From an uncultured Phycisphaerales bacterium (GTDB taxonomy: Bacteria; Planctomycetota; Phycisphaerae; Tepidisphaerales; Tepidisphaeraceae): a stretch of DNA of 64,000 bases. The translations under genes and the position numbers were made by a program. The DNA is taken from contig CAWJPJ010000006.1 of NCBI GenBank assembly GCA_963844715.1, positions 1 through 64,000 on the forward strand, in the 5' to 3' direction. The notes beneath the pieces were generated by a model. That model was not told where the DNA came from, did not search any database, and was given only the letters and a program-made list of their open reading frames with translations. How positions within the stretch are numbered: the first letter of the stretch is position 1; each line of letters starts with the position of its first letter. Of this stretch, positions 1 through 64,000 are shown piece after piece.

Positions 1-3000
1 TCCGTTTTTGATGCCGGATTTGGTCCGTCCATCCAGCTGAACAACGGGACAACAATTCCCACGCAGACGTTGACCACTCCCGTAGCCGGCCGAGAAATTT
101 ATCTGGATACCGACGGCAACGGACAATGGGACCCGGGCGAACCGATCACGGTAACCGATTCCAATGGCGACTACACCTTCAACAACCTCGCACCCGGAAC
201 GTACAATGTGGAAGAGATACTGCCCGCGGGGCTTAAACAGATCAATCCCGCGCAGCCGACCTACACCAACGTCGCCGTTGTCGCCGCCCAAGATACCAGC
301 GGAATTGACTTCGGAAGCGTGGCCGGAATCAATGGCTATCCACCCGTAATTACAAGCACCCCGGTCACGACGGCAACGGTGGGCACACTTTGGACTTATA
401 AGATTAGCGTTTCCGATCCAATCCGGTGACATCCTCACCTACGATTTGCCCGAGCATCCCGATGGGATGTATATCGATTACAGCAGCGGCCAGCCCGTAT
501 TGACGTGGCAAGTCCCGTCAGACCCCAGCCAATACGGCCAGGTCCTGCTGCGCGTCACTTCCGAAAACGGGGCCTCGGCGATTCAGCCAATCACCATCTC
601 CTTGACGACCGCGACTTACGTTCAAGGGTTGACCGCATACACCGACGGAACCTCTTCGAACGGCGACCAGGATATCGTGGAGTTGAGTTGGGATGCGTAT
701 CAAGATCCGGTGGACACGAGCACGACCCCAGTTTACTACCTGGAACGAAGCACCAACCCAGACTTTACCGGCGAGACCGACACGATGGGTCCGGATTGGA
801 TTCCAATTACTTCGGAATTTGGATTCAGCACGGTAACGGAGAACGGCCAGGTCTTTACCGTTGACCGATTTCTCAATACATACAGCGATGGCACTAGTCA
901 GTTCGTGCCGGGGAGTACTATTTATTACCGGGTCGTCGCCGCATTTGGTCCAAACAATTACAACTCGAGCACCCCCGTGCAGCTTGTTCCCCAGACCAGC
1001 AGCGTGATTTATTCATCCGCCCTTCCGCCTGGCGACCTTCCGCCGGTTTCGGCTACGATTCCCGCTCCGACAAGTACGCCCGTTGCGCCCAGCGGACTCA
1101 CCGCCACCGCAAATTCAACCACCGGATCTATTCAGTTGGAATGGTATGCGAACGCCACCTTCTACAGTCCGACGAACGCATTTGAGATTTTGCGAAGTAC
1201 AAATCCGGATATGAGTAGCCCGGTCGAAGTCCTGGGTCCCACATTAAGCAGTTCGAGTCAGTTCGGGACACACAGCGACAGGACGCCGGATCAGACCTAT
1301 ACGTCGTCGTGGACGGATTCAACCGCCTCGGTCGGCACGACCTATTACTACGAAGTATTCGCCGAGACGGTTTCCAGCGGTATCGCAACGGCGACCTCTG
1401 GCCCTTCAAACACCGCCAACGCCGTCATAATCGGCCCCAACGCGCCCCAAGGTCTGACGGCGGGTTGGAGTTGGAACAACAGTAACTATACACAAATAAC
1501 TCTAAACGCTTCAGCAACCGGCAGCGGCATAACCTACTACTGGACCCTCGGCAGTTCCCCGGCGGGTGCAGCGCCAACGGTGCTGCCCGGAACAACTCCG
1601 CTGAGCACCCTGACGCCGACACCCGGACAATCGATCAGCCTTCAACTTTACAGTGCCGACACGCTCAACCCGGACAATTCCGTAACTTCTTACACATTTT
1701 ATGTATACGCGACGAACAGCAACGGGCCCTGCGCCTATCGAGTTGACGGTCAATATTCCCCAGGTGGCTTCTAATATTCCGACTATCACACCGGCAACTG
1801 TGAAGCTGGCCCCCGGCGCAACCACGCTCTTCTCGGACGTGGTCACCGACCAATTTGGGGACGTGATCCCAAGCTCGCTGCTGACGCTTAATTGGAGTCT
1901 TAGCTCTTCGAGCATCGTCAGCAGCAATGCCGACGGTTCGATAACCAGCGCCGGCTTGTATACGGAGATCGGCGGCTCAAATCAGGTGTGGGCGGTCGCA
2001 ACCAACCAAGCGGTGGCGGCGACTTCAAATTCGCCCGGGGTCCCTTTAACCACAATTTATTCAAGCGCTTCCGCAAGCGTCACCCCTTTGGCCACCTACT
2101 TGCCCGCGCCGGCGACGCTCACGGCTATGGCCACGGCCGAGACCCAGATTCAACTCACCTGGGCCACCGTTGCGCACGCCTCGAGCTATCTTCTCACGCG
2201 GCAGAATCCCGATGGCACGGTTACGACAATCTCCGTTCCGCTTCCGTCCGGTCCGCAGCCCCTGACAATGACCTATGACGACCCAGCGGAACTCGCCGGG
2301 GCGCTTTCGCCGGACTCAGCCTATACGTACACCGTCCAGGCAGTAGACGACAGCGCGGGCGATTATTCCGGCGGCTATGCTTACGGACTCTCGCCGGCAT
2401 CCCCCGCCGCGTCCGCGACCACTTGGCAGGTTCCCACGGCGCCGACAGGTCTAACCGCTACAACGGTCAACAACAGCGAAATCGAACTCACCTGGCAAGC
2501 GTCCTCGGATCCGAACGTTGTCGGCTACCAAATCCTGTATGCGATAGGCGAAGTGAACGGTAACGCCACAGCGGAGCCGGTTTCACCGTTTTATCCTCTG
2601 ACGCCGCCAGGTTCTGTGGTCGTCGATCCGTTCTACTACGTGCAAAACCTTGAGCCCGATACGATCGACTATTACGAAGTCGTCGCCATGACCCGGCCCG
2701 ATCTGGATGAGGGTTCAATCCCATCGAACTACGTGCAAGGTTCCGTGCCGGGTTTGAATCAACCCGTCAACCCCATTCCTGACGGGCCTGCGGCACTGAC
2801 CGCTGAGTTTGCCGGCGATCCCGGCAGTGGCATCGGCCAGGTCGACCTCGAATGGACCCCGGTGGAGGGCGCGACGAGCTACAGCGTGTACCGCGCCACG
2901 ACCCCCGGAGACGTTCTATTCAACGTCGTCACCAACGCCAGCGGGCTGATCGCAACGACCACCAACCCGTACTTCATTGATTCGGTCAACTACATCACGG

Positions 3001-6000
3001 ATGACGCCACGAATTATTACTATCGCGTTACCGCGACGGTGAATGGTCCCAACGGACCCGAGACGACTTATCCTTCGGAGGAGGCCGATGCGAACTTGAC
3101 CAGCGTTGCGGCCCCGACGAACTTCGAGACATTACAGGCGACCAGTGTCGCCGCCGATCACGTATCACTGAGCTGGACGTATCCCGATCCAACTTTATCG
3201 CCGGGCGCCGCGCCGGATGAATATGGATTTGACGTTTATAGCCGGGTTCACGACACCTCCACATGGACGCTGCTGGCGACTCTTGATCCTACGCAAACGA
3301 CGTTCACGGACTATACGGTCGACGCGGGCACCACATATGATTATGAAGTCACCGCATTTAATTACATGCCCCGGGTGTCCAGCAAACGGCTTCCGATACC
3401 TTGCTTAATGTCGCCGTGCCCGGCCTGGGTTCCAACCCACCGACCCCGCCAGGCGCGCCGGCATTAATCTCGCCCCAGGAGCCATACGATGTGTCCATTG
3501 AGTGGGCGGCCGGACAGAATCCACCTTCGGGCTATACGCTCGAGTATTTGATTTATAGAGAGTCGTCCTCTTCGGGGCCCTGGACGCTTCTCGATCCGGG
3601 CGGCCAAACCGGCACCACATTCACCGACAGTTCGGCGTTGCCCTCGAGCAGCACCGCTAATCCACAAACTTATATTTATGAGGCTCGCGGCTTCTACTCC
3701 AACGGAACGTCCACATACGTATCCGCGGCGTCAGGCACGTTGACGATAACGATGCCCCTGGCCAATACGCCGCAGGTCTCGATCAGCACTAATGATATTC
3801 CAGGATCGGGGAGTTCCGTCCCTGGCACGATCCCTCCGACGCTTAGTTCAATCACGGAGATCGATGGAGTCGCGACGGATGGAGGCGCGGGTCTGAGTCA
3901 GTGGACGCTGTATCTGGTGCCGACGTCTAACACCAATTTGGCAAATATTACAGTGGCGACCGGCTCCAACTCAATTGGCGCCTACAATGGTCCCGCTTCG
4001 TTCATTACAAATCTGAACCCGTCCCTGTATCCGGCCGGCACTTATGAACTTCTGCTTTCAGCCAATTTTAAGGAGAACGGCGGCGAGACCATAACGAGTT
4101 CAGAAGTGATTACGATCACCATTCCAACCCATGCGCAAATCGGCAACTTCACTCTGCCCGTCACCGATATGACCGTCAATGTCCCCGGTCAGGCGCCGAT
4201 CGTGATCAGCCGAACTTATGACTCGAGCAAAGCATCGGAAGCGGAAAGCCTTGGCTACGGTTGGCAACTGGATTTGTCCGGGGCGCAAGTCCAAACGACG
4301 GCTACCGGCAACGCCTTTCAATTCGGCGATCTGATCTACATCACGCTGCCCGATGGGGAGCAGCACGTCTTCCAGTTCATACCGGCTCCGGACAACTACG
4401 AAACAACCGGCGACCCCAATCCCCTTGACTACTACAACGTAGAGTTTGGCAACTATGCCCCGAGTTTTGTTTGCGTCGACGGAAGCGGCGCCAAACTCAC
4501 CGTTGGTGGCGAAAACGACTTTGACCTCAGTTACGTTGACGGCCAGTTCATTAATCAAACCACGGGCGACCCCTTTGACCCGCTCACCAGCGGCACGTAC
4601 ACCGTGACCACCACCGACGGCACCGTCTACACCTTTGCCGCCAGCATGAGCAACCCGGGCACGCTGGAAAACTCGGTCGATGCCAATGGCAATGAGACCA
4701 ACTACAATTTAGACGGTGGAACAGTCATCCAAAGGGGCGGCGTTTCCGTCCATATCAACTACGAGAGAATTGACGCCGCCGGCAATTCGATCGATGTCAT
4801 TGGTTCCATCACCGCCGGCAACCAAACCGTCAACTATTTTTACGACGCCGATGGAAATCTGGAATACGTTCAGCAGCCGCAAACCCCCGCCGGCAATTAC
4901 ACCTTCACTTATGTTTATAACGATCCCGCCGACCATTACCTGAGCTCTGTTAAGAACGGCTTGAACAACACGGTCATCACGATCGGCTATGACCCGGCCA
5001 CCAATCTTTTCGACGAAGTCATAGCCGGCGGCGGCGCCGATACGTCTACCATCGCCACGGCGCTCAGACCGATCAGACCGACCAGGTCCTCACCGCCCCC
5101 AATAACAATTCCACCCAGGATATCTACGACAGTGAAGGCGACGTCATCGAGCAGATCCAAACCATCACCGATAGCTCCAACAACATCACCGGCTATCTCG
5201 TCACCTGGCACGCCTTTGACTATAGTTTTGCCAATATCGAATCGGCGGTCGAAGACGGGTTCAGCGGCGAGAATTTCCTCGCCGGCGAAACCGATTACGT
5301 CCCCTACATGGTTTCCGGCACCGATCCCGCCGGCCAGCGCGTATAAGCAACCGGCGGAATTACAGATTTCGCAGCAAACCGAGTATTACCAAACCACTGA
5401 CGATGCGAACCCGGCCGATTTCGGCCTGGTCAAGTCCGTTTCCGTCCTCGGCGCCAGCGGCGCGCTGGAGACCACGACGTATTCCAATCCCACGGGGGCG
5501 CCGGAATACATCGACGGCAATCCCGTTTACGTCGAAGACCCGCAAGGAAACATCACCCACAATTTCTACGACGCCGGCGGCAACCTGCCTCGAGACGCAG
5601 GTCCACGATTCAAAGGGCGATCTCCTCAGCGATTCCATCTATACGTACACGACGACCAGCGACTTCAACAATTACGGCGTTCCCGCCGGGCTCTTGATCA
5701 GCGAGTCCAGCCTCGGGCCCACCGGCCAGATGGTGCAGCAGTCGTACAACTCCTACTATGGCAATGATGTCGCCGCCTCCAGCCCCAGCTACGTGGCGGC
5801 CATTCCTTCCGGCAGCTTCGACGTGGCCGGCGAACTGGCCGGCACCACGGACGTCAGCGGCGTCACCCACTCTTACAATTATGACGCCGATGGGAATCAG
5901 ATCAGCGACAGCTATGTCTGGCACGATCCTTCCGCTCCCAACGACCCCTCGCAGGACGAAATCGTCACCACCACAACCGTCTACGACGCCGCCGGGCGGG

Positions 6001-9000
6001 TCATTTCCACGACCACCGGTACGGTCACCACTTTGAACAACGCGACCCTTGTGTCGGGCGTCACCACCAGCACCGATTACAACGCCGCGGGCCAGGTGGA
6101 ATCGACCACCGATGAATACGGCCAGGTCACCCAATACGTCTACGACGCCGACGGCAACCTCATCCAAACCCTCTATCCCGACAACACCAGCACGGAAACC
6201 ATCTACGATTCGGAAGGCAGAGCGATCCTGACCACCGATCGGCATGTCGTGGGCGACTCCGGGAATGCCACACTCACTGTTTATAACAGCCTGGGCCAGG
6301 TTGCCGAGACCCAGCGCGTCGCCGACGTCGCCGCAACCGTCGGCGCGGTATCCGGAATGACTGGTGTGGACCAGGTCACGGCGGTCAGCGGCGCCGGCCT
6401 CACTTCCACGGAAACCGGCGGGATTTACGTCTGGGCCGTGAACCCGACTTTCACCGGCTGGTTCTCGCAGACCAGCACCACCTATAACCCCGACGGCACG
6501 GTCGCCAGCACCACGGATGCGGACGGCCTGACCACGGACTACACCTATTATCCCAACGGCCAGCAGGAAAGCGTCACGCAGGTGAGCGTTCCGGTGTATG
6601 GCGCGACTGGCGGCGTCGAAAACCTCACCACGACCTACCAGTACAACTCCATGGGCCAGCAGAGCGACGTGACCGATCCCCTCGGCAACACGACCTCGTA
6701 TGAATATGATCCCCTCGGCCGGCTGATCTCCACCGGCTACGCCCCGGCGGTCAGCGTGGGGTCCACCTCCCTCGTCTCGACCACGACCAGCGAAACCTAC
6801 GATCCGGCGGGGAATAAGATCACCGAGACGGATCAGCTTGGCCGGGTCACGCAGTATAAGTATGACGATGCCGGCGATCTGATTGAAGTGGATCAGCCGG
6901 AGGTTTTGAACCCGGCCACCAATACGATGACCCCGCCGACGACGAGTTACGTCTACGATCAGTACGGCGACGAGTTGATGCAGATCGACGCCAACGAACA
7001 GGCGGCGTATCAGGCCTGGATCAGCGCCGGCAACACGCCGGAAAGCTTCGCCGGCCCGGCCACGCGGTATACCTACAATGCCCTCGGCCAGGAAACCTCG
7101 GAAACGCTCCCCGACGGCGAGCAGGAAACGACCCAGTACGATCAATTCGGGCGTGTTTCCTACTCCGTCGACTTCGACGGGAACGTGACGGCTTACACCT
7201 ACGACGACTCCGCCACCGGCGACGGCCGCGTGACGGGAGAATATTTCTTCCTCCCCGGTGTCGTGTTCGAAAGCAACAGCGGCGCCGTCATCACGACGAA
7301 CGCGTCGGAGAGCACAACTTACACTTACACCTTGCTCGGGCAGCAGGAGAGCGTGACCGACTCGAGTCCCACCGCGCCTATACCGCCGATGGCGCGACGA
7401 CTTACACATACGACGCCAGTGGTAACGTGATTGAGGAAAACACGCCGGAAGGGATTATCAATTATTATTACAATGCCCTGAACCAGCAGACGGACATGTG
7501 GACGGGGAACGTCACGTATGCCAATCGCGACACCGCCGAGACGTGGACGCAATATGGCTACGATTCCCTCGGCCGCCTGACCACAGTGACCCAAAGCCGC
7601 CTCAATGACCAAACCGTGAATCTGGTGACCACCTACGCCTACGACGCCAACGGCAACAAAGCCTACGAAATGGACCCTAATGGGGACATCACCACGTATG
7701 TATATGATGCACAGAATCGCCTCACCGGCGAGTTGGTCAAGAATGGCAGCACGACGCTTTATAGCGGCAGTTACATCCTCAACGCCGACGGCACCAGAAA
7801 GTCCGACTCCGAGACGGAGTTACAGCCCGGCGGGACCACGGCGACCCTATCTACGACATGGACGTATGACGCCCTGGACCGGCTGACGGGGGAGACGATC
7901 ACCAGCAGCTTGTCGGGCGGAAGCCAGACCGAGACCTGGTCGTACGATATGGACGGCAACCGGGTGAAGCAGGTCAAGGTCGCCGGCGGCGTGACCGACA
8001 CCACGACTTACACGTACAACGGCGACGACCAGATGACCCAACAGGTGGACAGCGCCACCGGGACCACCACGTTCGGGTATGACGCCAATGGCAGCCAGAC
8101 CAGCAGCACCAATGGCAGCGCCGTCACGACGTACGCGTACAATGTGCGCAACCAGCTCAGCAGCGTCACGACCGGCGGCGTGACGACCAGCTACCAATAT
8201 GATGACTCCGGTAACCGGGTGAGCGAGACGACCGGCGGCACGACGACTTACTACCTGATCGACGCCAACAACCCGACCGGCTATCCCAAGCCGATCGAGC
8301 AGTGGGTCAGCACGACGGGCAGCAGGTCCACCGCCACGTTGAGCATGAGCTACATCATCGGCGACCGGGTGCTGGCGCAGGCGAACAGCGGCGGCGCGGT
8401 GAGCTACCTGCTGGTCGATGGCCAGGACAACACGCGGGCGCTGGTCAACTCGTCGGGCGCGGTGACGGCGGTGTTCAACTATGACGCCTTCGGCAACCCC
8501 ATCGGCTCGTGGAGTCTGACCACCGCGCCGACGACGATCCTGTTCCAGCAGACGATGGTTGACCCGGCTTCGGGGTTGAACTTCGACGGGGGTCGTGAGG
8601 AAAAGATCGGGCAGGACAGCTTCATCGAAGCCGACCCGCCAGGTTACAGCAGCAACCAGAATCCGATCACGCTGAACTCGTACCTGCTGGACGGCGCGGA
8701 TTCGATCAACATGGTGGACTCGAGCGGACACGACTTTGGTCTAGGCGACATCTTATTGTCTGCCGGCATTGACTCCGAATTAGATTCAATTGAGTTCACC
8801 GGCTTCTCGGCGGCCTTCAAAACGGTACAAGGCGTTCAGGATGGAGAAAGCGCGAACCAGATTTTTGAAGGCTTCCTTATCGACCAAGCGCTCCAGGTCA
8901 CCGCGATCGTCGGCCTCGCTGCTGCCGGCAAATTGCTTGGCGGGCTAATAGATGGCAGTTTAGCAACAGCGCTTACTAACGAAGCTTCAAACCCTGCGGA

Positions 9001-9457
9001 GCAAGCGACAACGCTGGCGGAAAGTGAAATAGCAAACTCATTCTCCAACTTGGGAGCCGGGTTTGCCGAGAATAATGCGACCGCGCTGAATGAGTTCCCG
9101 GCTGGCTCAGCCTTCTCCGGTGTATACAATCCAGAGACAGGGCGCTTTCTGGCATACCCGAGCGGCGATACCTTGCTGGCTGATGGATCAGTTCCGCTGA
9201 ACAGGGTTGCGCGAAGAGCCGGTCACGGCATCGTCAATAACGTGTTCAGCCAACTGATCGGGGTAGACCCTACTTCAAATCTGGGCTTTACGTTATTCCG
9301 GGAAGACGATGGGACGTTCTCCGTCGAATGGTTTTCTGGCAGTGTCAATGGTCCGAACCCATCATTCGAAGGACCTATAGTGCCAGTGTCGATGCGGCCG
9401 CAGGTCATCAATGCGATTGAAAATGCAACCGGGCGCACTGTTACATCAGAGGAGTAA
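1..9457 (+). CDS. Giant Rhs/YD-repeat polymorphic toxin (5' end outside window; split by indels). SdrD-B-like and Ig-like domains, FN3 repeats, Rhs core, C-terminal Ntox43-like toxin.
   Basis: Consecutive ORFs 70-429, 446-1774, 1701-3467, 3401-5767, 5403-7430 and 7427-9457 form one domain series: DTDGNGQWDPGEP (SdrB-like), PTGLTAT...YYY.V.A (FN3), ISRTYDS, many YDxxGN repeats, cleavage-type motif NMVDSSGHD. The tip FSGVYNPETG...RRAGH...WFSGSVN resembles Ntox43 from memory. The paralog at 38.9 kb lacks the ~7375 frameshift. Confidence 0.88.
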
Positions 9458-9906
9458 TGGATATGGCTATTCAGGTCAGTGGTCTTCCCCTTCCGGCCGC
9501 TCTAGTGGCCGCATTGGAAAACGGCGTCTGGCAGACGCCTAGAACCCCGACTGTGTGGCAATCGCTCTTCCCGCACACAAAGGCGCGTCATGCTAAACTG
9601 TATAGTCTGAAAATGATCCAAAGCGAGAATGCTTCTTGGCCCAATGAGTCACGTCCTTTCTATGTTGGACGGGCGGACGAACATCGTCCGCCCGGTGACA
9701 TCGACCCTGCCAAGTCGCTTCTGATTGCCGATCTCGGTCCCGACAAGATGATTGCCTTGGATTACCGGGAGTCGTCGAGTCGCCCGTCAGTTCTGTATAT
9801 TACTGATGACCCGGATGGGTCAACTCGGTGGATTAGAGTTGCGCCCGACATCGAAACATTCATTCGCGCACTCGGCCTCGAAGCGGTGGGAACCCAAACG
9901 GGTTGA
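9457..9906 (+). CDS. SMI1/KNR4 (SUKH) family immunity protein
   Basis: Coupled to the toxin stop (TAATG). LPLP near the N-terminus and IALDYR...PSV...VAPDIETFI at the C-terminus fit SUKH. Confidence 0.8.
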   Translation: MDMAIQVSGLPLPAALVAALENGVWQTPRTPTVWQSLFPHTKARHAKLYSLKMIQSENASWPNESRPFYVGRADEHRPPGDIDPAKSLLIADLGPDKMIALDYRESSSRPSVLYITDDPDGSTRWIRVAPDIETFIRALGLEAVGTQTG

Positions 9907-9947
9907 ACTGCGCACCATCCTGCGTTAGGTCTTCTCCTCATCACCCT

Positions 9948-10288
9948 TCTATGAGCCGAGCCGTGTCAAGTGTGTTGACGTTGCCAGGGAGCGAGTCGGT
10001 CGTTTTAACCTTCTATTCAGAGCTTCCGCGTCCGGCATGGCGGAAGGGCAAGCCCTCCGTTTGTGCCGGGAATCGCGGGCCTATTCAACTGTACAATGCG
10101 GCAGGATGCGGAGGGCAAGCCCTCCGAATGCCCGCCAGCGCGACGCCCATTCTGTAGCGCGAGCTTTGCGAAGGGTTTTGCGCCTCCGATGGCTCAGGGA
10201 CGACAACGGGCTGTCGCTGATGACGACCGGCAAACTCCGCCAACGCAACATCATTGACCTTTCCTCTTTAGCTGCCTTCTTCCGATCA
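9948..10288 (-). ncRNA. Predicted bridge/seekRNA region of IS element A
   Basis: Minus strand carries GTCGTCCCT (10204-10196) and GCTACAG (10158-10152), matching both halves of target GTCGTCC-CT-GTAGC, plus ATAGAAG (10016-10010), matching the IS end and core. Transcript boundaries unknown. Confidence 0.75.
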
Positions 10289-11365
10289 TCACGCCGGCGT
10301 CGGCATTCCCGTCGCCGCCGCGTGGTCTTTCCAATCGGTTCCATCGCGCAACATGGCCCACAGCTTGACCAGCAGCCTCCGGGCCACGGCGACGATGGCA
10401 ATCTTCTTTCGCTTGTCGCTGCCGCGGCGGACGTTCTCATACACCTGCTTCATCCAGGTGTTGGCACGCACGCCCAGCCAGGCGACCTCCACCAGCAATC
10501 CCCGCAGCAGGCGGTTGCCGGCGTGGCTGATGTGGCCCTGGCGATCGCTTTCGCCGCTCTGCCAGCGCCGTGGTGTCAGGCCCGAATAGCTGCTGACCTG
10601 CCGGGCACTCTTGAAACGATGGGGATCGTCGATGATCGTGACCACCGCCTCGCTGAGGCGCGGGCCGACCCACGGGGCGGTCCTCAATTGCCTGACGCGC
10701 TGATCCGCCCTGGCCAGTTCCGCCAGCTTCAATTCCACCTGCCTGATCTGTTCTTCCAATCCCTCCAGCAGCTTGAGTTCCACATGCAACTGGAAACGCC
10801 ACAACTGTTCCGCCGGCGCTGACGCATCCTGCGCCGCCTTGCTCCATTCGACGATTCCCGCCGCCGCCCAGGCTTTGTCACCGGCGGGCAGCTTCAAACC
10901 CTGGCGCTCGAAGATGGCGCGGATGTTGTTCTTGATCATGGTTCTTCGGCCCACCAGGCCGTGGCGGTATTCGATAAACGACCGCCATTGCCTCACCTTC
11001 GTCGCCGGCATGTGGACCGTCGGCAGGCATCCCATCTCCGACATCTGCGCCAGCTTCAGGGCATCGGTGCGGTCGGTCTTGTTCTTCACCAGCTTCCACT
11101 GCCAACGCTGGTCGTTGGCGTTGGCGACCTGGATCGGGATGCCCAGTGTTTCGGCTAGGTCGTGCACCCATCCCGCCGCCGGTCCCGCCTCAATCACCAG
11201 GCGGTCGGGGGCGCGGTGGGTGAGCAAGTCGTGAATGGCAGCGGGATCAGTGGCCACCTTGCCGAACTCATGTTCGGCGGCTTTGCCTTCCATCGTGCCG
11301 TGATCGGTGATGTAATCCACAAAAACGCTCTTGTTCTTACCGAGATCGATGGCGAGAATCTTCAT
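10289..11365 (-). CDS. IS110 family DEDD transposase/recombinase
   Basis: MKILAIDLGK, VIEAG, KTDRTDA and SYSGLTP motifs; intact frame. Confidence 0.93.
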   Translation of the reverse strand: MKILAIDLGKNKSVFVDYITDHGTMEGKAAEHEFGKVATDPAAIHDLLTHRAPDRLVIEAGPAAGWVHDLAETLGIPIQVANANDQRWQWKLVKNKTDRTDALKLAQMSEMGCLPTVHMPATKVRQWRSFIEYRHGLVGRRTMIKNNIRAIFERQGLKLPAGDKAWAAAGIVEWSKAAQDASAPAEQLWRFQLHVELKLLEGLEEQIRQVELKLAELARADQRVRQLRTAPWVGPRLSEAVVTIIDDPHRFKSARQVSSYSGLTPRRWQSGESDRQGHISHAGNRLLRGLLVEVAWLGVRANTWMKQVYENVRRGSDKRKKIAIVAVARRLLVKLWAMLRDGTDWKDHAAATGMPTPA

Positions 11366-11490
11366 GGCCGAGTCCTTTCTCAAAGGATGACGTTTGAGCC
11401 GCCCCACGCGGGGTGAGCTCGTGTAATAACCGGAGATTTTATGCTCCGTGTTCAACGTCCCGAGGAAGGCTCGGCTTCATAGTTTCTGTA

Positions 11491-11560
11491 GCTCCGTCGC
11501 GTCGGCGTCGGCCCTCGCCCAGGAGCGCAGCGCCGGGGGCCGATGACGAGGCGATGGAGC
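11491..11560 (+). repeat. Conserved 27-bp-stem hairpin at the element left end (also 23569-23638 and 34075-34146)
   Basis: GCTCCGTCGCGTCGGCGTCGGCCCTCG pairs with CGGGGGCCGATGACGAGGCGATGGAGC; three copies in the window. Confidence 0.85.
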
Positions 11561-11714
11561 GCAAGGGCGATGATTCCCTGGTACCTCCAGAGCGGAGCGC
11601 TGAGGCTTCCGCTGAATCGGGATCGGCGGCTAAAGAAAAAACCGAGTGGTCCACCGCGCCCGCCGGCGTGCGCGTGTTGAGCGTTCAACCCACTTCTTTT
11701 TTAGCCGCGGTTGT

Positions 11715-12086
11715 TCAGGATGCTTTGGCCAGTGAGTTGATGAGACGAATGACGGCGCGCTGATCCTTGTGAGGCAGGCGCGTGACCTGGCGGAACTTCT
11801 TCCAGAGCCGGCGCACGTTGGGATCGTCCTGCTCGCTTCTTCCTTTAGTCGTCTTGCCGTTCTTCATGCCAAGCAGTTCATCGGCGCTGACGCCCAGGGC
11901 GTCGGCCAGTCTGATGATCGCGTCCACCGGGGGATAGTCGGCTTCGTTCTCGTAGTAGGTGATGGCGCGTTGCGTCGTGCCCAACGTCTGCGCGAGTTGG
12001 ACCTGGGTGATGTTGCGGGCCTTGCGCAGCTCGGCCAGCCGCCGACCAAAGCCGGTCTGTTCGGGTTGTCGGGCGATGCGTGGCAT
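11715..12086 (-). CDS. XRE-family HTH repressor (allele 1)
   Basis: RLAELRKARNITQVQLAQTLG...YYENE...LADALGVSADELLG; divergent from the primase gene. Start chosen by similarity to the other two XRE copies. Confidence 0.9.
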   Translation of the reverse strand: MPRIARQPEQTGFGRRLAELRKARNITQVQLAQTLGTTQRAITYYENEADYPPVDAIIRLADALGVSADELLGMKNGKTTKGRSEQDDPNVRRLWKKFRQVTRLPHKDQRAVIRLINSLAKAS

Positions 12087-12251
12087 GTCGTCGGTGATGG
12101 TAAACCGCATGGGAATCTTCTCCGCAAGAGGGGCGAGCGCTTGCAATATACGTTAACGCGGATACTCTCTTGCACGGATATTATCCATGAAAAATATTTT
12201 ACTTTCCAGCGGATATTGCTTGACCGGGTTCCACGGAAGGAAGGCAAAAGC

Positions 12252-15200
12252 ATGAAGCGCATCCCCGACGACGAGATTGAGCGGTTGAAGCGTGAGACGG
12301 ACCTGGCGGCGCTGGTGCGGGCGTCGGGGGTGGAGCTTGCGCCGCACGGGGCGGGCGGGGACCTGATCGGGCGTTGTCCGCTGCATGACGACCGCACGCC
12401 CTCCTTGGTGGTGACCGCATCGAAGGGGCTGTGGCACTGCCTGGGGGCGTGCGGCGTCGGGGGCAGCGCGATCGACTGGATCATGCGGACGCGCAAGACG
12501 GGGTTCCGCTACGCCATCGAAATCCTTCGGGAGATTAACGGCGCGGGCGCTGTCGCCGGCGGTGAGCCTGGTCGAACCGGGGGGACGGCGCCCGCGCCTT
12601 CTTCTTTGCCCAGGAGATTGCCCGCGCCGATCGCGTTCGACGCCGACGATCACCAGCTCATGCTGGAAGTGATCGAGTATTACCACAAGTGCTTGAAGCA
12701 GACGCCGGCGGCGCTGGCGTACCTGCAAAAGCGCGGGATCGGCAGCAGCGAAGCCGTCGAGCATTTTAGGATCGGCTTCGCGGACCGCACCCTGGGCCTG
12801 CGTCTTCCCAACAAGCAGGCGCAAGGCGGGAGCGGAGATCCGCGAGCGGTTGGAAAAGCTCGGCCTGTACCGGGACACCGGCCGCGAGCACTTCAACGGC
12901 TGCGTGGTGTTCCCGATCATCGACCCTCAAAGCGGCCGCGTGACGGAAATGTACGGGCGGAAGATCGGCCCGCAGTTCCGGGGCCTGCCGATTCATCTGT
13001 ACCTGCGCGGGGAGCACAAGGGGGTGTGGAACGAAAGCGCCCTGGCGGCGTGCGAGGAAGTGATCTTGTGCGAGTCGATCATCGACGCCTTGACGTTCTG
13101 GTGCGCGGGGATGCGCAACGTGACGTGCAGCTACGGGGTGCACGGCTTCACCGCCGATCACCTGGCCGCGTTCAAGCGGCACGGGATCAAGCGGGTTCTG
13201 ATCGCGTATGACCGTGACGACGCCGGCGAGAACGCCGCGGCGAAACTCTGGCCGCGACTGACGGCCGAGGGGATCGAGTGCTTCGGGGTGCAGTTCCCCA
13301 AGGGGATGGACGCCAACGAATACGCGCTGAAGCTCCTGCCGGCGAGCAAGAGTCTGGACCTGGTGGTGAGGCAAGCGCTGTGGCTCGGTAATCCCGGCGC
13401 GCCGGGATCGCGGCCGTCGCCGGCGATGACGGCGGAGATACAAGAGGCGGCTAAAGAAAAAAGTGAAGGGGCAGCGCCGGCGTTGTCGTCGTCATCGGAT
13501 GCGCTCGAGCCTTTGCCTTCCGATCCTCCAACATCCGCGCCGCCGGCGTCGTCACTTGATGCAACGAACGAAATGACCGAAGAAGAAACAACGGGTACGC
13601 CGGCGTCACACGATCACACGCCGGCGTGCTCACTCTCTGTTGATCCCGCGCCGTTGCCGGCGTTTGTTCCAGCCGCGGCCGTTCCCGCGCGCCGCCGGCG
13701 TTCCCGCCCCTGCCTTCCTCTTTAGCTGCTGATCCTGGCTTGCTCGATGCGCCGGAGTCTGAGCCGCCGGCGGCATCGCCGTTGCCGCGTGCTTCCGCGC
13801 CGCCGGAGGTGCCGGCGGAGGTCAAGGAACAGGAAATCATCATCACGCTGGAAGGCCGGCGTTACCGCATCCGGGGCATGAGCAAGAACCTGGGCTTTGA
13901 CGCGCTGAAGGTGAACGTGCTGGCCAGTTGCGGGGAACTGATGCACGTGGACACATTGGACCTGTACGCTCACCGCTCGCGCAAGCAGTTCGCGGCGGAC
14001 GCGGCGCGGGAGCTTCGGCTGGAGGAAACCTTGCTGCGCCACGACCTGGGCAAGGTGCTGCTCAAGCTGGAGGAGTTGCAGGAGAAGCAGATCGCCGAGG
14101 CCACCAAGCCGAAGGAAAAGACGGTGAAGATCACCGATGCGCAGGCGCGACGCGGCGCTGGAGCTTCTTAAATCGCCCGATCTGCTGGACCGCATCCTGG
14201 CCGACTTTGAGCGCTGCGGCGTGGTGGGCGAAGCCACCAACAAGCTGACGGGGTATCTGGCCGCCACGAGCCGCAAGCTGGAGCAACCGCTGGCGGTCGT
14301 GCTGCAATCCAGCAGCGCCGCCGGCAAATCCTCCCTGATGGAGGCGGTGCTGGCGATGCTGCCGCCGGAGGAAGTGACCAAGTTCAGCGCCATGACCGGG
14401 CAATCGCTGTTCTACATGCAGGGGTCGGACCTGCGCCACAAGGTGCTGGCGATTGTCGAGGAGGAAGGGGCGGAGCGCGCCAGCTACGCATTGAAGCTGC
14501 TGCAATCCGAGGGCGAGTTGACCATCGCCTCCACCGGTAAGGACCCGCAGACGGGCCGGCTCGTCACCCAGGAGTACCGTGTCGAGGGTCCGGTGATGAT
14601 CTTCCTGACGACGACGGCGGCGGAGATTGACGAGGAGTTATTAAACCGCTGCCTGGTGCTGAGCGTGAGCGAGGATCGCGAGCAGACGCGGGCCATTCAC
14701 ATCATGCAGCGCAAGCGCCAGACCTTGGCCGGCCTTCTGGAACAGCGGGAGCGCGCGGCGGTGCTCGCGGTGCACCGGGACGCGCAGCGGCTTTTGTATC
14801 CGGTGCTGGTGGCCAATCCCTTCGCGGACCGGCTGACGTTCCTGGACAGCCGCACGCGCAGCCGGCGGGACCATGTGAAATACCTGACGCTCATTCGCAC
14901 GGTCGCGCTCCTGCACCAGCACCAGCGGGAGCACAAGACGGTGGAGCATCCGCCGGCGTCGGGGCAGTTCGTGGAGTACATCGAGGTCACGCCGGGGGAC
15001 ATCGCCATCGCCAATCGGCTGACGCATGAAGTCCTGGGGCGCTCACTCGATGAGCTGGCCCCGCAGACCCGGCGCTTGTTGGTCATGCTCGATCAGCACG
15101 TCATGGGCGAGTGCCAGCGGCGGAAGATGCCGCGGAGTGATTACCGCTTCACGCGGCGGCAGGTGCGCACGTTCGCCGGCTGGACGGACTTCGTGGTGCG

Positions 15201-15649
15201 GACGCACCTGCAAAAGCTGGTGGACCTGGAGTACGTGCTGGTGCATCGCGGCGGGCGCGGTCAGTCGTTCGTGTACGAGCTTCTTTACGGCGGGGAAGGG
15301 ACTGACGGCAAACCGTTCGCCCTGGGCCTGATCGATCCCGACAGCCTGGGAAACTCCGCTTACGTTGAAAAGTTCGAGCATCAAAACAGCCGGTTCGAGG
15401 GGGGTTCGAGCCTCCATAGTGCCCCCATTGAGCCGGGTTCGTGCGCACGAAAGCGCCGAATCTCCCGGCAATCACGGGCCGGAATCCACGTCCAGCGCGG
15501 AAGCGGTCAAAATCGCGCCTCGGGAGACGCTTTCGGACGGCGCGCATCGTACCGATACATCAACGTACCCACCTTCTTCTTTAGCCGCCTCGACAAGCTC
15601 GGGACAGGCCGCCGATTCCAACGGCCAGGAGGTGGATCATGCCGCGTAG
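12252..15649 (+). CDS. CHC2 zinc finger-Toprim primase fused to AAA+/P-loop ATPase (frameshifted in assembly)
   Basis: [10 protein letters not shown]...WHCLGAC (CHC2); LCESIID and AYDRDDAG (Toprim); Pro/Ala linker; QSSSAAGKS (Walker A), LAIVEEE (Walker B), DEELLNR. Breaks differ from copy 2. Confidence 0.82.
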
Positions 15650-16917
15650 AGGCTGGCATCCCGGGCCAAGGGCGATCATCGGCGATCCCACCGACCCGCG
15701 CGGCATGGCCGCGCTGCGCGACCAATACCTGGACCACATGGCGGTGCTCAACTTCGCGCCCGACACCATCTACGTGCGGCGGGTCTACCTCAACTTCTTC
15801 GTCAAGTGGTGCCAGGAGCGCTCGGTCGTGCGCCCGGCGAAGTCACCAAGCCGATTGTGGACCGCTACCAGCGCTGGATGTATCAGTTCCGTTCTCCCAA
15901 GGGCAAGCCGCTGAGCTTCACCAGTCAGAACGGACGGCTGGCGGCGGTCAAGGCGTGGTTCCGCTGGCTGACGCGCTTCAACCATATCCTCTCCAACCCG
16001 GCATCCGATGTGGACCTTCCGCGCGTGGACCGCAAGCTGCCGCGTCACGTGCTGACGGCCAGCGAGGTCGATCAAATCCTCAACGGCACGGAGATCAAGG
16101 ACCTGCGCGGCTGAGGGACCGGGCCTTTTTGGAGACGCTCTACTCGACGGGATTGCGGCGGCGGGAGATGGTGAACCTGAGCATCTATGACGTGGACATG
16201 GAGCGCGGGACGGTGCTGGTGCGCAAGGGGAAGAACCGCAAGGACCGGATCGTTCCCATCGGCCAGCGCGCCATCCTGTGGCTGAGCAAGTACCTGTCCG
16301 AAGCGCGGCCGCAGTTGGCCCCCAACCGGGAGGAAGCCTTGTTCGTGACGCAGATCGGCGATCCGTTCACGGCCAACAGCGCCACGCAGCTTGCCCGTCA
16401 GTACGTGGAGAAAGCCAAGCTCCCCAGCGGCAAGCGCGGGGCGTGTCACCTGTTCCGCCACACGATGGCGACCTTGATGCTGGAAGGGGGCGCGGACGTG
16501 CGCTACGTGCAGGCGATGCTCGGCCACGCGGACATCAGCTCGACGCAGATTTACACGCACGTCGGCATCCGCACGCTCCAGCAGGTGCACGCGATCACGC
16601 ATCCGGCGGGCCTGGTCAAACGTCCGTCCAGCATCGGCGTTGCGGGCAATGTGTTGCCCGCTTACGGCGCCAACGAGGGATCGGACCTGCCGGACGTGCT
16701 GGTGGAAGATCCCGCGTGCCGGCGCGGGTTGAGGGAGGATCAACCGCTGCCGCGACCTGGGCGCGCGCCGCCGGTGAACGGGAACGCCGCCGATCTGGCT
16801 GACTTCCTGGCTCGTGATGATGACGATGACACCCTCGACGAGCTCGGGGCAGGCGACACCGGGGAAGCGGCCGGCGGCGCGGAAGTCGCGGCTTTTGGGC
16901 GCGCTGATGACGGCTGA
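15639..16917 (+). CDS. XerC/D-like tyrosine recombinase (frameshifted in assembly)
   Basis: RDRAFLETLYSTGLRRRE, VRKGK, HLFRH, LGHADISSTQIYTHV; start overlaps the primase stop. Confidence 0.88.
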
Positions 16918-17610
16918 TAGCGCCAACTTCCGAGCCGGCGCGGGGTTGCGTGGATCGACTATCAGCCGCGAAGCGGGCTATGAGCCGCAAGCTCCACTCG
17001 CTCGATCACTTACCGCCGCGGCTGATAGCCGCCTTTATCTTGCTCTACAACCTGACCCACTGGAAACCCACTGGGTCGCGGTTTTGGGCTAACTTCCCGC
17101 TCCGGTGGGACTTGCGAATCCCGCCGCCGCCGCGCAAGGTGCAAACACCTTGCCTCTCAAGGTCATAGGTTGCGCCAGGTCATGGCGGGACAGGGAGTTA
17201 CAAAAAGCGCACCTTGGTTCCTTTTACCTTGCCCTCACCCTTCAAACCTTCCTTCTTCTTCTTTTAGCTGCTGATTCAAACCCTCCGCTGTGCGCTGATC
17301 CGTCGTCGATCTGCGCGCTTCTCGTGCGCAGGCAGCCGCTATCCCACCCTCCTTAGCCGCCTCGTGGAGCGCACGTCTGCGCCGATCCTGCACACTGACG
17401 ACAGCTTGGGCGGCTAAAAAGGAAAGCTGTTGGAGCGCCGGATGCGCGGGTAAGATGCTCTCCCGACGTGCACGGCTGCGCCAACATCATCCTCCCTGGC
17501 CGTCGCCAGTTAAGCCGAAACCTGCCTCAAGGCGCGCAACGATCTGCGCGCCGATCGCGCCGGCAAAGTCGATCCTGTAACCGTTGGAAGGCATCGGGAT
17601 TGCGCGTTGG

Positions 17611-17638
17611 CTTGTTCCCGAATCGCATCGGACTCAAC
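17611..17638 (+). other. Putative recombinase site at the element right end (11-6-11 imperfect inverted repeat); identical at 29773-29800
   Basis: CTTGTTCCCGA-ATCGCA-TCGGACTCAAC, 7/11 dyad symmetry. Identity between copies stops 2 bp after it. Confidence 0.55.
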
Positions 17639-17722
17639 TAGTATTCCATGAGCAAACTTCTCCTGGGTTAAATTCTCCGGGAGTGTCGAGACCCGTTGGA
17701 CTTTTTTTGCGGGAGGTTTGCC

Positions 17723-18863
17723 ATGGTATTCGTTGGACTGGATACGCATCACGAAACGTCGACCTGTTGCGTGCTGGATGATCGAGGCCAGCGACTGGAG
17801 GGTCGGACGATCAAGGGTTCTTGGACGGAAACGGCTCGGTATCTTCAGGCGTTGCAACAGCGTGATGGCCGGCCGATGGCCGTCTGCTATGAGGCGTCGT
17901 GCGGTTACGGCGCGTTGCACGATCACCTGCGGACGTTCTGCCAGCAGGTGGTGGTGGCGCATCCTGGCCGGGTGCGATTGATCAGCCGATCCAAGCGGAA
18001 GAATGATCGGGTTGACGCCCAGAAGCTGGCCAAGCTGCTGTATCTGGACGAGGTTCCGCAGGTGCATGTTCCATCGGCCGAGGTTCGTTCGTGGCGGGAG
18101 TTGATCGAGCTGCGTCGTCGCCAGGTGCAGACGCGCACCCGGGTGCAAAGCCGGATTCGCGCGTTGCTGCGGACGTACAACGTGTGCATTCCCAAGCGGG
18201 GAAAGCCCTGAGACGCCGGAGGTGAAGCCTGCCGTCGCGGCGAGTGAAGCGTGCGCGCCGTTTAAGATTCTGTGGACGAACCGGGGCCACCGCTGGCTCA
18301 AGTTGCTGCAATGGCCGACGCCGGCGGTGTCGTTGCGGTGTGAATTGCTGGTGGAGGAACTGGAGCAGACGGAACGGGCCATCAAGCGGGTGACGGCGGA
18401 GTTGGACAAGCTGGCGGCCGGAAACGCCGGCGTGCAATTGCTGTGCACGATCCCTGGGGTCGGCTGTCGGACCGCCGAGGCGGTGGTGGCATATCTGGAC
18501 GATCCAGATCGTTTTGCCCGATCCAACCGGGTGGGATCGTACGCGGGTCTGGTGCCGTGCCAGGACAGTTCCGGGGGCACCGATCGACTGGGCCATATCA
18601 CCAAGGAGGGCCCGGCAACGATGCGCTGGCTGCTGGTGCAATCGGCCTGGCAGGTGGTGCGGCGCGAGCCCTTCATGCGGGCATACTTCAATCGCGTTGC
18701 CGGCGGGCAGAAGGAAAATCATAAGAAAGCTTTGATCGCCACGGCGCATAAGCTGCTGCGTTGCATGCATTCGATGCTGCGAACGGGCGAGGTGTGGAAT
18801 CCGCTGAAGGACGATGCCGCGAACGAGGCGAAGTCCGCCGCGACGGAAGAGAAGAGCGGCTAA
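17723..18863 (+). CDS. IS110 family transposase (split near 18210)
   Basis: MVFVGLDTHH, YEASCG, KNDRVDA, TIPGVG, SYAGLVP, HITKEG. Confidence 0.88.
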
Positions 18864-19109
18864 AGGAAAAAGATGGACCCTTGTAGGCGTCGGTAAGCGC
18901 CGATGATCGAGATGGGCACGGGATTGATAACCGGACTCCGCGGCAAGGCATGGGACCATACCCAGGATCCCGATACCTTGAATGGAGCCGGTTCGGATCA
19001 CGAAGAGTGGCACGCCGTCGATGAATGTTTTGACGGATGATGCCGGATAGATGCGTGGAACATCCCGAGCCTGAATCTCGTCCCCGTCTTGACACGGTTT
19101 GCTCATAGA
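18864..19109 (+). ncRNA. Predicted bridge/seekRNA region of IS element B
   Basis: TACCTTG (18974-80) equals the empty-target half at 17225-31 and 29387-93; AAGGCA (18945-50) is complementary to flank TGCCTT; ATAGATG (19047-53) equals the IS end plus core. Confidence 0.65.
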
Positions 19110-19553
19110 TGCCTTCATTCCTCAAATCTTCTCTTTCTTCTTTTAGCTGCTAATCCAAGCCATCCGCTGCGCACCTGGTTGCCGCCGATCGCGTGATTCT
19201 GGTGGCCGGGAATGATCCCCGACGTTGCGCATGTGCGTGCGCGAACAGCAGCTATCCCACCCTGAGCCGCCTGATGGAACGCATGTCTGTTTGCACTGAT
19301 CATGCACACCGACGGCAGCCTGGGCGGCTAAAGAGGAAAGCTGTTGGAGGTGCTGGATGCGCGGGTAAGATGCTCTGCCGACGTGCACGATTGAGCCAAC
19401 ATCATCGCCCCTGGCCGTCGCCGGTTAAGCCAAAACTCGCCTCTGTGCGCTTCTCGATCCGTGCGCACCTGCGACGGCAAATCGATCCCGTAAGCTTCGA
19501 CGCGTGTCGGGCTTGCGCATCGGGAAGGATAAAACACGCGTCGGAATCAACTA
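19110..19553 (+). mobile_element. Diverged right-end remnant of the primase/recombinase element
   Basis: Aligns by eye along its length with 17230-17640 (e.g. GGATGCGCGGGTAAGATGCTCT) and ends in TCGGAATCAACTA. Confidence 0.85.
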
Positions 19554-21053
19554 TCCATACACATATGATCTCGATGGCAACCGTTTGACGGATGTCCACA
19601 CCGGTCCCGGCAACGGCGCCAGCGGAACCACCACGTACACCTATAATGCCAACGACGAACTGACCCAGTCGGTCGCCAATGGCGTGACCACAGCCTATGG
19701 CTACGACAACAATGGCAGCCAAATCAGCGTGACCGTCGGTGGCACCACGACGCAGACCGACTTCTACGACGTCCGGAACCGCCTTGAGAAAGTCGTGGAT
19801 AGCTTCGGAACGACGACTTATGTGTATGACGATGCGGGAAACCGGGTACAGGAGACTACCAACGGCACAACGACGTATTACCTCATCGACGATCACAACC
19901 CGACGGGATATTCCAAGCCAATCGAGGTGCGTGTCGGTTCTCTGACAGGTAACCCAACAACGACGTACATCCTCTCGGATCGGGTTTTAGCGCAGGCTAA
20001 CAGTTCGGGCGCGGTGAGTTACCTCGTCATCGATGGATTGGACAACACTCGCGCCTTGGTCAACTCGTCGGGCACGGTGACGGCGGTTTTCAATTACGAT
20101 CCTTTTGGCGACGTGGTGGGTGCGACCTACACGTTTTCGAGCCCGCCAGCGACCTATATCCTTTTCCAGCAGACCATGTTCGATCCCGCATCAGGGTTAA
20201 ACATCTTCGGCGACGGGCGCGAGAAGAGCAGCCTGGTGAGGACAATTTCATCGAGGCCGACTCGCCCGGTTACAGCAGCAACCAGAATCCGATCACGCTG
20301 AATACGTATCTGCTGGATGGCGCGGACACCATCAACATGATCGATCCGAGCGGACACGACTTTGGTCTAGGCGACATCTTATTGTCTGCCGGCATTGACT
20401 CTGAATTGAATTCAATTGAGTTCACCGGCTTCTCGGCAGCCTTCAAAACGGTGCAGGGCGTTGAGGAAGGAGAAAATGCCAATCAGATTTTTGAAGGCTT
20501 CCTGATCGATCAAGCAGTAGGGGCAGCTATCGGGCTCGGTGCAGGATTGGCGCTTGGGGCATTCGGGGCATTAAGAAACGGAGTTGACCTAGGCGCTTTC
20601 TTCGATGACATCTCATCCGTTTTCTCCTCGTCGGAGCAAGTGGCGACTCTTAGTGCAACGGATGTCGGAGACGTCTTGCGCGTACGGAAAGCCGGGCACA
20701 GTTGGCATTCAAGTAGCGGGCAGAATAACGCCTGAAGGGATGGCATCACTTACGATTCAGAACAATGTGGAATATGCATTGGTATACAAAGCTGGTTCTG
20801 GGCCCAATGGGGCTGGAGGCACATACATCCTATATTCAGGAACAAAGAATAGTGTAAGTGTGCCGGTGGCATCAGATAGCTTTTTGATTTACCATACTCA
20901 TCCGCAGGGGAGCCCAGCTGCAAGTGACGCAGACCAAGCTGTCTTGCAGGCGTTGCGGTTGAGCGGATCCCCCCATGCTCGTCCCAGATAATCCCAATTG
21001 GCGGACAACCTTTTTCTTTCACCGAGACGATTTATAATAAATCTCGGAGTTAA
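19552..21053 (+). CDS. Orphan Rhs cassette 1 with JAB/MPN-motif toxin (5'-truncated, frameshifted)
   Basis: Begins YPYTYDLDGNR; DPSGHD; tip VEYALVY...HTHPQGSPAASDAD. Pieces 19504-20301, 20337-20735, 20605-20991. Confidence 0.75.
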
Positions 21054-21056
21054 ATT

Positions 21057-21283
21057 ATGACTGCCGAAGTGCAACGAGAATTTGAATCACTATGGACCAC
21101 CGAGAGGTGCACTACGGCATTATCGGTGCCGTGGTCCTGATTTTCGCGATAATCAACTACTTATCGTGAACAAAAAAACAAAAATGGCAACAATCATTGA
21201 GAATAATGAAATATATACGGAGGTCATTGGGAAAAATGCGCGAAGCGGGAGTTCCGATAGTTTACACAATGCCGAACGAGTGA
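21057..21283 (+). CDS. Putative immunity protein of cassette 1 (frameshifted)
   Basis: Small AT-rich ORF directly after the toxin; reconstructed MTAEVQREFESLW...KMREAGVPIVYTMPNE. Confidence 0.5.
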
Positions 21284-21392
21284 TCAGTATGAGGAAGTAA
21301 GGATATAAAAGAAGGACATAAGAGGGTCATGTCCAGAAGTAACCACTGATTACGCAAGCTAAGCGGTGTGGTGATATGCGGATGTAACTAGT

Positions 21393-23231
21393 ATGCAACT
21401 CGACGAAAACGCCGCCACCGATTCCTACGACGCCAACGGCAACAAGGTCTATGAATCCGATCCCAACGGCGATATCACCACGTATGGCTACTCTGACAAT
21501 CGTCTAACAAGTGAGACCGTCAAGAAAGGAAGCAACACGCTTTATAGCGTCAGTTACATCCTCAACGCCGACGGCACCAGAAAGTCCGACTCTGAGACTG
21601 AGTTACAGCCCGGCGGGACCACGGCGACCCTATCTACGACATGGACGTATGACGCTTTGGACCGGCTGACGGGGGAGACGATCACCAGCAGCTTGTCGGG
21701 TGGAAGCCAGACCGAGACCTGGTCGTACGATATGGACGGCAACCGGGTGAAGCAGGTCAAGGTCGCCGGCGGCGTGACCGACACCACGACTTACACGTAC
21801 AACGGCGACGACCAGATGACCCAGCAGGTGGACAGTTCCGCCGGGACCACCACGTTCGGGTATGACGCCAACGGCAGCCAGACCAGCAGCACCAACGGCA
21901 GCACCGTCACGACGTACGCGTACAATGTGCGCAACCAGCTCAGCAGCGTCACGACCGGCGGCGTGACGACCAGTTACCAATATGATGACTCCGGCAACCG
22001 GGTGAGCGAGACGACCGGCGGCACGACGACCTACTACCTGATCGACGCCAACAACCCCACCGGCTATCCCAAGCCGATCGAGCAGTGGGTCAGCACGACG
22101 GGCAGCAGGTCCACCGCCACGTTGAGCATGAGCTACATCATCGGCGATCGGGTGCTGGCGCAGGCGAACAGCAGCGGCGCGGTGAGCTACCTGCTGGTCG
22201 ATGGCCAGGACAACACGCGGGCGCTGGTCAACTCGTCGGGCGCGGTGACGGCGGTGTTCAACTATGACGCCTTCGGCAACCCCATCGGCTCGTGGAGTCT
22301 GACCACCGCGCCGACGACGATCCTGTTCCAGCAGACGATGGTTGACCCGGCTTCGGGATTGAACTTCGACGGGGGTCGTGAGGAAAAGATCGGGCAGGAC
22401 AACTTCATCGAAGCCGATCCGCCAAGTTACAGCAGCAACCAGAATCCGATCACGCTCAACTCGCACCTGCTGGACAATGCCGACGCAATCAACGTCATCG
22501 ATCCGAGCGGGCATGACGGACTCGATGAGCTTTTGGTCGGGCTTGGTGTTGCCACTGAAATAGGATTGGCGATTCTAAATAGCGCGGTTGTGACATCGCT
22601 GGTGCAGGCGGTGGCGACCGTTTCGCTGATCGAATTCGCGATCAATCCGGACTTCCAACAAAGCATCATTGCCGCAACCGGCGGCGATCTTACGAATTTG
22701 ACCGAGGTATTTGCGGGAGGCGTCAGCTATTTTGCGAATCTGGGAACAGTTGGGCAAACGGAGGCCGAGAGTACCGCGGCATTCGTGTCTAGTTTTGCTC
22801 CGGCGGCTGCTCGGGGATCGGACGCCGTGGTGCTCGACGTCGCGGCGATGCGGAACTTCTTCCTTGCTCGCGGACTGTCCACGGAGGCGGCAGATGGCTT
22901 TGCAAGCTCATTTAGCAATGGGATGGGCGTCTTGCGCGAGGTCAAAGCGGGCGAAACTTTCCTTCGATATTCCGACGAAGCAGGTAATGCCGTGGGAAGC
23001 TTCCTGACCAAAACTGCATATCCGACGCCGTCACAAGCGGTAGGTGCGTTAAACCTGGAGGACTTTAACAACGGAGCAACGCTGGTTCAGCAGGTAACGG
23101 CCACTCAGGATACGTATGTTTTGGAAGGCGGAGTTGCGGGTAGTGATTCGAACGCATACCAGGCAATTGCCGTTGACCAGAGCGCGTTCACCTATGGCCC
23201 GAGAGTCCCCACTGGGAGCAATCCGCCATGA
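21393..23231 (+). CDS. Orphan Rhs cassette 2, possible TNT/ART-like toxin
   Basis: Core from 21540 is near-identical to main gene 7757-~8690; DPSGHD; tip FLRYS...GSFLT...LNL...VLEGGVAG...YQ. Confidence 0.8.
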   Translation: MQLDENAATDSYDANGNKVYESDPNGDITTYGYSDNRLTSETVKKGSNTLYSVSYILNADGTRKSDSETELQPGGTTATLSTTWTYDALDRLTGETITSSLSGGSQTETWSYDMDGNRVKQVKVAGGVTDTTTYTYNGDDQMTQQVDSSAGTTTFGYDANGSQTSSTNGSTVTTYAYNVRNQLSSVTTGGVTTSYQYDDSGNRVSETTGGTTTYYLIDANNPTGYPKPIEQWVSTTGSRSTATLSMSYIIGDRVLAQANSSGAVSYLLVDGQDNTRALVNSSGAVTAVFNYDAFGNPIGSWSLTTAPTTILFQQTMVDPASGLNFDGGREEKIGQDNFIEADPPSYSSNQNPITLNSHLLDNADAINVIDPSGHDGLDELLVGLGVATEIGLAILNSAVVTSLVQAVATVSLIEFAINPDFQQSIIAATGGDLTNLTEVFAGGVSYFANLGTVGQTEAESTAAFVSSFAPAAARGSDAVVLDVAAMRNFFLARGLSTEAADGFASSFSNGMGVLREVKAGETFLRYSDEAGNAVGSFLTKTAYPTPSQAVGALNLEDFNNGATLVQQVTATQDTYVLEGGVAGSDSNAYQAIAVDQSAFTYGPRVPTGSNPP

Positions 23232-23515
23232 TGAGCGTCGATGCAGTAAAAAATGAAGTTGATGCCATTATTGAGATCCTGTCCCGGCCATTGACGCCTG
23301 AGGATATACGGATGGGATGGAATGACACCTTACGCCAAAGGTGGCATGATTGGTTCGTCCGAATCAAGACGAAGCTTAATGCGAACGTACCTTTTAAGCG
23401 GACCAGCGTTAACGTGACCTACGGCATCGCTTACGCTGGAATCCAAGAAGGTGCTTTATTTGATCGTGCTGCTCGTGTTGGTGCGATGCTAATGGAGATG
23501 GCGAGTCGGCCCTGA
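23228..23515 (+). CDS. Putative immunity protein of cassette 2
   Basis: ATGA overlap with the toxin stop; 95 aa. Confidence 0.7.
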   Translation: MMSVDAVKNEVDAIIEILSRPLTPEDIRMGWNDTLRQRWHDWFVRIKTKLNANVPFKRTSVNVTYGIAYAGIQEGALFDRAARVGAMLMEMASRP

Positions 23516-23774
23516 GACGTGGGCGGCGCTTTCTGTCTGTCACAAGAGGTACTCCCGTCGTCCCTGTAGCTCCGTCGCGTCGGCGTCGGCCCTCGCCCAG
23601 GAGCGCAGCACCGGGGGCCGATGACGAGGCGATGGAGCGCAAGGGCGATGATTCCCTGGTAGCTCCAGAGCGGAGGCGCTGAGGTCCGATATCCAGATCG
23701 CGCGATGCGCCGGCGTGCGCATGTCGATCGCTCAACCCCACTTCTTCTTTAGCTGCGGTTCGAGACGCGTGGAA

Positions 23775-24170
23775 TTACCCGGCCCTCTTGCCGCTGTGTT
23801 GGACGGCCAGCGCATCAATGAACTTCAAAACGGCCTTCTGGTCGTGCGCCGGCATCCGCTCAAGCAACTGCATACGTCGATAGATGCGCCGGCTGATGCC
23901 GTTGCCGCCGGCGTTGTGAGATTGCGCGGGCGCGATGCCCAACAACTCATCGGCGGTGACACCCAAAGCCTGGGCGAGTTGGCCGACCATCGCGGCGTGG
24001 GGCCTGACGCGGCCGCATTCATAGCTGGAGATAACGGCCTGGATCGTGCCGGCCTTCTCGGCCAGTTCGACCTGGGTAAAGCCGCGTTCTTTGCGCAGAC
24101 GCGCCATCGTCTGGCCGATTGTCTCGGCCTCGGTCTTGTTGCGCATCGGGCTGTGAGCGGTCCTGGGCAT
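23775..24170 (-). CDS. XRE-family HTH repressor (allele 2)
   Basis: MARLRKERGFTQVELAEKAG...SYECG...LAQALGVTADELLG. Confidence 0.9.
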   Translation of the reverse strand: MPRTAHSPMRNKTEAETIGQTMARLRKERGFTQVELAEKAGTIQAVISSYECGRVRPHAAMVGQLAQALGVTADELLGIAPAQSHNAGGNGISRRIYRRMQLLERMPAHDQKAVLKFIDALAVQHSGKRAG

Positions 24171-24318
24171 GGGATCGATTATACGGGCGACTCCGCGCAG
24201 CCGGCGTTTGGCCGTCTTGCAAATACAATAGGACGTTGTAATACTGGTGCCGGTATGAAGTCCACAACAAAGCCGTGTAAATGCTCTTGACAGGGTTCCA
24301 CGGAAGGAAGGCAAAAGC

Positions 24319-27300
24319 ATGAAGCGCATCCCCGACGACGAGATTGAGCGGTTGAAGCGTGAGACGGACCTGGCGGCGCTGGTGCGGGCCTCGGGGGTGG
24401 AGCTTGCGCCGCACGGGGCGGGCGGGGATCTGATCGGGCGTTGTCCGCTGCATGACGACCGCACGCCCTCCTTGGTGGTGACCGCATCGAAGGGGCTGTG
24501 GCACTGCCTGGGGGCGTGCGGCGTCGGGGGCAGCGCGATCGACTGGATCATGCGGACGCGCAAGACGGGGTTCCGCTACGCCATCGAAATCCTCCGGGAG
24601 ATTAACGGTTCGACAAGCTCACCGCAGGCGGGCGCGGGCGCTGCCCTGGGGACGGCACCCGCCTCGACAGGCTCGGGGCAGGCCGCGCCTTCCCCCGACT
24701 TCCCCAGGCGTCTGCCCTCGCCGCTGAGCTTTGACGCCGATGATTGGCAGCTTTTGGTCGAGGTCATCGACTATTACCACCGCTGCCTGAAGCAGACGCC
24801 GGCGGCGCTGGCGTACCTGCAAAAGCGCGGGATCGGCAGCAGCGAAGCCGTCGAGCATTTTAGGATCGGCTTCGCGGACCGCACCCTGGGTCTGCGGCTT
24901 CCCAACAAGCAGCGCAAGGCGGGAGCGGAGATACGGGAGCGGTTGGAAAAGCTCGGCCTGTACCGGGGCACGGGCGCGAGCACTTCAACGGCTGCGTGGT
25001 GTTCCCGATCATCGACCCTCAAAGCGGCCGCGTGACGGAAATTTACGGGCGCAAGATCGGCCCGCAGTTCCGGGGCCTGCCGATTCATCTGTACCTGCGC
25101 GGGGAGCACAAGGGGGTGTGGAACGAAAGCGCCCTGGCGGCGTGCGAGGAAGTGATCTTGTGCGAGTCGATCATCGACGCGCTGACGTTCTGGTGCGCGG
25201 GGATGCGCAACGTGACGTGCAGCTACGGGGTGCACGGCTTCACCTCCGATCACCTGGCCGCGTTCAGGCGGCATGGCACCAAGCGCGTGCTGATCGCGTA
25301 CGACCGTGACGACGCCGGGGAGAACGCCGCGGCGAAACTCTGGCCGCGGTTGACGGCCGAGGGGATCGAGTGCTTCGGGGTGCAGTTCCCCAAGGGGATG
25401 GACGCCAACGAATACGCGCTGAAGGTGATGCCGGCAAGCAAGAGTCTGGACCTGGTGGTGCGGCAGCGCGGTGTGGCTTGGCAATCCCGGCGCGCCGGGA
25501 TCGCGGCCGTCGCCGGCGATGACGGTGGGGATACCAGAGGCGGCTAAAGAAAAAAGTGAAGTGGCCGCGCCGGCGTTGTTGTCGGATGCGCCGCGCTCGA
25601 GCCTTTGCCTTCCGATCCTCCGACACCCGCGCCGCCGGCGTCGTCATCGGATGAGGCAAACGAAGCGACGCAAGAAGAAACAACCAGAACGCCGGCGTTC
25701 AACTCTGACGCGCCGGCGTCGTCGTCTCCCGCCACGGTCGAGTCATCATCGTCCGCGTCACTTCCTTCTTTAGCTGCCTCGATGAACTCGGAGCAGGCTG
25801 CCGATTCAATCACGCCACCGGCGTTCGTCTCGGTCGCGCCGATCGCGGCCGCTTCCGCGCGCCCGCCGGCGTTCCCGCCCCTGCCTTCCTCTTTAGCCGC
25901 TGATCCTGGCTTGCTCGATGCGCCGGAGTCTGAGCCGCCGGCGGCATCGCCGTTGCCGCGTGCTTCCGCGCCGCCGGAGGTGCCGGCGGAAGTCAAAGAA
26001 CAGGAAATCATCATCACGCTGGAAGGCCGGCGCTACCGCATCCGGGGGATGAGCAAGAACCTGGGCTTTGACGCGCTGAAGGTCAACATCCTGGCCTCGT
26101 GCGGGGAGTTGATGCACGTGGACACGCTGGACCTGTACGCTCACCGCTCGCGCAAGCAGTTCGCGGCGGACGCGGCGCGGGAGCTTCGGCTGGAGGAAAC
26201 CTTGCTGCGCCACGACCTGGGCAAGGTGCTGCTCAAGCTGGAGGAGTTGCAGGAGAAGCAGATCGCCGAGGCCACCAAGCCGAAGGAAAAGACGGTGAAG
26301 ATCACCGATGCGCAGCGCGACGCGGCGCTGGAGCTTCTTAAATCGCCCGATCTCTTGGACCGCATCCTGGCCGACTTTGAGCGCTGCGGCGTGGTGGGCG
26401 AAGCGACCAACAAGCTCACCGGCTACCTCGCCGCCACGAGCCGCAAGCTGGAGCAACCCCTGGCGGTCGTGCTGCAATCCAGCAGCGCCGCCGGCAAATC
26501 GTCGCTGATGGAAGCGGTGCTGGCGATGCTGCCGCCGGAGGAAGTGACCAAGTTCAGCGCGATGACCGGGCAATCGCTGTTCTACATGCAGGGGTCGGAC
26601 CTGCGCCACAAGGTGCTGGCGATTGTCGAGGAGGAAGGGGCGGAGCGCGCGAGCTACGCGCTCAAGCTGCTGCAAAGCGAGGGCGAGTTGACCATCGCCT
26701 CCACCGGCAAGGACCCGCAGACGGGCCGGCTCGTCACCCAGGAGTACCGGGTCGAGGGTCCGGTGATGATCTTCCTGACGACGACGGCGGCGGAGATTGA
26801 CGAGGAGTTATTAAACCGCTGCCTGGTGCTGAGCGTGAGCGAGGAGCGCGAGCAGACGCGGGCCATTCACATCATGCAGCGCGCAGCGCCAGACGCTTGC
26901 GGGCCTACTGGAACAGCGCCAGCGCGCGGCGGTGCTCGCGGTGCACCGGGACGCGCAGCGGCTTTTGTATCCGGTGCTGGTGGCCAATCCCTTCGCGGAC
27001 CGGCTGACGTTCCTGGACAGCCGCACGCGCAGCCGGCGGGACCATGTGAAATACCTGACGCTCATTCGCACGGTCGCGCTCTTGCACCAGCACCAGCGGG
27101 AGCACAAGACGGTGGAGCATCCGCCGGCGTCGGGGCAGTTCGTGGAATACATCGAGGTCACGCCGGCGGACATTGCCATCGCCAATCGGCTGACGCATGA
27201 AGTCCTGGGGCGCTCACTCGATGAGCTCGCCCCGCAGACCCGGCGCTTGCTGGTCATGCTCGATCAGCACGTCATGGGCGAGTGCCAGCGGCAGAAGATG

Positions 27301-27822
27301 CCGCGGAGTGATTACCGCTTCACGCGGCGGCAGGTGCGCGCGTTCGCCGGCTGGACGGACTTCGTGGTGCGGACGCATCTGCAAAAGCTGGTGGACCTGG
27401 AGTACGTGCTGGTGCATCGCGGCGGGCGCGGTCAGTCGTTCGTGTACGAGCTTCTTTACGGCGGGGAAGGGACTGACGGCAAACCGTTCGCCCTGGGCCT
27501 GATCGATCCCGACAGCCTGGGAAACTCCGCCTACGTTGAAAAGTTCGAGCATCAAAACAGCCGGTTCGAGGGGGGTTCGAGCCTCCATAGTGCCCCCATT
27601 GAGCCGGGTTCGTGCGCGGGTGAAAGTGAAGAATCCCCCGGTCCCGCCGGGTCCGAACGCGCCGATAGCGCAAACGGCTTCGAAATCGCGCCGCGGGAGA
27701 TGCCTTCGGACGGCGCGCAACGTACCGATGCATTGTCGTACCCACCTTCTTCTTTAGCCGCCTCGACAAGCTCGGGACAGGCCGCCGATTCCAACGGCCA
27801 GGAGGTGGAGCATGCCGCGTAG
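24319..27822 (+). CDS. CHC2-Toprim primase-AAA+ ATPase fusion, copy 2 (frameshifted in assembly)
   Basis: Pieces 24319-25035, 24996-25547, 25605-27200 and 26932-27822; same motifs as copy 1. Confidence 0.84.
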
Positions 27823-29090
27823 AGGCTGGCATCCCGGGCCAAGGGCGATCATCGGCGATCCCACCGACCGCGCGGCATGGCCGCGCTGCGGGACCAATAC
27901 CTGGACCACATGGCGGTGCTCAACTTCGCGCCCGACACCATCTACGTGCGGCGGGTCTACCTCAACTTCTTCGTCAAGTGGTGTCATGAGCGCTCGGTCG
28001 TGCGCCCCGGCGAAGTCACCAAGCCGATCGTGGACCGCTACCAGCGCTGGATGTACCAGTTCCGTTCTCCCAAGGGCAAGCCGCTGAGCTTCACCAGTCA
28101 GAACGGGCGCTTGGCGGCGGTCAAGGCGTGGTTCCGCTGGCTGACGCGCTTCAACCATATCCTCTCCAACCCGGCGTCGGACGTGGACCTTCCGCGCGTG
28201 GACCGCAAGCTGCCGCGTCACGTGCTGACGGCCAGCGAGGTCGATCAAATCCTCAACGGCACGGAGATCAAGGACCTGCGCGGACTGAGGGACCGGGCCT
28301 TTTTGGAGACGCTCTACTCGACGGGATTGCGCCGCCGGGAAATGGTGAACCTGAGCATCTATGACGTGGACATGGAGCGCGGGACGGTGCTGGTGCGCAA
28401 GGGGAAGAACCGCAAGGACCGGATCGTTCCCATCGGCCAGCGCGCCATCCTGTGGCTGAGTAAATACCTGTCCGAAGCGCGGCCGCAGTTGGCCCCCAAC
28501 CGGGAGGAAGCCTTGTTCGTGACGCAGATCGGCGATCCGTTCACGGCCAACAGCGCGACGCAGCTTGCCCGTCATTACGTGGAGAAAGCCAAGCTCCCCA
28601 GCGGCAAGCGCGGGGCGTGCCACCTGTTCCGCCACACGATGGCGACCTTGATGCTGGAAGGCGGCGCGGACGTGCGCTACGTGCAGGCGATGCTCGGCCA
28701 CGCGGACATCAGCTCGACGCAGATTTACACGCACGTCGGCATCCGCACGCTCCAGCAGGTGCACGCGATCACGCATCCGGCGGGCCTGGTCAAACGTCCG
28801 TCCAGCATCGGCGTTGCGGGCCACGTCCTGCCGGCCTACGGCGCCAACGAGGGATCGGACCTGCCGGACGTGCTGGTGGAAGATCCCGCGTGCCGGCGCG
28901 GGTTGAGGGAGGATCAACCGCTGCCGCGACCTGGCGCGCGCCGCCGGTGAACGGTAACGCCGCCGATCTGGCTGACTTCCTGGCTCGTGATGATGACGAT
29001 GACACCCTCGACGAGCTCGGGGCAGGCGACACCGGGGACGCGGCCGGCGGCGCGGAAGTCGCGGCTTTTCGGCGCGCTGATGACGGCTGA
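27812..29090 (+). CDS. XerC/D-like tyrosine recombinase, copy 2
   Basis: 357-aa ORF 27877-28950 has the full R-K-HxxR-H-Y set; indels near both ends. Confidence 0.9.
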
Positions 29091-29152
29091 TAGCGCCAAC
29101 TTCCGAGCCGGCGCGGGGTTGCGTGGATCGGCTATCAGCCGCGAAGCGGGCT

Positions 29153-29254
29153 ATGAGCCGCAAGCTCCACTCGCTCGATCACTTACCGCCGCGGCTGATA
29201 GCCGCCTTTATCTTGCTCTACAACCTGACCCACTGGGTCGCGGTTTTGGGCTAA
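29153..29254 (+). CDS. 33-aa hydrophobic small peptide (possible type I toxin)
   Basis: MSRKLHSLDHLPPRLIAAFILLYNLTHWVAVLG*. Copy 1 (from 16980) has an 11-bp insertion. Confidence 0.35.
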   Translation: MSRKLHSLDHLPPRLIAAFILLYNLTHWVAVLG

Positions 29255-29800
29255 CTTCCCGCTCCGGTGGGACTTGCGAATCCCGCCGCCGCCGCGCAAG
29301 GTGCAAACACCTTGCCTCTCAAGGTCATAGGTTGCGCCAGGTCATGACGGGACAGAGAGTTACAAAAAGCGCACCTTGGTTCCTTTTACCTTGCCCTCAC
29401 CCTTCAAACCTTCCTTCTTCTTCTTTTAGCTGCTGATTCAAACCCTCCGCTGCGCTGATCCGTCGTCGATCTGCGCGCTTCTCCGTGCGCAGGCAGCCGC
29501 TATCCCACCCTCCTTAGCCGCCTCGTGGAGCGCACGTCTCGCGCCGATCCTGCACACTGACGACAGCTTGGGCGGCTAAAAAGGAAAGCTGTTGGAGCGC
29601 TGGATGCGCGGGTAAGATGCTCTCCCGACGTGCACGGCTGCGCCAACATCATCCTCCCTGGCCGTCGCCAGTTAAGCCGAAACCTGCCTCAAGGCGCGCA
29701 ACGATCTGCGCGCAGATTGCGCCGGCAAAGTCGATCCTGTAACCGTTGGAAGGCATCGGGATTGCGCGTCGGCTTGTTCCCGAATCGCATCGGACTCAAC

Positions 29801-31788
29801 TATAGCATGGCGTACACTCTGAACCCCGACGGCACGCGGGCCACGGAAACCCAGGAGCAGGCGCAGGTCAGCGGCTCACCCATCTACACCTTCACCAGTT
29901 GGAGCTACGACGCCGAGGATCGGCTCATAGGCGAATCCCTGACCAACCTGACCAGCGGCTTTACGTTGCCGTCGGCGTATATCACCAACGGCGACTTCAG
30001 CGGTTCGATGACCTGGGACGGCTCGGGGGCGTACGCGTCGTCAAATCTGACCGAAGCGCAGGCCGGCATGGGCACCGGAGCAGTCCTCTTTGACCCGTCG
30101 CTGGGCATCAAGTACGGCGGCAACGGATCGGATTGGGTTCTGGTGCTCGACAACCAAGGTCAGGTCGCGACGATCTCCTATTCCTTAAGTTATTCGGGTG
30201 TGTTCACGGCCGATGGCGTGGTCAAGAGTTCAGAATTTACCAGCCCGGCCGGCTTCACGCTGAGCGGATCGCCGACCGGCTACACCGACACTTACTCCTA
30301 TGACATGGACGGCAACCGGATCGGCAAGGTTCATACGACGACGGCGGGTACGGACACCACGACTGACACGTACAACGGCGACAACGAACTGACCCAAAGC
30401 GTGGACAGCACCAGCGGGACGACGACGTTCACGTATGACGCCAATGGAAGCCAGTTGACCAGCACCAACGGCAGCAATGTCACGACCTACACGTATGACC
30501 TGCGCAACCGGCTGGCATCGGTGACGACTGATGGAGTGACGACGACTTACAGCTACGATAACGACGGGAATCGGGTCAGCGAGACCACCGGCGGAACGAC
30601 GACTTACTACCTGATCGACGCGCACAATCCGACGGGTTACGCCAAGCCGATTGAGGTGAAGGTCGGCTCGCCGACGGCAGCGCCCAGCACGAGCTACATC
30701 CTGGGCCTGAGCGTGATCGGTCAAGCCACCAGCGGCGCTGCCTCGTATCTGCTGGTTGACGGCCAGAACAACACCCGCGCCCTGGTCAACTCGTCAGGCG
30801 TGGTGACGGCCACGTTCAACTTTGATGCTTTCGGCAACGTGCTGGGTGTCACCTATACGCCGTCAAGTCCGCCGCCGACGATCTTCCTGTACCAGCAGAT
30901 GATGTACGACCCGGCGTCGGGATTGAACTTCACCGAGAGCCGTCAGACGCCGCTCGGCGCGCCTATTGGATCGAGCGTGACCCGTCCGGTTATGGCAACA
31001 ACGCGAATCCCATCACGCTCAATACCACCTTGTTTGACAACGCCAATCCCCTCATGTTCACCGATCCAACCGGGCATGATGGTTTGGCTGGGTTGTTGGT
31101 AGATATAGGCATTGAGGGATTGGAGGATAGTATCGAGTTACCCGCCGTCTCCAGCGCCGTGGCCGCGGGGTCGGAGGTTGGCGCATCCGCAAGTGTCGCT
31201 GATTCTGCCGCCATGCTGTTGGCGCGAGGGGCAACATACTTCGCCACCGTTTATGGGGCCGCTACGACACTGATTGATGGCGCTTACGCTGCCAGCAGCA
31301 TTATCGAGAAGGCAGTCGACGACGCCATTTGGAATGAGGTGCTGACCCACGCCCTGAATCATCAGGTGCTTAGCGCGACCGACTTTAAGTACCTCAACGA
31401 TCTTGCACAAAAAGACTTGGGCGAGAGCATTTATTTACACTATAGCTTTGTGAGTCAGGCCGCGAACTTTGCGTTTGGAATGCGAGATGCTACACAGGCG
31501 CCACCGCTCGGCTCTTACGTGACGACGGACACGTATTTGACAGGCTGGGATGCCCACAACTTCCTGGCGCTGCCAAGCTCCAATATTCAGGATGCAGAAT
31601 ACATCGTGCTGGTTAAACGTGGTCTTCCGGCCGTCGGTCCAAGCCTGGTGCCGGCTGGCTTTGATGGAGCTAGCCCACCGCGGTCTCTGCAAGGAGGTGG
31701 TATTCAATACACGTTACCACAGGGTTCAGGTGGTCCCGGAACGGTGTTTGGACCGATTCCTCTTCCACCTGGGTCCGTTCCTTCATGA
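29801..31788 (+). CDS. Orphan Rhs cassette 3, possible ART-like toxin (frameshift ~30960)
   Basis: Begins YSMAYTLNPDG at the element end; DPTGHD; tip LHYS...YVT...LALP...GGGIQY. Confidence 0.78.
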
Positions 31789-32246
31789 GGGATTGCGCGA
31801 TCATGGGCGTTTGGGATCCAACTCTAGGATTAGGTGACCCTCGACGGCTAGACGCAGCCGAGGCTCTCTTGAGCAGTTTTGACGTAGAATTGGACAAGTT
31901 CGCCAAAACTCATCATGCGACTAAAGAGGAAAGATCCCATGGTGCACCCAATCGACTTGTCTTTGCGCCGCGAGCCGACGGCGTCGTTCGATTGATTCAA
32001 ATAACACCGAAACTAAGTCAAACTGGGCCGCTTGCGACTGGGCAATTTTGGATCAGCGGTGTCTTGTGGTTGGATGAGGCTGGAGAACGTGTTAGCTATG
32101 CGGTTCCTCAGCAGCCAGAATTTAACTTGCCGGAACTCAATCGCGGTTTACGAACTATATTGGAAGAGCTTTGGGCTGAAATGGAAAAAATAGATGCTAA
32201 CAAATTGAAGAAAGTTGGCCGCCGGTCAGCGTTGAGTTCTCCGTAA
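31785..32246 (+). CDS. Putative immunity protein of cassette 3
   Basis: ATGA overlap with the toxin stop; 153 aa. Confidence 0.7.
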   Translation: MRDCAIMGVWDPTLGLGDPRRLDAAEALLSSFDVELDKFAKTHHATKEERSHGAPNRLVFAPRADGVVRLIQITPKLSQTGPLATGQFWISGVLWLDEAGERVSYAVPQQPEFNLPELNRGLRTILEELWAEMEKIDANKLKKVGRRSALSSP

Positions 32247-32333
32247 CATCACCCCTGTAGCGTGCTATGCGCCTATCAGCCGCAAAAAAGCTACGAGCCG
32301 ATTGGGCCGAGTCAACGCGGTACGCCCACCAGC

Positions 32334-32474
32334 TCATCGCGCAAAGATCGCGGCTGCCATCCCGCCTACCGCATGAATGATCCAAACGACAGATGCGGCA
32401 ACAAGGAGGCCAATCACGAGTATCGCAATAGTCTTCCACCGGACCTTTTTGATATCTTTTTCCATCCACTTCAT
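32334..32474 (-). CDS. 46-aa single-pass membrane peptide
   Basis: Manual translation MKWMEKDIKKVRWKTIAILVIGLLVAASVVWIIHAVGGMAAAIFAR*; below the ORF-track cutoff. Confidence 0.45.
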   Translation of the reverse strand: MKWMEKDIKKVRWKTIAILVIGLLVAASVVWIIHAVGGMAAAIFAR

Positions 32475-32531
32475 CTTTAACGGGCCGCTTGCTTCATCAA
32501 GCCAGTCGTAACATTCTCCCCCGTCGTCCCT

Positions 32532-34069
32532 TCTATGAGCCGAGCCGTGTCAAGTGTGTTGACGTTGCCAGGGAGCGAGTCGGTCGTTTTAACCTTCTAT
32601 TCAGAGCTTCCGCGTCCGGCATGGCGGAAGGGCAAGCCCTCCGTTTGTGCCGGGAATCGCGGGCCTATTCAACTGTACAATGCGGCAGGATGCGGAGGGC
32701 AAGCCCTCCGAATGCCCGCCAGCGCGACGCCCATTCTGTAGCGCGAGCTTTGCGAAGGGTTTTGCGCCTCCGATGGCTCAGGGACGACAACGGGCTGTCG
32801 CTGATGACGACCGGCAAACTCCGCCAACGCAACATCATTGACCTTTCCTCTTTAGCTGCCTTCTTCCGATCATCACGCCGGCGTCGGCATTCCCGTCGCC
32901 GCCGCGTGGTCTTTCCAATCGGTTCCGTCCGCAACATGGCCCACAGCTTGACCAGCAGCCTCCGGGCCACGGCGACGATGGCAATCTTCTTTCGCTTGTC
33001 GCTGCCGCGGCGGACGTTCTCATACACCTGCTTCATCCAGGTATTGGCACGCACGCCCAGCCAGGCGACCTCCACCAGCAATCCCCGCAGCAGGCGGTTG
33101 CCGGCGTGGCTGATGTGGCCCTGGCGATCGCTTTCGCCGCTCTGCCAGCGCCGTGGCGTCAGGCCCGAATAGCTGCTGACCTGCCGGGCACTCTTGAAAC
33201 GATGGGGATCGTCAATGATCGTGACCACCGCCTCGCTGAGGCGCGGGCCGACCCACGGGGCGGTCCTCAATTGCTTCACGCGCTGATCCGCCCTGGCCAG
33301 TTCCGCCAGCTTCAATTCCACCTGCCTGATCTGTTCTTCCAATCCCTCCAGCAGCTTGCAGTTCCACATGCAACTGGAAACAGCCACAACTGTTCCGCCG
33401 GCGCTGACGCATCCTGCGCCGCCTTGCTCCATTCGACGATTCCCGCCGCCGCCCAGGCTTTGTCACCGGCGGGCAGCTTCAAACCCTGGCGCTCGAAGAT
33501 GGCGCGGATGTTGTTCTTGATCATGGTTCTTCGGCCCACCAGGCCGTGGCGGTATTCGATAAACGACCGCCATTGCCTCACCTTCGTCGCCGGCACGTGG
33601 ACCGTCGGCAGGCATCCCATCTCCGACATCTGCGCCAGCTTCAGGGCATCGGTGCGGTCGGTCTTGTTCTTCACCAGCTTCCACTGCCAACGCTCGTCGT
33701 TGCCGTTGGCGACCTGGATCGGGATGCCCAGTGTTTCGGCTAGGTCGTGCACCCATCCTGCCGCCGGTCCCGCCTCAATCACCAGGCGATCGGGGGCGCG
33801 GTGGGTGAGCAAGTCGTGAATGGCAGCGGGATCAGTGGCCACCTTGCCGAACTCATGTTCGGCGGCTTTGCCTTCCATCGTGCCGTGATCGGTGATATAA
33901 TCCACAAAAACGCTCTTGTTCTTACCGAGATCGATAGCGAGAATCTTCATGGCCGAGTCCTTTCTCAAAGGATGACGTTTGAGCCGCCCCACGCGGGGTG
34001 AGCTCGTTAATAACCGGGGATTTTATGCTCCGTGTTCAACGTCCCGAGGAAGGCTCGGCTTCATAGTTT
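32532..34069 (-). mobile_element. IS1111-group element A, copy 2 (transposase 32873-33950, frameshifted)
   Basis: Near-identical to 9948-11485; CT core at 32530-31 and 34070-71. Confidence 0.92.
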
Positions 34070-34793
34070 CTGTAGCTCCGTCGCGTCGGCGTCGGCCCTC
34101 GCCCGTGGAGCGCACGCGCCGGGGGCCGACGCTGATGCGATGGAGCGGAAGGGCGACTCCCTGGTAGCTCCAGAGCGGAGCGCCGAGGTCCGGCTGTATC
34201 CTTCCACGTCCAGCCATGTCCAGCATCGCGCGGGTGCAACGCCGGCGTGCGCGCTGAAGCCCAACCCACTTCTTTTTTAGCTGCTGTAGCTGCCGCCGCC
34301 GTGTTCAAGACGCGCGGAATTATCCGGCTCTCTTGCCGGCGTGCTGCGCGGCCAGGGCGTCGATGAACTTCAACACGGCCTTTTGATCGTGGGCGGGGAA
34401 GCGCTCGAGCAATTGCATGCGCCGAAGCACGCGGCGGCTGACGCCGTTGCCGTTGGCTTTGTGGGATTGCGCCGGCGCGATGCCCAACAACTCATCGGCG
34501 CTGACGCCCAAAGCCTGGGCGAGTTGGCCGATCATCGCGGCGTGGGGCCTGACGCGGCCGCACTCATAGCTGGAGATAACGGCCTGGATCGTGCCGGCCT
34601 TCTCGGCCAGTTCGATCTGAGTGAAGCCGCGCTCTTTGCGCAGCCGCGCCATCCGCTGGCCGATGGTCTCGGCGTCGGTTCTGCTGCGCGTCGGGCTGTT
34701 GGCGATCCTGGGCATGGGCACAATTATACGGGCGACTGGGCGCGGGAGGGGTTGGGGACACCTTGCAAATACAATAGGACGTTGTAATACTGG
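34070..34793 (+). mobile_element. Left-end remnant of the primase/recombinase element (hairpin, XRE, part of the divergent promoter)
   Basis: Similarity to copy 2 ends after GGACGTTGTAATACTGG and is followed directly by an Rhs core. Confidence 0.8.
34320..34721 (-). CDS. XRE-family HTH repressor (allele-2 type)
   Basis: Close to the 23775-24170 protein. Confidence 0.9.
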   Translation of the reverse strand: MPMPRIANSPTRSRTDAETIGQRMARLRKERGFTQIELAEKAGTIQAVISSYECGRVRPHAAMIGQLAQALGVSADELLGIAPAQSHKANGNGVSRRVLRRMQLLERFPAHDQKAVLKFIDALAAQHAGKRAG

Positions 34794-36301
34794 CTACAAT
34801 GCGTATACCTATGACCTCGTCGGCAATCGAAAGTCGGACGTCCTAAGCGGAAGCGAGGACGGTACGGCCGGCACGACCACTTACTCATACAACAGCGATA
34901 ACGAACTGACCAGCCAAACCGTCGGTTCCACCACAACGACGTTCACGTTCGACAACAACGGCAGTCAATTGACCAGCACGACGGGAAGCAACGTCACAAC
35001 GAACACGTACAACGTTCGTAATGAACTAAACAGCGTTGCCACCGGCGGCTCGACCACCACCTATGTCTACAACGACGCAGGGAATCTTGTGCAGGAAACG
35101 ACGAGCGGGACGACGACTTACTATCTGGTCGATGACAACAATCCGACGGGGTATGCCAAGCCGATCGAGGTGCGGGTCGGGTCAGCGAGCGGCACGCCAA
35201 CCACGACGTACATCCTTGGTGACCGCGTCATCGGTCAGGCGAATAGCTCCGGCGCCGTGAGCTACTTGCTGACTGACGGCGAAGATAACACCCGCGCTCT
35301 CGTCAGCTCGTCGGGCACCATCACGGCTGCATACAACTACGATCCGTTCGGTGATCCGATTGGCTTTAGCCTCTCCACGGCCTCGACGCGGTTGCTGTTC
35401 CAGCAAACGATGTTCGATGCGCCGTCAGGGTTGAACATCTTCGGCGACGGTCAGCGCGAAGCAGAAGTCGGAGAGGACAACTTCATCGAGGCCGATTCCC
35501 CCGGATACAGCGACAACGTCGATCCATTAACGCTCAACGGATATCTATTGGACGGGGCCAATCCGATCAGCAACGTCGACCCCAGTGGGCACGATCTGAC
35601 CGACATTCTTGTGTCGTTAGGACTAAGCGAAACGATCGCATCGGCGACATCGGGATTCGCAATCAGAGCCGCTATTGGGGGAGCCACAAACGTCGCAATT
35701 CAATGGACATTGACGGCGACATTGACGCCCAACCAATATACCGTCCAGCAGGGCATCTATGATTTTTTAACAGGTGGACTAACGGCTGGCGCATCGAATG
35801 CTCTCATGGCACCACTCAAGTCCATCCTCGGTGGCCTCGGCTTGTCGGAAGCATTTCAGATCCTAGGCAGCGTGTCGGGAGGCTGGATTACTGCAGCAAT
35901 TGGTGACACTATTTCGTATGTTGGACGATCCGAACTATTTAGTCACGAGACACCCTCCGATAAAGAGATTGCCGAAGCCTTTGCATTCTCCCTTGTCGGC
36001 AACGCGATCGGAGGAACGGCAAGCAGCGCTATTCAGTCGCAATTTGCCGACAGCGCGAGAGGCAGCCCCAGAGCATGCTTTAACAGCGTACAATCAGTTT
36101 GAGGCCCGCATAAGCGGGAGCGGAAATGATTTTCTGGAGCTTGTATCTCAAGCTCTCGATCAGGGTTATCCTTATGCTCGGTCGCTGGGACTATATATTA
36201 TTGACAACGTGCAGCCAATTGCGAAGGCCATAGGTTATGGAGTCGAGGGTGCCGTCGATGCCGCGGCAGACTTGCTCAAGGAGGCAATCAACCAGCAATA
36301 G
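34793..36301 (+). CDS. Orphan Rhs cassette 4, hydrophobic helical tip (frameshift ~36070)
   Basis: Begins YNAYTYDLVGNR; DPSGHD; Gly/Ala-rich C-terminus. Confidence 0.75.
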
Positions 36302-36346
36302 CTGAACCCGGCCTGCCTATTTGATTTAAATCGAGCAGAGCTTCCC

Positions 36347-37030
36347 ATGCCGCAAGTATTCAAGATAAACAACTTTTCGACTGCGGATAGTTTAATCGTT
36401 GCCTCAACTGTCGTCGTAATGGCGCTCGGCTTCTTTTTCTCCGCTCGTACGCTGGTTAGGGCAATCGTTGATTTAATAAAGGAAAGAGCCCCAAAGGGGG
36501 CTTGGGAGTGGGCAGGAACTTTCCTCATACTTTGGTTCGTCTTAGTAGCAGTTGCGGCGAGGGCCGCGATTGCCGTCGCCGCGCGCGGTGGTGCGGGTGC
36601 CAGTTCGGGGATGGTCGGGGTCGGTGTGCCCTCTGCAAGTTCCGCGGCCGTGCGCACTTCCGCAGGGAAAAACCGGGCCGGCGGCTGGCTCGCCGTCTCG
36701 ATCATTATGGTTTTTCTGCTGCCCGCCTTATTTGTTCGGACCATCTTGTTTGAGCAGCCGCAACGTATGGCCGTCTCAAATTCCGGAATCGAATTACTTT
36801 ATCGGCTTCCCTGGCGCAACCTTTCGATCAATTGGTCTAACATTAGTGATATCCAACTCGATCGCAAAGAATATTACGTGCAAGGCATCACGAAAGCTCA
36901 CAATTACACGATCGTTATCGATCACGATGGAGCCGAGACTAGGATTGTGACCGATCCGTGGTATGAGGACCAAGTGAATGCCGCGTATCAAGCTGCGAAG
37001 GCGAAGTTAAAAGATTATAAAGGAGAATGA
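36347..37030 (+). CDS. Putative membrane immunity protein of cassette 4
   Basis: Three hydrophobic segments; lies after the toxin. Confidence 0.6.
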   Translation: MPQVFKINNFSTADSLIVASTVVVMALGFFFSARTLVRAIVDLIKERAPKGAWEWAGTFLILWFVLVAVAARAAIAVAARGGAGASSGMVGVGVPSASSAAVRTSAGKNRAGGWLAVSIIMVFLLPALFVRTILFEQPQRMAVSNSGIELLYRLPWRNLSINWSNISDIQLDRKEYYVQGITKAHNYTIVIDHDGAETRIVTDPWYEDQVNAAYQAAKAKLKDYKGE

Positions 37031-37039
37031 AAAAGTCAT

Positions 37040-40000
37040 GTGGCTAGTTGCCGACGCGCCTTTAACCCCGACGGCACCGTACAGAGCGCGACGGATGCGG
37101 ATGGCCTGACCACCGCTTACACCTATTATCCCAACGGCCAGCAGGAAACCGTGACGCAAGAATCTGTGTCGGTTTACAATGCAACCACGAGTACGACCAG
37201 CGACTTCAACAATTACGGCGTTCCCGCCGGGCTCTTGATCAGCGAGTCCAGCCTCGGGCCCACCGGCCAGATGGTGCAGCAGTCGTACAACTCCTACTAT
37301 GGCAATGATGTCGCCGCCTCCAGCCCCAGCTACGTGGCGGCCATTCCTTCCGGCAGCTTCGACGTGGCCGGCGAACTGGCCGGCACCACGGACGTCAGCG
37401 GCGTCACCCACTCTTACAATTATGACGCCGATGGGAATCAGATCAGCGACAGCTATGTCTGGCACGATCCTTCCGCTCCCAACGACCCCTCGCAGGACGA
37501 AATCGTCACCACCACAACCGTCTACGACGCCGCCGGGCGGGTCATTTCCACGACCACCGGTACGGTCACCACTTTGAACAACGCGACCCTTGTGTCGGGC
37601 GTCACCACCAGCACCGATTACAACGCCGCGGGCCAGGTGGAATCGACCACCGATGAATACGGCCAGGTCACCCAATACGTCTACGACGCCGACGGCAACC
37701 TCATCCAAACCCTCTATCCCGACAACACCAGCACGGAAACCATCTACGATTCGGAAGGCAGAGCGATCCTGACCACCGATCGGCATGTCGTGGGCGACTC
37801 CGGGAATGCCACACTCACTGTTTATAACAGCCTGGGCCAGGTTGCCGAGACCCAGCGCGTCGCCGACGTCGCCGCAACCGTCGGCGCGGTATCCGGAATG
37901 ACTGGTGTGGACCAGGTCACGGCGGTCAGCGGCGCCGGCCTCACTTCCACGGAAACCGGCGGGATTTACGTCTGGGCCGTGAACCCGACTTTCACCGGCT
38001 GGTTCTCGCAGACCAGCACCACCTATAACCCCGACGGCACGGTCGCCAGCACCACGGATGCGGACGGCCTGACCACGGACTACACCTATTATCCCAACGG
38101 CCAGCAGGAAAGCGTCACGCAGGTGAGCGTTCCGGTGTATGGCGCGACTGGCGGCGTCGAAAACCTCACCACGACCTACCAGTACAACTCCATGGGCCAG
38201 CAGAGCGACGTGACCGATCCCCTCGGCAACACGACCTCGTATGAATATGATCCCCTCGGCCGGCTGATCTCCACCGGCTACGCCCCGGCGGTCAGCGTGG
38301 GGTCCACCTCCCTCGTCTCGACCACGACCAGCGAAACCTACGATCCGGCGGGGAATAAGATCACCGAGACGGATCAGCTTGGCCGGGTCACGCAGTATAA
38401 GTATGACGATGCCGGCGATCTGATTGAAGTGGATCAGCCGGAGGTTTTGAACCCGGCCACCAATACGATGACCCCGCCGACGACGAGTTACGTCTACGAT
38501 CAGTACGGCGACGAGTTGATGCAGATCGACGCCAACGAACAGGCGGCGTATCAGGCCTGGATCAGCGCCGGCAACACGCCGGAAAGCTTCGCCGGCCCGG
38601 CCACGCGGTATACCTACAATGCCCTCGGCCAGGAAACCTCGGAAACGCTCCCCGACGGCGAGCAGGAAACGACCCAGTACGATCAATTCGGGCGTGTTTC
38701 CTACTCCGTCGACTTCGACGGGAACGTGACGGCTTACACCTACGACGACTCCGCCACCGGCGACGGCCGCGTGACGGGAGAATATTTCTTCCTCCCCGGT
38801 GTCGTGTTCGAAAGCAACAGCGGCGCCGTCATCACGACGAACGCGTCGGAGAGCACAACTTACACTTACACCTTGCTCGGGCAGCAGGAGAGCGTGACCG
38901 ACTCGAGTCCCACCGGCGCCTATACCGCCGATGGCGCGACGACTTACACATACGACGCCAGTGGTAACGTGATTGAGGAAAACACGCCGGAAGGGATTAT
39001 CAATTATTATTACAATGCCCTGAACCAGCAGACGGACATGTGGACGGGGAACGTCACGTATGCCAATCGCGACACCGCCGAGACGTGGACGCAATATGGC
39101 TACGATTCCCTCGGCCGCCTGACCACAGTGACCCAAAGCCGCCTCAATGACCAAACCGTGAATCTGGTGACCACCTACGCCTACGACGCCAACGGCAACA
39201 AAGCCTACGAAATGGACCCTAATGGGGACATCACCACGTATGTATATGATGCACAGAATCGCCTCACCGGCGAGTTGGTCAAGAATGGCAGCACGACGCT
39301 TTATAGCGTGACATACACGCTGAATAAGGACGGCACCCGCGCCAGCGCAACGGAGATGAACGGGTCGACTTCGATCAGCACCAGTTGGACCTACGACAAC
39401 CTCGACCGCCTGCTCGCCGAAACGATCGTCAGCGGCGGCACTTCAACCGATACCTATACCTACGATCTGGTCGGCAACATCGTCACCAAGAACCACGTCG
39501 TCGACGGCTCCGGGGCCGAAACAACGACGTATCACTACAACGGTGACAATGAACTTTACCAGCAGGTGGACAGCGTCACCGGTACGACCAACTTCACCTA
39601 CGACGCGAACGGAGACCAGACCGGCAGCACAGCGAGCACCACGATCACGACCTACACGTATGACCTCGAGAACAAGATGATCTCCGAAGCCGTCAACGGC
39701 GCGACGCAGGCGAGCTACATTTATGACGAGGCAGGCAACAGGGTTCAGGAGACCGTCGGCAGCACGACCAGTTACTACCTGACCGACGACGATAATCCGA
39801 CGGGTTATGCCGAGCCGTTGGAGGTCAGAACCTACACCGGCTCAACCCCATCCCTTGGTGCCGCGTCGCTGTCGATGACGTATCTGATTGGGGACAACGT
39901 TTTCGGGCAGGTGAACTCTTCCGGGACGGCCAGTTACTTCGTCATCGACGGCCACGGCAGCACCCGCGCTCTGGTCAGTTCTACAGGCTCGGTAACCGCC

Positions 40001-40956
40001 ACATTCAACTACTTTGCCTATGGCAACCCTTTGGGCTCCTGGAGCCTGAACACCGCCGGCACGATCTTTCTCTATGGCGGCGACGCCGTGTACGACCCCG
40101 CCAGCGGGCTGTACATGAACGGCGACGGCACGCGGGATCGGTCTGGGTTTGAGTTTATTCAGAGGGATACGAGCCTTGGGGAAAACGCGGATCCGCTTAG
40201 CCTCCACACGTATTTGTACGCGGATGCGGACTCGATCAACGGGTTTGATCCAAGCGGGCACGATGATCTCGATGATATCGAGAATTTTATTGGCAACTTT
40301 GCCATCGCGGCTTTCCAGTCTTCGACACCGTACATGCTATTGCATTACACCTATGAGAGTAATTTCATGCCGAATTGGAATAATGCCGTCGGCGATGTCA
40401 TGCATGGATTTGCTAGCATTGGGTTATCATTTCCCAGCGGGTCCGCGTCGGCGATCGCCGCTCAGATCTATCAAGGGTTGCAGAACTTTAACTATTTGCG
40501 CCAAATATCGCTTCGGTCAGTGTTTCGGGGGGTAAGCTTGCTTCCTTTACTATGAATGGACTACTGATGCAATACGGGATGTCGCGATTTAATGCTGCTA
40601 ATCCCACCGTGCAGCTGGTGCAGGGACCCGGCCAATACGAGCTCACAGGCGTGACTCTTGGGAGTCATATGCTCGTAGGCGTCCGTCGGTGGAGAGTGCT
40701 GATAATTCGGCAGTCGCCGCCGGTGCTTTCCGTCGAAACGGAGGCATATGAGCAGAACAGTAGCTATGCAAATGCGGCCGGCCGTTGGGCTCTCGGGCAA
40801 TCGGCACAATACGCGGTCTGGGACAACTATTTGAACAATATCGGGGCGGCTTGGGTTACAAAGGGTGCCACATTAACGCCTGCAAGGCATATCCCTGAAG
40901 TAGACGTCGGCGCTGTAAATCCGTGGAGGGCGCAGTTGCCGCTTACGCTACAGTAG
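37040..40956 (+). CDS. Long orphan Rhs cassette 5 (frameshift ~40530)
   Basis: 37193-39308 duplicates main gene 5652-7766, followed by a different distal core, DPSGHD and an unassigned tip. Confidence 0.85.
37193..39308 (+). repeat. 2.1-kb direct repeat of 5652-7766
   Basis: Identical by eye except one extra G (CACCGGCGCC vs CACCGCGCC). Confidence 0.93.
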
Positions 40957-40968
40957 AACTGAGGAACG

Positions 40969-41580
40969 TTGCGAACCTTTTTGATCATAGTTGCGAGCGT
41001 ACTATTGTCATTGTTAATTACCTTCGCAATACTTATTGCGTTGCCTCGCGCCATCTTGAATCATGAGGAGGATATGCTCGACCGTATGGCGAAGTGGCGG
41101 GATCAGGCAGTCGCAAGCCCGCACAGTCAGGAAGCGCTGAATGAGTTGTTGGGCGAGTTGCATTCGAGTGATGATATTGAGAGGGGGAACGCGGCTGCAT
41201 ACCTCGGCCAGGTTGGCAGTCGCGCACCTGATATCGCCACCTCCCTGGTTATGCCTCTCGTTCAGACTTTACAAAACGACGATCCGGGGGTCTCAAAATC
41301 GGCCGCCGAGGCGCTCGGTGAAATCGGTCCGGCGGCAATTCAAGCCGTGCCCGCCCTAATCGCATCTGTCGTGAAATACCCTAGTTCGAGCCCGGGGTAT
41401 GAATCGGCCCAGGCTTTGGGCGAAATTGCTGATCCGGGCGATTTGAAAGTGCATCAAGTACTAAATAACGCGGCTAGTGGAGGAGACCGATTAATGCAGT
41501 CGGACGCCCAGCAGGCGATTGACGCGCTCAAATCGCGCCGGCAGTCGGCCGTGACCCGGACTTCGCCGAAACCGGTGTAG
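40969..41580 (+). CDS. HEAT-repeat protein with N-terminal TM; putative immunity of cassette 5
   Basis: AAEALGEIGPAAIQAVPAL and SAQALGEI repeats; hydrophobic N-terminus. Confidence 0.75.
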   Translation: MRTFLIIVASVLLSLLITFAILIALPRAILNHEEDMLDRMAKWRDQAVASPHSQEALNELLGELHSSDDIERGNAAAYLGQVGSRAPDIATSLVMPLVQTLQNDDPGVSKSAAEALGEIGPAAIQAVPALIASVVKYPSSSPGYESAQALGEIADPGDLKVHQVLNNAASGGDRLMQSDAQQAIDALKSRRQSAVTRTSPKPV

Positions 41581-41688
41581 TGGCCCAGCACTTTGTATGG
41601 CGGTTTTGTTCTCAGGGTGTTAGGTATTTTTGGATACGTTGTAGCGGCCCGGCAGCTTGTCGGGCGGTTTTGTTCTCAGGGTGTTAGG
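41576..41688 (+). repeat. 64-bp unit, tandem here (second copy truncated); third copy at 49396-49459
   Basis: TGTAGYGGCCC...GGCGGTTTTGTTCTCAGGGTGTTAGGTATTTTTGGATACGT. Confidence 0.85.
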
Positions 41689-41837
41689 GCCTGTCTGATG
41701 AATCCAAAATCCTGAAATAGCGACGGATCATGGCGAGCTTGGCCATGGCCTGAAAGTTCACCGCCAGTTTCTCGTAACGCGTGCCCAGGCGGCGATTCTC
41801 CTTCATCCAATTCACGCAACGCTCCACCACGTTCCGC
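41687..41837 (-). pseudogene. IS5-family transposase 3' remnant
   Basis: Minus strand RNVVERCVNWMKENRRLGTRYEKLAVNFQAMAKLA...SDRP*. Confidence 0.8.
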
Positions 41838-43526
41838 GTCAGTTACATCCTCAACGCCGACGGCACCAGAAAGTCCGACGCCGAGACCGAGTTACAGCCC
41901 GGCGGGACCACGGCGACCCTATCTACGGCATGGACGTATGACGCCCTGGACCGGCTGACGGGCGAGGCGATCACCAGCAGCTTGTCGGGTGGAAGCCAGA
42001 CCGAGACCTGGTCGTACGATATGGACGGCAACCGGGTGAAGCAGGTCAAGGTCGCCGGCGGCGTGACCGACACCACGACTTACACGTACAACGGCGACGA
42101 CCAGATGACCCAACAGGTGGACAGCGCCACCGGGACCACCACGTTCGGGTATGACGCCAATGGCAGTCAGACGACCACGACGGTCGGCGGCACGGTCACC
42201 CAGACCGATTCCTACGACGTGCGGAACCGGCTCCAAAAGGTCGTCAACAGTTCAGGCACGACGACCTACGTTTATGACGACGCCGGAGACCGGGTTCAGG
42301 AGACGACCGGCAGCACGACGACCTACTACCTGATCGACGACAACAACCCGACCGGTTACGCCAAGCCGATTGAAGTGCGCGTCGGGTCGGCGACAGGCAC
42401 GCCCACCACCACGTACATCCTGGGCCTGGACGTGATCGGGCAGGCGAACAGCAGCGGCGCGGTCTCGTACCTGGTCATCGACGGCCGGGACGATACGCGG
42501 GCGCTGGTCAATTCCAGCGGAGCGGTGACCGCGACGTTCAACTACGATGCCTTCGGCAACCCGATCGGGTTCACCGCCGCGACCGCGCCGACGGTCTTCC
42601 TGTTCCAGCAGATGATGTTTGACGCGCCGTCGGGGACGAACTTCACCGAGAGCCGCCAGGAACCGCTGGGCGCGCCCTACTGGCTCGAAGCGGATTCGCC
42701 GGGATACAGCAACAATGACGATCCCCTGACGCTTAACGGCTACCTGTTTGATGGCGTGAATCCCATCAGCAACATCGATCCGAGTGGGCATGACTTCTCA
42801 TTAGGGGATATCCTGGTAACGGCCGGTATCAGCGCCACACTTATGGGCTCGCTATCGGGCGGTTTGGCTGCTGTAAGCGGCAGGAATGTAATTTACAACG
42901 CGGTTGTAGGCGCTGGCGGCGGTTTGGCTCTAGCTTCTGCGTTCTTTGATGGGCAATTGCCGGAGGTTGGAGCGAACGCGCTCGTGGTATCAGCCATGAC
43001 CTCAATTTTGCTGGCGACCCTTGATGCCGTCACGAAAGGTCGGAGTTACGTACAAAATCACTTGACCACCTACGAGAGTGTAGCGGTGGAAACCTTCTCA
43101 TGGGCTTCTATCTCAGAAGCGTGGTTTCCAGCAAAGAGCTATACGTCGTTAGATGGTAATCAGGACGAAGGGGTCGGAAAGCTCCTTCAGGATATAACTC
43201 TTGCGTTCGGACAAGGTGTAGCGGAAGGTGTGGCGTTGCTTGGTGATGTGTCATTGCTCGCCAGCGGCGCAATAACTCAATCGACAGCCAAGATTGAGCT
43301 GACGGATGCGTTTAAAACGATCGCGGGAAATCTTCTGTCGTCGGGCGTTTCTTTGGCAGTCGATACACTGTTCATGTCATCATTTGGAGGTGAGGTTCCC
43401 TCCGATGTTAAATCCGACGTCATTACGGATTTGAAGGGCGGCTTATTTTCCAATACGCTGTCGGCGGGAATCAACGACATTTGCAGCGAACTTGCCGACC
43501 TGATTGTTGATAAAGTCGCAGGCTAA
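41836..43526 (+). CDS. Orphan Rhs cassette 6, hydrophobic helical tip
   Basis: Begins VSYILNADG; mosaic of the other cores; DPSGHDFSLGDIL. Confidence 0.82.
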
Positions 43527-43542
43527 CTGTGGTGGCAACCAT

Positions 43543-44091
43543 ATGCGGGCCGTCAATCGCGATACCTTGGAAGTAGGGGGAGTTTTTGTTTGGGTTGAGA
43601 CTTGGAAACTTCGACAAGCGATAGCTGGTCCCTTTTACGTTTCAAAAGTAGCTAAACGCGTCATCTGGTGGGCGTTGGGCTTCCCGCTAGCACTTATGGC
43701 AGCGCTTGGCTTAGGGACGATTTGCGGACGGCGCGGGCAGTTTAGCCCTTTATCCGACGTTTTCTATTTGCTCGGAATCTGGCTTGTCGTAGGCGGGATT
43801 ACCGGCCTCGCATTTGAGTTTGCCGCGCTTAGCATTCAGATATACAAAAATCAGGTCTATGTAATTCAGTCATATCGCGTATTTTGGCGTTTATTATTTA
43901 GCCATAAGACGCTAGTTCGGGTCACGCCTGTCGCCCCGCAGGTTACACGCATGGAGTTTTACTCACAGGGACGGGCGCGCCCGAAGATGGTTCGGGCCTG
44001 CCCTTTTGAAGCGGCCAAGGTCGTCGAATGGTTCCAAAACGCCGGAATCAATGTTGAACTGGAGAGCGGCCCCAACCCACTTCATCTTTAG
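43543..44091 (+). CDS. Putative membrane immunity protein of cassette 6
   Basis: Two hydrophobic segments; follows the toxin. Confidence 0.6.
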   Translation: MRAVNRDTLEVGGVFVWVETWKLRQAIAGPFYVSKVAKRVIWWALGFPLALMAALGLGTICGRRGQFSPLSDVFYLLGIWLVVGGITGLAFEFAALSIQIYKNQVYVIQSYRVFWRLLFSHKTLVRVTPVAPQVTRMEFYSQGRARPKMVRACPFEAAKVVEWFQNAGINVELESGPNPLHL

Positions 44092-44602
44092 CCGCTGTAG
44101 CCGCGGCCATATTCACGCGGCAGGCAACAGAGTTCAGGAGACCGTCGGCAGCACGACCAGCTACTACCTGACGGATGACAACAACCCGACGGGTTATGCC
44201 GAGCCGTTGGAAGTCAGGACCTACACCGGCTCAACGCCATCCCTTGGCGCCGCATCGTTGTCGATGACGTATCTAATCGGGGACAACGTCTTCGGGCAGG
44301 TCAACTCTTCCGGGACGGCCAGTTACTTCGTCATCGACGGCCATGGAAGCACCCGCGCCCTGGTAAGTTCAACTGGCTCGGTAACCGCCACATTCAACTA
44401 CTTCGCCTACGGTAACCCATTGGGTTCCTGGGGCCTGAACACCGCCGGCACGATCTTCCTCTTTGGCGGCGACGCCGTGTACGACTGTCAGCGGCGCGCA
44501 AAACCGGCCACTGAGGGCGCGCGCCAAAACCGGCCATTTTGAAGCACAGGAGATTCGATCATTACCGTTGGTTCCCGGTTCTAACCGGGAGACGACGGCA
44601 CG

Positions 44603-46134
44603 ATGGCGAATCAGCTCAAAATGGCGGAAGTTCAAGCAATTCTTTCACTTGCACGCAATGGTTGGTCCAACCGGCACATCGCCCGCCAGCTTGGCGTTCA
44701 CCGCGAGACGGTTGGACGCCATCTCCGGCTGGCGGCGCGGGAAGATTCAAAACCGGCCAGCGCCGCCCTCGGCTCGGAGGGCGCGCCCACCGGGTTGGTC
44801 AGCGCCGCCAGCGCCTGGCGTGAAGTGATCGTTCAGAAGCTGGGCATGGGGCTGACCGCCCAGCGGATTTACCAGGACCTCTGCTCCGATCACGGTTATG
44901 CCGGCAGCTATTACAGTGTTCGCCGGCTGGTTGGGAAGTTGACCTCGGCGGCGCCAACGCCATTCCGGCGGATGGAGTGCGAGCCGGGCGCCGAGGCCCA
45001 GGTCGATTTTGGACGGGGCGCGCCCATCGTCGGTTCCGACGGCAAGAGGAGAAGCACCTGGGTCTTCCGCATCGTGCTGAGCCACAGCCGCAAGGGGTAC
45101 GCCGAGGCGGTGCACCGTCAGACCACCGATGACTTTCTGCGTTGCCTGGAGAATGCGTTCGCGCACTTCGGCGGATTGCCGCGGACGCTGGTGATCGACA
45201 ATCTTCGGGCGGCGGTGAAGCGGGCGGACTGGTTCGACCCGGAGTTGTGTCCCAAGGTCCGCTCGTTTGCCGAGCATTACGGAATCGCCATTCTGCCGAC
45301 CAAGCCCTACACGCCCCGGCACAAGGGGAAGATCGAACGGGGCATCGGCTATGTGAAGGGCAACGCCCTCAAGGGACGGACCTTCAGTTCTCTGGCCGAT
45401 CAGAACCAGCATCTTCAGGCCTGGGAAGCGACCGTCGCCGATACGCGCATCCATGGAACGACGCGCCGGCAGGTGAAGGAAGTGTTCCAGCAGGCGGAGC
45501 AGCCGGCGCTCTTGCCGTTGCCGGCGGCGAGATTCGATCTGTTTGCCGAAGCGTTGCGCAGCGTCAGCCGGGACGGACACGTGCAGGTCAAAGGCGCGTA
45601 TTACTCGGTCCCACCGGAGTTTTTGGGCCGGCAGCTTTCGGCGCGCTGGGATGGGCGCTGATCCGCTTGCTGGATCAGAAGATGCGCCCCGTCGCGGTGC
45701 ACGTGCAGCGTCCGCCGGGGACCTTCTCCACGCTGGATGCCCATATCCTGCCGGAGAAGATCAGCGGGATCGAAAAAGGAACGGCCTGGCTCCTGCGCCG
45801 GGTCGAATCCATCGGACCGCACGCCACGCAGTGGGCGCGGTCCATGCTCCAGAATCGCGGCATCGAGGGCGTGCGCGTGCTCCTGGGCCTTATGTCCCTG
45901 ACGAACAAGCATTCCCGCCGCGTCATCGAGCAGGCCTGCCAAGTCGCCCAGGGGCATGGGGCGTATCACCTCCGTTCATTGCGCCAACTCCTCGAACAAC
46001 AGAATCCGCCCGCCCTTCAGCGGAACTTCGAGTTCGTCCAAGAACATCCGATCATCCGCGACCTGGGCGACTACGGCCGATTCGTGCGACAGGCCATTAC
46101 CCAACAACCACCTTCACAGGAGTCCATTCCATGA
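44603..46134 (+). CDS. istA: IS21 transposase (frameshift ~45655)
   Basis: PGAEAQVDFG, VIDNLRAAV, PRHKGKIER. Confidence 0.92.
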
Positions 46135-47012
46135 GACCTTCATTGTTACAGACGCTCAAACAGCTTCGGCTTTCGGGCCTGGCCCAGAGCCTTGAAGTCC
46201 GATTGAGCGAGGCGGCTGGCAATCGGCTCGATCACGCCGAGTTTTTGGAACTGATTCTCCAGGACGAACTGAACGTGCGGTCCAGCCGATTGGTGAGCCG
46301 CCGCGTCAAGGCCGCCCTGTTCGGCGAAGTCAAAAACCTCGACGAGTTCGACTTCTCCTTCAATCCCTCCATCAAACGCAAGCAGATCCACGACCTGGCC
46401 GGCTGTCAGTTCATCCGCGAAAAAGCCGACGTGCTTCTATTGGGCCCACCCGGCGTCGGCAAAACGTTCCTGGTCCAGGCCATCGGGCATCAGGCGATCA
46501 AAGCCGGACACCTGGTTCTGTACCGCTCCATCTTCGATCTGGCCCGCGACTTCCTCGGCGACGACGAACTCGGCCAGCAGGACAAAACGCTGAATCGTTA
46601 TCTCAAACCCGACCTGCTCATCATCGACGACATGGGAATGCGACAACTTCCGCGTCGCTCCGGCGAATGCCTGCTGGAGATCATCATGCGCCGCCATGAG
46701 AACCGCTCGACGATGATGACCAGCAACCGGCCGCTGGAAGACTGGGCCAAGCTGATCGGCGACGTCCCGGCGGCCACGGCGATCCTCGACCGCTTCCTTC
46801 AGCACGCCACCCTCCTCAACATCACCGGCAAAAGTTATCGTTTGCGCCATGGCGGCGCCGGGGAGGCCGTGGAGGCGAAGCCTTCCACAAAGGCAAATTC
46901 AAAAGGACGGCGGAGTACCGCCGACGATGGAGGGTGCTCCCCTCCGGAAGACACCGTGGCAGAAAGCACGGTCTCTTCTTGTGCTGGGGCGCCCGCCGAT
47001 CAGGCGTCCTGA
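46131..47012 (+). CDS. istB: IS21 helper ATPase
   Basis: GPPGVGKT, LLIIDDMG, TSNRP, AILDR. Confidence 0.93.
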   Translation: MRPSLLQTLKQLRLSGLAQSLEVRLSEAAGNRLDHAEFLELILQDELNVRSSRLVSRRVKAALFGEVKNLDEFDFSFNPSIKRKQIHDLAGCQFIREKADVLLLGPPGVGKTFLVQAIGHQAIKAGHLVLYRSIFDLARDFLGDDELGQQDKTLNRYLKPDLLIIDDMGMRQLPRRSGECLLEIIMRRHENRSTMMTSNRPLEDWAKLIGDVPAATAILDRFLQHATLLNITGKSYRLRHGGAGEAVEAKPSTKANSKGRRSTADDGGCSPPEDTVAESTVSSCAGAPADQAS

Positions 47013-47714
47013 TGCGCGGCTGATAACTCAACAGAAAGTTGCATGGAACTGAACGGATGATGTATACGAAGCGTCACAACACTGGCCGGTTTTGAGCGCC
47101 CATTGATGGCCGGTTTTGGCGCGCCCCGCGACAGTACGACCCCGCCAGCGGCCTGTACATGAACGGCGACGGCACGCGCGATCGGTCGGCGTTTGAGTTT
47201 ATTCAGCGCGATCCGACCAGTGGAGAAAATGCTGATCCGGCGAGCCTGCATACCTACTTGTACGCGGATGCGGATCCGGTCGATGGCAGCGACCCAACTG
47301 GATTCGACGACTATGGTGATGACTTGGAAGTCGGTGGGCCTGACACTGGAAATCTCGGCATAGGAGGACCTGAAGCCACCGTCGGCACTATAGAAATGAC
47401 TCCCGGCGACACATCAGCGTTCCAGACACTCGAATCGCAAGAAGCCACGTGGCGAACTCGGGGATGGGATATAGCAGCCGACATGCTCTATCACTTTTTG
47501 TATGGCCAAGGACAAGATTTAACTTCCCTCCCGAATACGGATATTGCGGAATTAGCAAACGATTCACATTTTGTGGACGTTCTAATTAACGGAATTCAGG
47601 CCCAATATCCGAATGCGATGAACGGAAATCAGATCAACATTCCTACACCCCTGAAGATCAATGCGCGGTTTCTGGCTCTAGACGATCAACTTGCTTGGGC
47701 GTTCGGTAGCCTAA

Positions 47715-48608
47715 GAGCCTCTAACAAAAATGCGAATGGAGCCTGTTCCAACAGATCATTGCCTCACCCACGGTCATGAACGCGGCGTGGATGTCGGGCC
47801 GTTTTTCGTAACGGACTCGCAGTCGGCGATTCTGATGCAACCAACTCAGCGTACGCTCCACCGGCCAGCGGGTTTTGCCAAGACCACTTCCGTGCGGGCG
47901 GTTGCGTCGGGCCAGCAACGGGCGGCTGCCACGCTGACGCAACGCCTTTCGGTGCGGTTCGGAGTGATACGCCCGGTCTCCCTGCACCACCTCGAACCGC
48001 CAGCGCGGCCGGCCCGGTTTGCCCGAGACCTTTGGAATCGCATCGATCAGCGGCAGCAGTTGCGTGATGTCGTGGCGGTTGGCCGCCGTCAGGAGGGCAA
48101 CCATCGGCGTGCCGTTGCCATCGGTCAATACATGGTGCTTGGAACCGTTTTTCCTGCGATCTACCGGGCTCGGACCCGTTTTTTTCCCCCGTGCACGGCC
48201 CGCACGGAAGCAGAATCCACCAAGGCCCGCGACCAGTCGATGGCATTCGACCGCCGCAATCGATTCAGCAATAGTCCGTGCAGCTTCGTCCAAACCCCAC
48301 GATGGTTCCAATCGCGCAGTCGACGCCAGCAACTCATGCCGCTGCCGCATCCCATCTCCTGGGGAAGGTATTCCCACGGAATGCCGGTTTTGAGCACGAA
48401 CAGAATACCCGACAACGCCGCGCGATCGTCCAGCGGCGGCCGGCCGCGCTTTCCTGGACCACTGCGGTGCTTGGGAAGCAGGGGTCGGATCAACTCCCAA
48501 AGCTCGTCGGTCACCAACGGCTTGGTCATAAAGCCCTCCATGGCTAAGACCAAGCCGTATTGTCCGATCAACCATAAACATGGGGAAGTGCATTTTTGTT
48601 AGAGGCTC
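47715..48608 (-). mobile_element. IS5 family element (transposase 47721-48529, likely programmed frameshift)
   Basis: Perfect IR GAGCCTCTAACAAAAATGC; TSD TAA; A7 run joining the two ORFs; GDRAY and RWPVERT motifs. Confidence 0.94.
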
Positions 48609-48939
48609 TAAATATCGAAGCGACAGGTTGGTTTAAAGCGACGAGGGTGCCCAAAAAAGCCGGTTCATATCAATTGCATTATGATCTATCAGTTAAGATA
48701 AGTAAGTTCTATAATTTCTATGCTACCAATTTATGGCATATATTACCGTCGTTTGTCGCCCCGATCGATTATGCATCTGCGTGGACGTTGGAAAACGATG
48801 GTGTGGCCCAGCCGTACAAGGTAAACGTTGACTTCAAAATGAATTCTTAGAACGATTCCAAGGCTGAGGCAGGAGTCCGCCTATTGGCCTGCACAGCGGA
48901 GGCAATTAGGATGCTGCTGCAGTTCCTCCCGATAAAGGC

Positions 48940-49350
48940 ATGTGCGACGCAGAGAGGGCACCGCGCGAATTGAATTTACGTAGAAAAATCATCGCGTCCG
49001 CTATATGCGTTACCGTTCTGGCAATTGTCTGGATGGTCTGGCACTTGCGTACGCGAAATAATGTCATACAAGCGGTCGACGATACGACTGCGGCACCCCT
49101 CCCCATTGAGACCGATATTGACCTCGCATTCGTAGATCTTGCCGATCCGACTTTGAACTATGCCTTATGGAGTCCAGATGTGCCGGGCAACGATATGTTG
49201 GGGGTCACGACGATCTTAAACGTGAGATGGAGCAGACCTTTGCGAATCTTCGTAAGCTCCAAGGGGTACGACAAGGTCCCGGTCATCGTTGACGATGACT
49301 CACCGACTCTGATCATTGTGCCCCTGCACAAGAAAGAGGACACAAAATAA
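48940..49350 (+). CDS. Putative immunity protein of cassette 7 (N-terminal TM)
   Basis: Position after the toxin; hydrophobic segment IIASAICVTVLAIVW. Confidence 0.55.
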   Translation: MCDAERAPRELNLRRKIIASAICVTVLAIVWMVWHLRTRNNVIQAVDDTTAAPLPIETDIDLAFVDLADPTLNYALWSPDVPGNDMLGVTTILNVRWSRPLRIFVSSKGYDKVPVIVDDDSPTLIIVPLHKKEDTK

Positions 49351-49587
49351 CCCGAGGAAGAGTCGAAGAGATCAGGAATGTTGTAGTGTAGCGGCTGTAG
49401 CGGCCCGGCAGCTTGTCGGGCGGTTTTGTTCGCAGGGTGTTAGGTATTTTTGGATACGTGTATGGTGTTCATATATGACACAAGGAACTCAAAATGGGCG
49501 GGAGAGGACTTTTGGGATGCGAATTATCGCCTTGAGTGCGCGGAATCGGCGCGGAACGCTCTTTGACAATTGAGTAAGCATCCTCCG

Positions 49588-50877
49588 TCAGGCGGCGCGT
49601 CGCACGGTGATGTGGACCACCGGCAGCCCAGGATCGCCGCGGCAGTTGACGCGGCGAATGCGGATGTACGGCTTGAGCGGGTCGCGGCAGCGGATAGGGC
49701 CCGGCTCCGGAATCGCGATTCCTTGCCAGGCCTCATCTGGCGTTCTGCCATCCAGGGCGCTGTGCGGCCGATGTTGATTGTACCAGTGCCGATAGTCATC
49801 CAACCGCCGCTGTAGTGCCGGTATCGATAGTCCGCACAGGACGAGGCTCCACCAGATGCGGAAGGTGCGGAACGCACGTTCGATCTTGCCGTTGAGATAA
49901 GGCGCCCGGACGCGGCCTTGGACGTGATGAATGCCGCGGCGCTTCATGTCGGCGTGAAAGCGGCGGCGGAACTGTGGGCCGTGGTCAGTAATGACAAAAT
50001 GCGGCATGCCCTGCTCCTTGGCGGCGCGATGAACCAGGGCGGTCATCTCGCGATGGCACGGCGTGCGCGAATAGATACGTAGATGCAGGAGCCGCCGAGA
50101 AAAGCCGTCGAGGAGGGCGGCAAGCGTAAATTTGAACCAGAGGATGCGGAGGGAAGTAAGGTCCAAATGCCAGACGCGGTTGGGATGCTTAGGCAGGAGC
50201 AGATGGTGTGGCTGAACGCTGGCGATCGCGGCCATGGGCGGCCGCGGCCGGCGCGGCCGCTTTGGAAGCGCTTCTCGGATGACGCGTTGCACCGTGGATC
50301 GGCTGATGGCGATCCCGGCGGCGCACGATATGGCGGGCAATCGAGCGGGTACCCAACTCCGGCTCCGGGCAGAGCCGCTTCAGTTCATGAACCGTCCATC
50401 GGACCAGATCGTCGATGCGGTTCCAGACGACCGCATCGGCGAGGAGTGCACGTTGCCGCGTCCTTCGCTGGCTTTGATCCAGGATCGGACGGTATTGGGA
50501 TGCAGGACAAAACGGCGTGCGGTTTTGCGGATGCTCCAGCCGCGTATGCGAAGGATTTGAAAGATGGCCAATCGCTGCTCAGGACCATAATCGGGTCTTT
50601 TGTGCGGCGGCATTTGATGCCGCTGAGCCCGAAGGATCGCCAGTTCGCGCCGGAGGAGTTCCGACCCAGTCCGGGCATGGTCACGTTGCATCAGCAGACG
50701 CAGGACAGGCGAGGCCGCGGATGCCAGGCGAGTTCGGGCTAACTGATACGCTTGGCTGAGCACGGTAGCGACGGTATCAACAAAGCGCAGGGCATATGCG
50801 GTAGATATCGACGGCACGCGGCGCTCCAGAAGAGGGGTCGGCGCGGGCAATCTAACGGCGCATCGAATGTGGATCAA
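49588..50877 (-). mobile_element. rve/integrase-core DDE transposase (frameshifted or degraded)
   Basis: HTH (SIRKTARRFVLHPNTVRSW); VWHLDLT, ITDHGPQF, NGKIERAF, YNQHRPHSALDGRTP. Confidence 0.78.
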
Positions 50878-50924
50878 AAATGCGATGGGGAAGCGACAAG
50901 ATTACCGTCGACCAGACCGTCGAC

Positions 50925-51185
50925 CTCTACGACGCCGGCGGCAACCTGCTCGAGACACAGCTCCACGATTCAAAGGGCAATCTCCTCAGCGATTCCATCT
51001 ATACGTATACGACGACGAGCGACTTCAACAGTTACGGCGTTCCCGCCGGGCTCTTGATCAGCGAGTCCAGCCTCGGGCCCACCGGCCAGATGGTGCAGCA
51101 GTCGTACAACTCCTACTATGGAAACAATGTCACCGGTTCCAGCCCCAGCTACGTGGCCGGCGAACTGGCCAGTACCATGGACGTG
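50925..51185 (+). pseudogene. Rhs core remnant
   Basis: Homologous to 5566-5850 (YDAGGNLLETQ...SYYGN). Confidence 0.85.
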
Positions 51186-51204
51186 AGCGACGATCGAGCA
51201 AGCT

Positions 51205-51310
51205 CGGTAAATGGTCTTTGAGTACATCGAAGTGTTTTACAATCGCCAGAGACGTCACTCGGCGATAGGCTACAAAAGCCCCGAAGCGTTCGATGCAAGC
51301 CTCAATTCGC
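51205..51310 (+). pseudogene. IS3-family transposase 3' remnant
   Basis: VFEYIEVFYNRQRRHSAIGYKSP. Confidence 0.8.
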
Positions 51311-51597
51311 GGGGAAGCTCATTATTGGAATTGACGCGGTACGTGGGATTCGTAGCCATTATTTTTACTTTTGTCAAAAGTGCCGAGAGCACAACACTAG
51401 CCAGAGCACCAGGTCATGCGTCGGGTGTTCTGTACCGCCTTTTTATACCGTTTTATTACCGGTTTATCTTTTGAATACCGCGATCGCATGCGAATAAACG
51501 CGACGGTATGAGACGAATTGCGAATCGCGCGGATTTTGATAATATGCCCGAAAATCAGGCCATTCCTGAGATTTTCAGTAGCCTTCCTGGAGCTTCC

Positions 51598-51637
51598 GAT
51601 AAGGGCGAGGTCACAAGTTCGAATCTTGTCAGGCCTA
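51598..51637 (+). other. 3' fragment of tRNA-Ile(GAT), probable island att site
   Basis: GAT AAGGGCGAGGTC ACAAG TTCGAAT CTTGT CAGGCCT A: anticodon, T-arm and acceptor 3' strand, with no matching 5' half. Confidence 0.8.
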
Positions 51638-51869
51638 TTGTATTGCTTTTTAAATGCCGGCCATTCACGTGGTTTTCCGCTTGGCACTTCCGACCAATTG
51701 ACACATTTGACTCTGGTTTTGTTCATTCCTAGTGTACGCGGAGTGATGTCGAACCCCACCGCGCGTATTTGCACGTCGTATGCCGCGAATCGGCCGCGCT
51801 CAGGGAAAGAATCGTGCCTTCGATTAGGCGTTGCTGCGATCTGAGCGATTTAGCTCTGGAGAAGCGTTG

Positions 51870-53196
51870 ATGACGTGGGATGTTAGGAAGGCATTTCCGC
51901 CGGGAGGTTGGAGGAAGTGGGCACAACAGTGCGGAGTTTCTGTATTGGCTGGTGTCATCGGGGTGGGTTTATCTGGATGTGACGGTAAGCGCCTGCGGCG
52001 GAGCGCCGCCGCCGGCGGCCGTGACCGTTGCGCTGCCGATACAAAAGGAAGTCGTCGAGTGGGACACCTACACCGGGTACCTGGAAGCCCCCGAGTCGGT
52101 GAGTGTGGCGGCACGGGTCAGCGGATTGATCACGGAAGCGCCATTTGTCGAGGGGTCCATCGTTAAAAAGGGGGACCTGCTGTTTGTGATAGATGATCGG
52201 CCGTTCAAGGCCGATCTGGATGTGAAGCTCGCGGCTGAACAGGTGGCCGAAGCGCAGGCGGCGATCGCCACAATAACCTATAAGCGGTTGCAGGGATTGC
52301 GGAGCAGCGACGCGGTATCGCAACAGGACCTGGACAACGCCAAGGCGGGGATAGATCAGGCCGTTGCCGCGGTGGCAGGCGCGAAGGCGGCGGTGGAGTC
52401 ATCGCGGCTGAATTTGGAGTGGTGCAGGGTGTTGTCCCCGATCGACGGGCGCGTCAGCAATAAGATGGTGACGGTGGGCAATCTGGTCAATGGCGGGCAG
52501 GGCCAGGCAACACAGTTGACGACCATCGAATCGGTGACGCCGATGTATTGCTACGTCGATATCGATGAGCACTCGGTGCTGAAGTATGAAAAACTGGCGG
52601 CGGAGAATAAACGCGTCAACTCCCGCGATGGAACTGTTCCCTGCTACGTTCAACTCAGCGATGAAAGCGGATTTCCGCACCAGGGTGTGATCGACTTCGT
52701 CGACAATCACGTCGATCCGACGACGGGCACGCTGCGCGAACGAGGCGTCCTTGAAAACCGTTCCGGACTGCTCACGCCGGGATTTTTTGCCAGACTGTGC
52801 ATTCCCGGCAGCGGTCGATATCAGGCGTTGCTCGTGCCGGACGATGCCATCGGCAACGATCAGAGCCATCGGAACGTGCTGGTCGTGAATAACAATAACG
52901 TGGTTGAAGCGCGCGTGGTGGAGCCGGGAGCGCTGTTCGGCGGATTGCGATCGATCGTCTCGGGGCTGGGGCCGGAGGATCGCGTCATTATCAACGGGCA
53001 GATGCATGCGCGTCCCGGCGCGACGGTTGCTCCCACGGACGGGACGATACAGGTTGATTCGGCGGCGTTTTCCGACCCTGGGGGGGCCGAGGCGCACACC
53101 ATTCCGTCAACCGACGTGACCCCATCGGATGAGACGACGAATTCGGCCCCTGCCACCCAGCCGACCGCCGATCCCACGACGGGAAGCAGACCATGA
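51870..53196 (+). CDS. RND efflux periplasmic adaptor (frameshift ~51990)
   Basis: Lipobox LSGC in the upstream frame; ARVSG...VKKGDLLFVIDDRP; SPIDGRV; FVDNHVDPTTGT. Confidence 0.92.
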
Positions 53197-56100
53197 AATT
53201 CGCTCACTTTTTCATTGAGCGACCGGTCTTTGCCGGCGTGCTGTCGATCGTCACGATTGTTGTGGGCGCCATTGCCATCTTCACGCTGCCGATCGCGCAA
53301 TATCCGGAAATCGCGCCGCCAACGGTCACGGTGAGCGCGAGTTATCCTGGCGCCAATGCCAAGACCGTCGCCGAGACGGTTGCAACGCCGATCGAGGAAC
53401 AGATCAACGGCGTTGAAGGCATGATTTACATGTCGAGCCAGAGCACGAACGACGGCAACATGAAGTTGACGGTGACGTTCAAGCTGGGGACCAATTTGGA
53501 TATTGCCCAGGTGCAGGTGCAGAATCGTGTCGCGATAGCGATTCCGGTTCTGCCCTCGGATGTGCAGCGGGCGGGGATTGTGGTGAAGAAAGCGTCGCCG
53601 GACATCACGCTCGCGGTGGCGATTTATTCCCCGGACGGCAGCCGCGATCCGCTTTACCTGAGCAATTATGCGACGCTTCAGGTCAAGGATGAACTGGCGC
53701 GATTGCCGGGCGTTGGGGATATCTACATATTCGGAGCCAGGGATTACTCGATGCGCCTGTGGTTGAATCCCAACCAGTTGGCATCCCGCAACCTGACAGT
53801 CGGGGATCTGATTAGTGCGGTGCAGGAGCAGAACGTGCAGGTTGCCGCCGGCATCGTCGGCGGGCCTCCGCTTCCGCGCGGGACCGTGCCGTTTCAATAC
53901 ACCGTGAACGCTCAGGGGCGTTTGGTCGACCCGAAACAGTTTGGCGACATCATCATTAAGACGGGCTCCGATGGGAGGCTGACACGCGTAAAAGATGTGG
54001 TGCGCGTGGAACTGGGGGCGGCGGATTACACGACGACGACACATTTCGATGGCTTGCCCGCCGTAGGCATTCCCATCTTTCAGTTGCCGGGATCCAATTC
54101 CATCGCCACCGCGAACGCGGTTTATAAGAAGATGGAAGAACTGAAGGCGTATTTTCCGAAAGGGGTGGCTTACTCGATCCCTTACGACACAACCATCTTC
54201 GTTCGCGCCAGTATCAAGGACGTGGTCAAGACCCTGTTCGAAGCCGTCGGGCTGGTGGCGCTGGTCGTGCTGGTATTCCTTCAGAGCTGGCGGGCGTCGC
54301 TGGTCCCCCTTCTGGCCATTCCGGTCTCGCTCGTCGGGACCTTCGCCGTGATGGCGATCTTCGGGTTTTCGCTCAATAACCTTTCGCTCTTCGGGCTGGT
54401 GCTGGCGATCGGCATTGTCGTGGACGACGCGATCGTTGTGGTGGAGAACGTGGATCGATGGATCGAGCACGGGCTTTCGCCGCATGAAGCGGCGCACCGG
54501 GCCATGGATGAAGTGACGCCGGCGGTCATCGCGATCGCGTTTGGGCTGACGGCGGTATTCGTTCCGGTCGCGTTCATCAGTGGAATCACCGGACAGTTTT
54601 ACAGACAGTTCGCGCTGACCATTTCATTCTCGACGCTGTTGTCGGCGTTCAATTCGCTTACTCTTAGCCCGGCGCTGGCGGCGCTGATCCTTAAGCCTCA
54701 CGCCGCGAAAAGGGATTGGCTGACCCGCGCCATCGACTTTGTTCTGGGATGGTTCTTTCGCCTGTTTAACGGGGGACTGAACAAGTTCAATGCCGGATAC
54801 GTGCGGACATTGCAGCATGTGGTGCGGCTGTCGGTGGTGGTGCTGGCCGTTTACGTCGGCTTGATCGCTCTAACCTATCTCGGGTTCAAGACGGTGCCTT
54901 TGGGATTCATTCCGCAGCAGGACCAGGGATATCTCATCGCGGCGGCGCAATTGCCTGACGCTTCATCGATCGATCGAACCGACGCGGTGGTCGATCGGAT
55001 GGCCGACATCGCCCGAAAAATACCGGGGATTCACGACACTTTCGGAGTCACGGGATTTAATTTGCTGACCGGGACGAACCAGACGAATACCGCGACGATG
55101 TTTCTGCCGCTGGATGATTTCAGCGAGCGTGCCGGCAAACCGGGGGAATCGGCGGCGGCGCTGACCGGCCGCCTGATGGGGGCGTTCAGCCAGGTCCAGG
55201 AGGCGTTTACGCTGGTTCTGGCGCCGCCGCCGGTGCGCGGGATCGGCCAGGCGGGCGGATTCAAGATGCAGGTGGAAGATCGGTCCGGGCTTTCGACCCC
55301 GCAGGAACTCCAGGCGGCGACCGGCGCGCTGATCGCGGACGCGAGCAAGGATCCGCGCATCACCGCACTATTCAGCACGTTCCGGGCCAACGTCCCGCAG
55401 CTTTACGCGGATGTGGATCGAACCAAGGCCAAGAAGGAAAATGTAGCCGTCACGGATATTTTCCAGGCGCTGCAGGTGTACCTGGGAAGTTATTACATCA
55501 ATGACTTCAACTACCTGGGCAGGACTTTCAAGGTGGTGGCGCAGGCGGACGCTCCGTTTTGCGCTCTTGCTTCGGACGTTGCTCAATTGAAGACCCGCAA
55601 CGGGTTCGGAGCGATGGTGCCGCTGGGGACGGTGATGGAGTTGAAGGACGTGAACGATGCGGACCGGATCAATCGATATGACCTTTATCCGTCGGCGGAA
55701 ATCAACGGCGCCGGCGTGCCTGGGGTCAGCAGCAGGCAGGCGATCGACATCATGGCGGCTTTAGCGCAGAAGGATTTACCCGCCGGATTCACATATGAAT
55801 GGACCGAACTGGCGTATCAGGAAGAGACCGCGGGCAACACGGCGCTCTTCATTTTTCCACTTTGCGTGCTGTTCGTCTTTCTTACCCACTCGGCGGAATA
55901 CGAGAGCTTCGCGCTCTCATCGGCGATTATCCTGATCGTGCCGATGTGCTTGTTGTGCGGCATCGCCGGCGTTCACTTCAGCGGGCGGGATAACAATATC
56001 TTTACTCAGATCGGGTTTGTGGTGCTTGCCGGGATGAGCGTGAAGAACGCCGTGCTGATCGTGGAATTTGCCAAGCAGCAACAGGAACACGATCAGAAAA

Positions 56101-56396
56101 TGCGCGCCGGCGCGGCGGCGATCGAAGCGGCGCGGCTGCGGCTGCGGCCGATTCTGATGACCAGCTTCGCTTTCATCTTCGGCGTCCTGCCGCTGCTGGT
56201 CGCTACCGGGGCCGGGGCTGAAATGCGTCAGGCGCTGGGAACCGTGGTGTTCTACGGAATGATCGGCGTCACGTTCTTCGGCCTGTTTCTTACACCGGTG
56301 TTTTATACGGTTATCCGCAGGCTTGGCGGGGATAAGCCGATTATCGCGCCGGGGGCAGGCAGGCCGCCGGAAGCAAAACCTCCGCCTGAGGCGTGA
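53193..56396 (+). CDS. RND efflux permease (HAE1/AcrB family)
   Basis: FFIERPVFA, GIVVDDAIVVVEN, KNAVLIVEFA, RLRPILMTS. Confidence 0.97.
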   Translation: MKFAHFFIERPVFAGVLSIVTIVVGAIAIFTLPIAQYPEIAPPTVTVSASYPGANAKTVAETVATPIEEQINGVEGMIYMSSQSTNDGNMKLTVTFKLGTNLDIAQVQVQNRVAIAIPVLPSDVQRAGIVVKKASPDITLAVAIYSPDGSRDPLYLSNYATLQVKDELARLPGVGDIYIFGARDYSMRLWLNPNQLASRNLTVGDLISAVQEQNVQVAAGIVGGPPLPRGTVPFQYTVNAQGRLVDPKQFGDIIIKTGSDGRLTRVKDVVRVELGAADYTTTTHFDGLPAVGIPIFQLPGSNSIATANAVYKKMEELKAYFPKGVAYSIPYDTTIFVRASIKDVVKTLFEAVGLVALVVLVFLQSWRASLVPLLAIPVSLVGTFAVMAIFGFSLNNLSLFGLVLAIGIVVDDAIVVVENVDRWIEHGLSPHEAAHRAMDEVTPAVIAIAFGLTAVFVPVAFISGITGQFYRQFALTISFSTLLSAFNSLTLSPALAALILKPHAAKRDWLTRAIDFVLGWFFRLFNGGLNKFNAGYVRTLQHVVRLSVVVLAVYVGLIALTYLGFKTVPLGFIPQQDQGYLIAAAQLPDASSIDRTDAVVDRMADIARKIPGIHDTFGVTGFNLLTGTNQTNTATMFLPLDDFSERAGKPGESAAALTGRLMGAFSQVQEAFTLVLAPPPVRGIGQAGGFKMQVEDRSGLSTPQELQAATGALIADASKDPRITALFSTFRANVPQLYADVDRTKAKKENVAVTDIFQALQVYLGSYYINDFNYLGRTFKVVAQADAPFCALASDVAQLKTRNGFGAMVPLGTVMELKDVNDADRINRYDLYPSAEINGAGVPGVSSRQAIDIMAALAQKDLPAGFTYEWTELAYQEETAGNTALFIFPLCVLFVFLTHSAEYESFALSSAIILIVPMCLLCGIAGVHFSGRDNNIFTQIGFVVLAGMSVKNAVLIVEFAKQQQEHDQKMRAGAAAIEAARLRLRPILMTSFAFIFGVLPLLVATGAGAEMRQALGTVVFYGMIGVTFFGLFLTPVFYTVIRRLGGDKPIIAPGAGRPPEAKPPPEA

Positions 56397-56507
56397 GGTT
56401 GTTTGAGTTCGCTTTCGGGTGCGTCTGATCTGCGCTCCCGTCAAATCTCTGCGTGCAGGGAATCCTATTTGATTTGTGCGGATCATCCGGACAGTTTTGC
56501 GACAATT

Positions 56508-57709
56508 TCAATTCTTCGTCGGCTGCATCGCCGTCCAGGTCGTGGAAGAGGCCGTTGGGTCGTTATTGGGATTGTATTGCGGGTCGTTGCTCATGGTGAT
56601 TGTGCCGTCCGCGCCGGTCCACGCATAACTGTAGATCGTCGGAAGTTTGTAGGTCGTCCCATCGCTGGCTTGCCAGGGGGCGACATCACGCTCGCTGTCG
56701 GCTTCGTTCTCGAACTGGGTGTTCTGGTCGGCCACGTGGTTCCAATAGTCCGCATGCTGCGCGTCGTTCGCCTGGGTTTCTGAACTGATTCTGTTTTCGA
56801 TATTGTTAAAAGTGGTTTGCTGCTGCGCCGCCTGCTGCTGTTGCTGCTGCTGGATCAATTGGTTGAATTTCTGCTGCCAGACTGGGTTTTGCTGGATGGA
56901 TTTGAAGATGACGGCGCTGATGGGGTTGAGCGAGTCGAAAGCGCCGTTGGCAGCGCATCGGGACGAGGCGTTTTGGATTGCCCAATAGCCGCCGCCGAGG
57001 CGCCGGTCGGCCACTGCCGCGACGACCACGGAGACCATTTCCTGCACCGTCTGGCCGTTCGCCTGGTATTGGAATGTTTCTGTTCCGGCCCATGCCGCGA
57101 CTTGATATCTGGGGGCTGGATGAGTCTGAACGACCTGAGCCATCGCCTGCTGGGCAAGCTGCGGCTGTTTCTCCTTGCTCAGGACCGTCGCGTTTGCCAG
57201 GGCAGGGCGATATCGCTGAACGATGAACCGGTCAATGACGTCCCACTGATCCGACGGAAACGGCTCGATTTCGAACCCGCCGACGATCTGCCCGGGTTGA
57301 AATTGTGCGCTGCCCGGCCCGTTTCCTACAGCGCGGAAATGCTGGCTTGGATAAACATAAAACCCGTTCGCATTTTGCGCGTCGCTCCACCCCATTAGAA
57401 CCAGGCCCCGAAAGCCCCGCTTCCAAAGCACGCCACCGTTGACAGTCCAATCGATCGGCATGATGCCGGTAAGGAAGACCGTCCCGGGGAAGCCCTGATT
57501 GTCCGTGACGACGTAGCGCCTTGAGGCGCATGACCGCCGGTTGCGTGGCGGGAGGATTGGCTGGCGTGGGAGCGGACGGGTTGCCGGTCGCGCCGCTGGC
57601 ACCGGGGGCCGGGGTTGCCTGCGCGGGCCGCGGGGGTCAACGAGAGCGGTAAGGCGGCGATCCCCGAACACAAAGCGACTCGAAGAAGGAAGCGGATTGA
57701 GTGTCGCAT
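56508..57709 (-). CDS. Secreted hypothetical protein (frameshift near 5' end)
   Basis: Signal-like MRHSIRFLLRVALCSGIAAL in one frame; long Q-rich body in the 56508 frame. Confidence 0.65.
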
Positions 57710-57825
57710 TAATGGAAGCCCTTTCGGCAGAGTTGAGTGCAGTTGGCGATCCGGAAACCGAATTCACCGGCTCGGGAAAATCGATCTGTCGCGGTTCGGG
57801 CCGATTTCATAATGGTTCGATTTTT

Positions 57826-58209
57826 TTATATCACGGAGTCCGGGTCGATGAACGCCCGGATTCGCTCCATCACGTCGATCAGGAAGTCGTCGTCGCCCAG
57901 CTTGGCCACGAATGTCACCGCTCGATCGCGATAGTCGAGCGACTTAATTTGGTGCGGGTAAAGCCATCCGTCTTGTGTGAGCTTTGAAATCGGAGGCAAT
58001 TTTACCATGAGCTGCTGCCCGGCGAGACGTTGTTCGGCGTGATATTTGGTCGTACCGGGGACGACGATCGCAAATCCGGTTGCCTTGGAAAAGCGCACCG
58101 TGCTGATCACCAGCGCAAAATGAGGACCCGTCAGTTCGCGCCCGGCGGAGGGTGAAAGATTTAAATGAACGATATCGCCCCGCTCGGGATGATAGGTCTC
58201 CCTGCTCAA
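57826..58209 (-). CDS. mazF: MazF/PemK toxin
   Basis: YHPERGDIVHLNLSPSAGRE...HQIKSLDYRDR; TTG start overlapping the antitoxin stop. Confidence 0.88.
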   Translation of the reverse strand: MSRETYHPERGDIVHLNLSPSAGRELTGPHFALVISTVRFSKATGFAIVVPGTTKYHAEQRLAGQQLMVKLPPISKLTQDGWLYPHQIKSLDYRDRAVTFVAKLGDDDFLIDVMERIRAFIDPDSVI

Positions 58210-58475
58210 ATCAGTTCCCTGCCTTTGCGGTCTGGGATCAGGTCCGGTCCGCAGATCGCCGGCGTAACGCCTTTGAGGAGGTCCTTTTCCGTCCATTTCT
58301 TTCGGGACTTGGCGCGGCGGATAGTGATGGCGTCCCCTTTGATGCGCACGTCCACTTCTTCGCCCTCCTTCAGCTTAAGACGGTCCACGCCTTCCTGCGG
58401 AATGCGAAACCCGAGGCTATTTCCCCAGCGCGCCACTTTGCTGACCTTCTCGATGGCTCCAGATCCCATGCACAA
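58206..58475 (-). CDS. mazE: MazE/AbrB antitoxin
   Basis: KVARWGNSLGFRIP...DLLKGVTP...GRELI. Confidence 0.9.
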   Translation of the reverse strand: MCMGSGAIEKVSKVARWGNSLGFRIPQEGVDRLKLKEGEEVDVRIKGDAITIRRAKSRKKWTEKDLLKGVTPAICGPDLIPDRKGRELI

Positions 58476-58673
58476 CTCTCCTTGAGGATATACTTAGGAT
58501 ATACTCTTATCGACCATTCGTCCAGGCCGGTTGATTCGCGCCTTTGTGATGTCATCCGATACCACGGCTCTTTGCCTCCATCAGGTTTTACGGGCTCCTC
58601 TCTGTCGCGGTTTGGGGGATTATAGAGGGTGTCTTGAGAATCCTCATATCGCACTATTCCTTCAACTGCGTAA

Positions 58674-59189
<516 letters not shown>

Positions 59190-59254
59190 TTGGCGGCGGG
59201 CATGATGCCGGCGGTGACGATTCCGGTTGCGACAACCCGGCCCCAGTCGGATTG

Positions 59255-62200
59255 TTACTGAAGCCAAGAATCTTGATCGTTGTTGGAATCGTCGGAGTTG
59301 TTGGAATCCAACGTGTTGGTCGACGACGGGGACGAAGCGCCGAACGCTGAGGAGACACCCGACCCGGTGGCGGGGGCGGCGCTGGAAGATGATCCGCTGG
59401 AATCGGAACCGTCGTTGGCGGCCTGCCGGAAGGGGTCGGGGATGGGTACCGGCGGGGCGACGGAAACGTCGCTGAACCACCAGCGGAATTTCATCGGGAT
59501 CCGCACCACCGGAATGGGGTCGTCTATGACGACGGTGGTCGCCGCTTCACCGTTGTTGAAGGTGAGCGTGTAGGTCCCGGCGCGGTCGACCGAGAGGCGT
59601 GTGAAGACGACGTATCCATCGGAGAAGGTCTCGGAGGTGTCGCCGGAGAGAGCTGCGCCGGCGGGGCCGGACGATAGGGTTACGTTGCAGGTGGACGTAT
59701 CGGTGGTGATGATGTTCCCCGATTCGTCCGTGATTTCGAGTTTCACGTTCGCAAAAACGTCGCCGAACTGCTCGGCGGTGATGGTTTGCCTGACGACGAC
59801 CAAATGCCGGATGGGGGGGATGTCATCGAAAGAGTTCGAGGTGATCACCGGGAAGCTGCTGTCGGTGGCCTGAAGCTTATAAGTGCCGACTTCGCTGAGC
59901 GAAAGATTGTTGAAACTCGCCGCGCCGCTCTGCGCGGTCTGGGTTAGCGTTCCGGTGAGCTGTCCCGGCCCGCTGGCAAGCGTCAGGGTAACGGTGGAAT
60001 TGTCGCTGGTGACGCGATTTCCGTATTGGTCCTCGATATCGACGACGACGGGAGGCGTCATCGTGAAGCCCGTCGCGACGGTGGAAGGTTGCTGTGCAAA
60101 CGCCAGCTGCGATGCCGCGGCCGGGCTCACGGTAAACGAGTTGGAGACCGCCCCGAGGAGATCGCCGTCCACGACTTCGACCGAGTATGTTCCGGCAGTG
60201 GTGATGGAAAGGTCGCCGAATGTCGCGACGCCGTTCACCGCCTGGACGGTCAAGGTTCCGCTTAGAGTTGCCGAACTGGGACCGGTCGCGATGGAGATGG
60301 TGACGTACGAATCGTCGGCCGTATCCAGCGCGCCCGTCGAGTCTTCCACGTCCACGGTCACGTCGGGCATGGTATTTCCGGCGGTTATATTGCTGGGCTG
60401 CTGTTGGAAGGCCAACTGAACCGGGGCCGTTAGAGTAATGTGGAAGCTGTCGGACACCGCGCCGGTGAGGGAACCGTCGCTGGCGCCGAGGGTGTAGAGG
60501 CCGACCTGGTCGAGCGCCACATTATCAAAGGTCGCGATTCCGCCGGATGTGGCGACGGTCGTCGTCCCGCTGATATCACCCGGCCCGCTGGCAACAGAGA
60601 GCGTCACATCCGACGAATCGGTGGTAACAAGATTCCCGAAGGCGTCTTCAACATCCACGACCACCGGCGGACTGATCGGCGTGCTGATGACCGTATTGAT
60701 CGGCTGAGCCGTGAAAACAAGCTGCGCCGACGCGGCGGGAGAGATGGTAAAGCTGCTGGTCGTGGCGGTGGCGAGGCTGCCGTCGGTGGCAGTGAGCGTG
60801 TAGTCGCCGGCGGTGTCCAGAATCACATTGTCGAACGTGGCCACGCCGTTAACCGCGGCGACCGAGACCGTTCCGCTGAGCGTTCCCGGCCCGCTGTGGA
60901 CGGAGAGCACGACCGTTGACGTGTTGCCCGCGACAATCGCGCCTGTGGGGTCCTCAACGTCAACGACAATGGCCGGGCTGTTGGGATCGCCGGCGATCGC
61001 GTCGCTGGGCTGCTGCGCAATGCCCAATTGAGACGCGGCGCCGTTGCTGACGGTGAAGCTGCTGGAGATCGCCGAGGTCAGGCTCCCGTCGGTGGCGGCC
61101 AGCGTGTACGTTCCGGGTGAATTCACAATGACATTGCTGAAAGTCGCAACGCCTTGGCTGGCGGCGACGGTCGTCGTTCCGCTCAGGGATCCGGAGCCGG
61201 TGTGGATAGCCAGCGACACATTTGAGCTGTTTCCCGTGACGATGTTCCCAAACGCGTCCTCGACGTCCACCACGACGGCAGGGCTGATGATGGCCCCGGT
61301 GGCGACGTCGCTGGGTTCAGTAAAATAAGCGAGCTTGGCCGCGGCGGCGGCGCTGACCGTAAACGAACTGGAATTCGCCGCCGTGAGGCTGCCGTCGGAA
61401 GCGGTGAGGGTGTAGCTGCCAGCGGTGTCGATGAGCACGTTGCTGAAAGTCGCGACGCCGCTCGATGTGCCGACCGTGACGGTGCCGCTGAGCGTCCCCG
61501 GCCCGGAATGGACGGACAGTGTCACGTTGGATGGACCGGCGGTAACAATATTTCCGAAGTGATCCTCAACATCGACGGTCATCGCGGGGCTGATCGCGAT
61601 GCCGGCGGTGACGCTGGAAGGCTGCTGGTTGAAGACAACCTGGCTTGCGGCGGCGGGGCTGATGGTGAAGCTGCCCGATGTAGCCGCGGAATCGGTTCCA
61701 TCGGTCGCGTTGAGCGAATAGGTTCCGGCAGTGTCGAGGGAGACGTTGCTGAAGGTTGCGACGCCATTCACGGCCTGAACGGAGACGTTTCCCGAGAGAA
61801 GCCCGGGGCCGCTGTGCACGGACAGGGTGACGGTGGAATTGTCGGAGGTGTCGATGTTTCCGTATTGATCCTCGACGTCGACGGTAAAAGAAGGGAGGAC
61901 TCCGGCGGTGGTACTCACGGGCTGGGAAGTGTAAACCAACTGGGTAGAGGAAGTGATCTCGAAGATCGTGCCGGGGTTGGAGACGCCGACCGTGTTGCCG
62001 CCTGTGGTGGTGCCGAAAAGGTCTCCGTTGCTATCCATGCGAAGGCCAACCTGCGGTTGTGCGCCGTCCTGACCGGCGGTGCCGCCAGTAAACGAATGGA
62101 GGATGGTGATGGCGGTAGCGCCAACGGGAAGCTCCCAGACGTCGCCTTGTCCGCTTGGGCCGCCGCCTGTTTCGGTGGTGCCAAAGATGTCTCCCACGCT

Positions 62201-63289
62201 GTCTATAATGGGAGCGCCCCAGGGGAACTGTCCCGGATCAGCTCCGCTGTTACCTGTGAAGGCGATAAGGATCGTGGGAGCCGAGGCGTAGCCGTTGCCA
62301 ACTCTGGGAAGCTCGAAGAGTTCACCGAGGTTCCCGGAGGAGCCGCCTGACTGGGTGGTACCGAAGAGGTCGCCGTTGGCGTCCATAACGAGCCCGGAGT
62401 CGGGCTCGCGGCCGTCGGGTTTACCCGTGGAATTTGGGTCCCCGAGAAACGTATAGAGAACATTAACGGACATCGCGCCGGGGGTGTACTCGTAAATAGT
62501 CCCGCTGCCGGTTACGCCCAGAGTGGCATTTAAATTACCACCTTGGCGTGCGGTGCCGTAGAAATTTCCATTGTAGTAGAGAAGTCCCCCGTATGGATTT
62601 TTTCCGTCGGCTTCTCCCGAGAAGGAATAGACGATTTGTGCGGCAGTGGCAAAGCCGCCGGAGCCGTTGGAGGCCAGTTCGTAAATCGCGCCATGTCCCG
62701 CGGTGCCACCGATCTTGGTTGTCCCCCAAATGTTTCCGCTCGCGTCGAAGGTGACCCCGCTGTAGGGCTCGTAGTCAGCCGGTAAGCCATTCACGAGGAC
62801 GGTGGGAAATTGATACAGCTCGGTAAAGGTGCTGGTGGCGATATTATAATCGTAGATAGTTCCCGAGCCCTCCGCTCCGCCGGCGAAGGTCGTACCGTAA
62901 AGAGTATTTCCCACGAGTTTGGGGCCGGACATCGGGTCGGAGCCGTCGGCGGCTCCGCTGAAGTTGTAGAGGGTGGTAATTGTGCTGGAACCCGCGGCAA
63001 GTTCCCAGACTGTTCCGTCGTTGTTGGCGCCGCCGGTGGAAGTGGTTCCGTAGAGATTGCCGCTGCTGTCGACGGCGGGCTTGGAGTAGGGGTCGGAGCC
63101 GTTAGCTCCGGTAAAAGTCGCGAGTTGGCTATACCCGCTAAGAAGCATTCGGCATTCCAGCGGCTCGACGCGGTATTCTGCGCCGCGGAGCTGATTGAAA
63201 CGCCGGGTAAGCCGCGCCAGACAACAGCGCGCGGATGCGGACAGCTTGGGACCGATGCAGCCGGAGACGAATCGCTCAACGATGGACAT
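59255..63289 (-). CDS. Large extracellular protein: LEPR-XLL-type motif, GloVer-like tandem repeats, ~100-aa Ig-like repeats
   Basis: VEPLECRMLLS; GNLYGTT..GG....GTV.EL repeats; repeated QL.F.QQPS...VDVED.FGN. Confidence 0.88.
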   Translation of the reverse strand: MSIVERFVSGCIGPKLSASARCCLARLTRRFNQLRGAEYRVEPLECRMLLSGYSQLATFTGANGSDPYSKPAVDSSGNLYGTTSTGGANNDGTVWELAAGSSTITTLYNFSGAADGSDPMSGPKLVGNTLYGTTFAGGAEGSGTIYDYNIATSTFTELYQFPTVLVNGLPADYEPYSGVTFDASGNIWGTTKIGGTAGHGAIYELASNGSGGFATAAQIVYSFSGEADGKNPYGGLLYYNGNFYGTARQGGNLNATLGVTGSGTIYEYTPGAMSVNVLYTFLGDPNSTGKPDGREPDSGLVMDANGDLFGTTQSGGSSGNLGELFELPRVGNGYASAPTILIAFTGNSGADPGQFPWGAPIIDSVGDIFGTTETGGGPSGQGDVWELPVGATAITILHSFTGGTAGQDGAQPQVGLRMDSNGDLFGTTTGGNTVGVSNPGTIFEITSSTQLVYTSQPVSTTAGVLPSFTVDVEDQYGNIDTSDNSTVTLSVHSGPGLLSGNVSVQAVNGVATFSNVSLDTAGTYSLNATDGTDSAATSGSFTISPAAASQVVFNQQPSSVTAGIAISPAMTVDVEDHFGNIVTAGPSNVTLSVHSGPGTLSGTVTVGTSSGVATFSNVLIDTAGSYTLTASDGSLTAANSSSFTVSAAAAAKLAYFTEPSDVATGAIISPAVVVDVEDAFGNIVTGNSSNVSLAIHTGSGSLSGTTTVAASQGVATFSNVIVNSPGTYTLAATDGSLTSAISSSFTVSNGAASQLGIAQQPSDAIAGDPNSPAIVVDVEDPTGAIVAGNTSTVVLSVHSGPGTLSGTVSVAAVNGVATFDNVILDTAGDYTLTATDGSLATATTSSFTISPAASAQLVFTAQPINTVISTPISPPVVVDVEDAFGNLVTTDSSDVTLSVASGPGDISGTTTVATSGGIATFDNVALDQVGLYTLGASDGSLTGAVSDSFHITLTAPVQLAFQQQPSNITAGNTMPDVTVDVEDSTGALDTADDSYVTISIATGPSSATLSGTLTVQAVNGVATFGDLSITTAGTYSVEVVDGDLLGAVSNSFTVSPAAASQLAFAQQPSTVATGFTMTPPVVVDIEDQYGNRVTSDNSTVTLTLASGPGQLTGTLTQTAQSGAASFNNLSLSEVGTYKLQATDSSFPVITSNSFDDIPPIRHLVVVRQTITAEQFGDVFANVKLEITDESGNIITTDTSTCNVTLSSGPAGAALSGDTSETFSDGYVVFTRLSVDRAGTYTLTFNNGEAATTVVIDDPIPVVRIPMKFRWWFSDVSVAPPVPIPDPFRQAANDGSDSSGSSSSAAPATGSGVSSAFGASSPSSTNTLDSNNSDDSNNDQDSWLQ

Positions 63290-63575
63290 GGCACTCAGTT
63301 GTTTTTCAAAACCCTAATCGGACACCACTACGCCGCGTGCCCAGTCGCGGCGTATTCCTTGTTACGCGCAAAATTTATCGGCACGCGGCGCAAATCGAAT
63401 AAATGCGATTCTTTGGGCCGCAATGAGCCGGTAAAACCTTCACAGGCAAGGCAGATACACGATGCAAAATTTCGCACGAACCCCGTTATCAGTATTGAAA
63501 CCGGGGTTGATTCAAACCCGGCTTCGGCAGCTCGTGGAAGGCACATGGCTGGGGTGATAGCGGTAAAATGTCGCG

Positions 63576-64000
63576 ATGCGAAACTTTGACAGCCTTTCGG
63601 AGCGCGAAGTTCTGGCTTTGGCGATTGGTATGGAAGAGGAGGACGCCCGCGTCTATGCCGACTATGCCGACGGACTTCGGGAAAAGTTTCCCGCCTCGGC
63701 GGAAGTCTTCTTGAAAATGCGCGACCAGGAAATCGGTCACCGAAAGCGACTCACTGAACTCTACCAACAAAAGTTCGGAGACCACATCCCGCTGCTTCGG
63801 CGGCAAGACGTCAAAGGATTCATCAAGCGGCGCCCCATCTGGCTGGTCCGCCCGCTGGGACTGGAAGCCGTCCGCAAGCAGGCGGCGACCATGGAAGCGG
63901 AGGTGCAACGATTTTACTCGGCCGCCGCAAAACGCGCGACGGACATGGGCGTGCGGAGTCTTCTGATTGATCTGGCCGAGGAGGAACGCGGGCACGAACA
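63576..64000 (+). CDS. mbfA: Ferritin/rubrerythrin-domain iron exporter (runs off window)
   Basis: Manual translation MRNFDSLSEREVLALAIGMEEEDARVY...FGDHIPLLRRQDVKGF...LAEEERGHE. Confidence 0.82.
   Translation, partial: MRNFDSLSEREVLALAIGMEEEDARVYADYADGLREKFPASAEVFLKMRDQEIGHRKRLTELYQQKFGDHIPLLRRQDVKGFIKRRPIWLVRPLGLEAVRKQAATMEAEVQRFYSAAAKRATDMGVRSLLIDLAEEERGHE

Follow-up and report, generated by a model that had tools for sequence, protein, structure and literature searches.

A long undiverged direct repeat in a planctomycete Rhs toxin locus and its predicted role in tip switching

The exchange of the killing ends of Rhs and CDI toxins by recombination with spare tips has long been accepted. 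How new tips arrive and why orphan tips begin where they do are two open questions on which the locus presented here bears. In a window of 64,000 nucleotides from an uncultured Phycisphaerales bacterium (the whole stretch of DNA analysed, GCA_963844715.1 CAWJPJ010000006.1:1-64000), a 2.1-kb segment of a large rhs gene recurs downstream (Table 1), raising the question whether a crossover between the copies would exchange the tip, and how the second copy came into place. By its profile matches the locus is assigned to the Rhs (YD-repeat) polymorphic-toxin loci, here of a planctomycete. Pfam RHS_repeat was recognised at 5403-7430 (E=1.7e-33) and 37040-40555 (E=2.9e-50), and NCBIfam YD_repeat_2x exceeded its cut-off in the locus. 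Rhs_assc_core (TIGR03696) gave weak scores of 20-24 bits against a cut-off of 32.5 bits for the main gene (22.3 bits) and orphans 4 and 6; PF25023 was present in database relatives. Tip-to-tip similarity stopped past the core, where variable C-terminal regions and then small ORFs followed, the candidate toxins and immunity genes. Seven 5'-truncated orphans are located downstream, with 5' limits at main-gene positions 5652, ~7600, 7761-7767 (two), ~7937 (two) and ~8207.

The two copies, R1 and R2, aligned in self-BLASTN of the window over 2116 columns with 0 mismatches and 1 gap (99.95 % identity), which confirmed the original prediction of a repeat of 5652-7766 at 37193-39308. Direct comparison revealed as sole difference one G in R1 at 7375 and GG in R2 (38916-38917). 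Both copies are direct repeats with a start-to-start spacing of 31,541 nt, and R was the only 100 % repeat above 330 nt in the 64-kb window. A chance origin of this identity was excluded, because the remaining long repeat pairs reached only 91-98.8 % in self-BLASTN (IS110 copies a and b 97.9 %, primase modules 91-98.8 %). Both edges were abrupt: similarity was absent before 5652/37193 in direct comparison, and identity dropped from 100 % to 44-74 % past 7766/39308. R1 and R2 begin at codon position 1 (5652 in frame 3, 37193 in frame 2). R1 is a native stretch of the shell-coding region of the main gene, since P0001, a protein of a strain-level relative, reads across 5652 uninterrupted; in 40-aa windows it was 100 % identical to the main gene from residue ~41 to 800, continuous across 5652. 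The RND pump of a close relative shared 1040 of 1046 residues with that of the window. Ahead of R2, the predicted diverged paralogous fragment was present (37059-37158 versus 6481-6580, 86 % nt; 37061-37186 versus 6483-6608, 81 % aa, with equal codon phase). Its join to R2 is out of register: a piece like 6481-6608 is followed by position 5652.

Perfectly identical copies would also be obtained if reads from cells with different tips had been chained into one path over a single R. The locus is rich in repeats and 1-nt indels, and a near-identical strain with another tip exists, so that mixed populations are conceivable. However, a false overlap would not give the out-of-register join, the RND pump of the window is encoded on a contig of 1,256,906 bp, suggesting long reads spanning 2.1 kb, and completed Ralstonia and E. 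coli genomes have a matching bracketed architecture. We consider such an artefact highly improbable; the caution about misassembly that came with the prediction keeps some validity, but the out-of-register join and the 1.26 Mb contig make it less pressing than feared.

In one RecA-type crossover between R1 and R2, 31,541 bp would be lost as a circle, which would take along tips 1-4, the immunity candidates of these tips, the two primase-XerC units and three IS copies. Tip 5 would then be placed on the stalk, a main/orphan tip switch of the Salmonella type, and R would be read into tip 5 without a shift because both copies start in the same codon phase. The predicted excision of a ~31.5-kb circle thus holds as a matter of logic, but the in-frame fusion to the main stalk does not: as assembled, the frame of the main gene switches five times within 9.4 kb, once inside R1 at 7375, and the gene is not predicted to be intact. 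An open R-tip 5 frame results only from crossovers left of 7375 (1,723 of 2,115 nt), and even then a break near 5587 cuts it off from the upstream stalk. Two of the five breaks were read through by P0001 and are therefore possibly sequencing errors. Unless the breaks are of this nature, the switch might give no working toxin, because the main gene is frame-broken. Within the protein set, no protein exceeded 61 % identity over most of tip 5, and no stalk-R-tip 5 allele was found, the sole close relative carrying tip 6.

Table 1. Features of the rhs locus (positions in the window)
Feature	Position	Strand	Remarks
Main rhs gene, 5' end beyond window	1..9457	+	Pfam SdrD_B, fn3, DUF6531, RHS_repeat
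Frame segments of main rhs	1-429, 350-1774, 1686-3467, 3362-5767, 5226-7430, 6887-9457	+	Frame map
R1, upstream repeat copy, YD-repeat shell	5652..7766	+	One G short at 7375; self-BLASTN, direct comparison
TATAGCG at right end of R	7760..7766	+	Recurs at 21543-21549, 39302-39308; TATAGC at 29801-29806
Tip 1	7767..9457	+	H block (7767 to ~8100), remaining shell/core, C-terminal toxin region
Tip 1 immunity candidate, SUKH/SMI1_KNR4	9457..9906	+	Pfam PF09346, E=1.5e-6
IS110-family copy a	9944..11485	-	388-aa transposase at 10289-11455; Pfam Transposase_20, DEDD_Tnp_IS110
Triad 1	11486..17640	+	Parts (next four lines) by profile search and comparison
Triad 1 HTH gene	11730-12053	-	
Triad 1 CHC2/Toprim primase	12261-15411		At least four frame pieces
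Triad 1 XerC-like gene	15639-16620		Three frame pieces
Triad 1 conserved right end RE1	to 17640		Ends TCAACTA at 17634-17640
IS110-family copy c	17641..19108	+	Frame-broken, inserted at RE1 end; Pfam
RE3, then orphan tip 1b	19130..20301	+	RE3 an 80 % copy of RE, to 19553
Orphan 2	21375..23231	+	Diverged R-end piece R', then H block
Triad 2	23564..29806	+	RE2 ending CTCAACTATAGC
Triad 2 HTH gene	23799-24125	-	
Triad 2 primase	24328-27678		In pieces
Triad 2 XerC-like gene	27823-28950		Intact
Orphan 3	29807..31102	+	Continues R' across unit 2
IS110-family copy b	32528..34069	-	Frame-broken
Third triad left end, into orphan 4	34070..36102	+	Without primase or XerC; orphan 4 at 34621-36102
Third triad HTH gene	34344-34670	-	
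Unrelated ORF, probable tip 4 immunity gene	36302..37030	+	Stop codon directly before rhs fragment
Diverged rhs fragment	37031..37192	+	Like R-internal 6481-6608; in frame with R2, out of register
R2, downstream repeat copy	37193..39308	+	Within uninterrupted ORF 37040-40555 (1171 aa)
Tip 5	39309-40555	+	Headed by R2
Tip 5 immunity candidate	40552-40956	+	Small ORF overlapping tip 5 stop
Truncated IS5-like transposase C-terminus	41688-41838	-	Adjoins orphan 6
Orphan 6	41839..43526	+	rhs similarity from 41839 = main position 7767
Third, older stalk piece	50916..51188	+	Like 5555-5830, 94 % nt over 237 nt; spans R1 left edge

By its annotated content, the interval between the copies is a composite stack rather than a single element. 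Besides tip 1 and its immunity candidate it comprises four orphan tips, three copies of the IS110 family and two separate units of ~8.3 kb, in each of which an HTH gene is accompanied by a CHC2/Toprim primase and a XerC-like recombinase. The description as a 31.5-kb unit was thus not upheld. Copy a of the IS110 family adjoins the left end of triad 1. A Pfam search with the ORF at 36302-37030 gave zero matches. The presence of recombinase and primase genes inside the block would suit a site-specific mobile element of the whole 31.5 kb, with R as attachment repeat. Yet a coding repeat of 2.1 kb does not qualify as an att site, the two complete units have their own ends and are accompanied by orphans and IS copies, and no RE adjoins R2, unlike orphan 3, which makes a single element barely credible. 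Both primase modules were located in the interval as predicted, with frame breaks in each primase gene and, of the two XerC genes, in copy 1; because of these breaks, the primase-XerC block as assembled may be inert. The XerC-like gene of triad 2 matched Pfam Phage_integrase (E=8.1e-41, 27877-28950), and in an alignment of six sequences R152/R153, K177/K180, H249, R252, H275 and Y284 were invariant. The R, K, H-x-x-R, H and Y columns we take to be the catalytic residues, and copy 2 is classed as a predicted tyrosine recombinase of the Xer type. An integron was discarded as candidate, the NCBIfam integron integrase profile scoring 88 bits against a cut-off of 265.

The right edge of R (7766|7767), marked by TATAGC, is a fixed point for the joining of tips to rhs in this lineage. 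From exactly 7767, tip 1 was 94-100 % like orphan 2 over ~900 nt and orphan 6 over ~300 nt. Left of the junction, the main gene was unrelated to orphan 6 and only 66-76 % like orphan 2, in which R' (21384-21549) corresponds to R and the H block begins at 21550. The comparison with R2 gave the reverse picture, 100 % left and 44-74 % right of the junction. Unit 2 (8.25 kb) interrupts a diverged orphan that was once continuous, and TATAGC is present at either join: on four of four outgroup proteins R' and orphan 3 adjoin, and their overlap of 2-3 residues is the TATAGC. In P0001, the identical stalk and R are joined at the TATAGC point to tip 6; main-gene residues occupied 4/4 diagnostic positions left and orphan-6 residues 6/6 positions right of the junction. 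The point is not the sole junction, because orphans 1b and 4 begin at ~7937 of the main gene.

Our explanation as a whole, an Rhs locus with tip switching by crossover and a Campbell-type origin of R2-tip 5, is in our estimate evenly poised between right and wrong. R2-tip 5 would be the former end of the main gene, displaced by incoming DNA consisting of fragment, R, tip 1 and array DNA, which would have recombined with stalk-R-tip 5 by a single reciprocal crossover, either within R or at the TATAGC site. An integration of this Campbell type would be reversible. The same strain or a near-identical one would be the source of the incoming DNA, the R copies being undiverged. Earlier, the array would have been built by plasmid-like units of ~8.3 kb (tip, immunity gene, HTH gene, primase, XerC and RE), each entering rhs at the TATAGC point, probably via its own XerC-like recombinase. 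The proposed integration of a circle with replacement of the previous tip is plausible and supported by homologous elements elsewhere, but the window gives it no polarity. The join of fragment and R2 counts against integration, as neither homologous nor TATAGC-site recombination accounts for it.

Zero substitutions in 2.1 kb would fit a duplication in situ at least as well as an incoming circle, undiverged copies being expected from a recent intragenomic event. In a first step, 5652-37192 would be duplicated in tandem by an illegitimate join of fragment end and R start; a deletion in the second copy, from the tip 1 junction to the junction before tip 5, would then fuse R to tip 5, the first copy retaining all immunity genes. 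The left join is indeed illegitimate, the right one coincides exactly with the cassette site, and duplication with subsequent main/orphan recombination has been published as a model for Salmonella (PMC3967940). However, two rare events are required, the ancestral arrangement of fragment, diverged remainder of R and tip 5 has no witness, and the end product is indistinguishable from a Campbell integration; we rate this route as unlikely. Non-reciprocal copying, by gene conversion or template switching with end joining, would have pasted the 2.1 kb of R from the main gene as template at a break before tip 5 in an older, diverged orphan. This would account for a 100 % tract with one edge at a homologous and the other at a non-homologous position, and for the diverged remnant (86 %) kept just upstream. 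Strand invasion is hard to picture, though, given the out-of-register join and a tip 5 only 44-74 % like tip 1, and copying appears quite improbable.

The Campbell-type origin preferred here has counterparts in homologous units. Triads of this kind were found behind Rhs or CdiA-type genes of Ralstonia, E. coli, Enterobacter, Pseudomonas and Paraburkholderia. The primase C-domain occurred in 37 plasmid records. Ten contexts were inspected: in six a large Rhs-, CdiA- or adhesin-type gene immediately preceded the triad, and two were small circular records with the triad, one also with toxin-tip/immunity cassettes. The triad has this position also in a chromosomal VgrG-Rhs locus of E. coli. The Shigella circle may represent one period of a chromosomal tandem array. 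Ralstonia solanacearum Po82 and IBSBF1503 differ by a triad unit of 9,959 bp that lies between the copies of a 1.08-kb rhs repeat (95 %). Their SNP pattern has a single switch, located between 3285 and 3354, and we read it as the footprint of one reciprocal crossover, insertion or deletion alike. For the 2.1-kb repeat, neither an empty-site allele nor a free circle was found; only homologous units yielded such forms, in the empty allele of Ralstonia and the small circular records. Tentatively, and with more doubt than confidence, the primase modules may be seen as members of a widespread, undescribed family of small plasmid-like elements delivering tips into polymorphic toxin genes such as Rhs and CdiA, with R as footprint of a re-entered element. 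Such an element, equipped with toxin tip, immunity gene, HTH gene, CHC2/Toprim primase, XerC-like recombinase and conserved end, would use its own recombinase to enter at a fixed gene point (here TATAGC), fuse its tip in frame to the resident stalk and shift the old tip downstream as an orphan. Just as an F-prime picks up host DNA, one element would have captured 2.1 kb of host rhs and re-entered by one crossover, leaving the repeat.

The unusually long and perfect homology arm would prime one particular spare tip for the next switch. One nucleotide-level junction has been used repeatedly, and two tips belong physically to units of ~8.3 kb with genes for a primase and a putative tyrosine recombinase. 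Should the triad be the vehicle, simple recombination assays and population long-read data would open tip acquisition to testing. A tip-delivery family, if true, would provide the missing mechanism for the building of orphan arrays from Planctomycetota to E. coli; if the repeat is a recent local duplication only, the locus is an ordinary but clean example of Rhs plasticity.

In Salmonella Typhimurium, recombination of rhs-main with rhs-CT-orphan yields a chimeric gene with the orphan toxin, and the main tip and its immunity gene are deleted, according to the accessible part of the report (Koskiniemi 2014, PMC3967940). Common to both loci is a direct repeat shared by main gene and orphan in equal reading phase. 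As far as that account describes it, the Salmonella repeat has 522 bp and 95 % identity in adjacent genes, versus 2,115 bp, 100 % and a distance of 31.5 kb here, where four other orphans and mobile units are located between the repeats. Recombinants were observed in Salmonella, as stated there, whereas the switch here is inferred from sequence. Arrays of orphan toxin/immunity cassettes behind cdiA/rhs genes were reportedly described by Poole et al. in 2011. Orphan toxin/immunity arrays are also covered by Jackson et al. 2009, as cited in the accessible part of PMC3032704. The likeness is in the stacking, behind a main gene, of partial cores with variable C-terminal tips that are each followed by a small gene. 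The parts of these descriptions at hand name no fixed junction or carrier element; here, tips share one rhs start, and in two cases the tip is joined to a primase-XerC unit. XerC/D adjoining polyimmunity loci (Zhang et al. 2012, PMC3482391) and the rAID systems of Bacteroidales (PMC12247911), both compared by description from the accessible parts of the sources, resemble the present locus in a tyrosine recombinase beside orphan immunity arrays, a conserved intergenic sequence and a proposed gathering of cassettes. As far as described, they differ in that the cassettes here carry toxin tips in frame with an rhs fragment, the recombinase is accompanied by an HTH gene and a CHC2/Toprim primase of ~1000 aa, and the units are inside the array of the toxin gene itself. 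In Campbell-type integration of an episome via a cloned piece of the host gene, a reciprocal crossover brackets the insert with direct repeats, and the reverse crossover releases the circle. Here, too, the insert lies between direct repeats of a shared segment, but copy 2 is preceded by an out-of-register rhs fragment and the circle is a predicted one. The pair Po82/IBSBF1503 differs from the present locus in a single unit, intact primase and XerC genes and a shorter repeat, which at only 95 % identity points to diverged recombination partners. It shares the order of Rhs gene, tip, HTH gene, primase, XerC and orphan rhs, a direct rhs repeat bracketing the unit, and a unit-free allele that differs by one crossover inside the repeat.

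The repeat lies in a locus that is an Rhs polymorphic-toxin gene followed by an array of orphan tips. The main rhs gene encodes a very large protein with SdrD_B, fn3 and DUF6531 parts and then RHS (YD) repeats. Seven 5'-truncated rhs pieces with differing C-terminal ends stand 3' of it, each followed by small ORFs, one of which encodes a SUKH immunity-type protein. The housekeeping genes at the right are intact (HlyD, a 1067-aa RND pump and a 1344-aa GloVer-repeat protein). The best named relatives of the pump belong to Planctomycetota, Tepidisphaeraceae and Phycisphaerae (84-89% identity), and the window's own pump sits on a contig of 1,256,906 bp. The GloVer-repeat gene contains five tandem 306-nt repeats that are 62-71% identical. 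Past the IS cluster and adjoining the efflux genes, a stalk piece of 270 nt is a remnant of another, older rhs gene copy (94% nucleotide identity to 5565-5800; 79% amino acid identity to residues 83-183 of P0001, the Rhs protein of a strain-level relative).

The 2.1-kb repeat R was borne out exactly as originally predicted: in the self-comparison of the window, the copy in the main rhs gene (R1) and the copy heading tip 5 (R2) align over 2,116 columns with 0 mismatches and one gap. The only difference is one G missing in R1 at 7375, where R2 has GG; all other bases are the same. The copies are in direct orientation, spaced by 31,541 nt, and their edges are abrupt on both sides. The remaining long repeats of the window are all diverged in the same comparison, e.g., the IS110 pair with 97.9% identity and the primase modules with 98.8%, 91% and 96% in three blocks. 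The diverged fragment preceding the downstream copy was likewise confirmed, in frame and 86% identical to the main gene on the nucleotide and 81% on the protein level. R is a portion of the shell-coding region of rhs; a scan with its protein of genome contigs, in a collection comprising neither the source genome nor close relatives, yielded five loci with 22-38% identity. The context of R1 is native, because its flanks are continuous in P0001.

Features of the rhs locus and its neighbourhood (window positions; a slash marks the junction)
Feature	Position	Junction word	Identity to main gene at 7766/7767
Main rhs gene, plus strand	1-9457	TATAGCG/GCAG
R1	5652-7766
R2	37193-39308	TATAGCG/TGAC	left 100%; right 44-74%
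Diverged rhs fragment before R2	37059-37158 (similar to 6481-6580)
R', diverged R-end piece	21384-21549
Orphan 2		TATAGCG/TCAG	left 66-76%; right 94-100% for ~900 nt
Orphan 6			left unrelated; right 94-100% for ~300 nt
Block in the main gene (9.87 kb)	7767-17640
Block before orphan 3 (8.25 kb)	21550 to ~29806
Triad 1	11486-17640
Triad 2 (its end joined to orphan 3)	23564-29806	CTCAACTATAGC/ATGG
Third triad left end	34070-34793
IS110-family pair	9944-11485; 32528-34069
Third, different IS110-family copy	17641-19108
IS5-like fragment, minus strand	41688-41842
~70-nt word, tandem copies	41573-41688
~70-nt word, single copy	49392-49462
Complete transposase gene	47721-48593
rhs stalk piece	50916-51188
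GloVer-repeat gene, minus strand	59255-63289 (repeats 60409-61825)

A crossover between the repeats had been predicted to excise a circle of ~31.5 kb and to fuse the stalk in frame to tip 5. R1 and R2 share the same codon phase, therefore a crossover left of 7375 gives an open frame from ~5226 to 40555; as assembled, however, a break near 5587 separates this frame from the stalk. The observation is confirmed and its interpretation partly supported. The main rhs gene as assembled has five frame changes. Breaks also affect both primase genes, one of the XerC genes, the IS21 istA and two of the three IS110 copies; the other XerC-like gene, at 27823-28950, is intact. Within 1-47012 only the rhs gene, the triads and the IS copies are broken, and the three long housekeeping ORFs of 51880-63289 (8.5 kb; 438, 1067 and 1344 aa) are free of breaks. 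Such a distribution agrees with a long-read assembly whose repeats were left unpolished, or with a locus in real decay. In P0001 the frame continues past the break near 5587 and the one at 7375; across that stretch the protein differs by 2 mismatches over 597 residues (99.67%), and near 5330 it shows a further indel difference. The RND pump of a close relative (P0122) agrees with the window's pump in 1040 of 1046 residues. From three indel differences against so few substitutions we infer that this repeat-rich, hard-to-polish region contains sequencing errors or has changed very recently. Of the 1-nt indels between repeat copies, 0/7, 2/4 and 6/9 lay in homopolymer context; these mixed counts do not decide between sequencing error and decay.

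The right edge of R is a fixed cassette junction, ~320 codons upstream of the core end, where the identity profiles shift stepwise. The word TATAGC has 12 occurrences, counting both strands of the window; four of them lie at cassette joins. R', located before the H block (the tip start, from 7767 in the main gene) of orphan 2, and the start of orphan 3 abut on four of four outgroup Rhs proteins, with an overlap of 2-3 residues that corresponds to TATAGC. Because of this abutment, the 8.25-kb block between them is an insertion that precisely split a diverged orphan, which was once continuous. The 9.87-kb block in the main gene is homologous to this unit, save the toxin/immunity part and the HTH region; minus IS110a it measures 8.33 kb and occupies the same rhs position. 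A purely homologous (Campbell) integration was rejected for unit 2, as R' and orphan 3, which flank it, have no common duplicated arm, and the H block of the unit itself is only ~74% like orphan 3. Strict single-site integration of all orphans was likewise rejected, since the starts of orphans 1b and 4 map near main position 7937.

The relative's Rhs protein bears on the same junction. At diagnostic positions P0001 has main-type residues at 4/4 sites left of it and orphan-6 residues at 6/6 sites right of it; because of this switch, a near-identical strain has the same stalk and R joined at exactly the cassette junction to tip 6. A crossover within the common H block would not put the switch within two nucleotides of the block edge. 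This leaves two histories: tip 6 came first and later blocks went in at precisely this point, or a site-specific deletion gave rise to the P0001 allele. A second cassette protein, P0251, is encoded together with P0001 on a 32,423-bp contig of the relative; its core is 91% like the tip 5 core, while its C-terminal 197 residues match nothing in the window, and the tip repertoires of the relative and the source strain therefore differ. P0251 (91% over 34% of the tip 5 query) was considered as a witness of the state before R2 and rejected, as it is a core-5-like cassette with a different toxin end. When the protein set was searched with tip 5, no match covering most of the query exceeded 61% identity.

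Each complete triad consists of a minus-strand HTH gene, a ~1000-aa primase with CHC2 zinc-finger and Toprim domains and an XerC-like tyrosine recombinase, followed by a conserved right end (RE) of ~350 nt that ends in TCAACTA. A third left end with an HTH gene (81% to 23564-24247) joins orphan 4 directly, lacks the primase and XerC genes and is a deleted unit. Both members of the IS110-family pair abut the triad left end at the same base, before CTGTAGCTCCGTC, and the third copy lies inside the TCAACTA/TAGC end of RE1; insertion of this family into unit ends looks sequence-targeted. Immediately before orphan 6 lies internal sequence of an IS5-like transposase gene, whose last 51 codons end abruptly at the first base of rhs similarity. 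Simple IS insertion does not explain such a join at the cassette junction. The transposase gene at 47721-48593 is complete, so the fragment is not its missing end. A word of ~70 nt ending in GGTTTTGTTCTCAGGGTGTTAGG, probably an IS end, stands twice in tandem before the fragment and once near an rve-type transposase gene.

The primase C-domain is scarce among plasmids (37 of 72,556 records). Among the ten records whose context was inspected, those from Janthinobacterium, Paraburkholderia, Pseudomonas aeruginosa, Ralstonia, Enterobacter and Providencia have the triad immediately after the gene of a large repeat protein. These proteins are of Rhs, filamentous haemagglutinin/CdiA, FG-GAP or invasin type, a small gene follows, and the triad is frequently doubled with orphan toxin/immunity genes between the copies. 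Across Burkholderiales, Pseudomonas, Enterobacterales and this planctomycete, the triad recurs immediately after Rhs-, CdiA- or adhesin-type genes (L006-L009, L011, L014, L015, L017). SymE, VbhA or RelE/ParE genes often accompany the proteobacterial copies. The Salmonella triad is 5 kb from a two-partner secretion locus, and that of Leptospira adjoins parA with no toxin annotated. In Paraburkholderia a conserved stretch follows each XerC, then a cdiA fragment starting at cdiA position 4470 in both units. The Enterobacter and Salmonella loci gave no repeat between main gene and orphan on the DNA level at E<=1e-4. Two small circles were among the inspected records. The Lonsdalea circle of 11,289 bp carries a triad, a second truncated primase and two nuclease-tip/immunity pairs. 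The Shigella flexneri circle (L010; 8,758 bp) recurs at full length within chromosomal Rhs loci of 44 out of 5,426 complete E. coli genomes. E. coli CREC-2 (L017) has two units in tandem behind VgrG-Rhs-immunity with a period of about 8.8 kb, each with XerC and, ~0.9 kb on, an 80-90-nt piece of the rhs core end. The Shigella record has about the length of one such period. It therefore arose either by excision as a circle or through assembly of the tandem array, and may represent one array period instead of a true plasmid.

A pair of alleles in Ralstonia solanacearum presents the reaction that was originally predicted for the window. In Po82 a 1.08-kb direct repeat (95%) common to the Rhs gene and an orphan brackets a tip, an immunity gene, an HTH gene, a primase and XerC; IBSBF1503 is without this 9,959-bp unit. 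At variable sites the unit-free allele follows the left repeat of Po82 to 3285 and the right repeat from 3354, with two stray sites. Because the match switches once, the alleles are one reciprocal crossover within the repeat apart, and either direction is possible. For R2, a single reciprocal crossover between stalk-R-tip 5 and DNA bearing the diverged fragment, R, tip 1 and the array would give the present structure. Any position in R, or the TATAGC point, could have been the crossover site, and the donor DNA would come from the same or a near-identical strain, because the R copies show zero divergence. R is identical on the protein level in the P0001 strain and the window, which shows that near-identical strains have such an R in common. 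The left join of R2 is new and out of register, and a search for microhomology between fragment and R2 found none that was convincing; the right join is the cassette junction. The same product results from a duplication through an illegitimate join and a subsequent deletion at the cassette junction, and copy-paste repair might yield it too. Integration by crossover is ranked first by a small margin, because homologous units have demonstrably been found as circles and at both occupied and empty sites.

In the literature searched, with subscription journals and bioRxiv supplements outside it, we found no description of toxin-tip arrays in which the HTH-primase-XerC triad regularly resides. Neither a nucleotide-level fixed junction for toxin tips nor toxin tips as part of primase-XerC units was found there, and papers beyond it may have them. 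Orphan toxin arrays are well known. They appear in PMC3032704, and XerC/D genes adjoining polyimmunity loci in PMC3482391. Recombination between main gene and orphan via a common repeat, with loss of the main immunity gene, is described for Salmonella in PMC3967940, and rAID systems have been published in PMC12247911. With these kinds of loci and recombination already published, the repeat itself is therefore a large, clean example of the known main/orphan recombination type.

Follow-up and report, generated by a model that had tools for sequence, protein, structure and literature searches.

The analysed stretch of DNA (C6:1-64000; 64,000 nt, hereafter the window) contains eight segments with Rhs core (Table 1). 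One is a long gene, and the other seven are plus-strand core/toxin/immunity cassettes in which the Rhs core is 5'-truncated. The original prediction of one full Rhs gene and seven truncated cassettes was confirmed by self-comparison and Pfam analysis, with the full gene being cut at base 1 by the start of the contig. This gene is read in the frames 446..1774, 1701..3467, 3401..5767, 5403..7430, and 7427..9457, and alignment of the core ends places its variable toxin tip from about position 8900 onward. The immunity gene of the attached tip matched PF09346 with 29.2 bits (cut-off 25.4).

In cassette 2, the core ORF (19504..20301) loses its frame near the core end and is followed by ORFs 20337..20735 and 20605..20991. 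Core and tip of cassette 3 occupy 21393..23231, with a candidate immunity ORF at 23228..23515, and the core of this cassette shares 94.5% identity with the long gene (positions 7629-8692). The cores upstream of copies 1 and 2 of the element described below are mutually closest (94.5%), any other fragment in the window reaching at most 83%. Cassette 4 shows a frame change between 29630..31102 and 31030..31788 and continues with ORF 31785..32246. The cores and tips of cassettes 5 and 7 (34621..36102 and 41781..43526) are accompanied by ORFs 36347..37030 and 43504..44091, respectively. Cassette 6 possesses a segment (37193-39308) with 99.95% identity to 5652-7766 and then ORF 40552..40956 and a HEAT-repeat ORF (40969..41580). 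The fragment of cassette 8 is 91% identical to 39726-40096 and is located immediately upstream of an IS21-family element (44603-47012).

Interspersed with the cassettes are two full copies, 96% alike, and two partial copies of an element that codes for three proteins: a repressor of the XRE type, a fusion of a primase with an MCM-like helicase, and a tyrosine recombinase resembling Xer. This number of copies had been predicted, and self-comparison recovered them at almost exactly the same coordinates: 12219-17640 matches 24286-29802 with 90-99% identity, 17323-17605 matches 19236-19518 and 29475-29772 with about 80%, and 23564-24247 matches 34070-34793 with 81%. Judged from these alignments, chance cannot explain copies that are 96% alike over 5.4 kb. 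Pfam detected in both full copies HTH_3 on the minus strand, followed on the plus strand by CHC2 zinc finger, Toprim, and Phage_integrase domains. The XRE gene (minus strand), the primase-helicase gene, and the recombinase gene are found at 11715-12146, ~12250-15700, and ~15705-16917 in copy 1, and at 23775-24200, 24319-27819, and 27877-29089 in copy 2. What had been called an ATPase belongs to a single large primase-helicase protein.

All three left ends follow the ORF that comes after a toxin tip, in agreement with the predicted position downstream of an immunity gene. That of copy 2 is found 37-49 nt past the stop at 23515; at copy 1 and at the partial copy starting at 34070, the post-tip ORF is separated from the left end by an IS110-family element that fits precisely between the two. 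The partial element is itself fused to the Rhs fragment of the next cassette. A fusion of the right ends to truncated Rhs cores holds for 29802 and 19523, which continue directly into YD-repeat coding sequence, but not for copy 1, whose right end (17640) adjoins a second IS110-family element, IS110b. IS110b usually targets the element's right boundary (TTTTACCT^TGCC), and further copies are present at C7:950599 and C7:955114. The last 407 nt of each presumed right end (17234-17640, 29396-29802, 19113-19523) proved to be a separate leader that does not belong to the unit repeated in the population. The leader of copy 1 terminates in a GCATCGG motif and AACTA, and that of the diverged element is about 80% identical to both others.

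Table 1. Features of the Rhs array and of the element copies in the window.
Feature	Position	Strand	Evidence and remarks
Long Rhs/YD-repeat toxin gene	1..9457	+	Pfam SdrD_B, fn3, DUF6531, RHS_repeat; core-end alignment
Immunity gene of attached tip, SUKH/SMI1_KNR4 family	9457..9906	+	Pfam PF09346
IS110-family element IS110a	9946..11485	-	Pfam Transposase_20, DEDD_Tnp_IS110; inserted exactly at left end of copy 1
Element copy 1	11486..17233	+	Self-comparison, Pfam; frames broken in assembly
Leader of copy 1 (407 nt), between element and next cassette	17234..17640	+	
IS110-family element IS110b	17641..19109	+	Pfam; flank comparison
Leader of diverged element, fused to next Rhs fragment	19110..19523	+	Self-comparison
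Cassette 2: Rhs core fragment, small ORFs	19524..20991	+	Pfam RHS_repeat, alignment
Cassette 3: Rhs core fragment, toxin tip, candidate immunity ORF	21415..23515	+	Self-comparison, Pfam
Element copy 2	23552..29395	+	Pfam; frames open after six short-read indels
Leader of copy 2	29396..29802	+	
Cassette 4: Rhs core fragment, tip, ORF	29803..32246	+	Pfam, alignment
IS110a, second copy	32530..34069	-	Pfam; 97.9% repeat; inserted at another element left end
Partial element: left end and XRE gene (34320-34721, minus)	34070..34793	+	Pfam HTH_3
Cassette 5: Rhs core fragment, tip, ORF	34800..37030	+	Self-comparison, alignment
Cassette 6: long Rhs fragment, 1171 aa	37040..41580	+	Self-comparison, Pfam
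Cassette 7: Rhs core fragment, tip, ORF	41836..44091	+	Self-comparison, Pfam
Cassette 8: short Rhs fragment	44115..44542	+	Self-comparison, Pfam

In the assembly, the frames of both full element copies appear frameshifted. Short-read contigs from 3-4 public runs contain six 1-nt indels (at 24971, 25462, 25590, 26883, 27867, and 28932), and applying them yields open frames of 1187 codons for the primase-helicase and 444 codons for the recombinase. Errors in the assembly are thus the most likely source of these frameshifts, and the element genes are probably intact. The recombinase keeps the catalytic residues R, K, HxxR, H, and Y and passes the NCBIfam model NF002331 (406.9 bits; cut-off 371). 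The N-terminal half of the primase-helicase resembles solved DnaG primases (E = 5e-22), and the Foldseek matches listed for a structural model of its C-terminal half (pLDDT 74) are all MCM helicases (best E = 9e-10). With a DnaG-type primase and a modelled MCM-like helicase fold, a replicative function of this protein is plausible.

Homologues made up 6255 of 8000 scored proteins at E <= 0.001, and the 120 homologues listed are 55-100% identical. We confirmed 584 stretches in species-representative genomes from many phyla and 579 on metagenome contigs. Among 42 related copies, 21 have an Rhs core-end motif at a distance of 0.3-3.5 kb on the downstream side of the recombinase (opposite strand, 0 of 42), and 15 of 37 have one 0.4-4.5 kb upstream (opposite strand, 0 of 37). 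It occurred on the strand of the element at 37 of 76 genome loci and 32 of 79 metagenome loci, with one and no hits, respectively, on the opposite strand; the background is only three motif hits in the whole 4.55-Mb genome of the window. ORFs with Pfam RHS_repeat, RHS, or YD-shell domains are located upstream of the element at 17 loci, and NCBIfam revealed a further upstream Rhs ORF at locus L088. Neither tblastn nor the motif detected Rhs nearby at 13 of the 42 loci of at least 10 kb, and at least two of these 13 (L029 and L057) carry toxin genes according to Pfam. The association of the element with Rhs tips is therefore genuine and is seen again in different phyla.

Tandem copies of the element are present at no fewer than 9 of the 76 genome loci, with periods of ~7.6-7.8 kb where measured and 15 kb in a relaxase-carrying form. 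Genome G041 has the order rhs-tipA-imm, 12.55-kb unit, tipB-imm, unit, tipC; its units are 99.5% identical, and the start of tipB coincides with the main gene's core-end sequence. Direct repeats comprising an Rhs 3' part, a toxin, and an immunity gene flank the element at L029 (3091 bp, 98.4%) and L035 (2040 bp, 96.6%). Nine contigs (4 of 76 genome loci, 5 of 79 metagenome loci) possess terminal direct repeats and look circular, with implied circles of 6.3-10.9 kb; such contigs can also come from collapsed tandem arrays. An Rhs core end lies inside six of the nine, and translation across the contig ends of L065 and L079 reveals a toxin and a candidate immunity gene behind it. One further circular-looking contig carries the end of a HINT module, a WHH-like tip, a SUKH immunity gene, and a TrwC relaxase. 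A recurring unit of the element plus one pre-toxin-end/toxin/immunity cassette is supported by these data.

The tandem arrays, circular-looking contigs, and tip repeats favour the predicted mobile unit of element, Rhs toxin tip, and immunity gene, as do the close relationship of the cores upstream of copies 1 and 2 and a head-to-tail joint (17233->23555). This joint was found in three runs (depth about 7) and is not in the assembly; it was seen in assembled contigs rather than reads, extends over a mere 30 letters to one side, and, like others of its type, may stem from repeats or other organisms. Since it contains no cassette, the element alone may be the circularising form. Static gene order equally fits cargo upstream or downstream of the element and cannot tell these arrangements apart.

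We consider it slightly better than an even chance (about 0.55) that the element belongs to a very widespread family of small elements that integrate, replicate themselves, circularise with one tip cassette and integrate at rhs. The predicted family proteins are a divergently transcribed Cro/CI-type repressor, a fusion of a DnaG-type primase with an MCM-like AAA+ helicase, and a Xer-like tyrosine recombinase, and some relatives may be conjugatively mobilisable as well. The mobile unit would be a circle of ~6-11 kb consisting of the element genes and one toxin-tip cassette, the latter comprising the last part of the Rhs core (or another pre-toxin module), a toxin domain, and an immunity gene. 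Such a circle, possibly replicating as an episome, would integrate by a single crossover at a core segment common to the cassette and the resident rhs, with either the recombinase or host homologous recombination joining the two. After the crossover, the resident rhs would read into the new tip and could gain a working new toxin; the element would end up directly after the new immunity gene, and the old tip would be displaced downstream, right behind the recombinase end of the element. The array of the window would then have arisen over several such rounds, after which elements were lost or decayed and IS elements inserted at their ends. We found no published description of the element, which may be the long-sought vehicle that brings new tips to Rhs toxin genes.

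The C-terminal displacement model of rhs evolution predicted episomal circles and requires a single crossover of a circle with a core fragment and a tip (Jackson et al., 2009; PMC2935791). Its geometry matches the window, where an intact rhs with its attached tip and immunity gene is followed by displaced core-fragment/tip/immunity units that all point the same way. The available text of that study offers no candidate circle, whereas here a replication and recombination element sits between the tips and circular-looking contigs contain element plus tip. Integrase genes recur by Rhs loci of bee-gut Snodgrassella and Gilliamella and were suggested to aid the transfer or capture of Rhs sequences (Steele et al., 2017; PMC5727410); a primase-helicase, element boundaries, and a unit are not among the features described in the available part of that paper.

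It is rather unlikely, in our assessment, that an ordinary integrative element targeting rhs arrays inserts its core only (XRE, primase-helicase, and recombinase) at a favoured site between an immunity gene and the following orphan core fragment, the cassettes not being cargo and the arrays having formed separately by classical displacement. The cassette-free joint would fit such an insertion, as would short-read contigs that end at 23547-23584 and 29389-29395, the element's own boundaries. On one chromosome, two copies (L056 and L063) are 97-99% alike over 4722 nt and have different cassettes on both sides, which suggests that the short-term repeating unit is the element without a cassette. 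Two IS110-family elements are specific to the two ends, marking them as discrete conserved sites, and a GAAA..GCGTCGGG motif recurs close to the right junction in several phyla. However, the same-tip duplications of 2-3 kb that flank the element in two phyla are not a product of insertion alone, and the core ends within circular-looking contigs, with toxin and candidate immunity gene at L065 and L079, argue for cassettes as cargo. Moreover, comparison of the element's two ends revealed no simple att-type shared core, the search for an empty target site gave no candidate, and the downstream core fragment is truncated at widely different points from lineage to lineage.

An integron-like platform, at which the recombinase captures and excises tip cassettes at the leader end and the array grows as at attI, is improbable. 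The recombinase gene points to the cassette with a conserved motif at that junction, the protein is weakly similar to integron integrases, and XerC/D genes adjoin polyimmunity loci (Zhang et al., 2012; PMC3482391). Integrons, too, have a tyrosine recombinase beside a promoter-less cassette array and a circular cassette intermediate. Nevertheless, scores far below the integron-integrase cut-offs (TIGR02249, 107.8 bits versus 265; NF011946, 78.6 versus 435) led us to reject integron membership of the recombinase, and a site common to the cassette 3' ends (attC-like) was not found in the window, so that the integron analogy of the original prediction did not hold. The 12-nt left-end sequence of the element is absent from other cassette ends in the window, whole or partial elements rather than short sites separate the cassettes, and the leader has neither a significant fold (z = -1.65) nor an Rfam match. 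Unlike integrons, the element is itself mobile, multi-copy, and encodes a replication protein. A layout without specific biology, produced by misassembly or simple segmental duplication in a repeat-rich part of a long-read metagenome-assembled genome (85% complete, 4% contamination, with 1-nt indel errors and dense IS elements in the region) is highly improbable and already largely refuted by short-read contigs of four independent runs that reproduce the element with its left neighbour, one of 1731 nt spanning 21854-23584 with zero differences, and by the same gene order beside Rhs tips in isolates and MAGs of many phyla.

P4-like elements, PICI-like islands, and tycheposons are small, encode a repressor and a fused primase-helicase, have a tyrosine integrase gene at one end, and occur in tandem or excised forms. 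The element shares with them this three-function core, small size, and tandem or excised-like forms; it differs in its DnaG-type primase and MCM-like helicase, in a neighbourhood of Rhs tips instead of tRNA genes, and in that no phage-interference genes were seen in it. Recombinase-associated acquired-defence islands are represented by rAID-1 of Bacteroidales. In polyimmunity loci and acquired-defence islands, as in the element, a Xer-like tyrosine recombinase adjoins arrays of immunity genes and toxin remnants. These islands are described as immunity-gene collections, whereas the element's cassettes each retain a pre-toxin end and a toxin, and its recombinase, repressor, and primase-helicase travel together as one discrete multi-copy unit. 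The Gamma-Mobile-Trio (GMT) is a mobile element with a tyrosine recombinase and antibacterial toxin and defence cargo (bioRxiv 10.1101/2023.03.28.534373). The GmtY model scores 21.5 bits on the recombinase against a cut-off of 340; compared with GMT as described in the available text of that preprint, the partner proteins are different, and the element family reaches beyond Gammaproteobacteria.

The window contains a Rhs/YD-repeat polymorphic toxin locus with displaced tips, in which RHS repeats and a conserved core end are followed by unrelated C-termini. It is the initial 64 kb of a contig of 1.26 Mb, one of eight that make up a 4.55-Mb genome (85% complete, 4% contamination); the public runs in which its sequence occurs are metagenomes of peat, permafrost, bog, and soil. 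The gene order, determined by self-comparison of the window and Pfam searches, agrees with the inventory of the original prediction: one long Rhs gene, seven 5'-truncated cassettes (Rhs core fragment, toxin tip, and candidate immunity ORF), and two full and two partial copies of an element composed of genes for an XRE repressor, a primase-helicase, and a Xer-like tyrosine recombinase.

Gene order of the Rhs array in the window
Feature	Position	Strand	Content or context	Basis
Long Rhs gene	off contig start, end 9457	+	SdrD_B, fn3, DUF6531, RHS repeats	Pfam
SUKH immunity gene	9457-9906	+	after the attached tip	Pfam
First IS110-family element			between SUKH gene and element copy 1	self-comparison, Pfam
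Element copy 1, including leader	11486-17640	+		self-comparison, Pfam
Second IS110-family element			after element copy 1	self-comparison, Pfam
Diverged right-end piece of element, 414 nt	19110-19523	+	joined to Rhs fragment	
Rhs fragment, tip, and small ORF	21415-23515	+		self-comparison, Pfam
Element copy 2, including leader	23552-29802	+	joined to another Rhs fragment	
First IS110-family element, second occurrence			after the Rhs fragment behind copy 2	self-comparison, Pfam
Partial element, left end and XRE gene	34070-34793		joined to Rhs fragment	
Three further Rhs fragments	distal end of array	+	last one directly upstream of IS21 element	

RHS_repeat domains were recognized by Pfam in 5403..7430, 7427..9457, 19504..20301, 21393..23231, 29630..31102, 37040..40555, and 41781..43526, and the Rhs fragment 34621..36102 was recognized by tblastn only. 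Five of the seven fragments that we aligned (those starting at 7427, 21393, 34621, 37040, and 41781) are conserved through ...DPSGHD and unrelated beyond it; the frame of the other two (19504 and 29630) is lost ahead of this motif. The attached tip is followed by a SUKH/SMI1_KNR4 gene, the other tips by small ORFs without a family match. The core fragments upstream of element copies 1 and 2 are mutual closest relatives (94.5%; other pairs with either reach at most 83%), a pairing that modestly favors a unit joining the element to a core fragment with its tip and immunity gene. A 237-nt stretch from the long Rhs gene recurs with 94% identity, and more weakly over 150 nt more (5565-5951 and 50926-51311); the second occurrence lies outside the array and adjoins an rve-type IS at 49588-50877. 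The genome has a second Rhs locus (C7:940000-950500, on another contig), made up of Rhs pieces, a Rhs gene of 1597 aa, and a pair of small ORFs; of the element, just the final 182 nt lie behind it, and next come IS110 copies in tandem and a remnant of IS21.

Both full element copies possess an HTH_3 (XRE) gene on the minus strand and CHC2 zinc finger, DnaG_N, Toprim, and Phage_integrase domains; the long stretch between Toprim and Phage_integrase found no match in the Pfam copy searched. Copies 1 and 2 differ by 14 single-base indels within 12219-17640, and the frames of both appear shifted. Contigs from three or four of four public runs carry 1-nt indels relative to the window at 24971, 25462, 25590, 26883, 27867, and 28932. 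Since application of these six indels by script gave copy 2 an open 1187-codon frame (24259-27819) and an open 444-codon frame (27758-29089), the frameshifts are most likely assembly errors and the genes intact in nature. Frame changes in the long Rhs gene (e.g., 7427-7430) may be single-base errors of the same kind.

In homologues, the primase-helicase is a single large protein with CHC2, DnaG_N, and Toprim domains and a P-loop domain labelled PF27228 in the database; the copy in genome G041 is uninterrupted over 1056 codons. For its N-terminal half, the best match among solved DnaG primases has E = 5e-22. When the C-terminal 635 residues of the G041 protein were modelled (mean pLDDT 74, pTM 0.67), the Foldseek matches listed were MCM replicative helicases only (best E = 9e-10), with TM-scores of about 0.3-0.36, modest for a multi-domain chain. 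Judged from these matches and the predicted fold, the element encodes its own putative replication protein, a DnaG-type primase joined to a predicted MCM-like helicase; such a fusion is a bacterial replication module of interest by itself. The recombinase matches Phage_integrase with E = 8e-41, clears the NCBIfam XerC subfamily model NF002331 (406.9 bits; cut-off 371), and retains all catalytic residues (R, K, HxxR, H, and Y), with HLFRH and IYTH motifs. Pfam detected no relaxase or coupling protein in the element copies of the window; relatives carry such genes within the unit at four loci, namely L032, L040, and L057 (TrwC, TrwB) and L087 (RlxS). The XRE repressors (11715-12146, 23775-24200, and 34320-34721, all on the minus strand) share only 38-40% of their residues despite 91-99% identity of the element copies, and the repressor regions of copy 2 and the partial copy are 81% identical at the DNA level; by this comparison, the repressor region seems to have been exchanged between elements, as with phage immunity regions.

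The ends of the element are sharp, with GCRTCGG-type motifs. Its left end reads CTCCCGTCGTCC followed by CTGTAGCTCC (23552), and in copy 1 and the partial copy (34070) the first IS110 element sits exactly between CTCCCGTCGTCC and CTGTAGCTCC. This IS (9946-11485 and 32530-34069) is lodged between CCGTCGTCC and CTGTAGC; a further copy, together with 558 nt of the left part of element copy 1, lies at C6:535159-536962 on the contig of the window, clear of any Rhs gene. At the right end, the sequence common to copies 1 and 2 stops at ...GGACTCAACTA(T), past which copy 2 and the partial copy at 19110-19523 read straight on into YD-repeat codons. Three observations support an inner boundary 407 nt inside the right end (17233/29395): the remnant beside the second Rhs locus (C7:950324-950505) stops there, the target TTTTACCT^TGCC of the second IS110 element is located there, and short-read contigs end there, those of three runs with a head-to-tail joint to 23555. 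These findings set the element proper (23552-29395) apart from a 407-nt leader (29396-29802). As two different IS110-family elements insert at its two ends, these ends are specific IS targets; the copies of the second IS (17641-19109, C7:950599-952078, and C7:955114-956319) target TTTTAYCT^TGCC at the right boundary.

Within the last 20 nt of the leader lies a GAAA..GCGTCGG-type motif, which recurs near the right junction in elements of many phyla. Within the window, the pattern GCRTCGGRNTS has five matches, not significant by itself against 3.2 expected, and comparisons of the two ends found no shared recombination or attachment core; alignment of the leader with the left-end region gave scores of 41-49, which are not significant against a shuffle maximum of 40. 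An Rfam search of 23300-30100 found no match, and the DNA fold of the leader is unexceptional (z = -1.65). The search for right-end remnants upstream of other orphan fragments gave nothing significant; a short resemblance upstream of 21415 (GGATGTAACTAG versus GGACTCAACTAT, 9/15 by eye) may be due to chance. In some relatives an open frame begins within the leader and continues in frame into the displaced Rhs fragment (L029:13813-14036; G041, L089+L090, 22058-22287), and in L029 the added N-terminus resembles a signal or membrane segment; this frame is not kept in other copies and may likewise be fortuitous.

Homologues of the primase-helicase number over 6000. Identity to the copy of the window is 55-100% among the 120 listed, many of which come from contigs just 2-5 kb long, as would be expected of a repeated element. 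A scan of one genome per species yielded 584 confirmed stretches, from which 76 loci were kept; these derive from Planctomycetota, Myxococcota, Acidobacteriota, Actinomycetota (Acidimicrobiia), Bacteroidia, Riflebacteria, Patescibacteria, Erysipelotrichia, and the Alpha-, Beta-, Gamma-, and 'Deltaproteobacteria', with isolates of Massilia (including M. frigida CCM 8695), Acidiphilium (A. iwatense KCTC 23505), and Microbulbifer among the proteobacterial ones. The order of the XRE gene (minus strand), the primase-helicase, and the recombinase is kept across all loci. Because the 40 nearest genomes (a count that includes the unpublished genome G004) contain recombinase matches of 29-40% identity only, mostly two per genome and presumably the hosts' own XerC and XerD, the element lies outside the core genome of the lineage.

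The original prediction called for a test of whether Rhs tips are enriched beside related elements, and an association was observed. A regular expression for the two conserved core-end motifs located a core end in 21 of the 42 copies with enough flank, at 0.3-3.5 kb downstream of the recombinase (opposite strand, 0/42); upstream, at 0.4-4.5 kb, the figures were 15/37 and 0/37. Over whole loci, the motif occurs on the strand of the element in 37 of the 76 genome loci (other strand, 1/76), and over whole contigs in 32 of 79 metagenome contigs (other strand, 0/79); the entire 4.55-Mb genome of the window has three matches. An earlier expression missed the atypical core end of the window (DPASGL...DPSGHD), and since the final one also misses ends of this type, the motif counts are lower bounds. 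Searches by tblastn with two Rhs proteins of the window's genome gave matches in 24 of the 76 loci, and upstream ORFs on the same strand contain RHS_repeat, RHS, or YD-shell domains in 17 loci by Pfam and in one more (L088) by NCBIfam. A HMM of the Rhs core fragments of the window was no more sensitive than tblastn and was replaced by Pfam and the core-end motif. Neither tblastn nor the motif gave a Rhs signal in 13 of the 42 loci of at least 10 kb; two of these 13 (L029 and L057) contain toxin genes by Pfam. Other cargo adjoining the element comprises Ntox10, Ntox21, EndoU, and HNH tips, a weak WHH match, PT-HINT modules, VapC and MazF toxin-antitoxin genes, and TrwC or RlxS relaxases, in L040 with the TrwB coupling protein beside TrwC.

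At least 9 of the 76 loci hold two or three tandem element copies, with periods of about 7.6-7.8 kb where measured; Acidiphilium iwatense (7560 nt) and a Multivoradales MAG (about 7.8 kb) are examples. In G041, a Rhs gene with tip A and its immunity gene is followed by a 12.55-kb unit (an unknown ORF, TrwB, TrwC, XRE, primase-helicase, and recombinase), tip B with downstream ORFs, a second unit that is 99.5% identical to the first, and tip C; tip B starts exactly at the core-end sequence of the main gene, LDYFGARYF.... Two loci from different phyla have the element flanked by direct repeats (L029, 3091 bp, 98.4%; L035, 2040 bp, 96.6%) that comprise the Rhs 3' part, the toxin, and downstream sequence as far as the left end of the element; by their arrangement, they match what would be left after a circle bearing the repeated segment had integrated by a single crossover. 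The point of core truncation varies by lineage between two extremes: in the window and L029 it lies several hundred codons ahead of the core end, and in L025, L030, L035, and G041 it coincides with the core-end motif.

Nine contigs, from 4 of the 76 genome loci and 5 of the 79 metagenome loci, have identical terminal repeats of 39-129 nt and units of 6.3-10.9 kb. Such repeats are the signature of a circular or tandem assembly, and tandem arrays could give the same signal. Six of the nine contain a Rhs core end, and two (L065 and L079), when translated across the contig ends, read from core end through toxin to candidate immunity gene. In a seventh, L057, a TrwC relaxase accompanies a SUKH immunity gene, a weak match to WHH nucleases, and the terminal part of a HINT module; the cargo of the remaining two is unrecognized. 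Compared with the other loci, these contigs gave matches of about 71-82% only, and no close integrated relative on which to map the attachment point was found.

We tentatively propose, with a probability of about 0.45, that the element family is the episomal circular intermediate postulated in 2009: a self-replicating and sometimes conjugatively mobilizable circle whose cargo is one tip with its immunity gene, which crosses over onto a resident Rhs- or HINT-type gene and shunts the old tip downstream, so that orphan arrays would be the fossil record of its visits. On what we consider the best reading, a circle consisting of the element and one tip cassette would enter the resident rhs gene via a single crossover within the shared core segment; the rhs gene would thereby receive the new tip, with the element placed after the incoming immunity gene and the displaced tip following the recombinase end. 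Further rounds of this kind would build the array, in which elements are later lost or decay and end-targeting IS elements insert. The prediction that element, Rhs tip, and immunity gene form a mobile unit that installs new toxin tips is hence partly supported: comparative evidence links the element to tips, whereas their installation is what we infer from it.

Gene order, being static, fits cargo upstream of the element as well as cargo downstream. The element alone may also move, given that one chromosome has nearly identical copies whose cassettes differ on either side and that a head-to-tail joint without a cassette (17233 to 23555) occurs in contigs of three runs; this joint is absent from the assembly. 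All run data are assembled contigs, so that joints are evidence at the contig level. Further joints in these contigs (for example 28689 or 16515 to 23920, with 40 letters between, and 11705 to 23554) were not used as evidence, and the little or no contig cover of 19672-21005 and 29677-31000 in four runs carries no inference. The summed depth of the element is about twice that of its left neighbor, as two collapsed copies would give, and was not taken to indicate amplification.

Small integrative and replicative elements are a known kind; the specialized link to polymorphic-toxin tips is what is new. The recombinase differs from GmtY of the Gamma-Mobile-Trio, reaching 21.5 bits with model NF040693 (cut-off 340). 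An analogy to integron cassettes, drawn in the original prediction, found no support: the IntI-type integrase of integrons is lacking (TIGR02249, 107.8 bits versus 265; NF011946, 78.6 versus 435), and in a weak test for an attC-like site at cassette 3' ends, confined to one motif and one window, the 12-nt left-end sequence occurred only at two element left ends. Housekeeping XerC/XerD is a single-copy chromosomal recombinase acting at dif, and the elements that exploit it encode no recombinase; here the recombinase gene lies inside a multi-copy unit, and the other Xer-like genes of the genome are 25-35% identical to it, which argues against both a XerC/XerD-dif system and a dif-exploiting element.

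How Rhs and other polymorphic toxins gain new tips while keeping old ones has been an open question. An episomal circle of the kind considered here was proposed for the displacement of rhs C-termini by Jackson et al. (2009; PMC2935791), according to whom Rhs had no known accompanying integrase. The 2009 model required a stable circular carrier, for which no integrase or vehicle was known. In later reports, integrase-like genes are associated with Rhs in bee-gut bacteria (PMC5727410), polyimmunity loci are adjoined by XerC/D genes (PMC3482391), and Xer-dependent systems lie beside polyimmunity loci in Xenorhabdus and Photorhabdus (bioRxiv 10.64898/2026.07.13.738213). Within the full-text literature searched, which did not extend to subscription-only papers and supplements, we found no paper describing the primase-helicase/Xer-like element as a carrier of Rhs tips; a chloroplast paper (PMC4487195) considered as a prior description is unrelated, its rhs genes and primases lying in different regions of different algae. 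If our reading is correct, an abundant, defined element traveling with one tip and its immunity gene would fill the carrier gap and explain the ordering of orphan arrays, and the question could be put to a direct test in hosts amenable to culture, among them Massilia, Acidiphilium, and Microbulbifer. Interbacterial weapons and the matching antidotes would then have in this element a main vehicle of spread across the phyla of soil and peat communities.

Beyond the IS-rich end of the array, the window encodes an HlyD-type adaptor and an AcrB-type RND pump (51880-56396, plus strand), followed by a MazF/PemK toxin gene (57826-58296, minus strand). A 1344-aa ORF on the minus strand (59255-63289) contains five tandem repeat units of 306 nt (60409-61825) that are 62-71% alike; with weak matches to Glyco_hydro2_C5 and DUF6941, its product is probably a repetitive surface protein.

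Follow-up and report, generated by a model that had tools for sequence, protein, structure and literature searches.

A planctomycete Rhs toxin locus was found in this study to contain toxin-carrying gene ends that have repeatedly been joined at one exact position of the coding sequence. In the 64,000-nt stretch of DNA that was analyzed (the window), a single phosphodiester of the Rhs core, TATA^GCG, is shared by five junctions (7763/4, 21546/7, 39305/6, 29804/5, and 41835/6), and, judging from the sequence, the joining agent is most likely a mobile element with its own recombinase. We suggest, with somewhat better than even confidence, that an integrative element inserts in frame at this site, bringing with it the final ~375 Rhs shell codons, a toxin, and an immunity gene, and displaces the old gene end downstream.

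Organization of the locus

The main gene and the fragments contain RHS/YD repeats, as in Rhs/YD-repeat polymorphic toxin loci with orphan cassettes (Table 1). The Pfam RHS_repeat model matches the main gene (E = 1.7e-33 and 3.5e-22) and cassettes c1, c2, c3, c5, and c6, and c4 was placed among the Rhs cassettes by alignment. The cores align as far as ...D(P/S)SGHD and then diverge into unrelated C-terminal domains, and all Rhs segments (7/7) and backbones (3/3) lie on the plus strand. The main cassette is followed by an ORF matching SUKH-1 in Pfam. The other toxins and their small ORFs have no Pfam match, so toxin and immunity roles outside the main cassette are putative. Behind cassette c5 lie two ORFs, of 134 aa and 203 aa, and the second contains HEAT repeats. 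The window carries 1-nt indels relative to short-read contigs at 12818 and 14144 (4/4 runs), and the frame breaks of the main gene may therefore be assembly errors; one of them corresponds to the single nucleotide by which the main gene differs in length from the c5 copy, to which it is otherwise identical (2115 versus 2116 nt).

Table 1. Features of the Rhs locus, in window coordinates
Feature	Position	Strand	Basis
Main Rhs gene, N-terminal part and core to the site	1701..7763	+	ORFs; Pfam fn3, DUF6531, RHS_repeat
Main Rhs gene, four overlapping frames	1701-3467, 3401-5767, 5403-7430, 7427 onward	+	ORF list
Site 1 in main gene, CTTTATA^GCGGCAGTTAC; crossover between 7763 and 7764; attL-type, host core ^ cassette	7757..7774	+	
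Cassette M: ~375 last Rhs core codons (to ~8890), toxin (to 9457), SUKH-1 immunity gene (9457-9906)	7764..9906	+	
IS-A, IS110 family, within left end of backbone copy 1	9946..11485	-	Pfam Transposase_20, DEDD_Tnp_IS110; inverted ends; empty site in copy 2
Backbone copy 1	11486..17640	+	Ends ...TCGGACTCAACTA
Copy 1, DnaG-type primase, two frames	11769-13725	+	
Copy 1, PF27228-domain/Xer-like tyrosine recombinase ORF	14137-16917	+	
Copy 1, right-end module, ~400 bp	17245-17640	+	
IS-B, second IS110-family element, exactly after copy 1 right end	17641..19116	+	13-nt inverted ends; Pfam
RE', stand-alone diverged right-end module, ~79% identical, ends GGAATCAACTA	19120..19551	+	
Cassette c1; first codon Tyr (TAT CCA TAC ACA TAT GAT); short form or site 2; frameshift near core end	19552..20516	+	
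50 diverged Rhs core codons ahead of c2 site 1, 66% identical to main	21393..21546	+	
Element E2 (8258 bp): cassette c2 and backbone copy 2 (left end ~23536, right end 29802)	21547..29804	+	
Element E3: cassette c3 (frameshift near core end) and backbone copy 3 carrying IS-A (32530-34069)	29805..34793	+	
Cassette c4, short form, joined to backbone interior at ...ACTGG^CTACAATGCG	34794..36102	+	
Rhs core fragment; 37193-39305 equals main 5652-7763 save one indel	37040..39305	+	
Cassette c5, in frame with preceding core fragment (attB-like state)	39306..41580	+	
IS5-like DDE transposase gene, truncated C-terminal piece; left partner of c6	41687..41835	-	Translation; Pfam DDE_Tnp_1_2 E = 4.6e-5, under gathering score
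Cassette c6; homology begins GCGTCAG right after crossover point	41836..43526	+	

Junctions at site 1

The preliminary description had placed four breakpoints at this site, and each of them was recovered. The main gene and c5 cease to be identical there (5652-7766 versus 37193-39308, 99.95% over 2116 columns); in a site-centered alignment, the left side is identical at 355/355 positions (400 columns) and the right side at 79/145. Cassette c2 becomes near-identical to the main gene from the site onward (left, 109/166, or 0.66, in the last 200 columns; right, 140/145 and then 541/555, or 0.97). Element copy 2 meets cassette 3 at TATAGC (29801-29806), reading ...GGACTCAACTA before the junction and TAGCATGGCGTACACTCTGAAC after it; the alignment of element copies 1 and 2 (96.2%) extends as far as 17640/29802, and the codon phase across the right end (RE)^c3 junction is that of the main gene (Y-S-M-A-Y-T-L-N versus Y-S-G-S-Y-I-L-N). 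The homology of c6 to the main gene and c2 starts at 41836 (GCGTCAG), corresponding to 7764 and 21547. The suggestion that the first two breakpoints reflect one event also holds, in that both describe the junction of the main gene.

The 10-mer at the site is not significant in itself, because its three copies (at most one mismatch, versus 1.71 expected) are matched or exceeded in 26 of 100 shuffles, and they occupy homologous positions. The significant feature is that one position is common to junctions with different left partners. Counted conservatively, there are at least three independent joinings in the window (core^cassette, right end^c3, and IS fragment^c6) and at least two more in other assemblies (G356 and L156). 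If ends were random over the 1.13 kb between the site and the core end, the chance of four other ends all lying within 4 nt of the first would be (4/1130)^4, or ~1.6e-10 by hand arithmetic. No clear dyad-symmetric core site was seen on inspection by eye.

The site position is also the breakpoint at two loci of a second Phycisphaerales genome, G356, and forms the 5' end of an orphan cassette on the metagenome contig L156. Scattered breakpoints in homologous loci would have spoken against a site-specific crossover hidden in coding sequence, as put forward previously; the opposite was found, since C1 and C2 of G356 are identical at 175/175 positions up to CTGTTTG and then at 79/157, breaking at the same codon. 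The host cores of the main gene (G000) and G356 C1 are 51% identical over the 200 nt to the left and 99% identical (144/145) to the right. Three left partners are not Rhs sequences at all: the element right end (c3), the truncated IS5-like transposase gene (c6), and the end of an unrelated ORF (L156). Homologous recombination cannot put the left crossover at the site when the sequences left of it are non-homologous, and the non-homologous partners, together with the shared breakpoint in G356 and L156, support a crossover that we infer to be site-specific.

It has been proposed that C-terminal ends of Rhs genes are displaced by homologous recombination and gene conversion, and the boundary might then have been inherited from a single old capture of an Rhs 3' part by the element. 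The locus does use homology as well, as seen in the 2.1-kb identical core duplication, toxin swaps at the core end (8692), and mosaic segments, and the RE^cassette junction could descend by inheritance. However, a homologous crossover requires identity on both sides and would land at any point to the right of the site rather than on it, whereas here identity starts or stops at the same nucleotide although the left sides of the hosts are 51 to 66% identical or unrelated; the variable fragment length of the published model is replaced by fixed 5' ends. Furthermore, the main gene and G356 C1 have no synonymous difference in the first 54 codons after the site and 33 in the next 124, which indicates recent transfer of a segment whose boundary is exactly the site. 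We therefore regard the homologous explanation as quite unlikely.

A second hot spot lies 55 codons downstream of site 1, or else coincides with site 1 in cassettes of a short form; it is where c1, c4, and contig L152 begin. Both hot spots have the same YD-repeat phase, a few codons ahead of Y-x-Y/L-D/N-x-x-G. This shared phase would be expected if breaks were random and only fusions at repeat boundaries gave a foldable Rhs shell, so that selection rather than an enzyme focused the junctions. The homology starts of database ORFs also cluster at other repeat phases, around -125 and +143, although BLAST alignments tend to start at conserved blocks. Such selection does not act on orphan ends joined to noncoding DNA or an IS gene (c3, c6, and L156), and yet they start at the same nucleotide. 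The main core has ~30 repeats, and yet the motif TAYASCGWCASTTAC, which was derived from the very sites on which it was counted, occurs only at these sites and in one weak match (6 matches versus 0.39 expected). Focusing by selection is improbable, and a site-specific crossover is the reading followed below.

The backbone and its recombinase

The backbone of ~6 kb encodes a DnaG-type primase, a PF27228 domain, and a XerC/D-like tyrosine recombinase, and its conserved right end (...TCGGACTCAACTA) is the partner at 29804/5. About 25 to 30 nt of the left end of copy 1 precede IS-A, at roughly 9920-9945, and copy 3 breaks off at 34793. In all three window copies, as well as in G356 and G098, the backbone is found downstream of a cassette of Rhs core 3' part, toxin, and immunity gene; sister backbones (copies 1 and 2, 96%) carry sister core 3' segments (97%). 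Based on this linkage, the mobile unit would include the cassette.

The recombinase matches Pfam Phage_integrase (PF00589, E = 2.9e-38) and XerD in the PDB (E = 2.7e-36), and its nearest NCBIfam models are XerC and XerD (NF002331, E = 4.7e-73). It falls short of XerC and XerD proper, with scores of 168.8 against a cut-off of 335 (TIGR02224) and 168 against 329.6 (TIGR02225). When aligned to XerD (5dcf), the copy 1 protein, which appears intact, keeps R, K, H-x-x-R, the H/W position (H), and Y. The gene is ~720 bp from the right end and points toward it. The frame of copy 2 is broken, which is hard to judge given the indel errors of the window. By its z score (-0.73), the right-end module is not a structured RNA, and Rfam has no match to it, so its role is an assumed one.

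Both IS-A and IS-B have the DEDD transposase N-domain and the Transposase_20 C-domain of the IS110 family. IS-B sits directly after CAACTA, and an X2 contig spans exactly 17641-19116 with different flanks. IS-A lies at CGTCGTCC^CTGTAGC, 3 nt from a CTGTAGC resembling CTATAGC, and its empty site is present in copy 2 and G356.

Recurrence in other genomes and metagenomes

In G356 C1, 360 bp of the backbone left end (89 to 90% identical) survive as a remnant after the cassette, and the breakpoint is present with the intact element absent. Both contigs of G098 carry an Rhs core, different toxins, and then a 91%-identical backbone. Nine metagenome orphan ORFs open with a translation of the right end that runs into the Tyr codon of the site. 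This RE-terminus leader pattern had nine matches among the 120 orphan-size relatives listed, eight of them from outside the window, and P0126 was added to the set by eye; there was no match in 49,204 control residues. In the metagenome protein P0121, the RE leader is fused to a cassette-M-type core of 88% identity (...DRVGLN followed by YSVSYILNADGTRKSD), and RE'^cassette is present at the DNA level on contig L152. In three peat/permafrost runs from three studies, the backbone had a depth of 10 to 50 and the core 3' part a depth of 10 to 15 from bin 7735 onward, with only 1 to 2 for the host core and ~0 for the toxin and IS-A. The closest backbone relatives by protein (G197, G229, and G009, 57 to 67% identity) have no Rhs in their available flanks; among 18 loci of relatives, only 4 had Rhs in the vicinity of the element, and in one of these (L047) it is a complete small Rhs gene downstream rather than a cassette.

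The crossover might also be made by another enzyme, such as the host XerC/D, one of the two IS110-family recombinases, or a nuclease, with the primase-recombinase element as a frequent neighbor or passenger. IS110-family recombinases target specific sequences, and two different ones lie exactly on element boundaries (after CAACTA and beside CTGTAGC); c4 and c6 show the Rhs side joining partners without a right end, and G356 has the breakpoint without an intact element. However, the element right end meets the site in the window, in the nine metagenome ORFs, and on L152, G356 retains a backbone remnant beside its cassette, the IS elements are missing from the peat runs that contain cassette and backbone, and the IS-A site is empty in copy 2 and G356. 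We consider another enzyme unlikely but worth weighing, and the element recombinase the likely agent.

Misassembly of a repeat-rich metagenome-assembled genome is very improbable. The 1-nt indels show that the window is imperfect, and none of the site junctions is bridged among the short-read contigs listed: those of X6 (same strain) stop at 7743 and resume at 8305. These contigs nevertheless agree with the window with 0 to 2 differences (6115-7743, 8305-8982, and 9574-11014) and bridge the junction at 9944, and the same boundary occurs in the separately assembled G356, the JGI contigs L152 and L156, and database ORFs.

Proposed integration mechanism

We suggest that the locus contains several copies of an integrative, probably self-replicating element. 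Its circular form would have the order RE, Rhs core 3' part (~375 codons), toxin, immunity, primase, PF27228 domain, Xer-like tyrosine recombinase, RE. Strand exchange by this enzyme would take place between attP (RE^cassette, ...CAACTATA^GC...) and attB, one YD repeat of a resident Rhs gene (...CTTTATA^GCG...). In the attL product, the incoming cassette would be fused in frame to the host core; in the attR product, the old gene end would be stranded as an orphan behind the element right end, and the array would grow by repeated integration into attL. Excision, replication, this order of events, and the part of this recombinase in the crossover are presumed.

All four junction types are present and break at the same Tyr/Ser codon: attL in the main gene, c2, and G356 C1; attR at RE^c3; the uninterrupted attB-like state at core^c5, a single ORF of 1171 aa; and the attP-like state in P0121. 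E2 is flanked by TATAGC at 21543-21548 and 29801-29806, and joining its flanks preserves the reading frame. We saw neither a circular form nor an empty attB, and no read that spanned the site. Against the mechanism, the left partner of c4 is the interior of a backbone and that of c6 the interior of an IS5-like gene; strict attP x attB recombination fails to predict such non-canonical partners. These junctions are left unexplained, as is the 2.1-kb core duplication (5652-7766 = 37193-39308), which needs an extra event, probably a homologous one.

Compared with the preliminary description, our analysis adds a likely enzyme (the XerC/D-like recombinase), the second hot spot, and a mobile unit that would include the cassette. 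A wider proposal seems to us evenly balanced: that a self-replicating element family common in peat and soil Planctomycetota enters in frame at one Rhs YD repeat by means of its Xer-like recombinase, delivering shell end, toxin, and immunity; that this site-specific, not RecA-dependent, process is the engine of C-terminal displacement and orphan arrays there; and that sister lineages aim at paralogous repeats. The mechanism would give an enzymatic account of arrays of spare Rhs toxin ends. If it is true, toxin repertoires could pass between species even where divergence of the Rhs genes precludes homologous exchange, each orphan array would record a series of integrations, and the locus would be a natural case of recombinase-driven in-frame delivery of protein domains. 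As a concrete, testable system, the locus supplies both a defined coding-sequence site and a defined element end, together with a candidate enzyme and cargo comprising part of the shell. No prior description of such a system was found in the non-subscription literature searched.

Comparison with known systems

Displacement of Rhs C-terminal ends and orphan arrays have reportedly also been treated by Koskiniemi et al. 2014. Jackson et al. 2009 (PMC2935791) explained new Rhs ends by hypothetical episomal circles and homologous recombination and stated explicitly that no integrase was known to accompany Rhs. The arrays described there resemble ours in having, behind a full-length gene, truncated core-toxin-immunity cassettes that share its orientation, and the model in that incoming ends displace the old end downstream through a postulated circular intermediate; unlike in that description, the fragments here begin at one nucleotide ~375 codons before the core end, have non-homologous left partners, and are attached to a recombinase-primase element. 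Integrase-like genes recur beside the Rhs arrays of the bee-gut bacteria Snodgrassella and Gilliamella, and Steele et al. 2017 (PMC5727410) proposed that they might capture or transfer Rhs sequences, leaving their role open; no site, junction, or element structure is given there.

Among Xer systems, XerC/XerD and Xer-dependent integrating elements have the most similar catalytic domain, with the catalytic residues aligned. However, the protein scores below the family cut-offs (246 versus 371) and is fused or adjacent to the PF27228 primase-associated domain, and its proposed target is an Rhs repeat instead of dif. As in integrons, the gene of a tyrosine recombinase neighbors a recombination site, behind which promoterless cassettes are arrayed, but the cassettes here are gene ends that must be fused to a host gene, and the whole platform appears to move. 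An integron assignment was rejected, with NCBIfam integron-integrase scores of 88 versus 265 and 65 versus 435, and no attC-like structure or inverted repeats were noted at the locus.

In shufflons (Rci of R64) and tail-fiber invertases, a site-specific recombinase acting at short coding sites exchanges C-terminal segments. The exchange through short sites within coding sequence is similar here, but shufflons invert resident segments between inverted sites, whereas the cassettes in our locus are all co-oriented and the reaction would be integration and excision; an invertible C-terminus system was rejected given the common strand of all Rhs segments and backbones. Islands in tRNA genes and e14/phage 21 in icd integrate in the 3' part of a gene and supply a replacement 3' end. 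The arrangement is the same in that attB is inside a gene, the downstream part of the gene lies next to attP, and the gene is whole after integration. In those cases the same product is restored, whereas at the Rhs locus the product changes, with a new shell end, toxin, and immunity, and the ends that were displaced build up.

Layout of the locus

The source assembly comprises 4.55 Mb in 8 contigs, and the window covers contig C6 from its start to 64 kb. All genome-wide matches to its Rhs family (10/10) fall inside the window. The order of features, established by self-comparison of the window, ORFs and Pfam, is given in the table. A cassette combines the 3' part of an Rhs core (~375 codons in the main gene) with a toxin and an immunity gene, both putative outside the main gene; the backbone is a segment of ~6 kb with primase, PF27228 and Xer-like recombinase, and RE is its right-end module (RE' in diverged form).

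Features of the Rhs locus in order along the window
Feature	Position	Strand	Remark
Main Rhs gene	1701-9457	+	
SUKH-1 immunity gene	9457-9906	+	Pfam
Backbone copy 1	ends 17640	+	split by IS-A
IS-A, IS110 family	9946-11485		inside backbone copy 1
IS-B, IS110 family	17641-19116	+	differs from IS-A
Lone diverged right-end module (RE')	19120-19551	+	
Cassette c1	starts 19552	+	
Diverged Rhs core	21393-21546	+	50 codons
Cassette c2 and backbone copy 2	21547-29804	+	
Cassette c3 and truncated backbone copy 3	29805-34793	+	IS-A again inside
Cassette c4	starts 34794	+	
Rhs core fragment	37040-39305	+	runs unbroken into cassette c5
IS5-like transposase fragment	41687-41835	-	
Cassette c6	starts 41836	+	
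Further IS elements and Rhs scraps	past cassette c6		

Several smaller pieces accompany the array. A 100-nt Rhs piece (37059-37158, 86% identity to core 6481-6580) lies just 5' of the duplicated core, a c5-like fragment (44117-44470, 91% to 39726-40096) adjoins IS21, and a core piece at 50926-51161 (94% to 5565-5800) covers the left edge of the 2.1-kb duplication. Two tandem repeats of ~64 nt adjoin the IS5-like fragment (41573-41688), and 8 kb farther downstream there is a related copy (49392-49462); they may be IS terminal sequences. The stretch after the array is an IS-rich graveyard; 3' of the array lie an IS21-type pair (rve and IstB, 44603-47012), an IS5-like DDE transposase (47721-48593, minus strand) and another rve-domain ORF (49588-50340, minus strand). 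Very long ORFs are found downstream of the locus, at 53193-56396 (plus strand, 1067 aa) and 59255-63289 (minus strand, 1344 aa).

Junctions at site 1

The preliminary description had four breakpoints converging on one short site in the Rhs core, and suspected that the end of identity between main gene and c5 and its onset between main gene and c2 were one event. All four points proved correct, and the two suspected of being one event are indeed two views of the main-gene junction. When the junctions are aligned, the crossover can be pinned to one position, TATA^GCG (site 1). The junctions read cgctttata^GCGGCAGTTAC in the main gene, cgctttata^GCGTCAGTTAC in c2, cgctttata^GCGTGACATAC in c5, actcaactata^GCATGGCGTAC in c3 and ccacgttcc^GCGTCAGTTAC in c6. 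In site-centred alignments, main and c5 are identical at 355/355 positions to the left of the site, against 79/145 on its right side. For main and c2 the corresponding values are 109/166 and 140/145; c6 gives 139/145 on the right and has no homology on the left (53/194). That homologous recombination alone made the array is thus unlikely, because the left sides are non-homologous. Selection for foldable fusions, which would focus the junctions by retaining only viable proteins, is quite improbable, since orphan ends are joined to non-coding or IS DNA.

Two junctions lack a canonical partner: c4, whose left partner is the backbone interior (...ACTGG^CTAC), and c6, whose left partner is the interior of the IS5-like gene. 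These two cases, together with the two IS110-family elements lying exactly at element boundaries, speak for a site-specific crossover made by an enzyme other than the recombinase of the backbone, which we regard as unlikely although not negligible.

Directly 5' of the c2 ATG, the sequence GGATGTAACTAGTAT (21377-21392) resembles the right-end terminus of copy 1 with the next four bases (GGACTCAACTAGTAT; 12/15 identical). Further upstream, the 450 nt preceding c2 show similarity to the right-end modules at shuffle level only, so the likeness may be due to chance, or it may be all that is left of a third junction lying 50 codons before site 1.

The same breakpoint in related loci

Breakpoints in related loci, a comparison chosen beforehand in which scatter would count against the site, support it in a second Phycisphaerales genome, G356, and in the metagenome contig L156. 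G356 carries two Rhs loci, C1 and C2 (L065, L143-L146), that are identical at 175/175 positions through ...CCGCTGTTTG and then at 79/157, C1 continuing with GCGTCAGTTAC and C2 with AGCAGACGTAC. From the G after the breakpoint, G356 C1 matches the main gene of the window at 144/145 positions; the preceding 200 nt match at 90/175. In L156, the Rhs homology of the orphan starts at the same Tyr codon, after the end of an unrelated ORF. Misassembly of the junctions is very hard to credit, given that the boundary recurs across independent assemblies.

Over the 54 codons after the site, main and G356 C1 have 0 synonymous and 1 non-synonymous differences, and over the following 124 codons 33 and 31, respectively. 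Within these 54 codons, main and c2 have 5 synonymous differences. Constraint has therefore not frozen the segment, for which a check of synonymous sites had been proposed, and the match between the two genomes reflects, as judged from these comparisons, a recent transfer whose left bound is the site. The nearest complete genome with related Rhs (G334) was set aside as breakpoint evidence, since it has single genes without an array and is uninformative; a seeming jump in identity in this genome was an artefact of dividing the query at the site. The exact 22-nt cassette start had 0 matches in the metagenome_contigs database.

The backbone element and its ends

Backbone copies 1 and 2 share 96.2% identity across 3979 alignment columns. 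The backbone encodes a DnaG-type primase (CHC2 zinc finger and Toprim domains), a PF27228 domain, which forms a single protein of ~1000-1100 aa with such a primase in more than 100 of the 120 database relatives listed, and a tyrosine recombinase domain whose nearest models are XerC and XerD and whose R, K, H-x-x-R, H and Y align with XerD. At both 12818 and 14144, the short-read contigs of 4/4 runs are one base shorter than the window, which therefore probably contains single-base assembly errors. The division of the primase into two frames (11769-13211 and 12850-13725) is probably an assembly artefact, the 926-aa recombinase fusion is perhaps the effect of an assembly indel, and the same caution applies where the main Rhs gene and the copy 2 recombinase have broken frames.

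The left edge of the backbone is sharp: four copies (three in the window, one in G356) turn unrelated ~25-30 nt before CTGTAGCTCC, and the toxin-immunity pair upstream differs in each copy. On the right, the non-coding RE of ~400 bp begins ~320 bp past the end of the recombinase ORF (16917), terminates in ...CATCGGACTCAACTA (..CAACTATA) and is found three times in the window. Position 9944 was ruled out as the left end of the element because it marks IS-A, the backbone starting ~25-30 nt before the IS-A insertion point, and 17641-19230, which belongs to an IS110-family IS, was ruled out as a diverged left end. That RE acts as a small RNA or bridge RNA was discarded, because Rfam gave 0 matches over 7000-45000 and folding the module as RNA gave z = -0.73. 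A search of viral_contigs with the primase-PF27228 protein P0005 yielded no relative, and the two ends of the element had no significant DNA similarity to the loci of 18 relatives.

Two backbone copies carry IS-A at exactly the same point, CGTCGTCC^CTGTAGCTCC (9946-11485 and 32530-34069), and the site is empty in copy 2 (23563/23564) and G356 C1; its target contains CTGTAGC, resembling CTATAGC of the RE^c3 junction. IS-B, whose transposase is split over two frames, follows the CAACTA that ends backbone copy 1 without any gap. Since the diverged RE begins on the far side of IS-B, its two flanks were not originally neighbours. A 95%-identical IS-B copy occurs in a different context in a peat run.

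Proposed circle and integration

In the scheme that we propose, the element would integrate as a circle by crossover at site 1, and drawing the cassette to the left of the backbone or to the right of RE would give the same circular map. That an integrated element has its own cargo left of the backbone is indicated by three facts: sister backbones (96%) carry sister left cassettes (97%), c3, to the right of copy 2, being distant; G356 C1 retains host core^cassette, immunity gene and a remnant of the backbone; and the host Rhs genes themselves are broken at the site. The main (7763/4) and c2 (21546/7) junctions would then be attL (host core^cassette), RE^c3 would be attR (RE^old cassette), and core^c5, one ORF of 1171 aa, would represent the unbroken, attB-like state. 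The metagenome protein P0121, in which an RE-derived leader (...GLN) is fused to an 88%-identical M-type core (as in the main gene), would be an attP-like (RE^cassette on the circle) or tandem junction.

In its logic, the locus is like shufflons and like integrative elements that insert into a gene and supply it with a new 3' end. By the tests applied it is neither an integron, nor a shufflon, nor Xer proper. It is an Rhs orphan array of the kind described by Jackson et al. 2009 (PMC2935791), and it differs from the mechanism given there in fragment length, homology requirement and integrase. Integrase-like genes near Rhs were described, without a mechanism, by Steele et al. 2017 (PMC5727410). 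Full-text searches of the literature outside subscription journals turned up no account of a recombinase site within an Rhs core.

Recurrence in metagenomes and relatives

The translated RE terminus stands directly 5' of the Rhs part in 9 of the 120 orphan-size relatives of the core 3' part that were listed, the pattern being [RC][VI][GR][LI]N followed by Y/F; this count includes c1 of the window, and P0126 is an extra added by eye. The control, residues beyond position 120, had 0 matches in 49,204 residues. Among the RE-leader ORFs from outside the window, the site-1 form follows in two and the short form in seven. Contig L152 has the RE-cassette junction in DNA; its sequence matches c1 fully up to 24 nt beyond CAACTA and diverges from there. 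Four contig sizes (16257, 14869, 8410 and 8807) are common to the database matches of cassette ORFs and primase proteins, and this shared size suggests that both lie on the same contigs.

On two contigs of G098, from another family of the phylum, an Rhs core (75%) is followed by different toxins and then by a 91%-identical backbone. Rhs is near the element in only 4/18 relatives' loci, so the association belongs to a sub-lineage; the three closest by protein have none in the available flanks, and the ORFs flanking the closest backbone relative (L030) had no informative Pfam match. L047 was rejected as a cassette case, its Rhs downstream of recombinases being a complete small gene.

In every run, the share of query words present was 0.30 or less. 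Contigs of a soil run (X6) show 0-2 differences over 6115-7743, 8305-8982 and 9574-11014 and bridge 9944; a 30-nt loose end at 7626 is absent from the window. None of the listed short-read contigs, X6 pieces included, extends across the site junctions, which weighs neither in favour of the site nor against it. In peat and permafrost runs from three studies (X1, X2 and X7), depth was 10-50 over the backbone, 5-16 over 7735-8828 (core 3'), 1.3-1.9 over 7188-7734 and 0-0.24 over 8829-9922, which, contig depth being a rough guide, fits a mobile unit starting at or near the site with variable toxins.

A second hot spot and other boundaries

The near-identity of G356 C1 to the main gene stops 165 nt past site 1, at a switch point inside ACCGA of ...CAGACCGA|CACTTAC, beyond which C1 resembles c3; the DNA homology of c3 to the main gene begins at 7928. 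Cassettes c1 and c4 and contig L152 start at this site 2, 55 codons downstream, or else at site 1, in a form of the core without the 55 codons. The DNA of the two sites is paralogous (TATAGCGTCAGTTAC versus TACACCGACACTTAC). With up to 2 mismatches, the motif TAYASCGWCASTTAC has 6 matches in 64 kb (expected 0.39; 0/100 shuffles reach 6), at site 1 of main, c2, c5 and c6, at site 2 of c3 and, weakly, at 4898; as the motif was built from the same sites, only its absence from the other ~30 core repeats is informative.

Homology starts of orphan-size Rhs database ORFs also cluster near -125 to -132 and +143 codons from site 1, which could be further hot spots or the result of BLAST starting at conserved repeat blocks. 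A third boundary, already known, is the core end (8692), where main and c2 diverge and where, in contigs from three runs, a main-type core passes into a c1-type tail.

Follow-up and report, generated by a model that had tools for sequence, protein, structure and literature searches.

The insertion sequence IS A carries a long non-coding region downstream of its transposase gene, which raises the question whether this region encodes a guide RNA and at which DNA such an RNA would be aimed. The locus was analysed within a window of 64 kb (the whole stretch of 64,000 nucleotides under study) and in the 4.55-Mb assembly. The 3' non-coding region is highly likely to encode a seekRNA or bridge RNA, a first loop of which would guide to the insertion site and a second loop to the element ends. 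The computed basis of this reading consists of complementarity, the position of the complementary segments in a loop, covariation of the helices, and covariation of guides and flanks in related elements. By inference from the family, the RNA would be produced, bound by the protein and direct strand exchange. The element, its nearest copy and its coding and terminal features are the following:

9946..11485, minus strand: IS A, 1,540 bp with one copy of the AG core counted at the right end; ends from comparison with the empty site and IS B
32530..34069, minus strand: IS B, aligned to IS A by BLAST at 98.8% identity
11468..11482, minus strand: left subterminal inverted repeat CTATGAAGCCGAGCC, 3 nt (AAA) inside the left end
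9949..9962, minus strand: right subterminal inverted repeat GGCTCGGCTCATAG, followed by AAG (9948-9946), the AG of which is the core
10289..11365, minus strand: transposase (recombinase) gene, 358 aa, DEDD (RuvC-like) and Tnp domains, motif GLTPRRWQSG

The comparison of empty and filled sites leaves only a 2-nt ambiguity, namely the AG (CT on the plus strand) common to both ends of IS A, and reveals no target duplication but a core dinucleotide at both junctions. Due to this shared AG, the element spans either 11485 to 9946 or 11487 to 9948 and measures 1,540 bp in both registers, whereas the span of 9948-11485 given in the earlier note left out both core copies. The subterminal repeats (15 nt left, 14 nt right) pair at 14/15 positions with one indel, each separated from its end by 3 nt. 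The non-coding stretch that follows the transposase gene measures 343 nt (10288-9946), compared to 120 nt upstream. Three copies of the element occur in the genome, with an intact transposase gene only in IS A. IS B has an interrupted transposase gene, with a first stop at codon 212, but retains the guide-RNA region and the complete target site; over the first 300 nt from its right end, where both guide loops lie, it is 100% identical to IS A. The third copy (G000:C6:535717-536962) no longer contains the RNA region, while IS A has both gene and guide-RNA region intact but lacks the right half-site.

The transposase matches the Pfam domains PF01548 (32.4 bits, cut-off 29) and PF02371 (72 bits) as well as the NCBIfam model NF033542, "IS110 family RNA-guided transposase" (205.7 bits, cut-off 140). 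It is homologous to the structurally solved bridge-RNA recombinases of ISCro4 (PDB 9t56, E 2e-14) and IS621 (PDB 8wt6, E 4e-12), with both matches lying mainly in the C-terminal domain and including the GLTPRR..SG stretch. Among GTDB species representatives, the closest relative of the protein shares 54% identity, and the clade is found mainly in Planctomycetota. Subterminal repeats, a longer downstream non-coding region and the C-terminal motif stated as GL-P----S(T)G for IS1111 elements (PMC11187229) are all present in IS A. Its left extension of 3 nt (5 with the core) and its protein of 358 aa differ from the 7 bp and 330-350 aa of ISEc11 and IS1111 (PMC11187229), which are typical values and not strict criteria of the group. 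These characters identify IS A as an IS1111-type element within the IS110 family.

The answer to the question of the target starts from two short segments of the non-coding region and one site without an insertion:

10140..10217, minus strand: target-binding module of the predicted seekRNA or bridge RNA (MFE, pair probabilities, RNAalifold, covariance model)
10196..10204, minus strand: 5' target guide GUCGUCCCU (DNA GTCGTCCCT), complementary to the target top strand
10152..10158, minus strand: 3' target guide GCUACAG, same sequence as the left half-site on the top strand (GCTAC with the AG core)
23557..23570, plus strand: empty target site GTCGTCC-CT-GTAGC, in element orientation GCTAC-AG-GGACGAC

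GCUACAG has the sequence of the top strand and therefore pairs with the bottom strand. Jointly, the two guides spell both strands of the 14-bp site at 23557-23570 and overlap in the 2-nt core. As the earlier note had proposed, the 3' non-coding region thus holds two guide segments which specify a 14-nt target, and this target was rightly described as empty: the 14-mer GTCGTCCCTGTAGC occurs only once in the window, with no element inside, and only once in the whole assembly. The 5' guide matches the empty site and the right flank of IS B at 9/9 positions each but the right flank of IS A at only 4/9, and the 3' guide matches all four left flanks in the genome at 7/7. The view that both copies occupy the site holds for IS B, which has both half-sites, but for IS A only with regard to the left half-site plus AGGG, after which unrelated sequence follows (GGTGATGAGG in place of GGACGACGG). 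Together with the next two bases AA (10151-10150), GCUACAG matches the filled left junction at 9/9, the AA being the first two bases of the element. This AA directly 3' of the guide is a candidate handshake guide, a concept from the work on IS621 (PMC11208158); AAU directly follows the 3' guide in 4/5 relatives listed, and AAGGAU in the fifth.

The 14-mer alone is unremarkable, as 47/100 shuffles gave at least one match with two or fewer mismatches. The arrangement of the segments is far more specific: 0/20,000 dinucleotide-preserving shuffles of the 341-nt non-coding region produced a 9-mer complementary to one side of the core followed within 80 nt by a 7-mer identical to the other side, and the best of them had 13 matched bases compared to 16 observed. 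Moreover, when an interval of 341 nt was slid along both strands of the 64 kb, only 5/1,274 placements attained 16 matched bases, each of them overlapping the non-coding region of IS A or IS B. The segment pairing with the top strand lies 5' of the segment identical to it, which corresponds to the rule described for IS1111 elements (PMC11187229). The comparison with the 7+CT+5 layout of IS621 made in the earlier note is valid only with the target read on the strand opposite the transposase, and the guide order is reversed relative to IS621, as in IS1111 (PMC11187229).

Within the target-binding module, an outer helix (10217-10208 with 10148-10140) and an inner hairpin (10195-10159) enclose an internal loop which consists of both guides. 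The earlier note had suggested folding the region and checking whether both segments share one internal loop; in the MFE structure and in the RNAalifold consensus of six elements, they lie opposite each other between the outer and the inner helix, with a few weak pairs between the two guides in the MFE structure. In an alignment of six sequences, 47/48 helix cells are paired and 5/8 pairs feature compensatory changes; neither the pairing nor the covariation score was attained by any shuffle (0/500), and in slid controls at most 53% of cells paired. These statistics derive from the MAFFT alignment A3 without the related locus L070, in which the distal outer helix is out of register and was omitted from the pair count. 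Two other MAFFT alignments were set aside, since the one of whole non-coding regions (A1) misplaced the IS A loop and a further one (A2) misplaced the added L070. The covariance model R1 matches the IS A target module with 41.6 bits (E 8e-8). The fold energy does not differ significantly from that of shuffled sequences, neither for the whole non-coding region (z -1.84) nor for the second module (z -0.72). A search of Rfam release 15 over positions 9700-11700 with E values up to 1 yielded only chance-level matches to RefA5, MIR918 and sR41; as none of these three lies in the guide region, the guide RNA is covered by no Rfam family.

Related elements inserted at different targets provide a further view of the loop. 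In 11 of them, at least one homologous loop segment tracks the element's own flank, and in 8/11 both segments do so. Both ends are known in the L021 family, L027, L050, L067, the L011 family and L070, while L053, L006, L004, L077 and L078 were located by model R1 and had not been used in building it (5/11); for L053, L077 and L078, only the right flank was visible for comparison with the guides. When loops were scored against junctions in a 9 x 9 matrix, an element's own junctions came out best in every row (diagonal 13-19, mean 15.9; off-diagonal mean 7.5). Five types of a Pirellulaceae group (L032, L035/L054, L036/L037, L039 and L040), with non-coding regions of 600-850 nt, gave neither a clean guide pair nor an R1 match. 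Ends were set in 25/73 related loci by a general inverted-repeat search, among them the probably spurious L055; a fixed end motif recovered few related loci. From the 48/73 loci without ends set, only L004, L006 and L053 entered the comparison, later and via the RNA model.

The guides described so far were said in the earlier note to be aimed at the left end of the element. This is wrong, as their aim is the insertion site and it is a separate second loop that matches the element ends:

9990..10100, minus strand: second module, candidate donor-binding loop (end matches, covariation, fold)
9964..9969, minus strand: TTGACA, candidate -35 box, 18 nt from the right end and at the same place in relatives

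On its 5' side, the second module comprises ACAGUU (10092-10087) and the conserved GAAUAGG (10086-10080), followed by an inner stem-loop. On the 3' side, AUAGAAG (10016-10010) is identical to the terminal 7 nt at the right end, core included (7/7), and this segment changes together with the right end in relatives, which feature AAG, GAG/GGAG, GGAAG and TCG versions. ACAGUU pairs with bases 2-7 of the left end at only 5/6 positions and does not cover the core. Due to this weak match of the 5' side, the donor loop is assigned with less certainty than the target loop. It is thus conceivable that only the first module acts, as a short seekRNA, while the second serves as a scaffold, structural or for protein binding, and recognition of the ends relies on the flanks and the subterminal repeats. 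In addition to the incomplete 5' pairing, the description of ISEc11 speaks for such an arrangement, as an 82-nt seekRNA was sufficient there and circle formation needed intact target flanks (PMC11187229). Nevertheless, a mere scaffold would not be expected to carry a 3' segment that equals the right end and changes with it, nor the substitution in L004, where AGUU has become AGCU in the second loop alongside a change of the left end from AAACT to AAGCT. A role of the first module only is therefore considered unlikely, and a second loop addressing the element ends is preferred.

According to the guide-RNA reading, the region downstream of the transposase gene would give rise to a structured seekRNA or bridge RNA. 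Since both guides of the first loop include the AG core, the complex of recombinase and RNA would recognise GCTAC-AG-GGACGAC and recombine at this core, without target duplication. The second loop would recognise the joined element ends, with AUAGAAG representing the right end plus core and ACAGUU bases 2-7 of the left end. A search for a sigma-70-like promoter inside the linear element found none. TTGACA is a candidate -35 box of a promoter that would be complete only once the ends join in a circle, and the -10 candidate at this junction is weak (3/6). The promoter would thus probably be assembled at the circle junction, and the guide RNA would then be cut out of a long transcript.

A different explanation dispenses with the RNA and assigns target recognition to the protein alone, as in classical site-specific recombinases, with the matching segments being coincidental. 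It may draw on the facts that the RNA is a prediction from sequence and that its fold energy is not significantly better than that of shuffled sequences. Still, coincidence would have to account for a core-anchored 9+7 pair that no shuffle reproduced and for loop segments that change with the target in 11 relatives, five of them outside model building; moreover, the family has been described as RNA-guided on experimental grounds (PMC11187229, PMC11208160). Recognition by the protein alone is very improbable. Hardly any probability at all is left for the matches being scars of a former flank, left by imprecise excision or recombination and devoid of a guiding role: the left-flank match does extend 2 nt into the element, as a copied junction would, but the two pieces stem from opposite strands, enclose a conserved hairpin and hold fixed positions in a conserved helix-loop-helix, the same arrangement recurs with different sequences in distant relatives at 54% protein identity or less, and the loop segments of these relatives, when checked, do track their own flanks.

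With the guide-RNA reading retained, the genomic setting of the target can be considered, which is given by one further feature:

11486..11610, minus strand: conserved stretch of about 125 nt ending in the left half-site, downstream of an XRE-HTH gene and present four times in the genome

The XRE-HTH gene beside IS A is located at 11715-12146. The left half-site exists in four copies in the assembly, three filled and one empty, all of them at the end of the same conserved stretch of about 125 nt that follows paralogous genes of the XRE-HTH type. The assumption that the site is a widespread functional repeat is therefore not supported. Two of the XRE-type HTH genes form the beginning of copies of a 6.2-kb unit that also contains primase and integrase genes and lies within an RHS array. 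Indels break every reading frame of the left-flank stretch on the transposase strand. No tRNA gene was found in the whole 64-kb window, and no core common to the target site and the far end of the 6.2-kb unit. Among contigs from four DNA runs of one study, compared over positions 9000-12500, none spans the IS A site in an empty state, and none contains a circle junction. In one metagenome contig, the left-flank module lacks the element and continues precisely from the core into unrelated DNA, and in another the right end of the element adjoins a third right flank, GGACGATGG; the three loose-end contig sequences are absent from the assembly. Homology between copies of the left-flank module ends at the AG core or at most 10 nt from it. 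Such a break at the core would be expected where bridge-type recombination or excision, besides insertion, joined halves of different sites, if the element had specialised as a parasite on a single boundary sequence, namely where the XRE-adjacent stretch ends, and its RNA-guided recombinase also reshuffled the RHS toxin array. This extended picture is offered as a speculation with a low chance of being correct.

Fixed target positions of this kind have counterparts. IS4321/IS5075 and the IS1111-attC group are IS1111-family elements that use one fixed position in a multi-copy sequence of another genetic unit. IS A likewise targets a fixed position in a sequence that is repeated per genome; unlike in these elements, its target is neither attC nor a transposon terminal repeat but the end of the XRE-adjacent stretch of about 125 nt. 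The parallel to attC-targeting IS1111 elements drawn in the earlier note is an analogy only.

With the IS1111 seekRNA elements described so far (ISEc11, ISPa11, ISKpn4, ISPst6; PMC11187229), IS A shares the predicted guide RNA in a long non-coding region downstream of the transposase gene, the subterminal inverted repeats, the GL-P----SG motif and the lack of target duplication. Additionally, as described for these elements, no internal promoter was found, and TTGACA lies close to the right end, at the place expected for a junction promoter (PMC11187229). Besides the shorter left extension and the longer transposase relative to ISEc11, IS A differs from the IS1111 elements of that study in being a new element, with the best relative among GTDB representatives at 54% protein identity, and in that its guide RNA is a prediction. 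The bridge RNA of IS621 is resembled in two predicted internal loops, of which the first would address the target and the second, a candidate, the element ends, in guides that include the core dinucleotide, in the geometry of 9-nt and 7-nt guides around a CT core, and in bases beside the 3' guide that could act as a handshake guide (Durrant et al., 2024, PMC11208160; Hiraizumi et al., 2024, PMC11208158); its recombinase is, as stated, a homologue of the IS A transposase. In contrast to IS621, IS A has its predicted RNA at the right end and not the left, long subterminal repeats, and a putative 5' donor guide without the core (PMC11208160, PMC11208158). In IS621, the LTG is placed on the bottom-left and the RTG on the top-right (PMC11208160), while the guide order of IS1111-family seekRNAs is reversed (Siddiquee et al., 2024, PMC11187229). 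The order in IS A is likewise reversed relative to the element orientation, and due to this reversal the core reads AG in transposase sense.

The non-coding tail of IS A very probably encodes the guide RNA by which such elements choose their insertion site, and the element thus illustrates, cleanly and in nature, a mechanism that was published in 2024 and is not new here. The picture of how such elements work remains unchanged, and the NCBI family model already names the protein an RNA-guided transposase. What is added is a well-resolved IS1111-type guide RNA from a little-studied lineage, a soil metagenome with relatives mostly in Planctomycetota. The set of an empty site, a filled site and relatives with loops and targets that change together helps to define the programmable loop positions of IS1111-type systems, about which less is known than about IS621.

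The two segments that the earlier note had recognized in the 3' non-coding region of an IS1111-type (IS110 family) element, and which together specify a 14-nt site, are real, and the main interpretation given to them is right. In transposase sense (minus strand, used for all sequences here), the 5' guide GUCGUCCCU (10204-10196) is the reverse complement of AG plus GGACGAC, i.e., core and right half-site, and the 3' guide GCUACAG (10158-10152) is the same as GCTAC plus AG, i.e., left half-site and core. When the non-coding region was shuffled 20,000 times with dinucleotides preserved, no core-anchored 9+7 pair in this order and at most 80 nt apart arose (best 13 matched bases). Likewise, when 1,274 windows along the two strands of the whole 64 kb were scored, 16 was reached by only five, each of them overlapping the non-coding region of an element copy, IS A or IS B. 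The features concerned are as follows.

Element copies and target site
11485-9946, minus strand, IS A, 1,540 bp
10289-11365, minus strand, transposase ORF of IS A, 358 aa
34069-32530, minus strand, IS B, 1,540 bp
G000:C6:535717-536962, third copy, same contig outside the window, without 3' non-coding region
23557-23570, empty target site, reads GCTACAG, then GGACGACGGGAG, in transposase sense

BLAST aligns IS A with IS B at 98.8% identity, and the third copy ends at element position 1248, so that its 3' non-coding region is missing. Among the three copies, only IS A retains an open transposase frame, the frame being interrupted by a stop at codon 212 in IS B and at codon 156 in the third copy. 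The IS A ORF has the Pfam domains DEDD_Tnp_IS110 and Transposase_20, scores 205.7 bits (cut-off 140) with NCBIfam NF033542 ('IS110 family RNA-guided transposase'), matches two bridge recombinases of known structure, ISCro4 (9t56, E 2e-14) and IS621 (8wt6, E 4e-12), and contains GLTPRRWQSG. The left flank common to all three copies ends in ...GACGGAGCTACAG and the element starts with AAACTATGAAGCCGAGCC; the right end of IS B reads ...GGCTCGGCTCATAGAAG, followed by GGACGACGGGGG. When empty and filled sites are compared, the junctions are ambiguous by 2 nt, AG (plus strand CT). This dinucleotide is the core, and the target is not duplicated. The ends have subterminal inverted repeats, 15 and 14 nt long and 3 nt away from their tips, and the non-coding regions of IS A measure 343 nt 3' of the gene versus 120 nt 5' of it.

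The claim that both copies occupy this site stood for both half-sites of IS B and for the left half-site of IS A, but not for the right flank of IS A, AG-GG-TGATGAGG, where only four of nine positions agree with the 5' guide. A deletion beside IS A would be the simplest account, proposed because only 40 nt separate the upstream SUKH-type immunity ORF from the element, versus about 285 nt between IS B and its neighbouring ORF and 326 nt between the empty site and the end of the RHS ORF. Contigs of one soil run show two junctions which are not in the assembly: in one, GGACGATGG (8/9) adjoins the right end of the element, and in the other, the conserved left-flank module lacks the element and continues directly after the core into unrelated sequence. 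The contigs compared came from four runs, all of one study, one of which may be the assembly's source; the right end of each loose-end consensus was taken to be the end that touches the named place, and the junction already known for the truncated third copy bears this out. In that copy, the junction shows that the right part of the element has been rearranged. The sequence joined there looked RHS-like in composition by eye, and the same junction was found in one contig of run X3.

The site had further been regarded as a widespread functional repeat, which did not hold. In the 4.55-Mb assembly (85% complete), the full 14-mer occurs once and the left half-site four times (three filled, one empty); since all four copies close a conserved stretch of ~125 nt downstream of XRE-type HTH genes, the site is a low-copy paralogous sequence. 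The 98.8% identity between IS A and IS B far exceeds that between their left flanks (87%), which argues for separate insertions. The flank of IS A and the third copy is 99.5% identical over 558 nt, and these two may go back to one insertion event. A ~6.2-kb unit, present at 11486-17640 and 23564-29802, starts each time with one of these XRE-HTH genes and also has an ORF resembling CHC2 zinc-finger primases plus one of 926 aa with Phage_integrase domain; no core common to both its ends was found, and the unit may be an integrative element or may belong to a segmental duplication. Its copies (80-96% identity, ~12.1 kb spacing) lie inside an RHS array, and the primase-like ORF of copy 1 looks frameshifted. 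RHS-repeat genes or pieces of them, differing in their C-terminal portions, were seen at 5400-9906, 19500-23231, 29630-32246, 34621-36102 and 37040-44500, one of them followed by a SUKH-1/SMI1-KNR4 immunity-type ORF (9457-9906), and all IS target copies in the window lie directly downstream of an RHS cassette. Besides, a tandem array at 60409-61825 (306-bp period, five copies, 62-71% identity) is located inside a 1,344-aa ORF (59255-63289, minus strand).

Minimum free energy (MFE) folds of 101-, 141- and 341-nt stretches agree on one helix-loop-helix layout.

Predicted target-binding module in the MFE fold
Outer helix, GCGAC-A-GCCCGUU with AAUGGGC-GUCGC
Internal loop, the two guide segments opposite each other between outer helix and inner hairpin
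Inner hairpin, (C)UGAGC...GCUCG

The few weak guide-guide pairs drawn in this fold are expected because the core and its complement occur in both guides. The whole non-coding region has a folding z-score of only -1.84. In a module alignment of six elements (A3), a small sample in which two four-pair helices were counted and the out-of-register distal outer helix was excluded, 47 of 48 helix cells are paired and five of eight pairs show changes on both sides; none of 500 shuffles attained the observed pairing or the covariation score, and slid controls paired at most 53% of cells. RNAalifold without supplied structure returned the same two helices with both guide stretches unpaired. MFE folds and consensus alike place the two segments in one internal loop.

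A scan of GTDB species representatives yielded 73 related loci (protein identity at most 54%, mostly Planctomycetota). For 25 loci, of which one is probably spurious, the subterminal repeats allowed both ends to be set, resulting in 11 usable element types. Homologous loop segments match the element's own flanks in six.

Guides of related elements against their own flanks (5' guide versus right flank; 3' guide versus left flank)
L021 family: CGGACACCU, 9-10 nt in L021/L020 and 7 in L022; UUAAG
L027: CUGACCCCU, 9/9; UAAUUAAG
L050: 9/9; UAAAG
L067: CCGCUCCCU, 9/9; CGACCGUaAG, 9/10
L011 family: UCGUGcAUUU, 9/10, by eye; CACGAAAAU, 9/9
L070: CAGUCCU, 7/7; GCGAG

No clean guide pair was obtained for the other five types, a Pirellulaceae group in which the non-coding regions measure 600-850 nt and the guide layout may depart from the simple two-loop form. 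The right ends of Pirellulaceae relatives (L036, L037, L039, L040, L032, L035, L054) read CATAGTCG, which has a counterpart in the RNA, AAUAGUCG, and UAAAGAAU-like segments are present twice in L036. A covariance model built from the alignment A3 (R1) matched the module in loci outside its building set, namely L053, L006 and, weakly (E 0.23), L004 in a search of 50 loci, and L077 and L078, which had come from a metagenome scan that used the right-end sequence.

Flank agreement in loci matched by the model
L006: right 10/10, left 6/7
L004: left 7/7; right a 7-nt block, with two mismatches between block and core
L053: right 8/9 (right flank only compared)
L077: right 9/9 (right flank only compared)
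L078: right 8/9 plus one G-U (right flank only compared)

When loops were scored against junctions in a 9 x 9 matrix, the top score always belonged to the own element (diagonal 13-19, mean 15.9; off-diagonal mean 7.5), the lone high off-diagonal score being 14 for L021 versus L050, the targets of which are nearly identical. In L006, a sequence resembling its own target (L006:1365-1380, CACGAA motif) recurs in inverted orientation about 45 nt upstream of the left end, and the target may belong to a palindromic repeat.

Downstream of the target-binding module, a second helix-loop-helix (about 10100-9990) is read, with moderate confidence, as a candidate donor-binding loop. Its 3' side, AUAGAAG (10016-10010), equals the 7 nt that close the right end, core included, and the AUAGGAG, AUGGAAG or AUAGUCG of relatives agree with their own right ends. 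Its 5' side, ACAGUU (10092-10087), pairs at five of six positions with left-end bases 2-7, core not included; L004, whose left end has AAGCT in place of AAACT, carries AGCU at this position. The AA after the 3' target guide equals the element's first two bases and resembles the handshake guides described for IS621 (PMC11208158); since AAU follows the 3' guide in most relatives, covariation is uninformative on such a role. A look for RNA sequencing runs containing this DNA returned none, and no sigma-70-like promoter was found within the linear element. A TTGACA at 9969-9964, 18 nt from the right end, is kept in relatives, and joined ends give a weak -10 candidate at 17-nt spacing from it. End-joining would thereby complete a promoter, which agrees with the junction promoter reported for ISEc11 (PMC11187229).

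With regard to known systems, the 7+CT+5 geometry likened to IS621 in the earlier note is correct, but it is seen from the opposite strand and the guide order is reversed. In IS621, the LTG pairs with the bottom-left and the RTG with the top-right strand (PMC11208160), an order opposite to the present one. As far as described in PMC11187229, the order found here, with the top-strand match 5' of the bottom-strand match, is that of IS1111 seekRNAs, and subterminal repeats, a longer downstream non-coding region and a GLTPRRWQSG-type motif are likewise common to that family and IS A. As an IS1111-type element with its predicted guide RNA, IS A is ordinary and well preserved, and of a kind already known.

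Follow-up and report, generated by a model that had tools for sequence, protein, structure and literature searches.

The window (the whole 64,000-nucleotide stretch analysed here) holds an Rhs locus. Its main Rhs toxin gene, Rhs1 (5226..9457, + strand), gave RHS_repeat Pfam matches for 5226-7430 and 7427-9457; the overlapping ORFs of Rhs1 span 446 to 9457 (five ORFs in several frames), and the gene probably starts near 446. The 3' part from 7760 is the tip now joined to the core, and the hexamer TATAGC (7760..7765, +) marks this left, attL-like junction point inside the gene. A SUKH/SMI1-KNR4 immunity gene follows (9457..9906, +; PF09346, E 1.5e-6). A second Rhs gene stands at 37040, and 5652-7766 and 37193-39308 share 99.95% identity over 2.1 kb, ending at the TATAGC point. 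Across the window, Pfam RHS_repeat matches were found at 5226-9457, 19504-20301, 21393-23231, 29630-31102 and 37040-40555.

Three of these regions correspond to what we term cassettes. Cassette 1 (19554..20301, +) is a displaced Rhs 3' fragment that starts within a YD repeat (..NY PYTYDLDGNR..), and its coding sequence continues in other frames to about 20990. Cassette 2 (21393..23516, +) consists of an Rhs 3' fragment (21393-23231) and a small downstream ORF. Cassette 3 (29803..31102, +), again a displaced Rhs 3' fragment, starts at the homologue of Rhs1 position 7762 (..NY SMAYTLNPDGTR..). The locus thus contains a full-length Rhs gene with its immunity gene, followed by 5'-truncated fragments that align to the Rhs1 core, which is the arrangement of an Rhs orphan-tip array. 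The start of cassette 2 does not coincide with an element end but falls 137 nt upstream of the TATAGC point, and another cassette (41836) adjoins an IS5-like fragment; both observations indicate that other processes shape the locus too.

A repeated element between the Rhs cassettes

Between the Rhs sequences lies a unit of about 6 kb, here called E, which occurs twice in the window together with a 440-nt remnant. Copy E1 occupies 11486..17640 (+; right end ...TCGGACTCAAC TA), with the SUKH gene assigned to it as cargo, and copy E2 occupies 23550..29802 (+), with cassette 2 as its presumed cargo; their left ends map to about 11486 and to 23550-23564, and 12219-17640 and 24286-29802 are 91-99% identical. 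The final 28 nt of E are the sequence on which the initial annotation had focused. This 28-mer, CTTGTTCCCGAATCGCATCGGACTCAAC, is present exactly where it had been placed, at 17611..17638 (+) and 29773-29800, and has only these two occurrences, with 0 expected in 100 shuffles; it is only the end of a much longer repeat. The remnant E0 (19114..19553, +) is the last ~440 nt of an older copy, diverged to roughly 80% identity with 17230-17640, and ends in GTCGGAATCAAC TA. As had been reported, it keeps the right arm of the 28-mer without the left: only TCGGAATCAACTA is retained, with TCGGAATCAAC at 19541-19551 and 4/11 matches in the left arm, and the dinucleotide TA directly follows all three ends. 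E3 (34070..34793, +), a further remnant, matches 23564-24247 at 81% identity and comprises an element left terminus and an HTH gene that has diverged.

E1 and E2 are separated by 12.1 kb within a single locus and have the 91-99% identity given above, as would be expected after plain segmental duplication of a block of about 12 kb with an immobile E. The flanks of the two copies, however, differ on both sides, a third end diverged to 80% is present in the window, and the element also occurs in a sister-genus genome (G069) and in peat metagenomes, with a family in many phyla. We consider such a duplication extremely improbable and refuted by the element's distribution.

Two IS110-family insertions lie at the element termini. 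IS A (9944..11485, −) lies in the left terminus of E1, its ends and target having been compared over three copies; its transposase (10289-11455) matches PF01548 (DEDD_Tnp_IS110) and PF02371 (Transposase_20), and a second copy (32528..34069, −) again adjoins an element left terminus. IS B (17641..19113, +) sits exactly at the E1 right junction, with its transposase split into two pieces (17696-18211 and 18222-18863) that match PF01548 and PF02371. The same IS B is found in other contexts on metagenome contigs (two records).

The proteins encoded by E are an XRE-type HTH protein, a XerC-subfamily tyrosine recombinase and a DnaG-type primase that carries a fused MCM-like P-loop domain, with CHC2 zinc finger, Toprim and HTH_3 matches among these genes in Pfam. 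In E1 the HTH gene (11715-12146, −) is followed by the primase/MCM-like gene (12246-15646, +; 5 frame pieces), the recombinase gene (15666-16632, +; 3 frame pieces) and about 0.7 kb of non-coding DNA. In E2 the HTH gene lies inside 23775-24563 (−), the primase/MCM-like gene at 24313-27819 (+; 3 frame pieces), and the recombinase gene (27877-28950, +; 357 aa) is intact. Compared with the intact genes of G069, which encode a 1087-aa primase protein and a 383-aa recombinase, the primase gene has at least 4 frameshifts in E1 and 2 in E2, and the recombinase gene has 2 in E1. These may be assembly errors, since Rhs1 is likewise split over five overlapping ORFs.

The intact recombinase matches PF00589 (Phage_integrase, E 8.1e-41) and exceeds the cutoff of the NCBIfam model NF002331 “XerC” (406.9 bits vs 371), while it falls below the XerC and XerD equivalog models (220.5 and 225.9 bits vs cutoffs of 335 and 330). 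Residues R138/R140, H249, R252, H275 and Y284 are invariant across 21 aligned homologues; we take these to be the tyrosine recombinase catalytic residues (R..H-x-x-R..H/W..Y). For the C-terminal half of the primase protein, Pfam and PDB sequence searches gave no match. With its C-terminal 560 aa, the best Foldseek matches were MCM subunits (E 1.8e-8, TM 0.37, from a model with a mean pLDDT of 62), a Walker-A-like GKS is invariant in this part, and a protein atlas points to the plasmid P-loop family PF27228 (score 0.98).

Junction partners of the fixed right end

The observation that a constant element end is joined to variable DNA holds, and a tyrosine recombinase is encoded just upstream of it. 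The partners had been described as unrelated DNA, which is true of the IS110-family IS B; the DNA after 19553 and after 29802 is instead coding sequence of the Rhs (YD-repeat) type that is in frame right from the junction. Cassettes 1 and 3 join at different YD repeats. The junction at 29802 reads CTCAAC|TATAGC, the hexamer of Rhs1 recurring at 29801-29806 after the right end of E2, and Rhs1 at 7760 reads CTT|TATAGC. Identity common to the junctions in the window is limited to TA or TATAGC, and one junction was destroyed by IS B. Classical tyrosine recombinases require 6-8 bp of identical overlap.

The initial annotation read the 28-mer as a dif-like Xer site and proposed one-ended capture or low-specificity integration. 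On such readings, the site would be used by host XerCD, as in IMEX elements, or would be the end of an element that integrates at one end with little specificity. The recombinase does belong to a XerC-named subfamily, the 28-mer can be laid out as 11-6-11 with 7/11 complementary positions, and the three partner sequences differ. This symmetry is at chance level, however, being equalled in 60% of 2000 shuffles of a 64-nt junction window (p ~0.6), and it is not kept in E0; the left arm, which E0 has largely lost, matches at only 6/11 positions in the sister-genus element (alignment, hand count). No palindromic core at the junctions was statistically prominent (best offset sum 37 vs 24.75 expected, over 9 junctions and 36 offsets). 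The suggested comparison with the host dif took the form of a scan of the 4.55-Mb, 8-contig, 85%-complete assembly, which yielded no further site within 6 mismatches; the 28-mer is therefore probably not a copy of a chromosomal dif. Moreover, the element encodes its own recombinase, has a defined left terminus as well as a right one, and carries cargo, its partners are polymorphic-toxin gene 3' fragments here and in every lineage examined in other phyla, and in relatives the unit is flanked by direct repeats within the toxin gene. We regard the dif-like and one-ended readings as very unlikely and largely refuted.

A tyrosine recombinase gene that has a constant site beside it and variable cassettes to one side also recalls an integron, in which case a stationary E would capture free cassettes of tip and immunity gene, using its right end as an attI-like site. 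The inverse core consensus of integrons is RYYYAAC, and ACTCAAC fits it. The recombinase nevertheless scores far below the integron integrase models (TIGR02249, 107.8 vs 265 bits; NF011946, 78.6 vs 435 bits), and the arrays alternate between E and cassette rather than placing many cassettes beside one platform. E is itself part of identical tandem units, and no attC-like repeat bounds the cassettes; behind the immunity gene stands the conserved left terminus of E. Such a platform thus seems improbable.

Related elements within toxin genes

We surveyed the element family at 78 loci in many phyla, including Planctomycetota, Acidobacteriota, Gammaproteobacteria and Myxococcota; it often sits on short contigs, and one genome can hold many copies. 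The sister-genus genome G069 carries 4 copies in two tandem pairs. In every copy the right end, ..GTCGGACTCAACTA, runs into CTCCACAAATACCTCTATGCC, which encodes the Rhs core end LHKYLYA, and the toxin tip that comes next differs from copy to copy; this 21-mer recurs with 1-3 mismatches in both upstream full-length Rhs genes.

In two isolate genomes, the toxin tip, immunity gene and E lie as one unit within a toxin gene, with the old tip displaced downstream. The unit of Allorhodopirellula solitaria CA85 (L035) is 7101 bp long and forms a perfect tandem bounded by three copies of the 13-bp sequence TGCCCCAAACAGT. The first of these falls within an ORF of 1553 aa, 447 nt upstream of the stop codon; this ORF has no Pfam family and is read as a toxin gene from its context. 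The third is followed by a displaced HINT-type tip. In Dyella sp. 2YAF14 (L087), a single unit of 8392 bp stands between two copies of a 43-bp repeat, which are 91% identical and lie within a toxin gene of 1613 aa. A similar layout was found in Rhodanobacter (L064) and in MAGs of Planctomycetota (L059), Polyangiaceae (L056) and Bryobacterales (L101-L107).

Across the survey, the motif RYY....GRF.S.DP occurred on the same strand within 3 kb downstream at 19/64 loci with at least 700 nt of downstream sequence, and Rhs, toxin or immunity Pfam families at 19/50 loci with at least 2 kb. The union of the two tests covers 27/50 loci, or 31/50 with four directly inspected loci added; at the other 19/50, the motif and Pfam tests and direct inspection gave no recognisable toxin feature downstream. 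At 18 of the 26 loci with both flanks, the DNA behind the recombinase gene had a same-strand repeat in common with the region upstream.

Another possibility is that E is a passenger, with its recombinase serving something else and the orphan arrays arising, as in the classical C-terminal displacement model, by RecA-dependent homologous recombination between conserved Rhs core sequences. Homology between the upstream gene and the DNA behind E can be long (97 bp in L059, 460 bp in L056, 21 bp in G069), and the 2.1-kb, 99.95% Rhs duplication in the window and the cassettes starting away from element ends would fit as well. Against this, the boundary between element and toxin DNA falls at the identical nucleotide in each copy of a lineage, the common stretch may be no longer than 13 bp (L035) or 2-6 bp (the window), too short for RecA, and the duplicated unit in L035 and L064 includes E and ends exactly at the repeat. 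We therefore consider the passenger explanation unlikely, if the least improbable of the alternatives weighed here.

A model of toxin-tip displacement

We consider it likely that E, with the 28-mer as its right terminus, is an integrative element, probably able to replicate itself, and that it carries out Rhs C-terminal displacement. The element would contribute a Cro/CI-type repressor, a replication protein (DnaG-type primase with an MCM-like AAA+ domain) and the XerC-subfamily recombinase, and the mobile unit would comprise the 3' part of a polymorphic-toxin gene, the immunity gene and E. In the circular form, the right end of E would abut the beginning of the toxin fragment that the unit itself carries. 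Acting on this circle junction and on the homologous point in a resident toxin gene (here Rhs, ..CTT|TATAGC..), the recombinase would then fuse the incoming tip in frame to the resident N-terminal part and push the old tip, with its immunity gene, downstream of the right end of E as an orphan. Repeated insertions would produce the alternation of tip and E. We infer catalysis by the recombinase, the free replicating circle and the exact cleavage points. Under tip displacement, the fixed end with variable partners would be an attR-type junction, and the partners would be displaced toxin tips.

Contigs from peat metagenomes link 17638 to Rhs1 position 7760 (going back 9879, with 2 letters common), which is the junction expected of a circular or tandem form. 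This joint occurred in 2/4 runs, from different studies (X1, depth 7, side 35; X5, depth 2.4, side 46), on short Logan contigs placed at 90% likeness; it could equally represent a tandem copy or the attR of another strain beside an Rhs1-type tip. In 3/4 metagenome runs, a contig links an Rhs1-type core (8692) to the cassette 1 tip (20331), and cassette 1 is thus an attached tip elsewhere. For this genome we saw no excision, circle or empty site, and there was no empty site among 60 relatives.

The recombinases are 50-70% identical, whereas the toxin-side junction halves are almost wholly different between lineages (TATAGCGGCAG; TGCCCCAAACAGT; CTCCACAAATACC; TGAGCAATGACCCC; GTTCCAAACGCGGG; CGTTTGGGAATGCG). 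Of the initial reading there remains that target recognition on the toxin side may be unusually loose. A more far-reaching view, which we hold to be doubtful, is that E-type elements are the long-postulated episomal vectors of toxin-tip exchange, with targeting set by the cargo; the enzyme might then read only the half-site on the element side (the end containing GGA(G/C)TC) and depend, for the other half, on homology of the carried toxin fragment to the resident gene. If true, one partner of this tyrosine recombinase would be fixed and the other “free” and defined by homology, and a change of cargo alone would retarget the element family to any toxin gene.

PICIs, P4-like elements and tycheposons combine an integrase, a Cro/CI-type repressor and a primase-helicase; their integration is site-specific, often in tandem, and takes place in tRNA genes or at att sites between genes, and their cargo is different. 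E has the same minimal module but appears to insert within a toxin coding region and to supply a new in-frame 3' end, and its recombinase gene lies on the right side, followed by about 0.3-0.7 kb of non-coding DNA. With integrons it has in common a tyrosine recombinase beside a constant site and exchangeable cassettes on one side; unlike them, it falls short of the integrase model, lacks attC sites and repeats the platform with each cassette. In IMEX elements and dif-XerCD systems (e.g. CTX phage), the recombinase family is Xer-like and tandem integration is common, whereas E encodes a recombinase itself, has an end for which the assembly scan gave no dif-like counterpart on the chromosome, and has a toxin ORF as its apparent target.

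Closest in outcome is Rhs C-terminal displacement, in which orphan tips that keep a piece of the core accumulate behind full-length Rhs and immunity genes; in that model a circular intermediate would bring in new tips that displace the old ones, and RecA-type recombination was proposed (Jackson et al. 2009, PMC2935791). Full-length Rhs, immunity genes and orphan tips are common to that model, as outlined there, and to our locus, and E adds a recombinase and a primase/MCM-like gene per tip and a fixed element junction nucleotide. Integrase genes also stand beside Rhs loci in bee-gut Snodgrassella and Gilliamella, where they were suggested to aid Rhs capture (Steele et al. 2017, PMC5727410); element boundaries, att sites, cargo and replication genes do not figure in that account. 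Our literature search found no description of an E-type element. Tip acquisition by Rhs and other polymorphic toxins and the build-up of orphans have been known since 2009 only as C-terminal displacement via an unseen circular intermediate, and a discrete element E would give tip exchange a concrete, testable vector with a recombinase, a replication protein, and tip and immunity cargo. It would also be a rare mobile element with an attachment site inside an ORF, its insertion creating a new functional gene fusion. Three carriers are cultured: Allorhodopirellula solitaria CA85, Dyella sp. 2YAF14 and Rhodanobacter sp. A1T4.

The repeated right end and its partners

The 28-mer CTTGTTCCCGAATCGCATCGGACTCAAC, which the initial annotation had read as a dif-like site of 11-6-11 layout forming a fixed right end, is repeated exactly at 17611-17638 and 29773-29800 (chance expectation, none); a diverged third copy keeps TCGGAATCAAC at 19541-19551, and TA comes next in all three copies. 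Self-comparison of the window showed that the 28-mer is the mere tip of a long repeat (12219-17640 against 24286-29802, 91-99% identity), which belongs to a unit of about 6 kb, here called E, with the copies E1 (11486-17640) and E2 (23550-29802). The third, weaker copy, the remnant E0, comprises only the last ~440 nt (19114-19553, ~80% identity). The two arms of the proposed site are complementary at 7 of 11 positions, a symmetry equalled by 60% of 2000 shuffles (64-nt window). We aligned nine related ends and found the invariant blocks GTCGGA(C/A)TCAACTA and TC.GG.TTGCG, from which the proposed left arm is absent; by hand count, 4/11 of its positions are kept in the remnant and 6/11 in the sister genus. 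Look-alikes of the 28-mer with up to six mismatches were found nowhere else in the 4.55-Mb assembly, and a search for palindromes at and around nine junctions gave nothing significant after multiple testing. With a palindrome at shuffle level, an unconserved left arm and an assembly lacking a second similar site, the dif analogy is unsupported. No match came from ARAGORN or from Rfam, searched at the gathering threshold across the whole window and with E up to 1 for 16800-19700, so the element end does not correspond to a tRNA, tmRNA or known RNA target. Searched against 60 relatives, the right-end DNA matched only through an internal segment (17054-17236), and the terminus was unmatched. This ~180-nt non-coding segment of the E right arm, ~80% conserved and without an Rfam match, occurs again on another contig (G000:C7:950324-950505), where it follows a toxin gene with two immunity paralogues and adjoins IS B, as well as in three related genomes (G036, G001 and G034; loci L012, L013 and L014).

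The DNA beyond the three ends had been described as unrelated, which is true of the partner at 17641, the IS110-family insertion IS B (17641-19113; two further copies on another contig), and fails for the other two, which are YD-repeat Rhs sequence. Read from the junction, these begin ..NY PYTYDLDGNRLTDV.. and ..NY SMAYTLNPDGTRATE.., YD repeats with RHS_repeat Pfam matches, and they belong to two Rhs 3' fragments, cassettes 1 and 3. Cassette 3 starts at the point homologous to position 7760 of Rhs1, the main Rhs toxin gene of the window: Rhs1 reads ..ACGCTT-TATAGC-GGCAGT.. and the E2-cassette 3 junction reads ..CTCAAC-TATAGC-ATGGCG... The 99.95% identity of Rhs1 (5652-7766) with a second Rhs gene (37193-39308) stops exactly at the 7760 point, and cassette 1, beside the diverged remnant, starts one YD repeat later than cassette 3. 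The locus as a whole runs from the Rhs1 core through tip 1, a SUKH immunity gene, the insertion IS A, E1, IS B and E0 to cassette 1, cassette 2 with a small ORF, E2 and cassette 3, followed by IS A again, the remnant E3 (34070-34793) and more Rhs fragments. Elsewhere in the window, an IS5-like transposase gene is represented by an antisense 3' fragment (41640-41835, by our reading of the translation) that is cut exactly at the start of another Rhs cassette (GCGTCAGT TACATCCTCAAC), within a few bases of the TATAGC point, and a 1353-aa ORF on the minus strand (59255-63313) contains five tandem repeats of ~306 nt (60409-61825, 62-71% identical).

Gene content of the element

E encodes an HTH protein of XRE/Cro type on the minus strand and, on the plus strand, a DnaG-type primase with a CHC2 zinc finger and Toprim and a tyrosine recombinase, whose gene is separated from the terminus by ~0.7 kb of non-coding DNA. 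The E2 recombinase (27877-28950, 357 aa) falls in the NCBIfam NF002331 'XerC' subfamily (406.9 bits against a cutoff of 371), and it falls short of the true XerC, XerD and integron-integrase models. For the C-terminal 560 residues of the primase protein, Pfam and PDB sequence searches gave no match; in comparisons of the C-terminal half with PDB, Pfam and PHROGs, only primase matches or families of unknown function were returned. A structural model of these 560 residues built from 7 sequences (mean pLDDT 62, pTM 0.55) had MCM helicase subunits as its closest folds (Foldseek E 1.8e-8, TM 0.37), and in a protein atlas this part adjoins the plasmid P-loop family PF27228 (score 0.98). Given this predicted fold and the proximity to PF27228, E thus appears to carry a replication protein made up of a primase and a helicase-like part.

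Intact versions of both genes are found in G069, a sister-genus genome (primase protein 1087 aa, recombinase 383 aa). Compared with these, the E1 primase gene is in five frame pieces and its recombinase gene in three; in E2, the primase gene is in three pieces and the recombinase is intact. Many single-base frame changes were observed in 446-9457 and in both E copies, and Rhs1 (446-9457) is split across five overlapping ORFs. These changes in Rhs1, E1 and E2 reflect either decay or long-read assembly error. Metagenome contigs side with E2 over E1 at several of the indels (12818, 14144 and 15832).

Relatives in other genomes

Among 141 genomes of the same order, close relatives were confined to G069, a genome of another genus with four copies (68% identity) arranged as two tandem pairs. 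Each of the four right ends has ..GTCGGACTCAACTA followed by CTCCACAAATACCTCTATGCC (LHKYLYA, the Rhs core end) and a toxin tip, which differs in all four; upstream of either pair, a full-length Rhs gene contains the 21-mer with 1-3 mismatches. At the left boundary, just outside the HTH gene, we observed short tandem repeats of GCCGCTTGGCGTGC in G069 (locus L028, ~10360-10436; G069:C1:38361-38435) and of AAGAGTAAGGTGTC in a Planctomycetota MAG (L059, ~13900-13985), which are possible iterons or arm-type binding sites. In species-representative genomes, a protein-guided scan yielded 78 more distant loci with recombinases 48-58% identical, distributed over Acidobacteriota, Planctomycetota, Myxococcota, Gamma-, Beta- and Alphaproteobacteria and other groups; many lie on short contigs, with several to a genome. 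All six loci that we annotated contain the HTH/primase/recombinase module. The terminal motif TCGGACTCAAC, sought behind the recombinase in the 78 loci, was not conserved in placement. A metagenome pattern, GGATTGCG-N18-28-TCGGAMTCAAC, proved too loose, with at least 120 matching stretches and only L134 and L160 as true relatives among 80 loci fetched.

The layout is clearest in two isolate genomes. In Allorhodopirellula solitaria CA85 (L035), a 7101-bp unit is perfectly duplicated in tandem (99.96% identity), with TGCCCCAAACAGT present three times as its boundary repeat. The first of these repeats is inside a 1553-aa ORF without a Pfam family, 447 nt ahead of its stop, and we take this ORF from its context to be the toxin gene; behind the third comes ..APNSTAGRVVSGGCFVAGTPV.., where a HINT-type pre-toxin domain begins, and this fragment beyond the tandem is the displaced old tip. 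Dyella sp. 2YAF14 (L087) carries a single 8392-bp unit between 43-bp repeats (91% identical) encoding FGNALGNAAIAGM, of which the left copy is within a 1613-aa He_PIG/LysM toxin gene and the right copy stands at the start of a displaced fragment of 533 aa. Similar layouts were found in Rhodanobacter (L064; toxin gene and Imm70 immunity gene), the Planctomycetota MAG (L059; the shared region is a 97-bp Rhs core end, LSNDPIGF..DPSGL) and a Polyangiaceae MAG (L056). The right ends of at least seven copies in a Bryobacterales MAG (L101-L107) lead into KERDDESGLDYF..RYY..GRF. Between the recombinase gene and the right end, the Dyella unit has a RelE-like toxin and HTH antitoxin pair (11039-11661); the same position holds an HTH_37 ORF in the acidobacterial loci L074, L077, L083 and L084 and a PIN-domain ORF in L079.

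At 64 of the 78 loci the downstream sequence reached at least 700 nt (the remaining 14 were too short), and 19 of these have an Rhs core-end motif within 3 kb on the same strand. At 50 loci it extended for 2 kb or more, and in 19 of them the two longest downstream ORFs include Rhs, toxin or immunity Pfam families (RHS_repeat, TEN_YD-shell, PLA2, CdiA_C, Tlde1, Pesticin, AHH, CDI_toxin_EC869, PT-HINT, HNH_5 with DUF4265, and Imm32). Either test was positive at 27/50 loci, or 31/50 when four directly inspected loci were added. A same-strand repeat linked the upstream region to the DNA behind the recombinase at 18 of the 26 loci with both flanks, though at least two of these 18 (L103 and L107) are the element's own repeats. 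An empty site, sought with cassette 3 in 60 relatives, gave partial Rhs homology only. By eye, a GGA(G/C)TC motif near the junction is common to the element-side ends of the window, G069, L059 and L035, while their toxin-side junction sequences are almost completely different; together these keep alive a version of the initial annotation's proposal of a fixed end with loosely chosen partners.

Metagenome joints and a model for tip exchange

Peat, permafrost and soil metagenome runs contain parts of 16000-19600, and we aligned contigs from four such runs to 7000-21000 at a 90% threshold. Position 17638 was joined to 7760 in one contig of run X1 (depth 7, shorter side 35 nt) and one of run X5 (depth 2.4, shorter side 46 nt), runs that come from different studies; two letters (TA) at the joint fit both sides. 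This joint, in which ..TCGGACTCAAC is followed directly by TATAGCGGCAGT.., is the one expected if tip 1, the immunity gene and E1 form a circle or a tandem array. It is not the E2-cassette 3 junction, as the first 35 nt of cassette 3 match Rhs1 at only ~74% (hand count), below the 90% threshold. Another strain in which an attR adjoins an Rhs1-type (or cassette-2-type) tip could give this joint as well. In addition, an Rhs1-type core (8692) was joined to the cassette 1 tip (20331), with 12 letters between, in one contig each of runs X1, X2 and X3. Cassette 1 is therefore an attached tip elsewhere, and the link, recovered from three peat metagenomes, provides evidence that tips are reassorted in nature.

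We consider it probable that E-borne units integrate in toxin genes and swap their tips. The mobile unit would consist of a toxin 3' fragment, an immunity gene and E; it would integrate by means of its own recombinase where its toxin fragment matches the resident gene, fusing the new tip in frame and displacing the old tip behind the E right end. The anatomy, the repeats within toxin genes, the tandem units and the metagenome joint are observed directly; catalysis by the recombinase and the cleavage points are inferred, and a free replicating circle may exist, as suggested by the primase/MCM-like gene and the iteron-like left-boundary repeats of G069 and L059. The weak points of this mechanism are the very short shared core in the window, a core-type palindrome at the level of chance, the frameshifts in the window's E copies, and cassettes at the locus that start away from any element end.

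Earlier work describes displacement of Rhs C-termini, with a circular intermediate proposed (Jackson et al. 2009, PMC2935791), and Rhs-associated integrase-like genes in bee-gut bacteria, whose role its authors left open (Steele et al. 2017, PMC5727410); a 2026 preprint (10.64898/2026.07.13.738213) cites Xer-dependent systems beside poly-immunity loci in Xenorhabdus and Photorhabdus. The rhs, primase and integrase named in Bryopsidales chloroplast papers come from species and regions that differ from one another and do not represent E. Across open-access papers and bioRxiv full text, we found no description of a recombinase/primase element with toxin tips that inserts inside toxin genes. E appears to be neither a dif/IMEX system nor an integron; it would work like a small satellite-type integrative replicon with its att site in a toxin ORF. 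Our results point to E as a widespread, apparently undescribed vector of polymorphic-toxin tip exchange.

One metagenome contig carried CCGTCGTCC ahead of 11486, representing the E left terminus without IS A. Where IS A, also of the IS110 family, is present, it lies at the identical point of this terminus, between CTCCCGTCGTCC and CTGTAGCTCC, in all three copies (9944-11485 and 32528-34069 in the window, and G000:C6:535159-536962). IS B is inserted exactly at the E1 right junction, and both insertion sequences seem to target E termini sequence-specifically.
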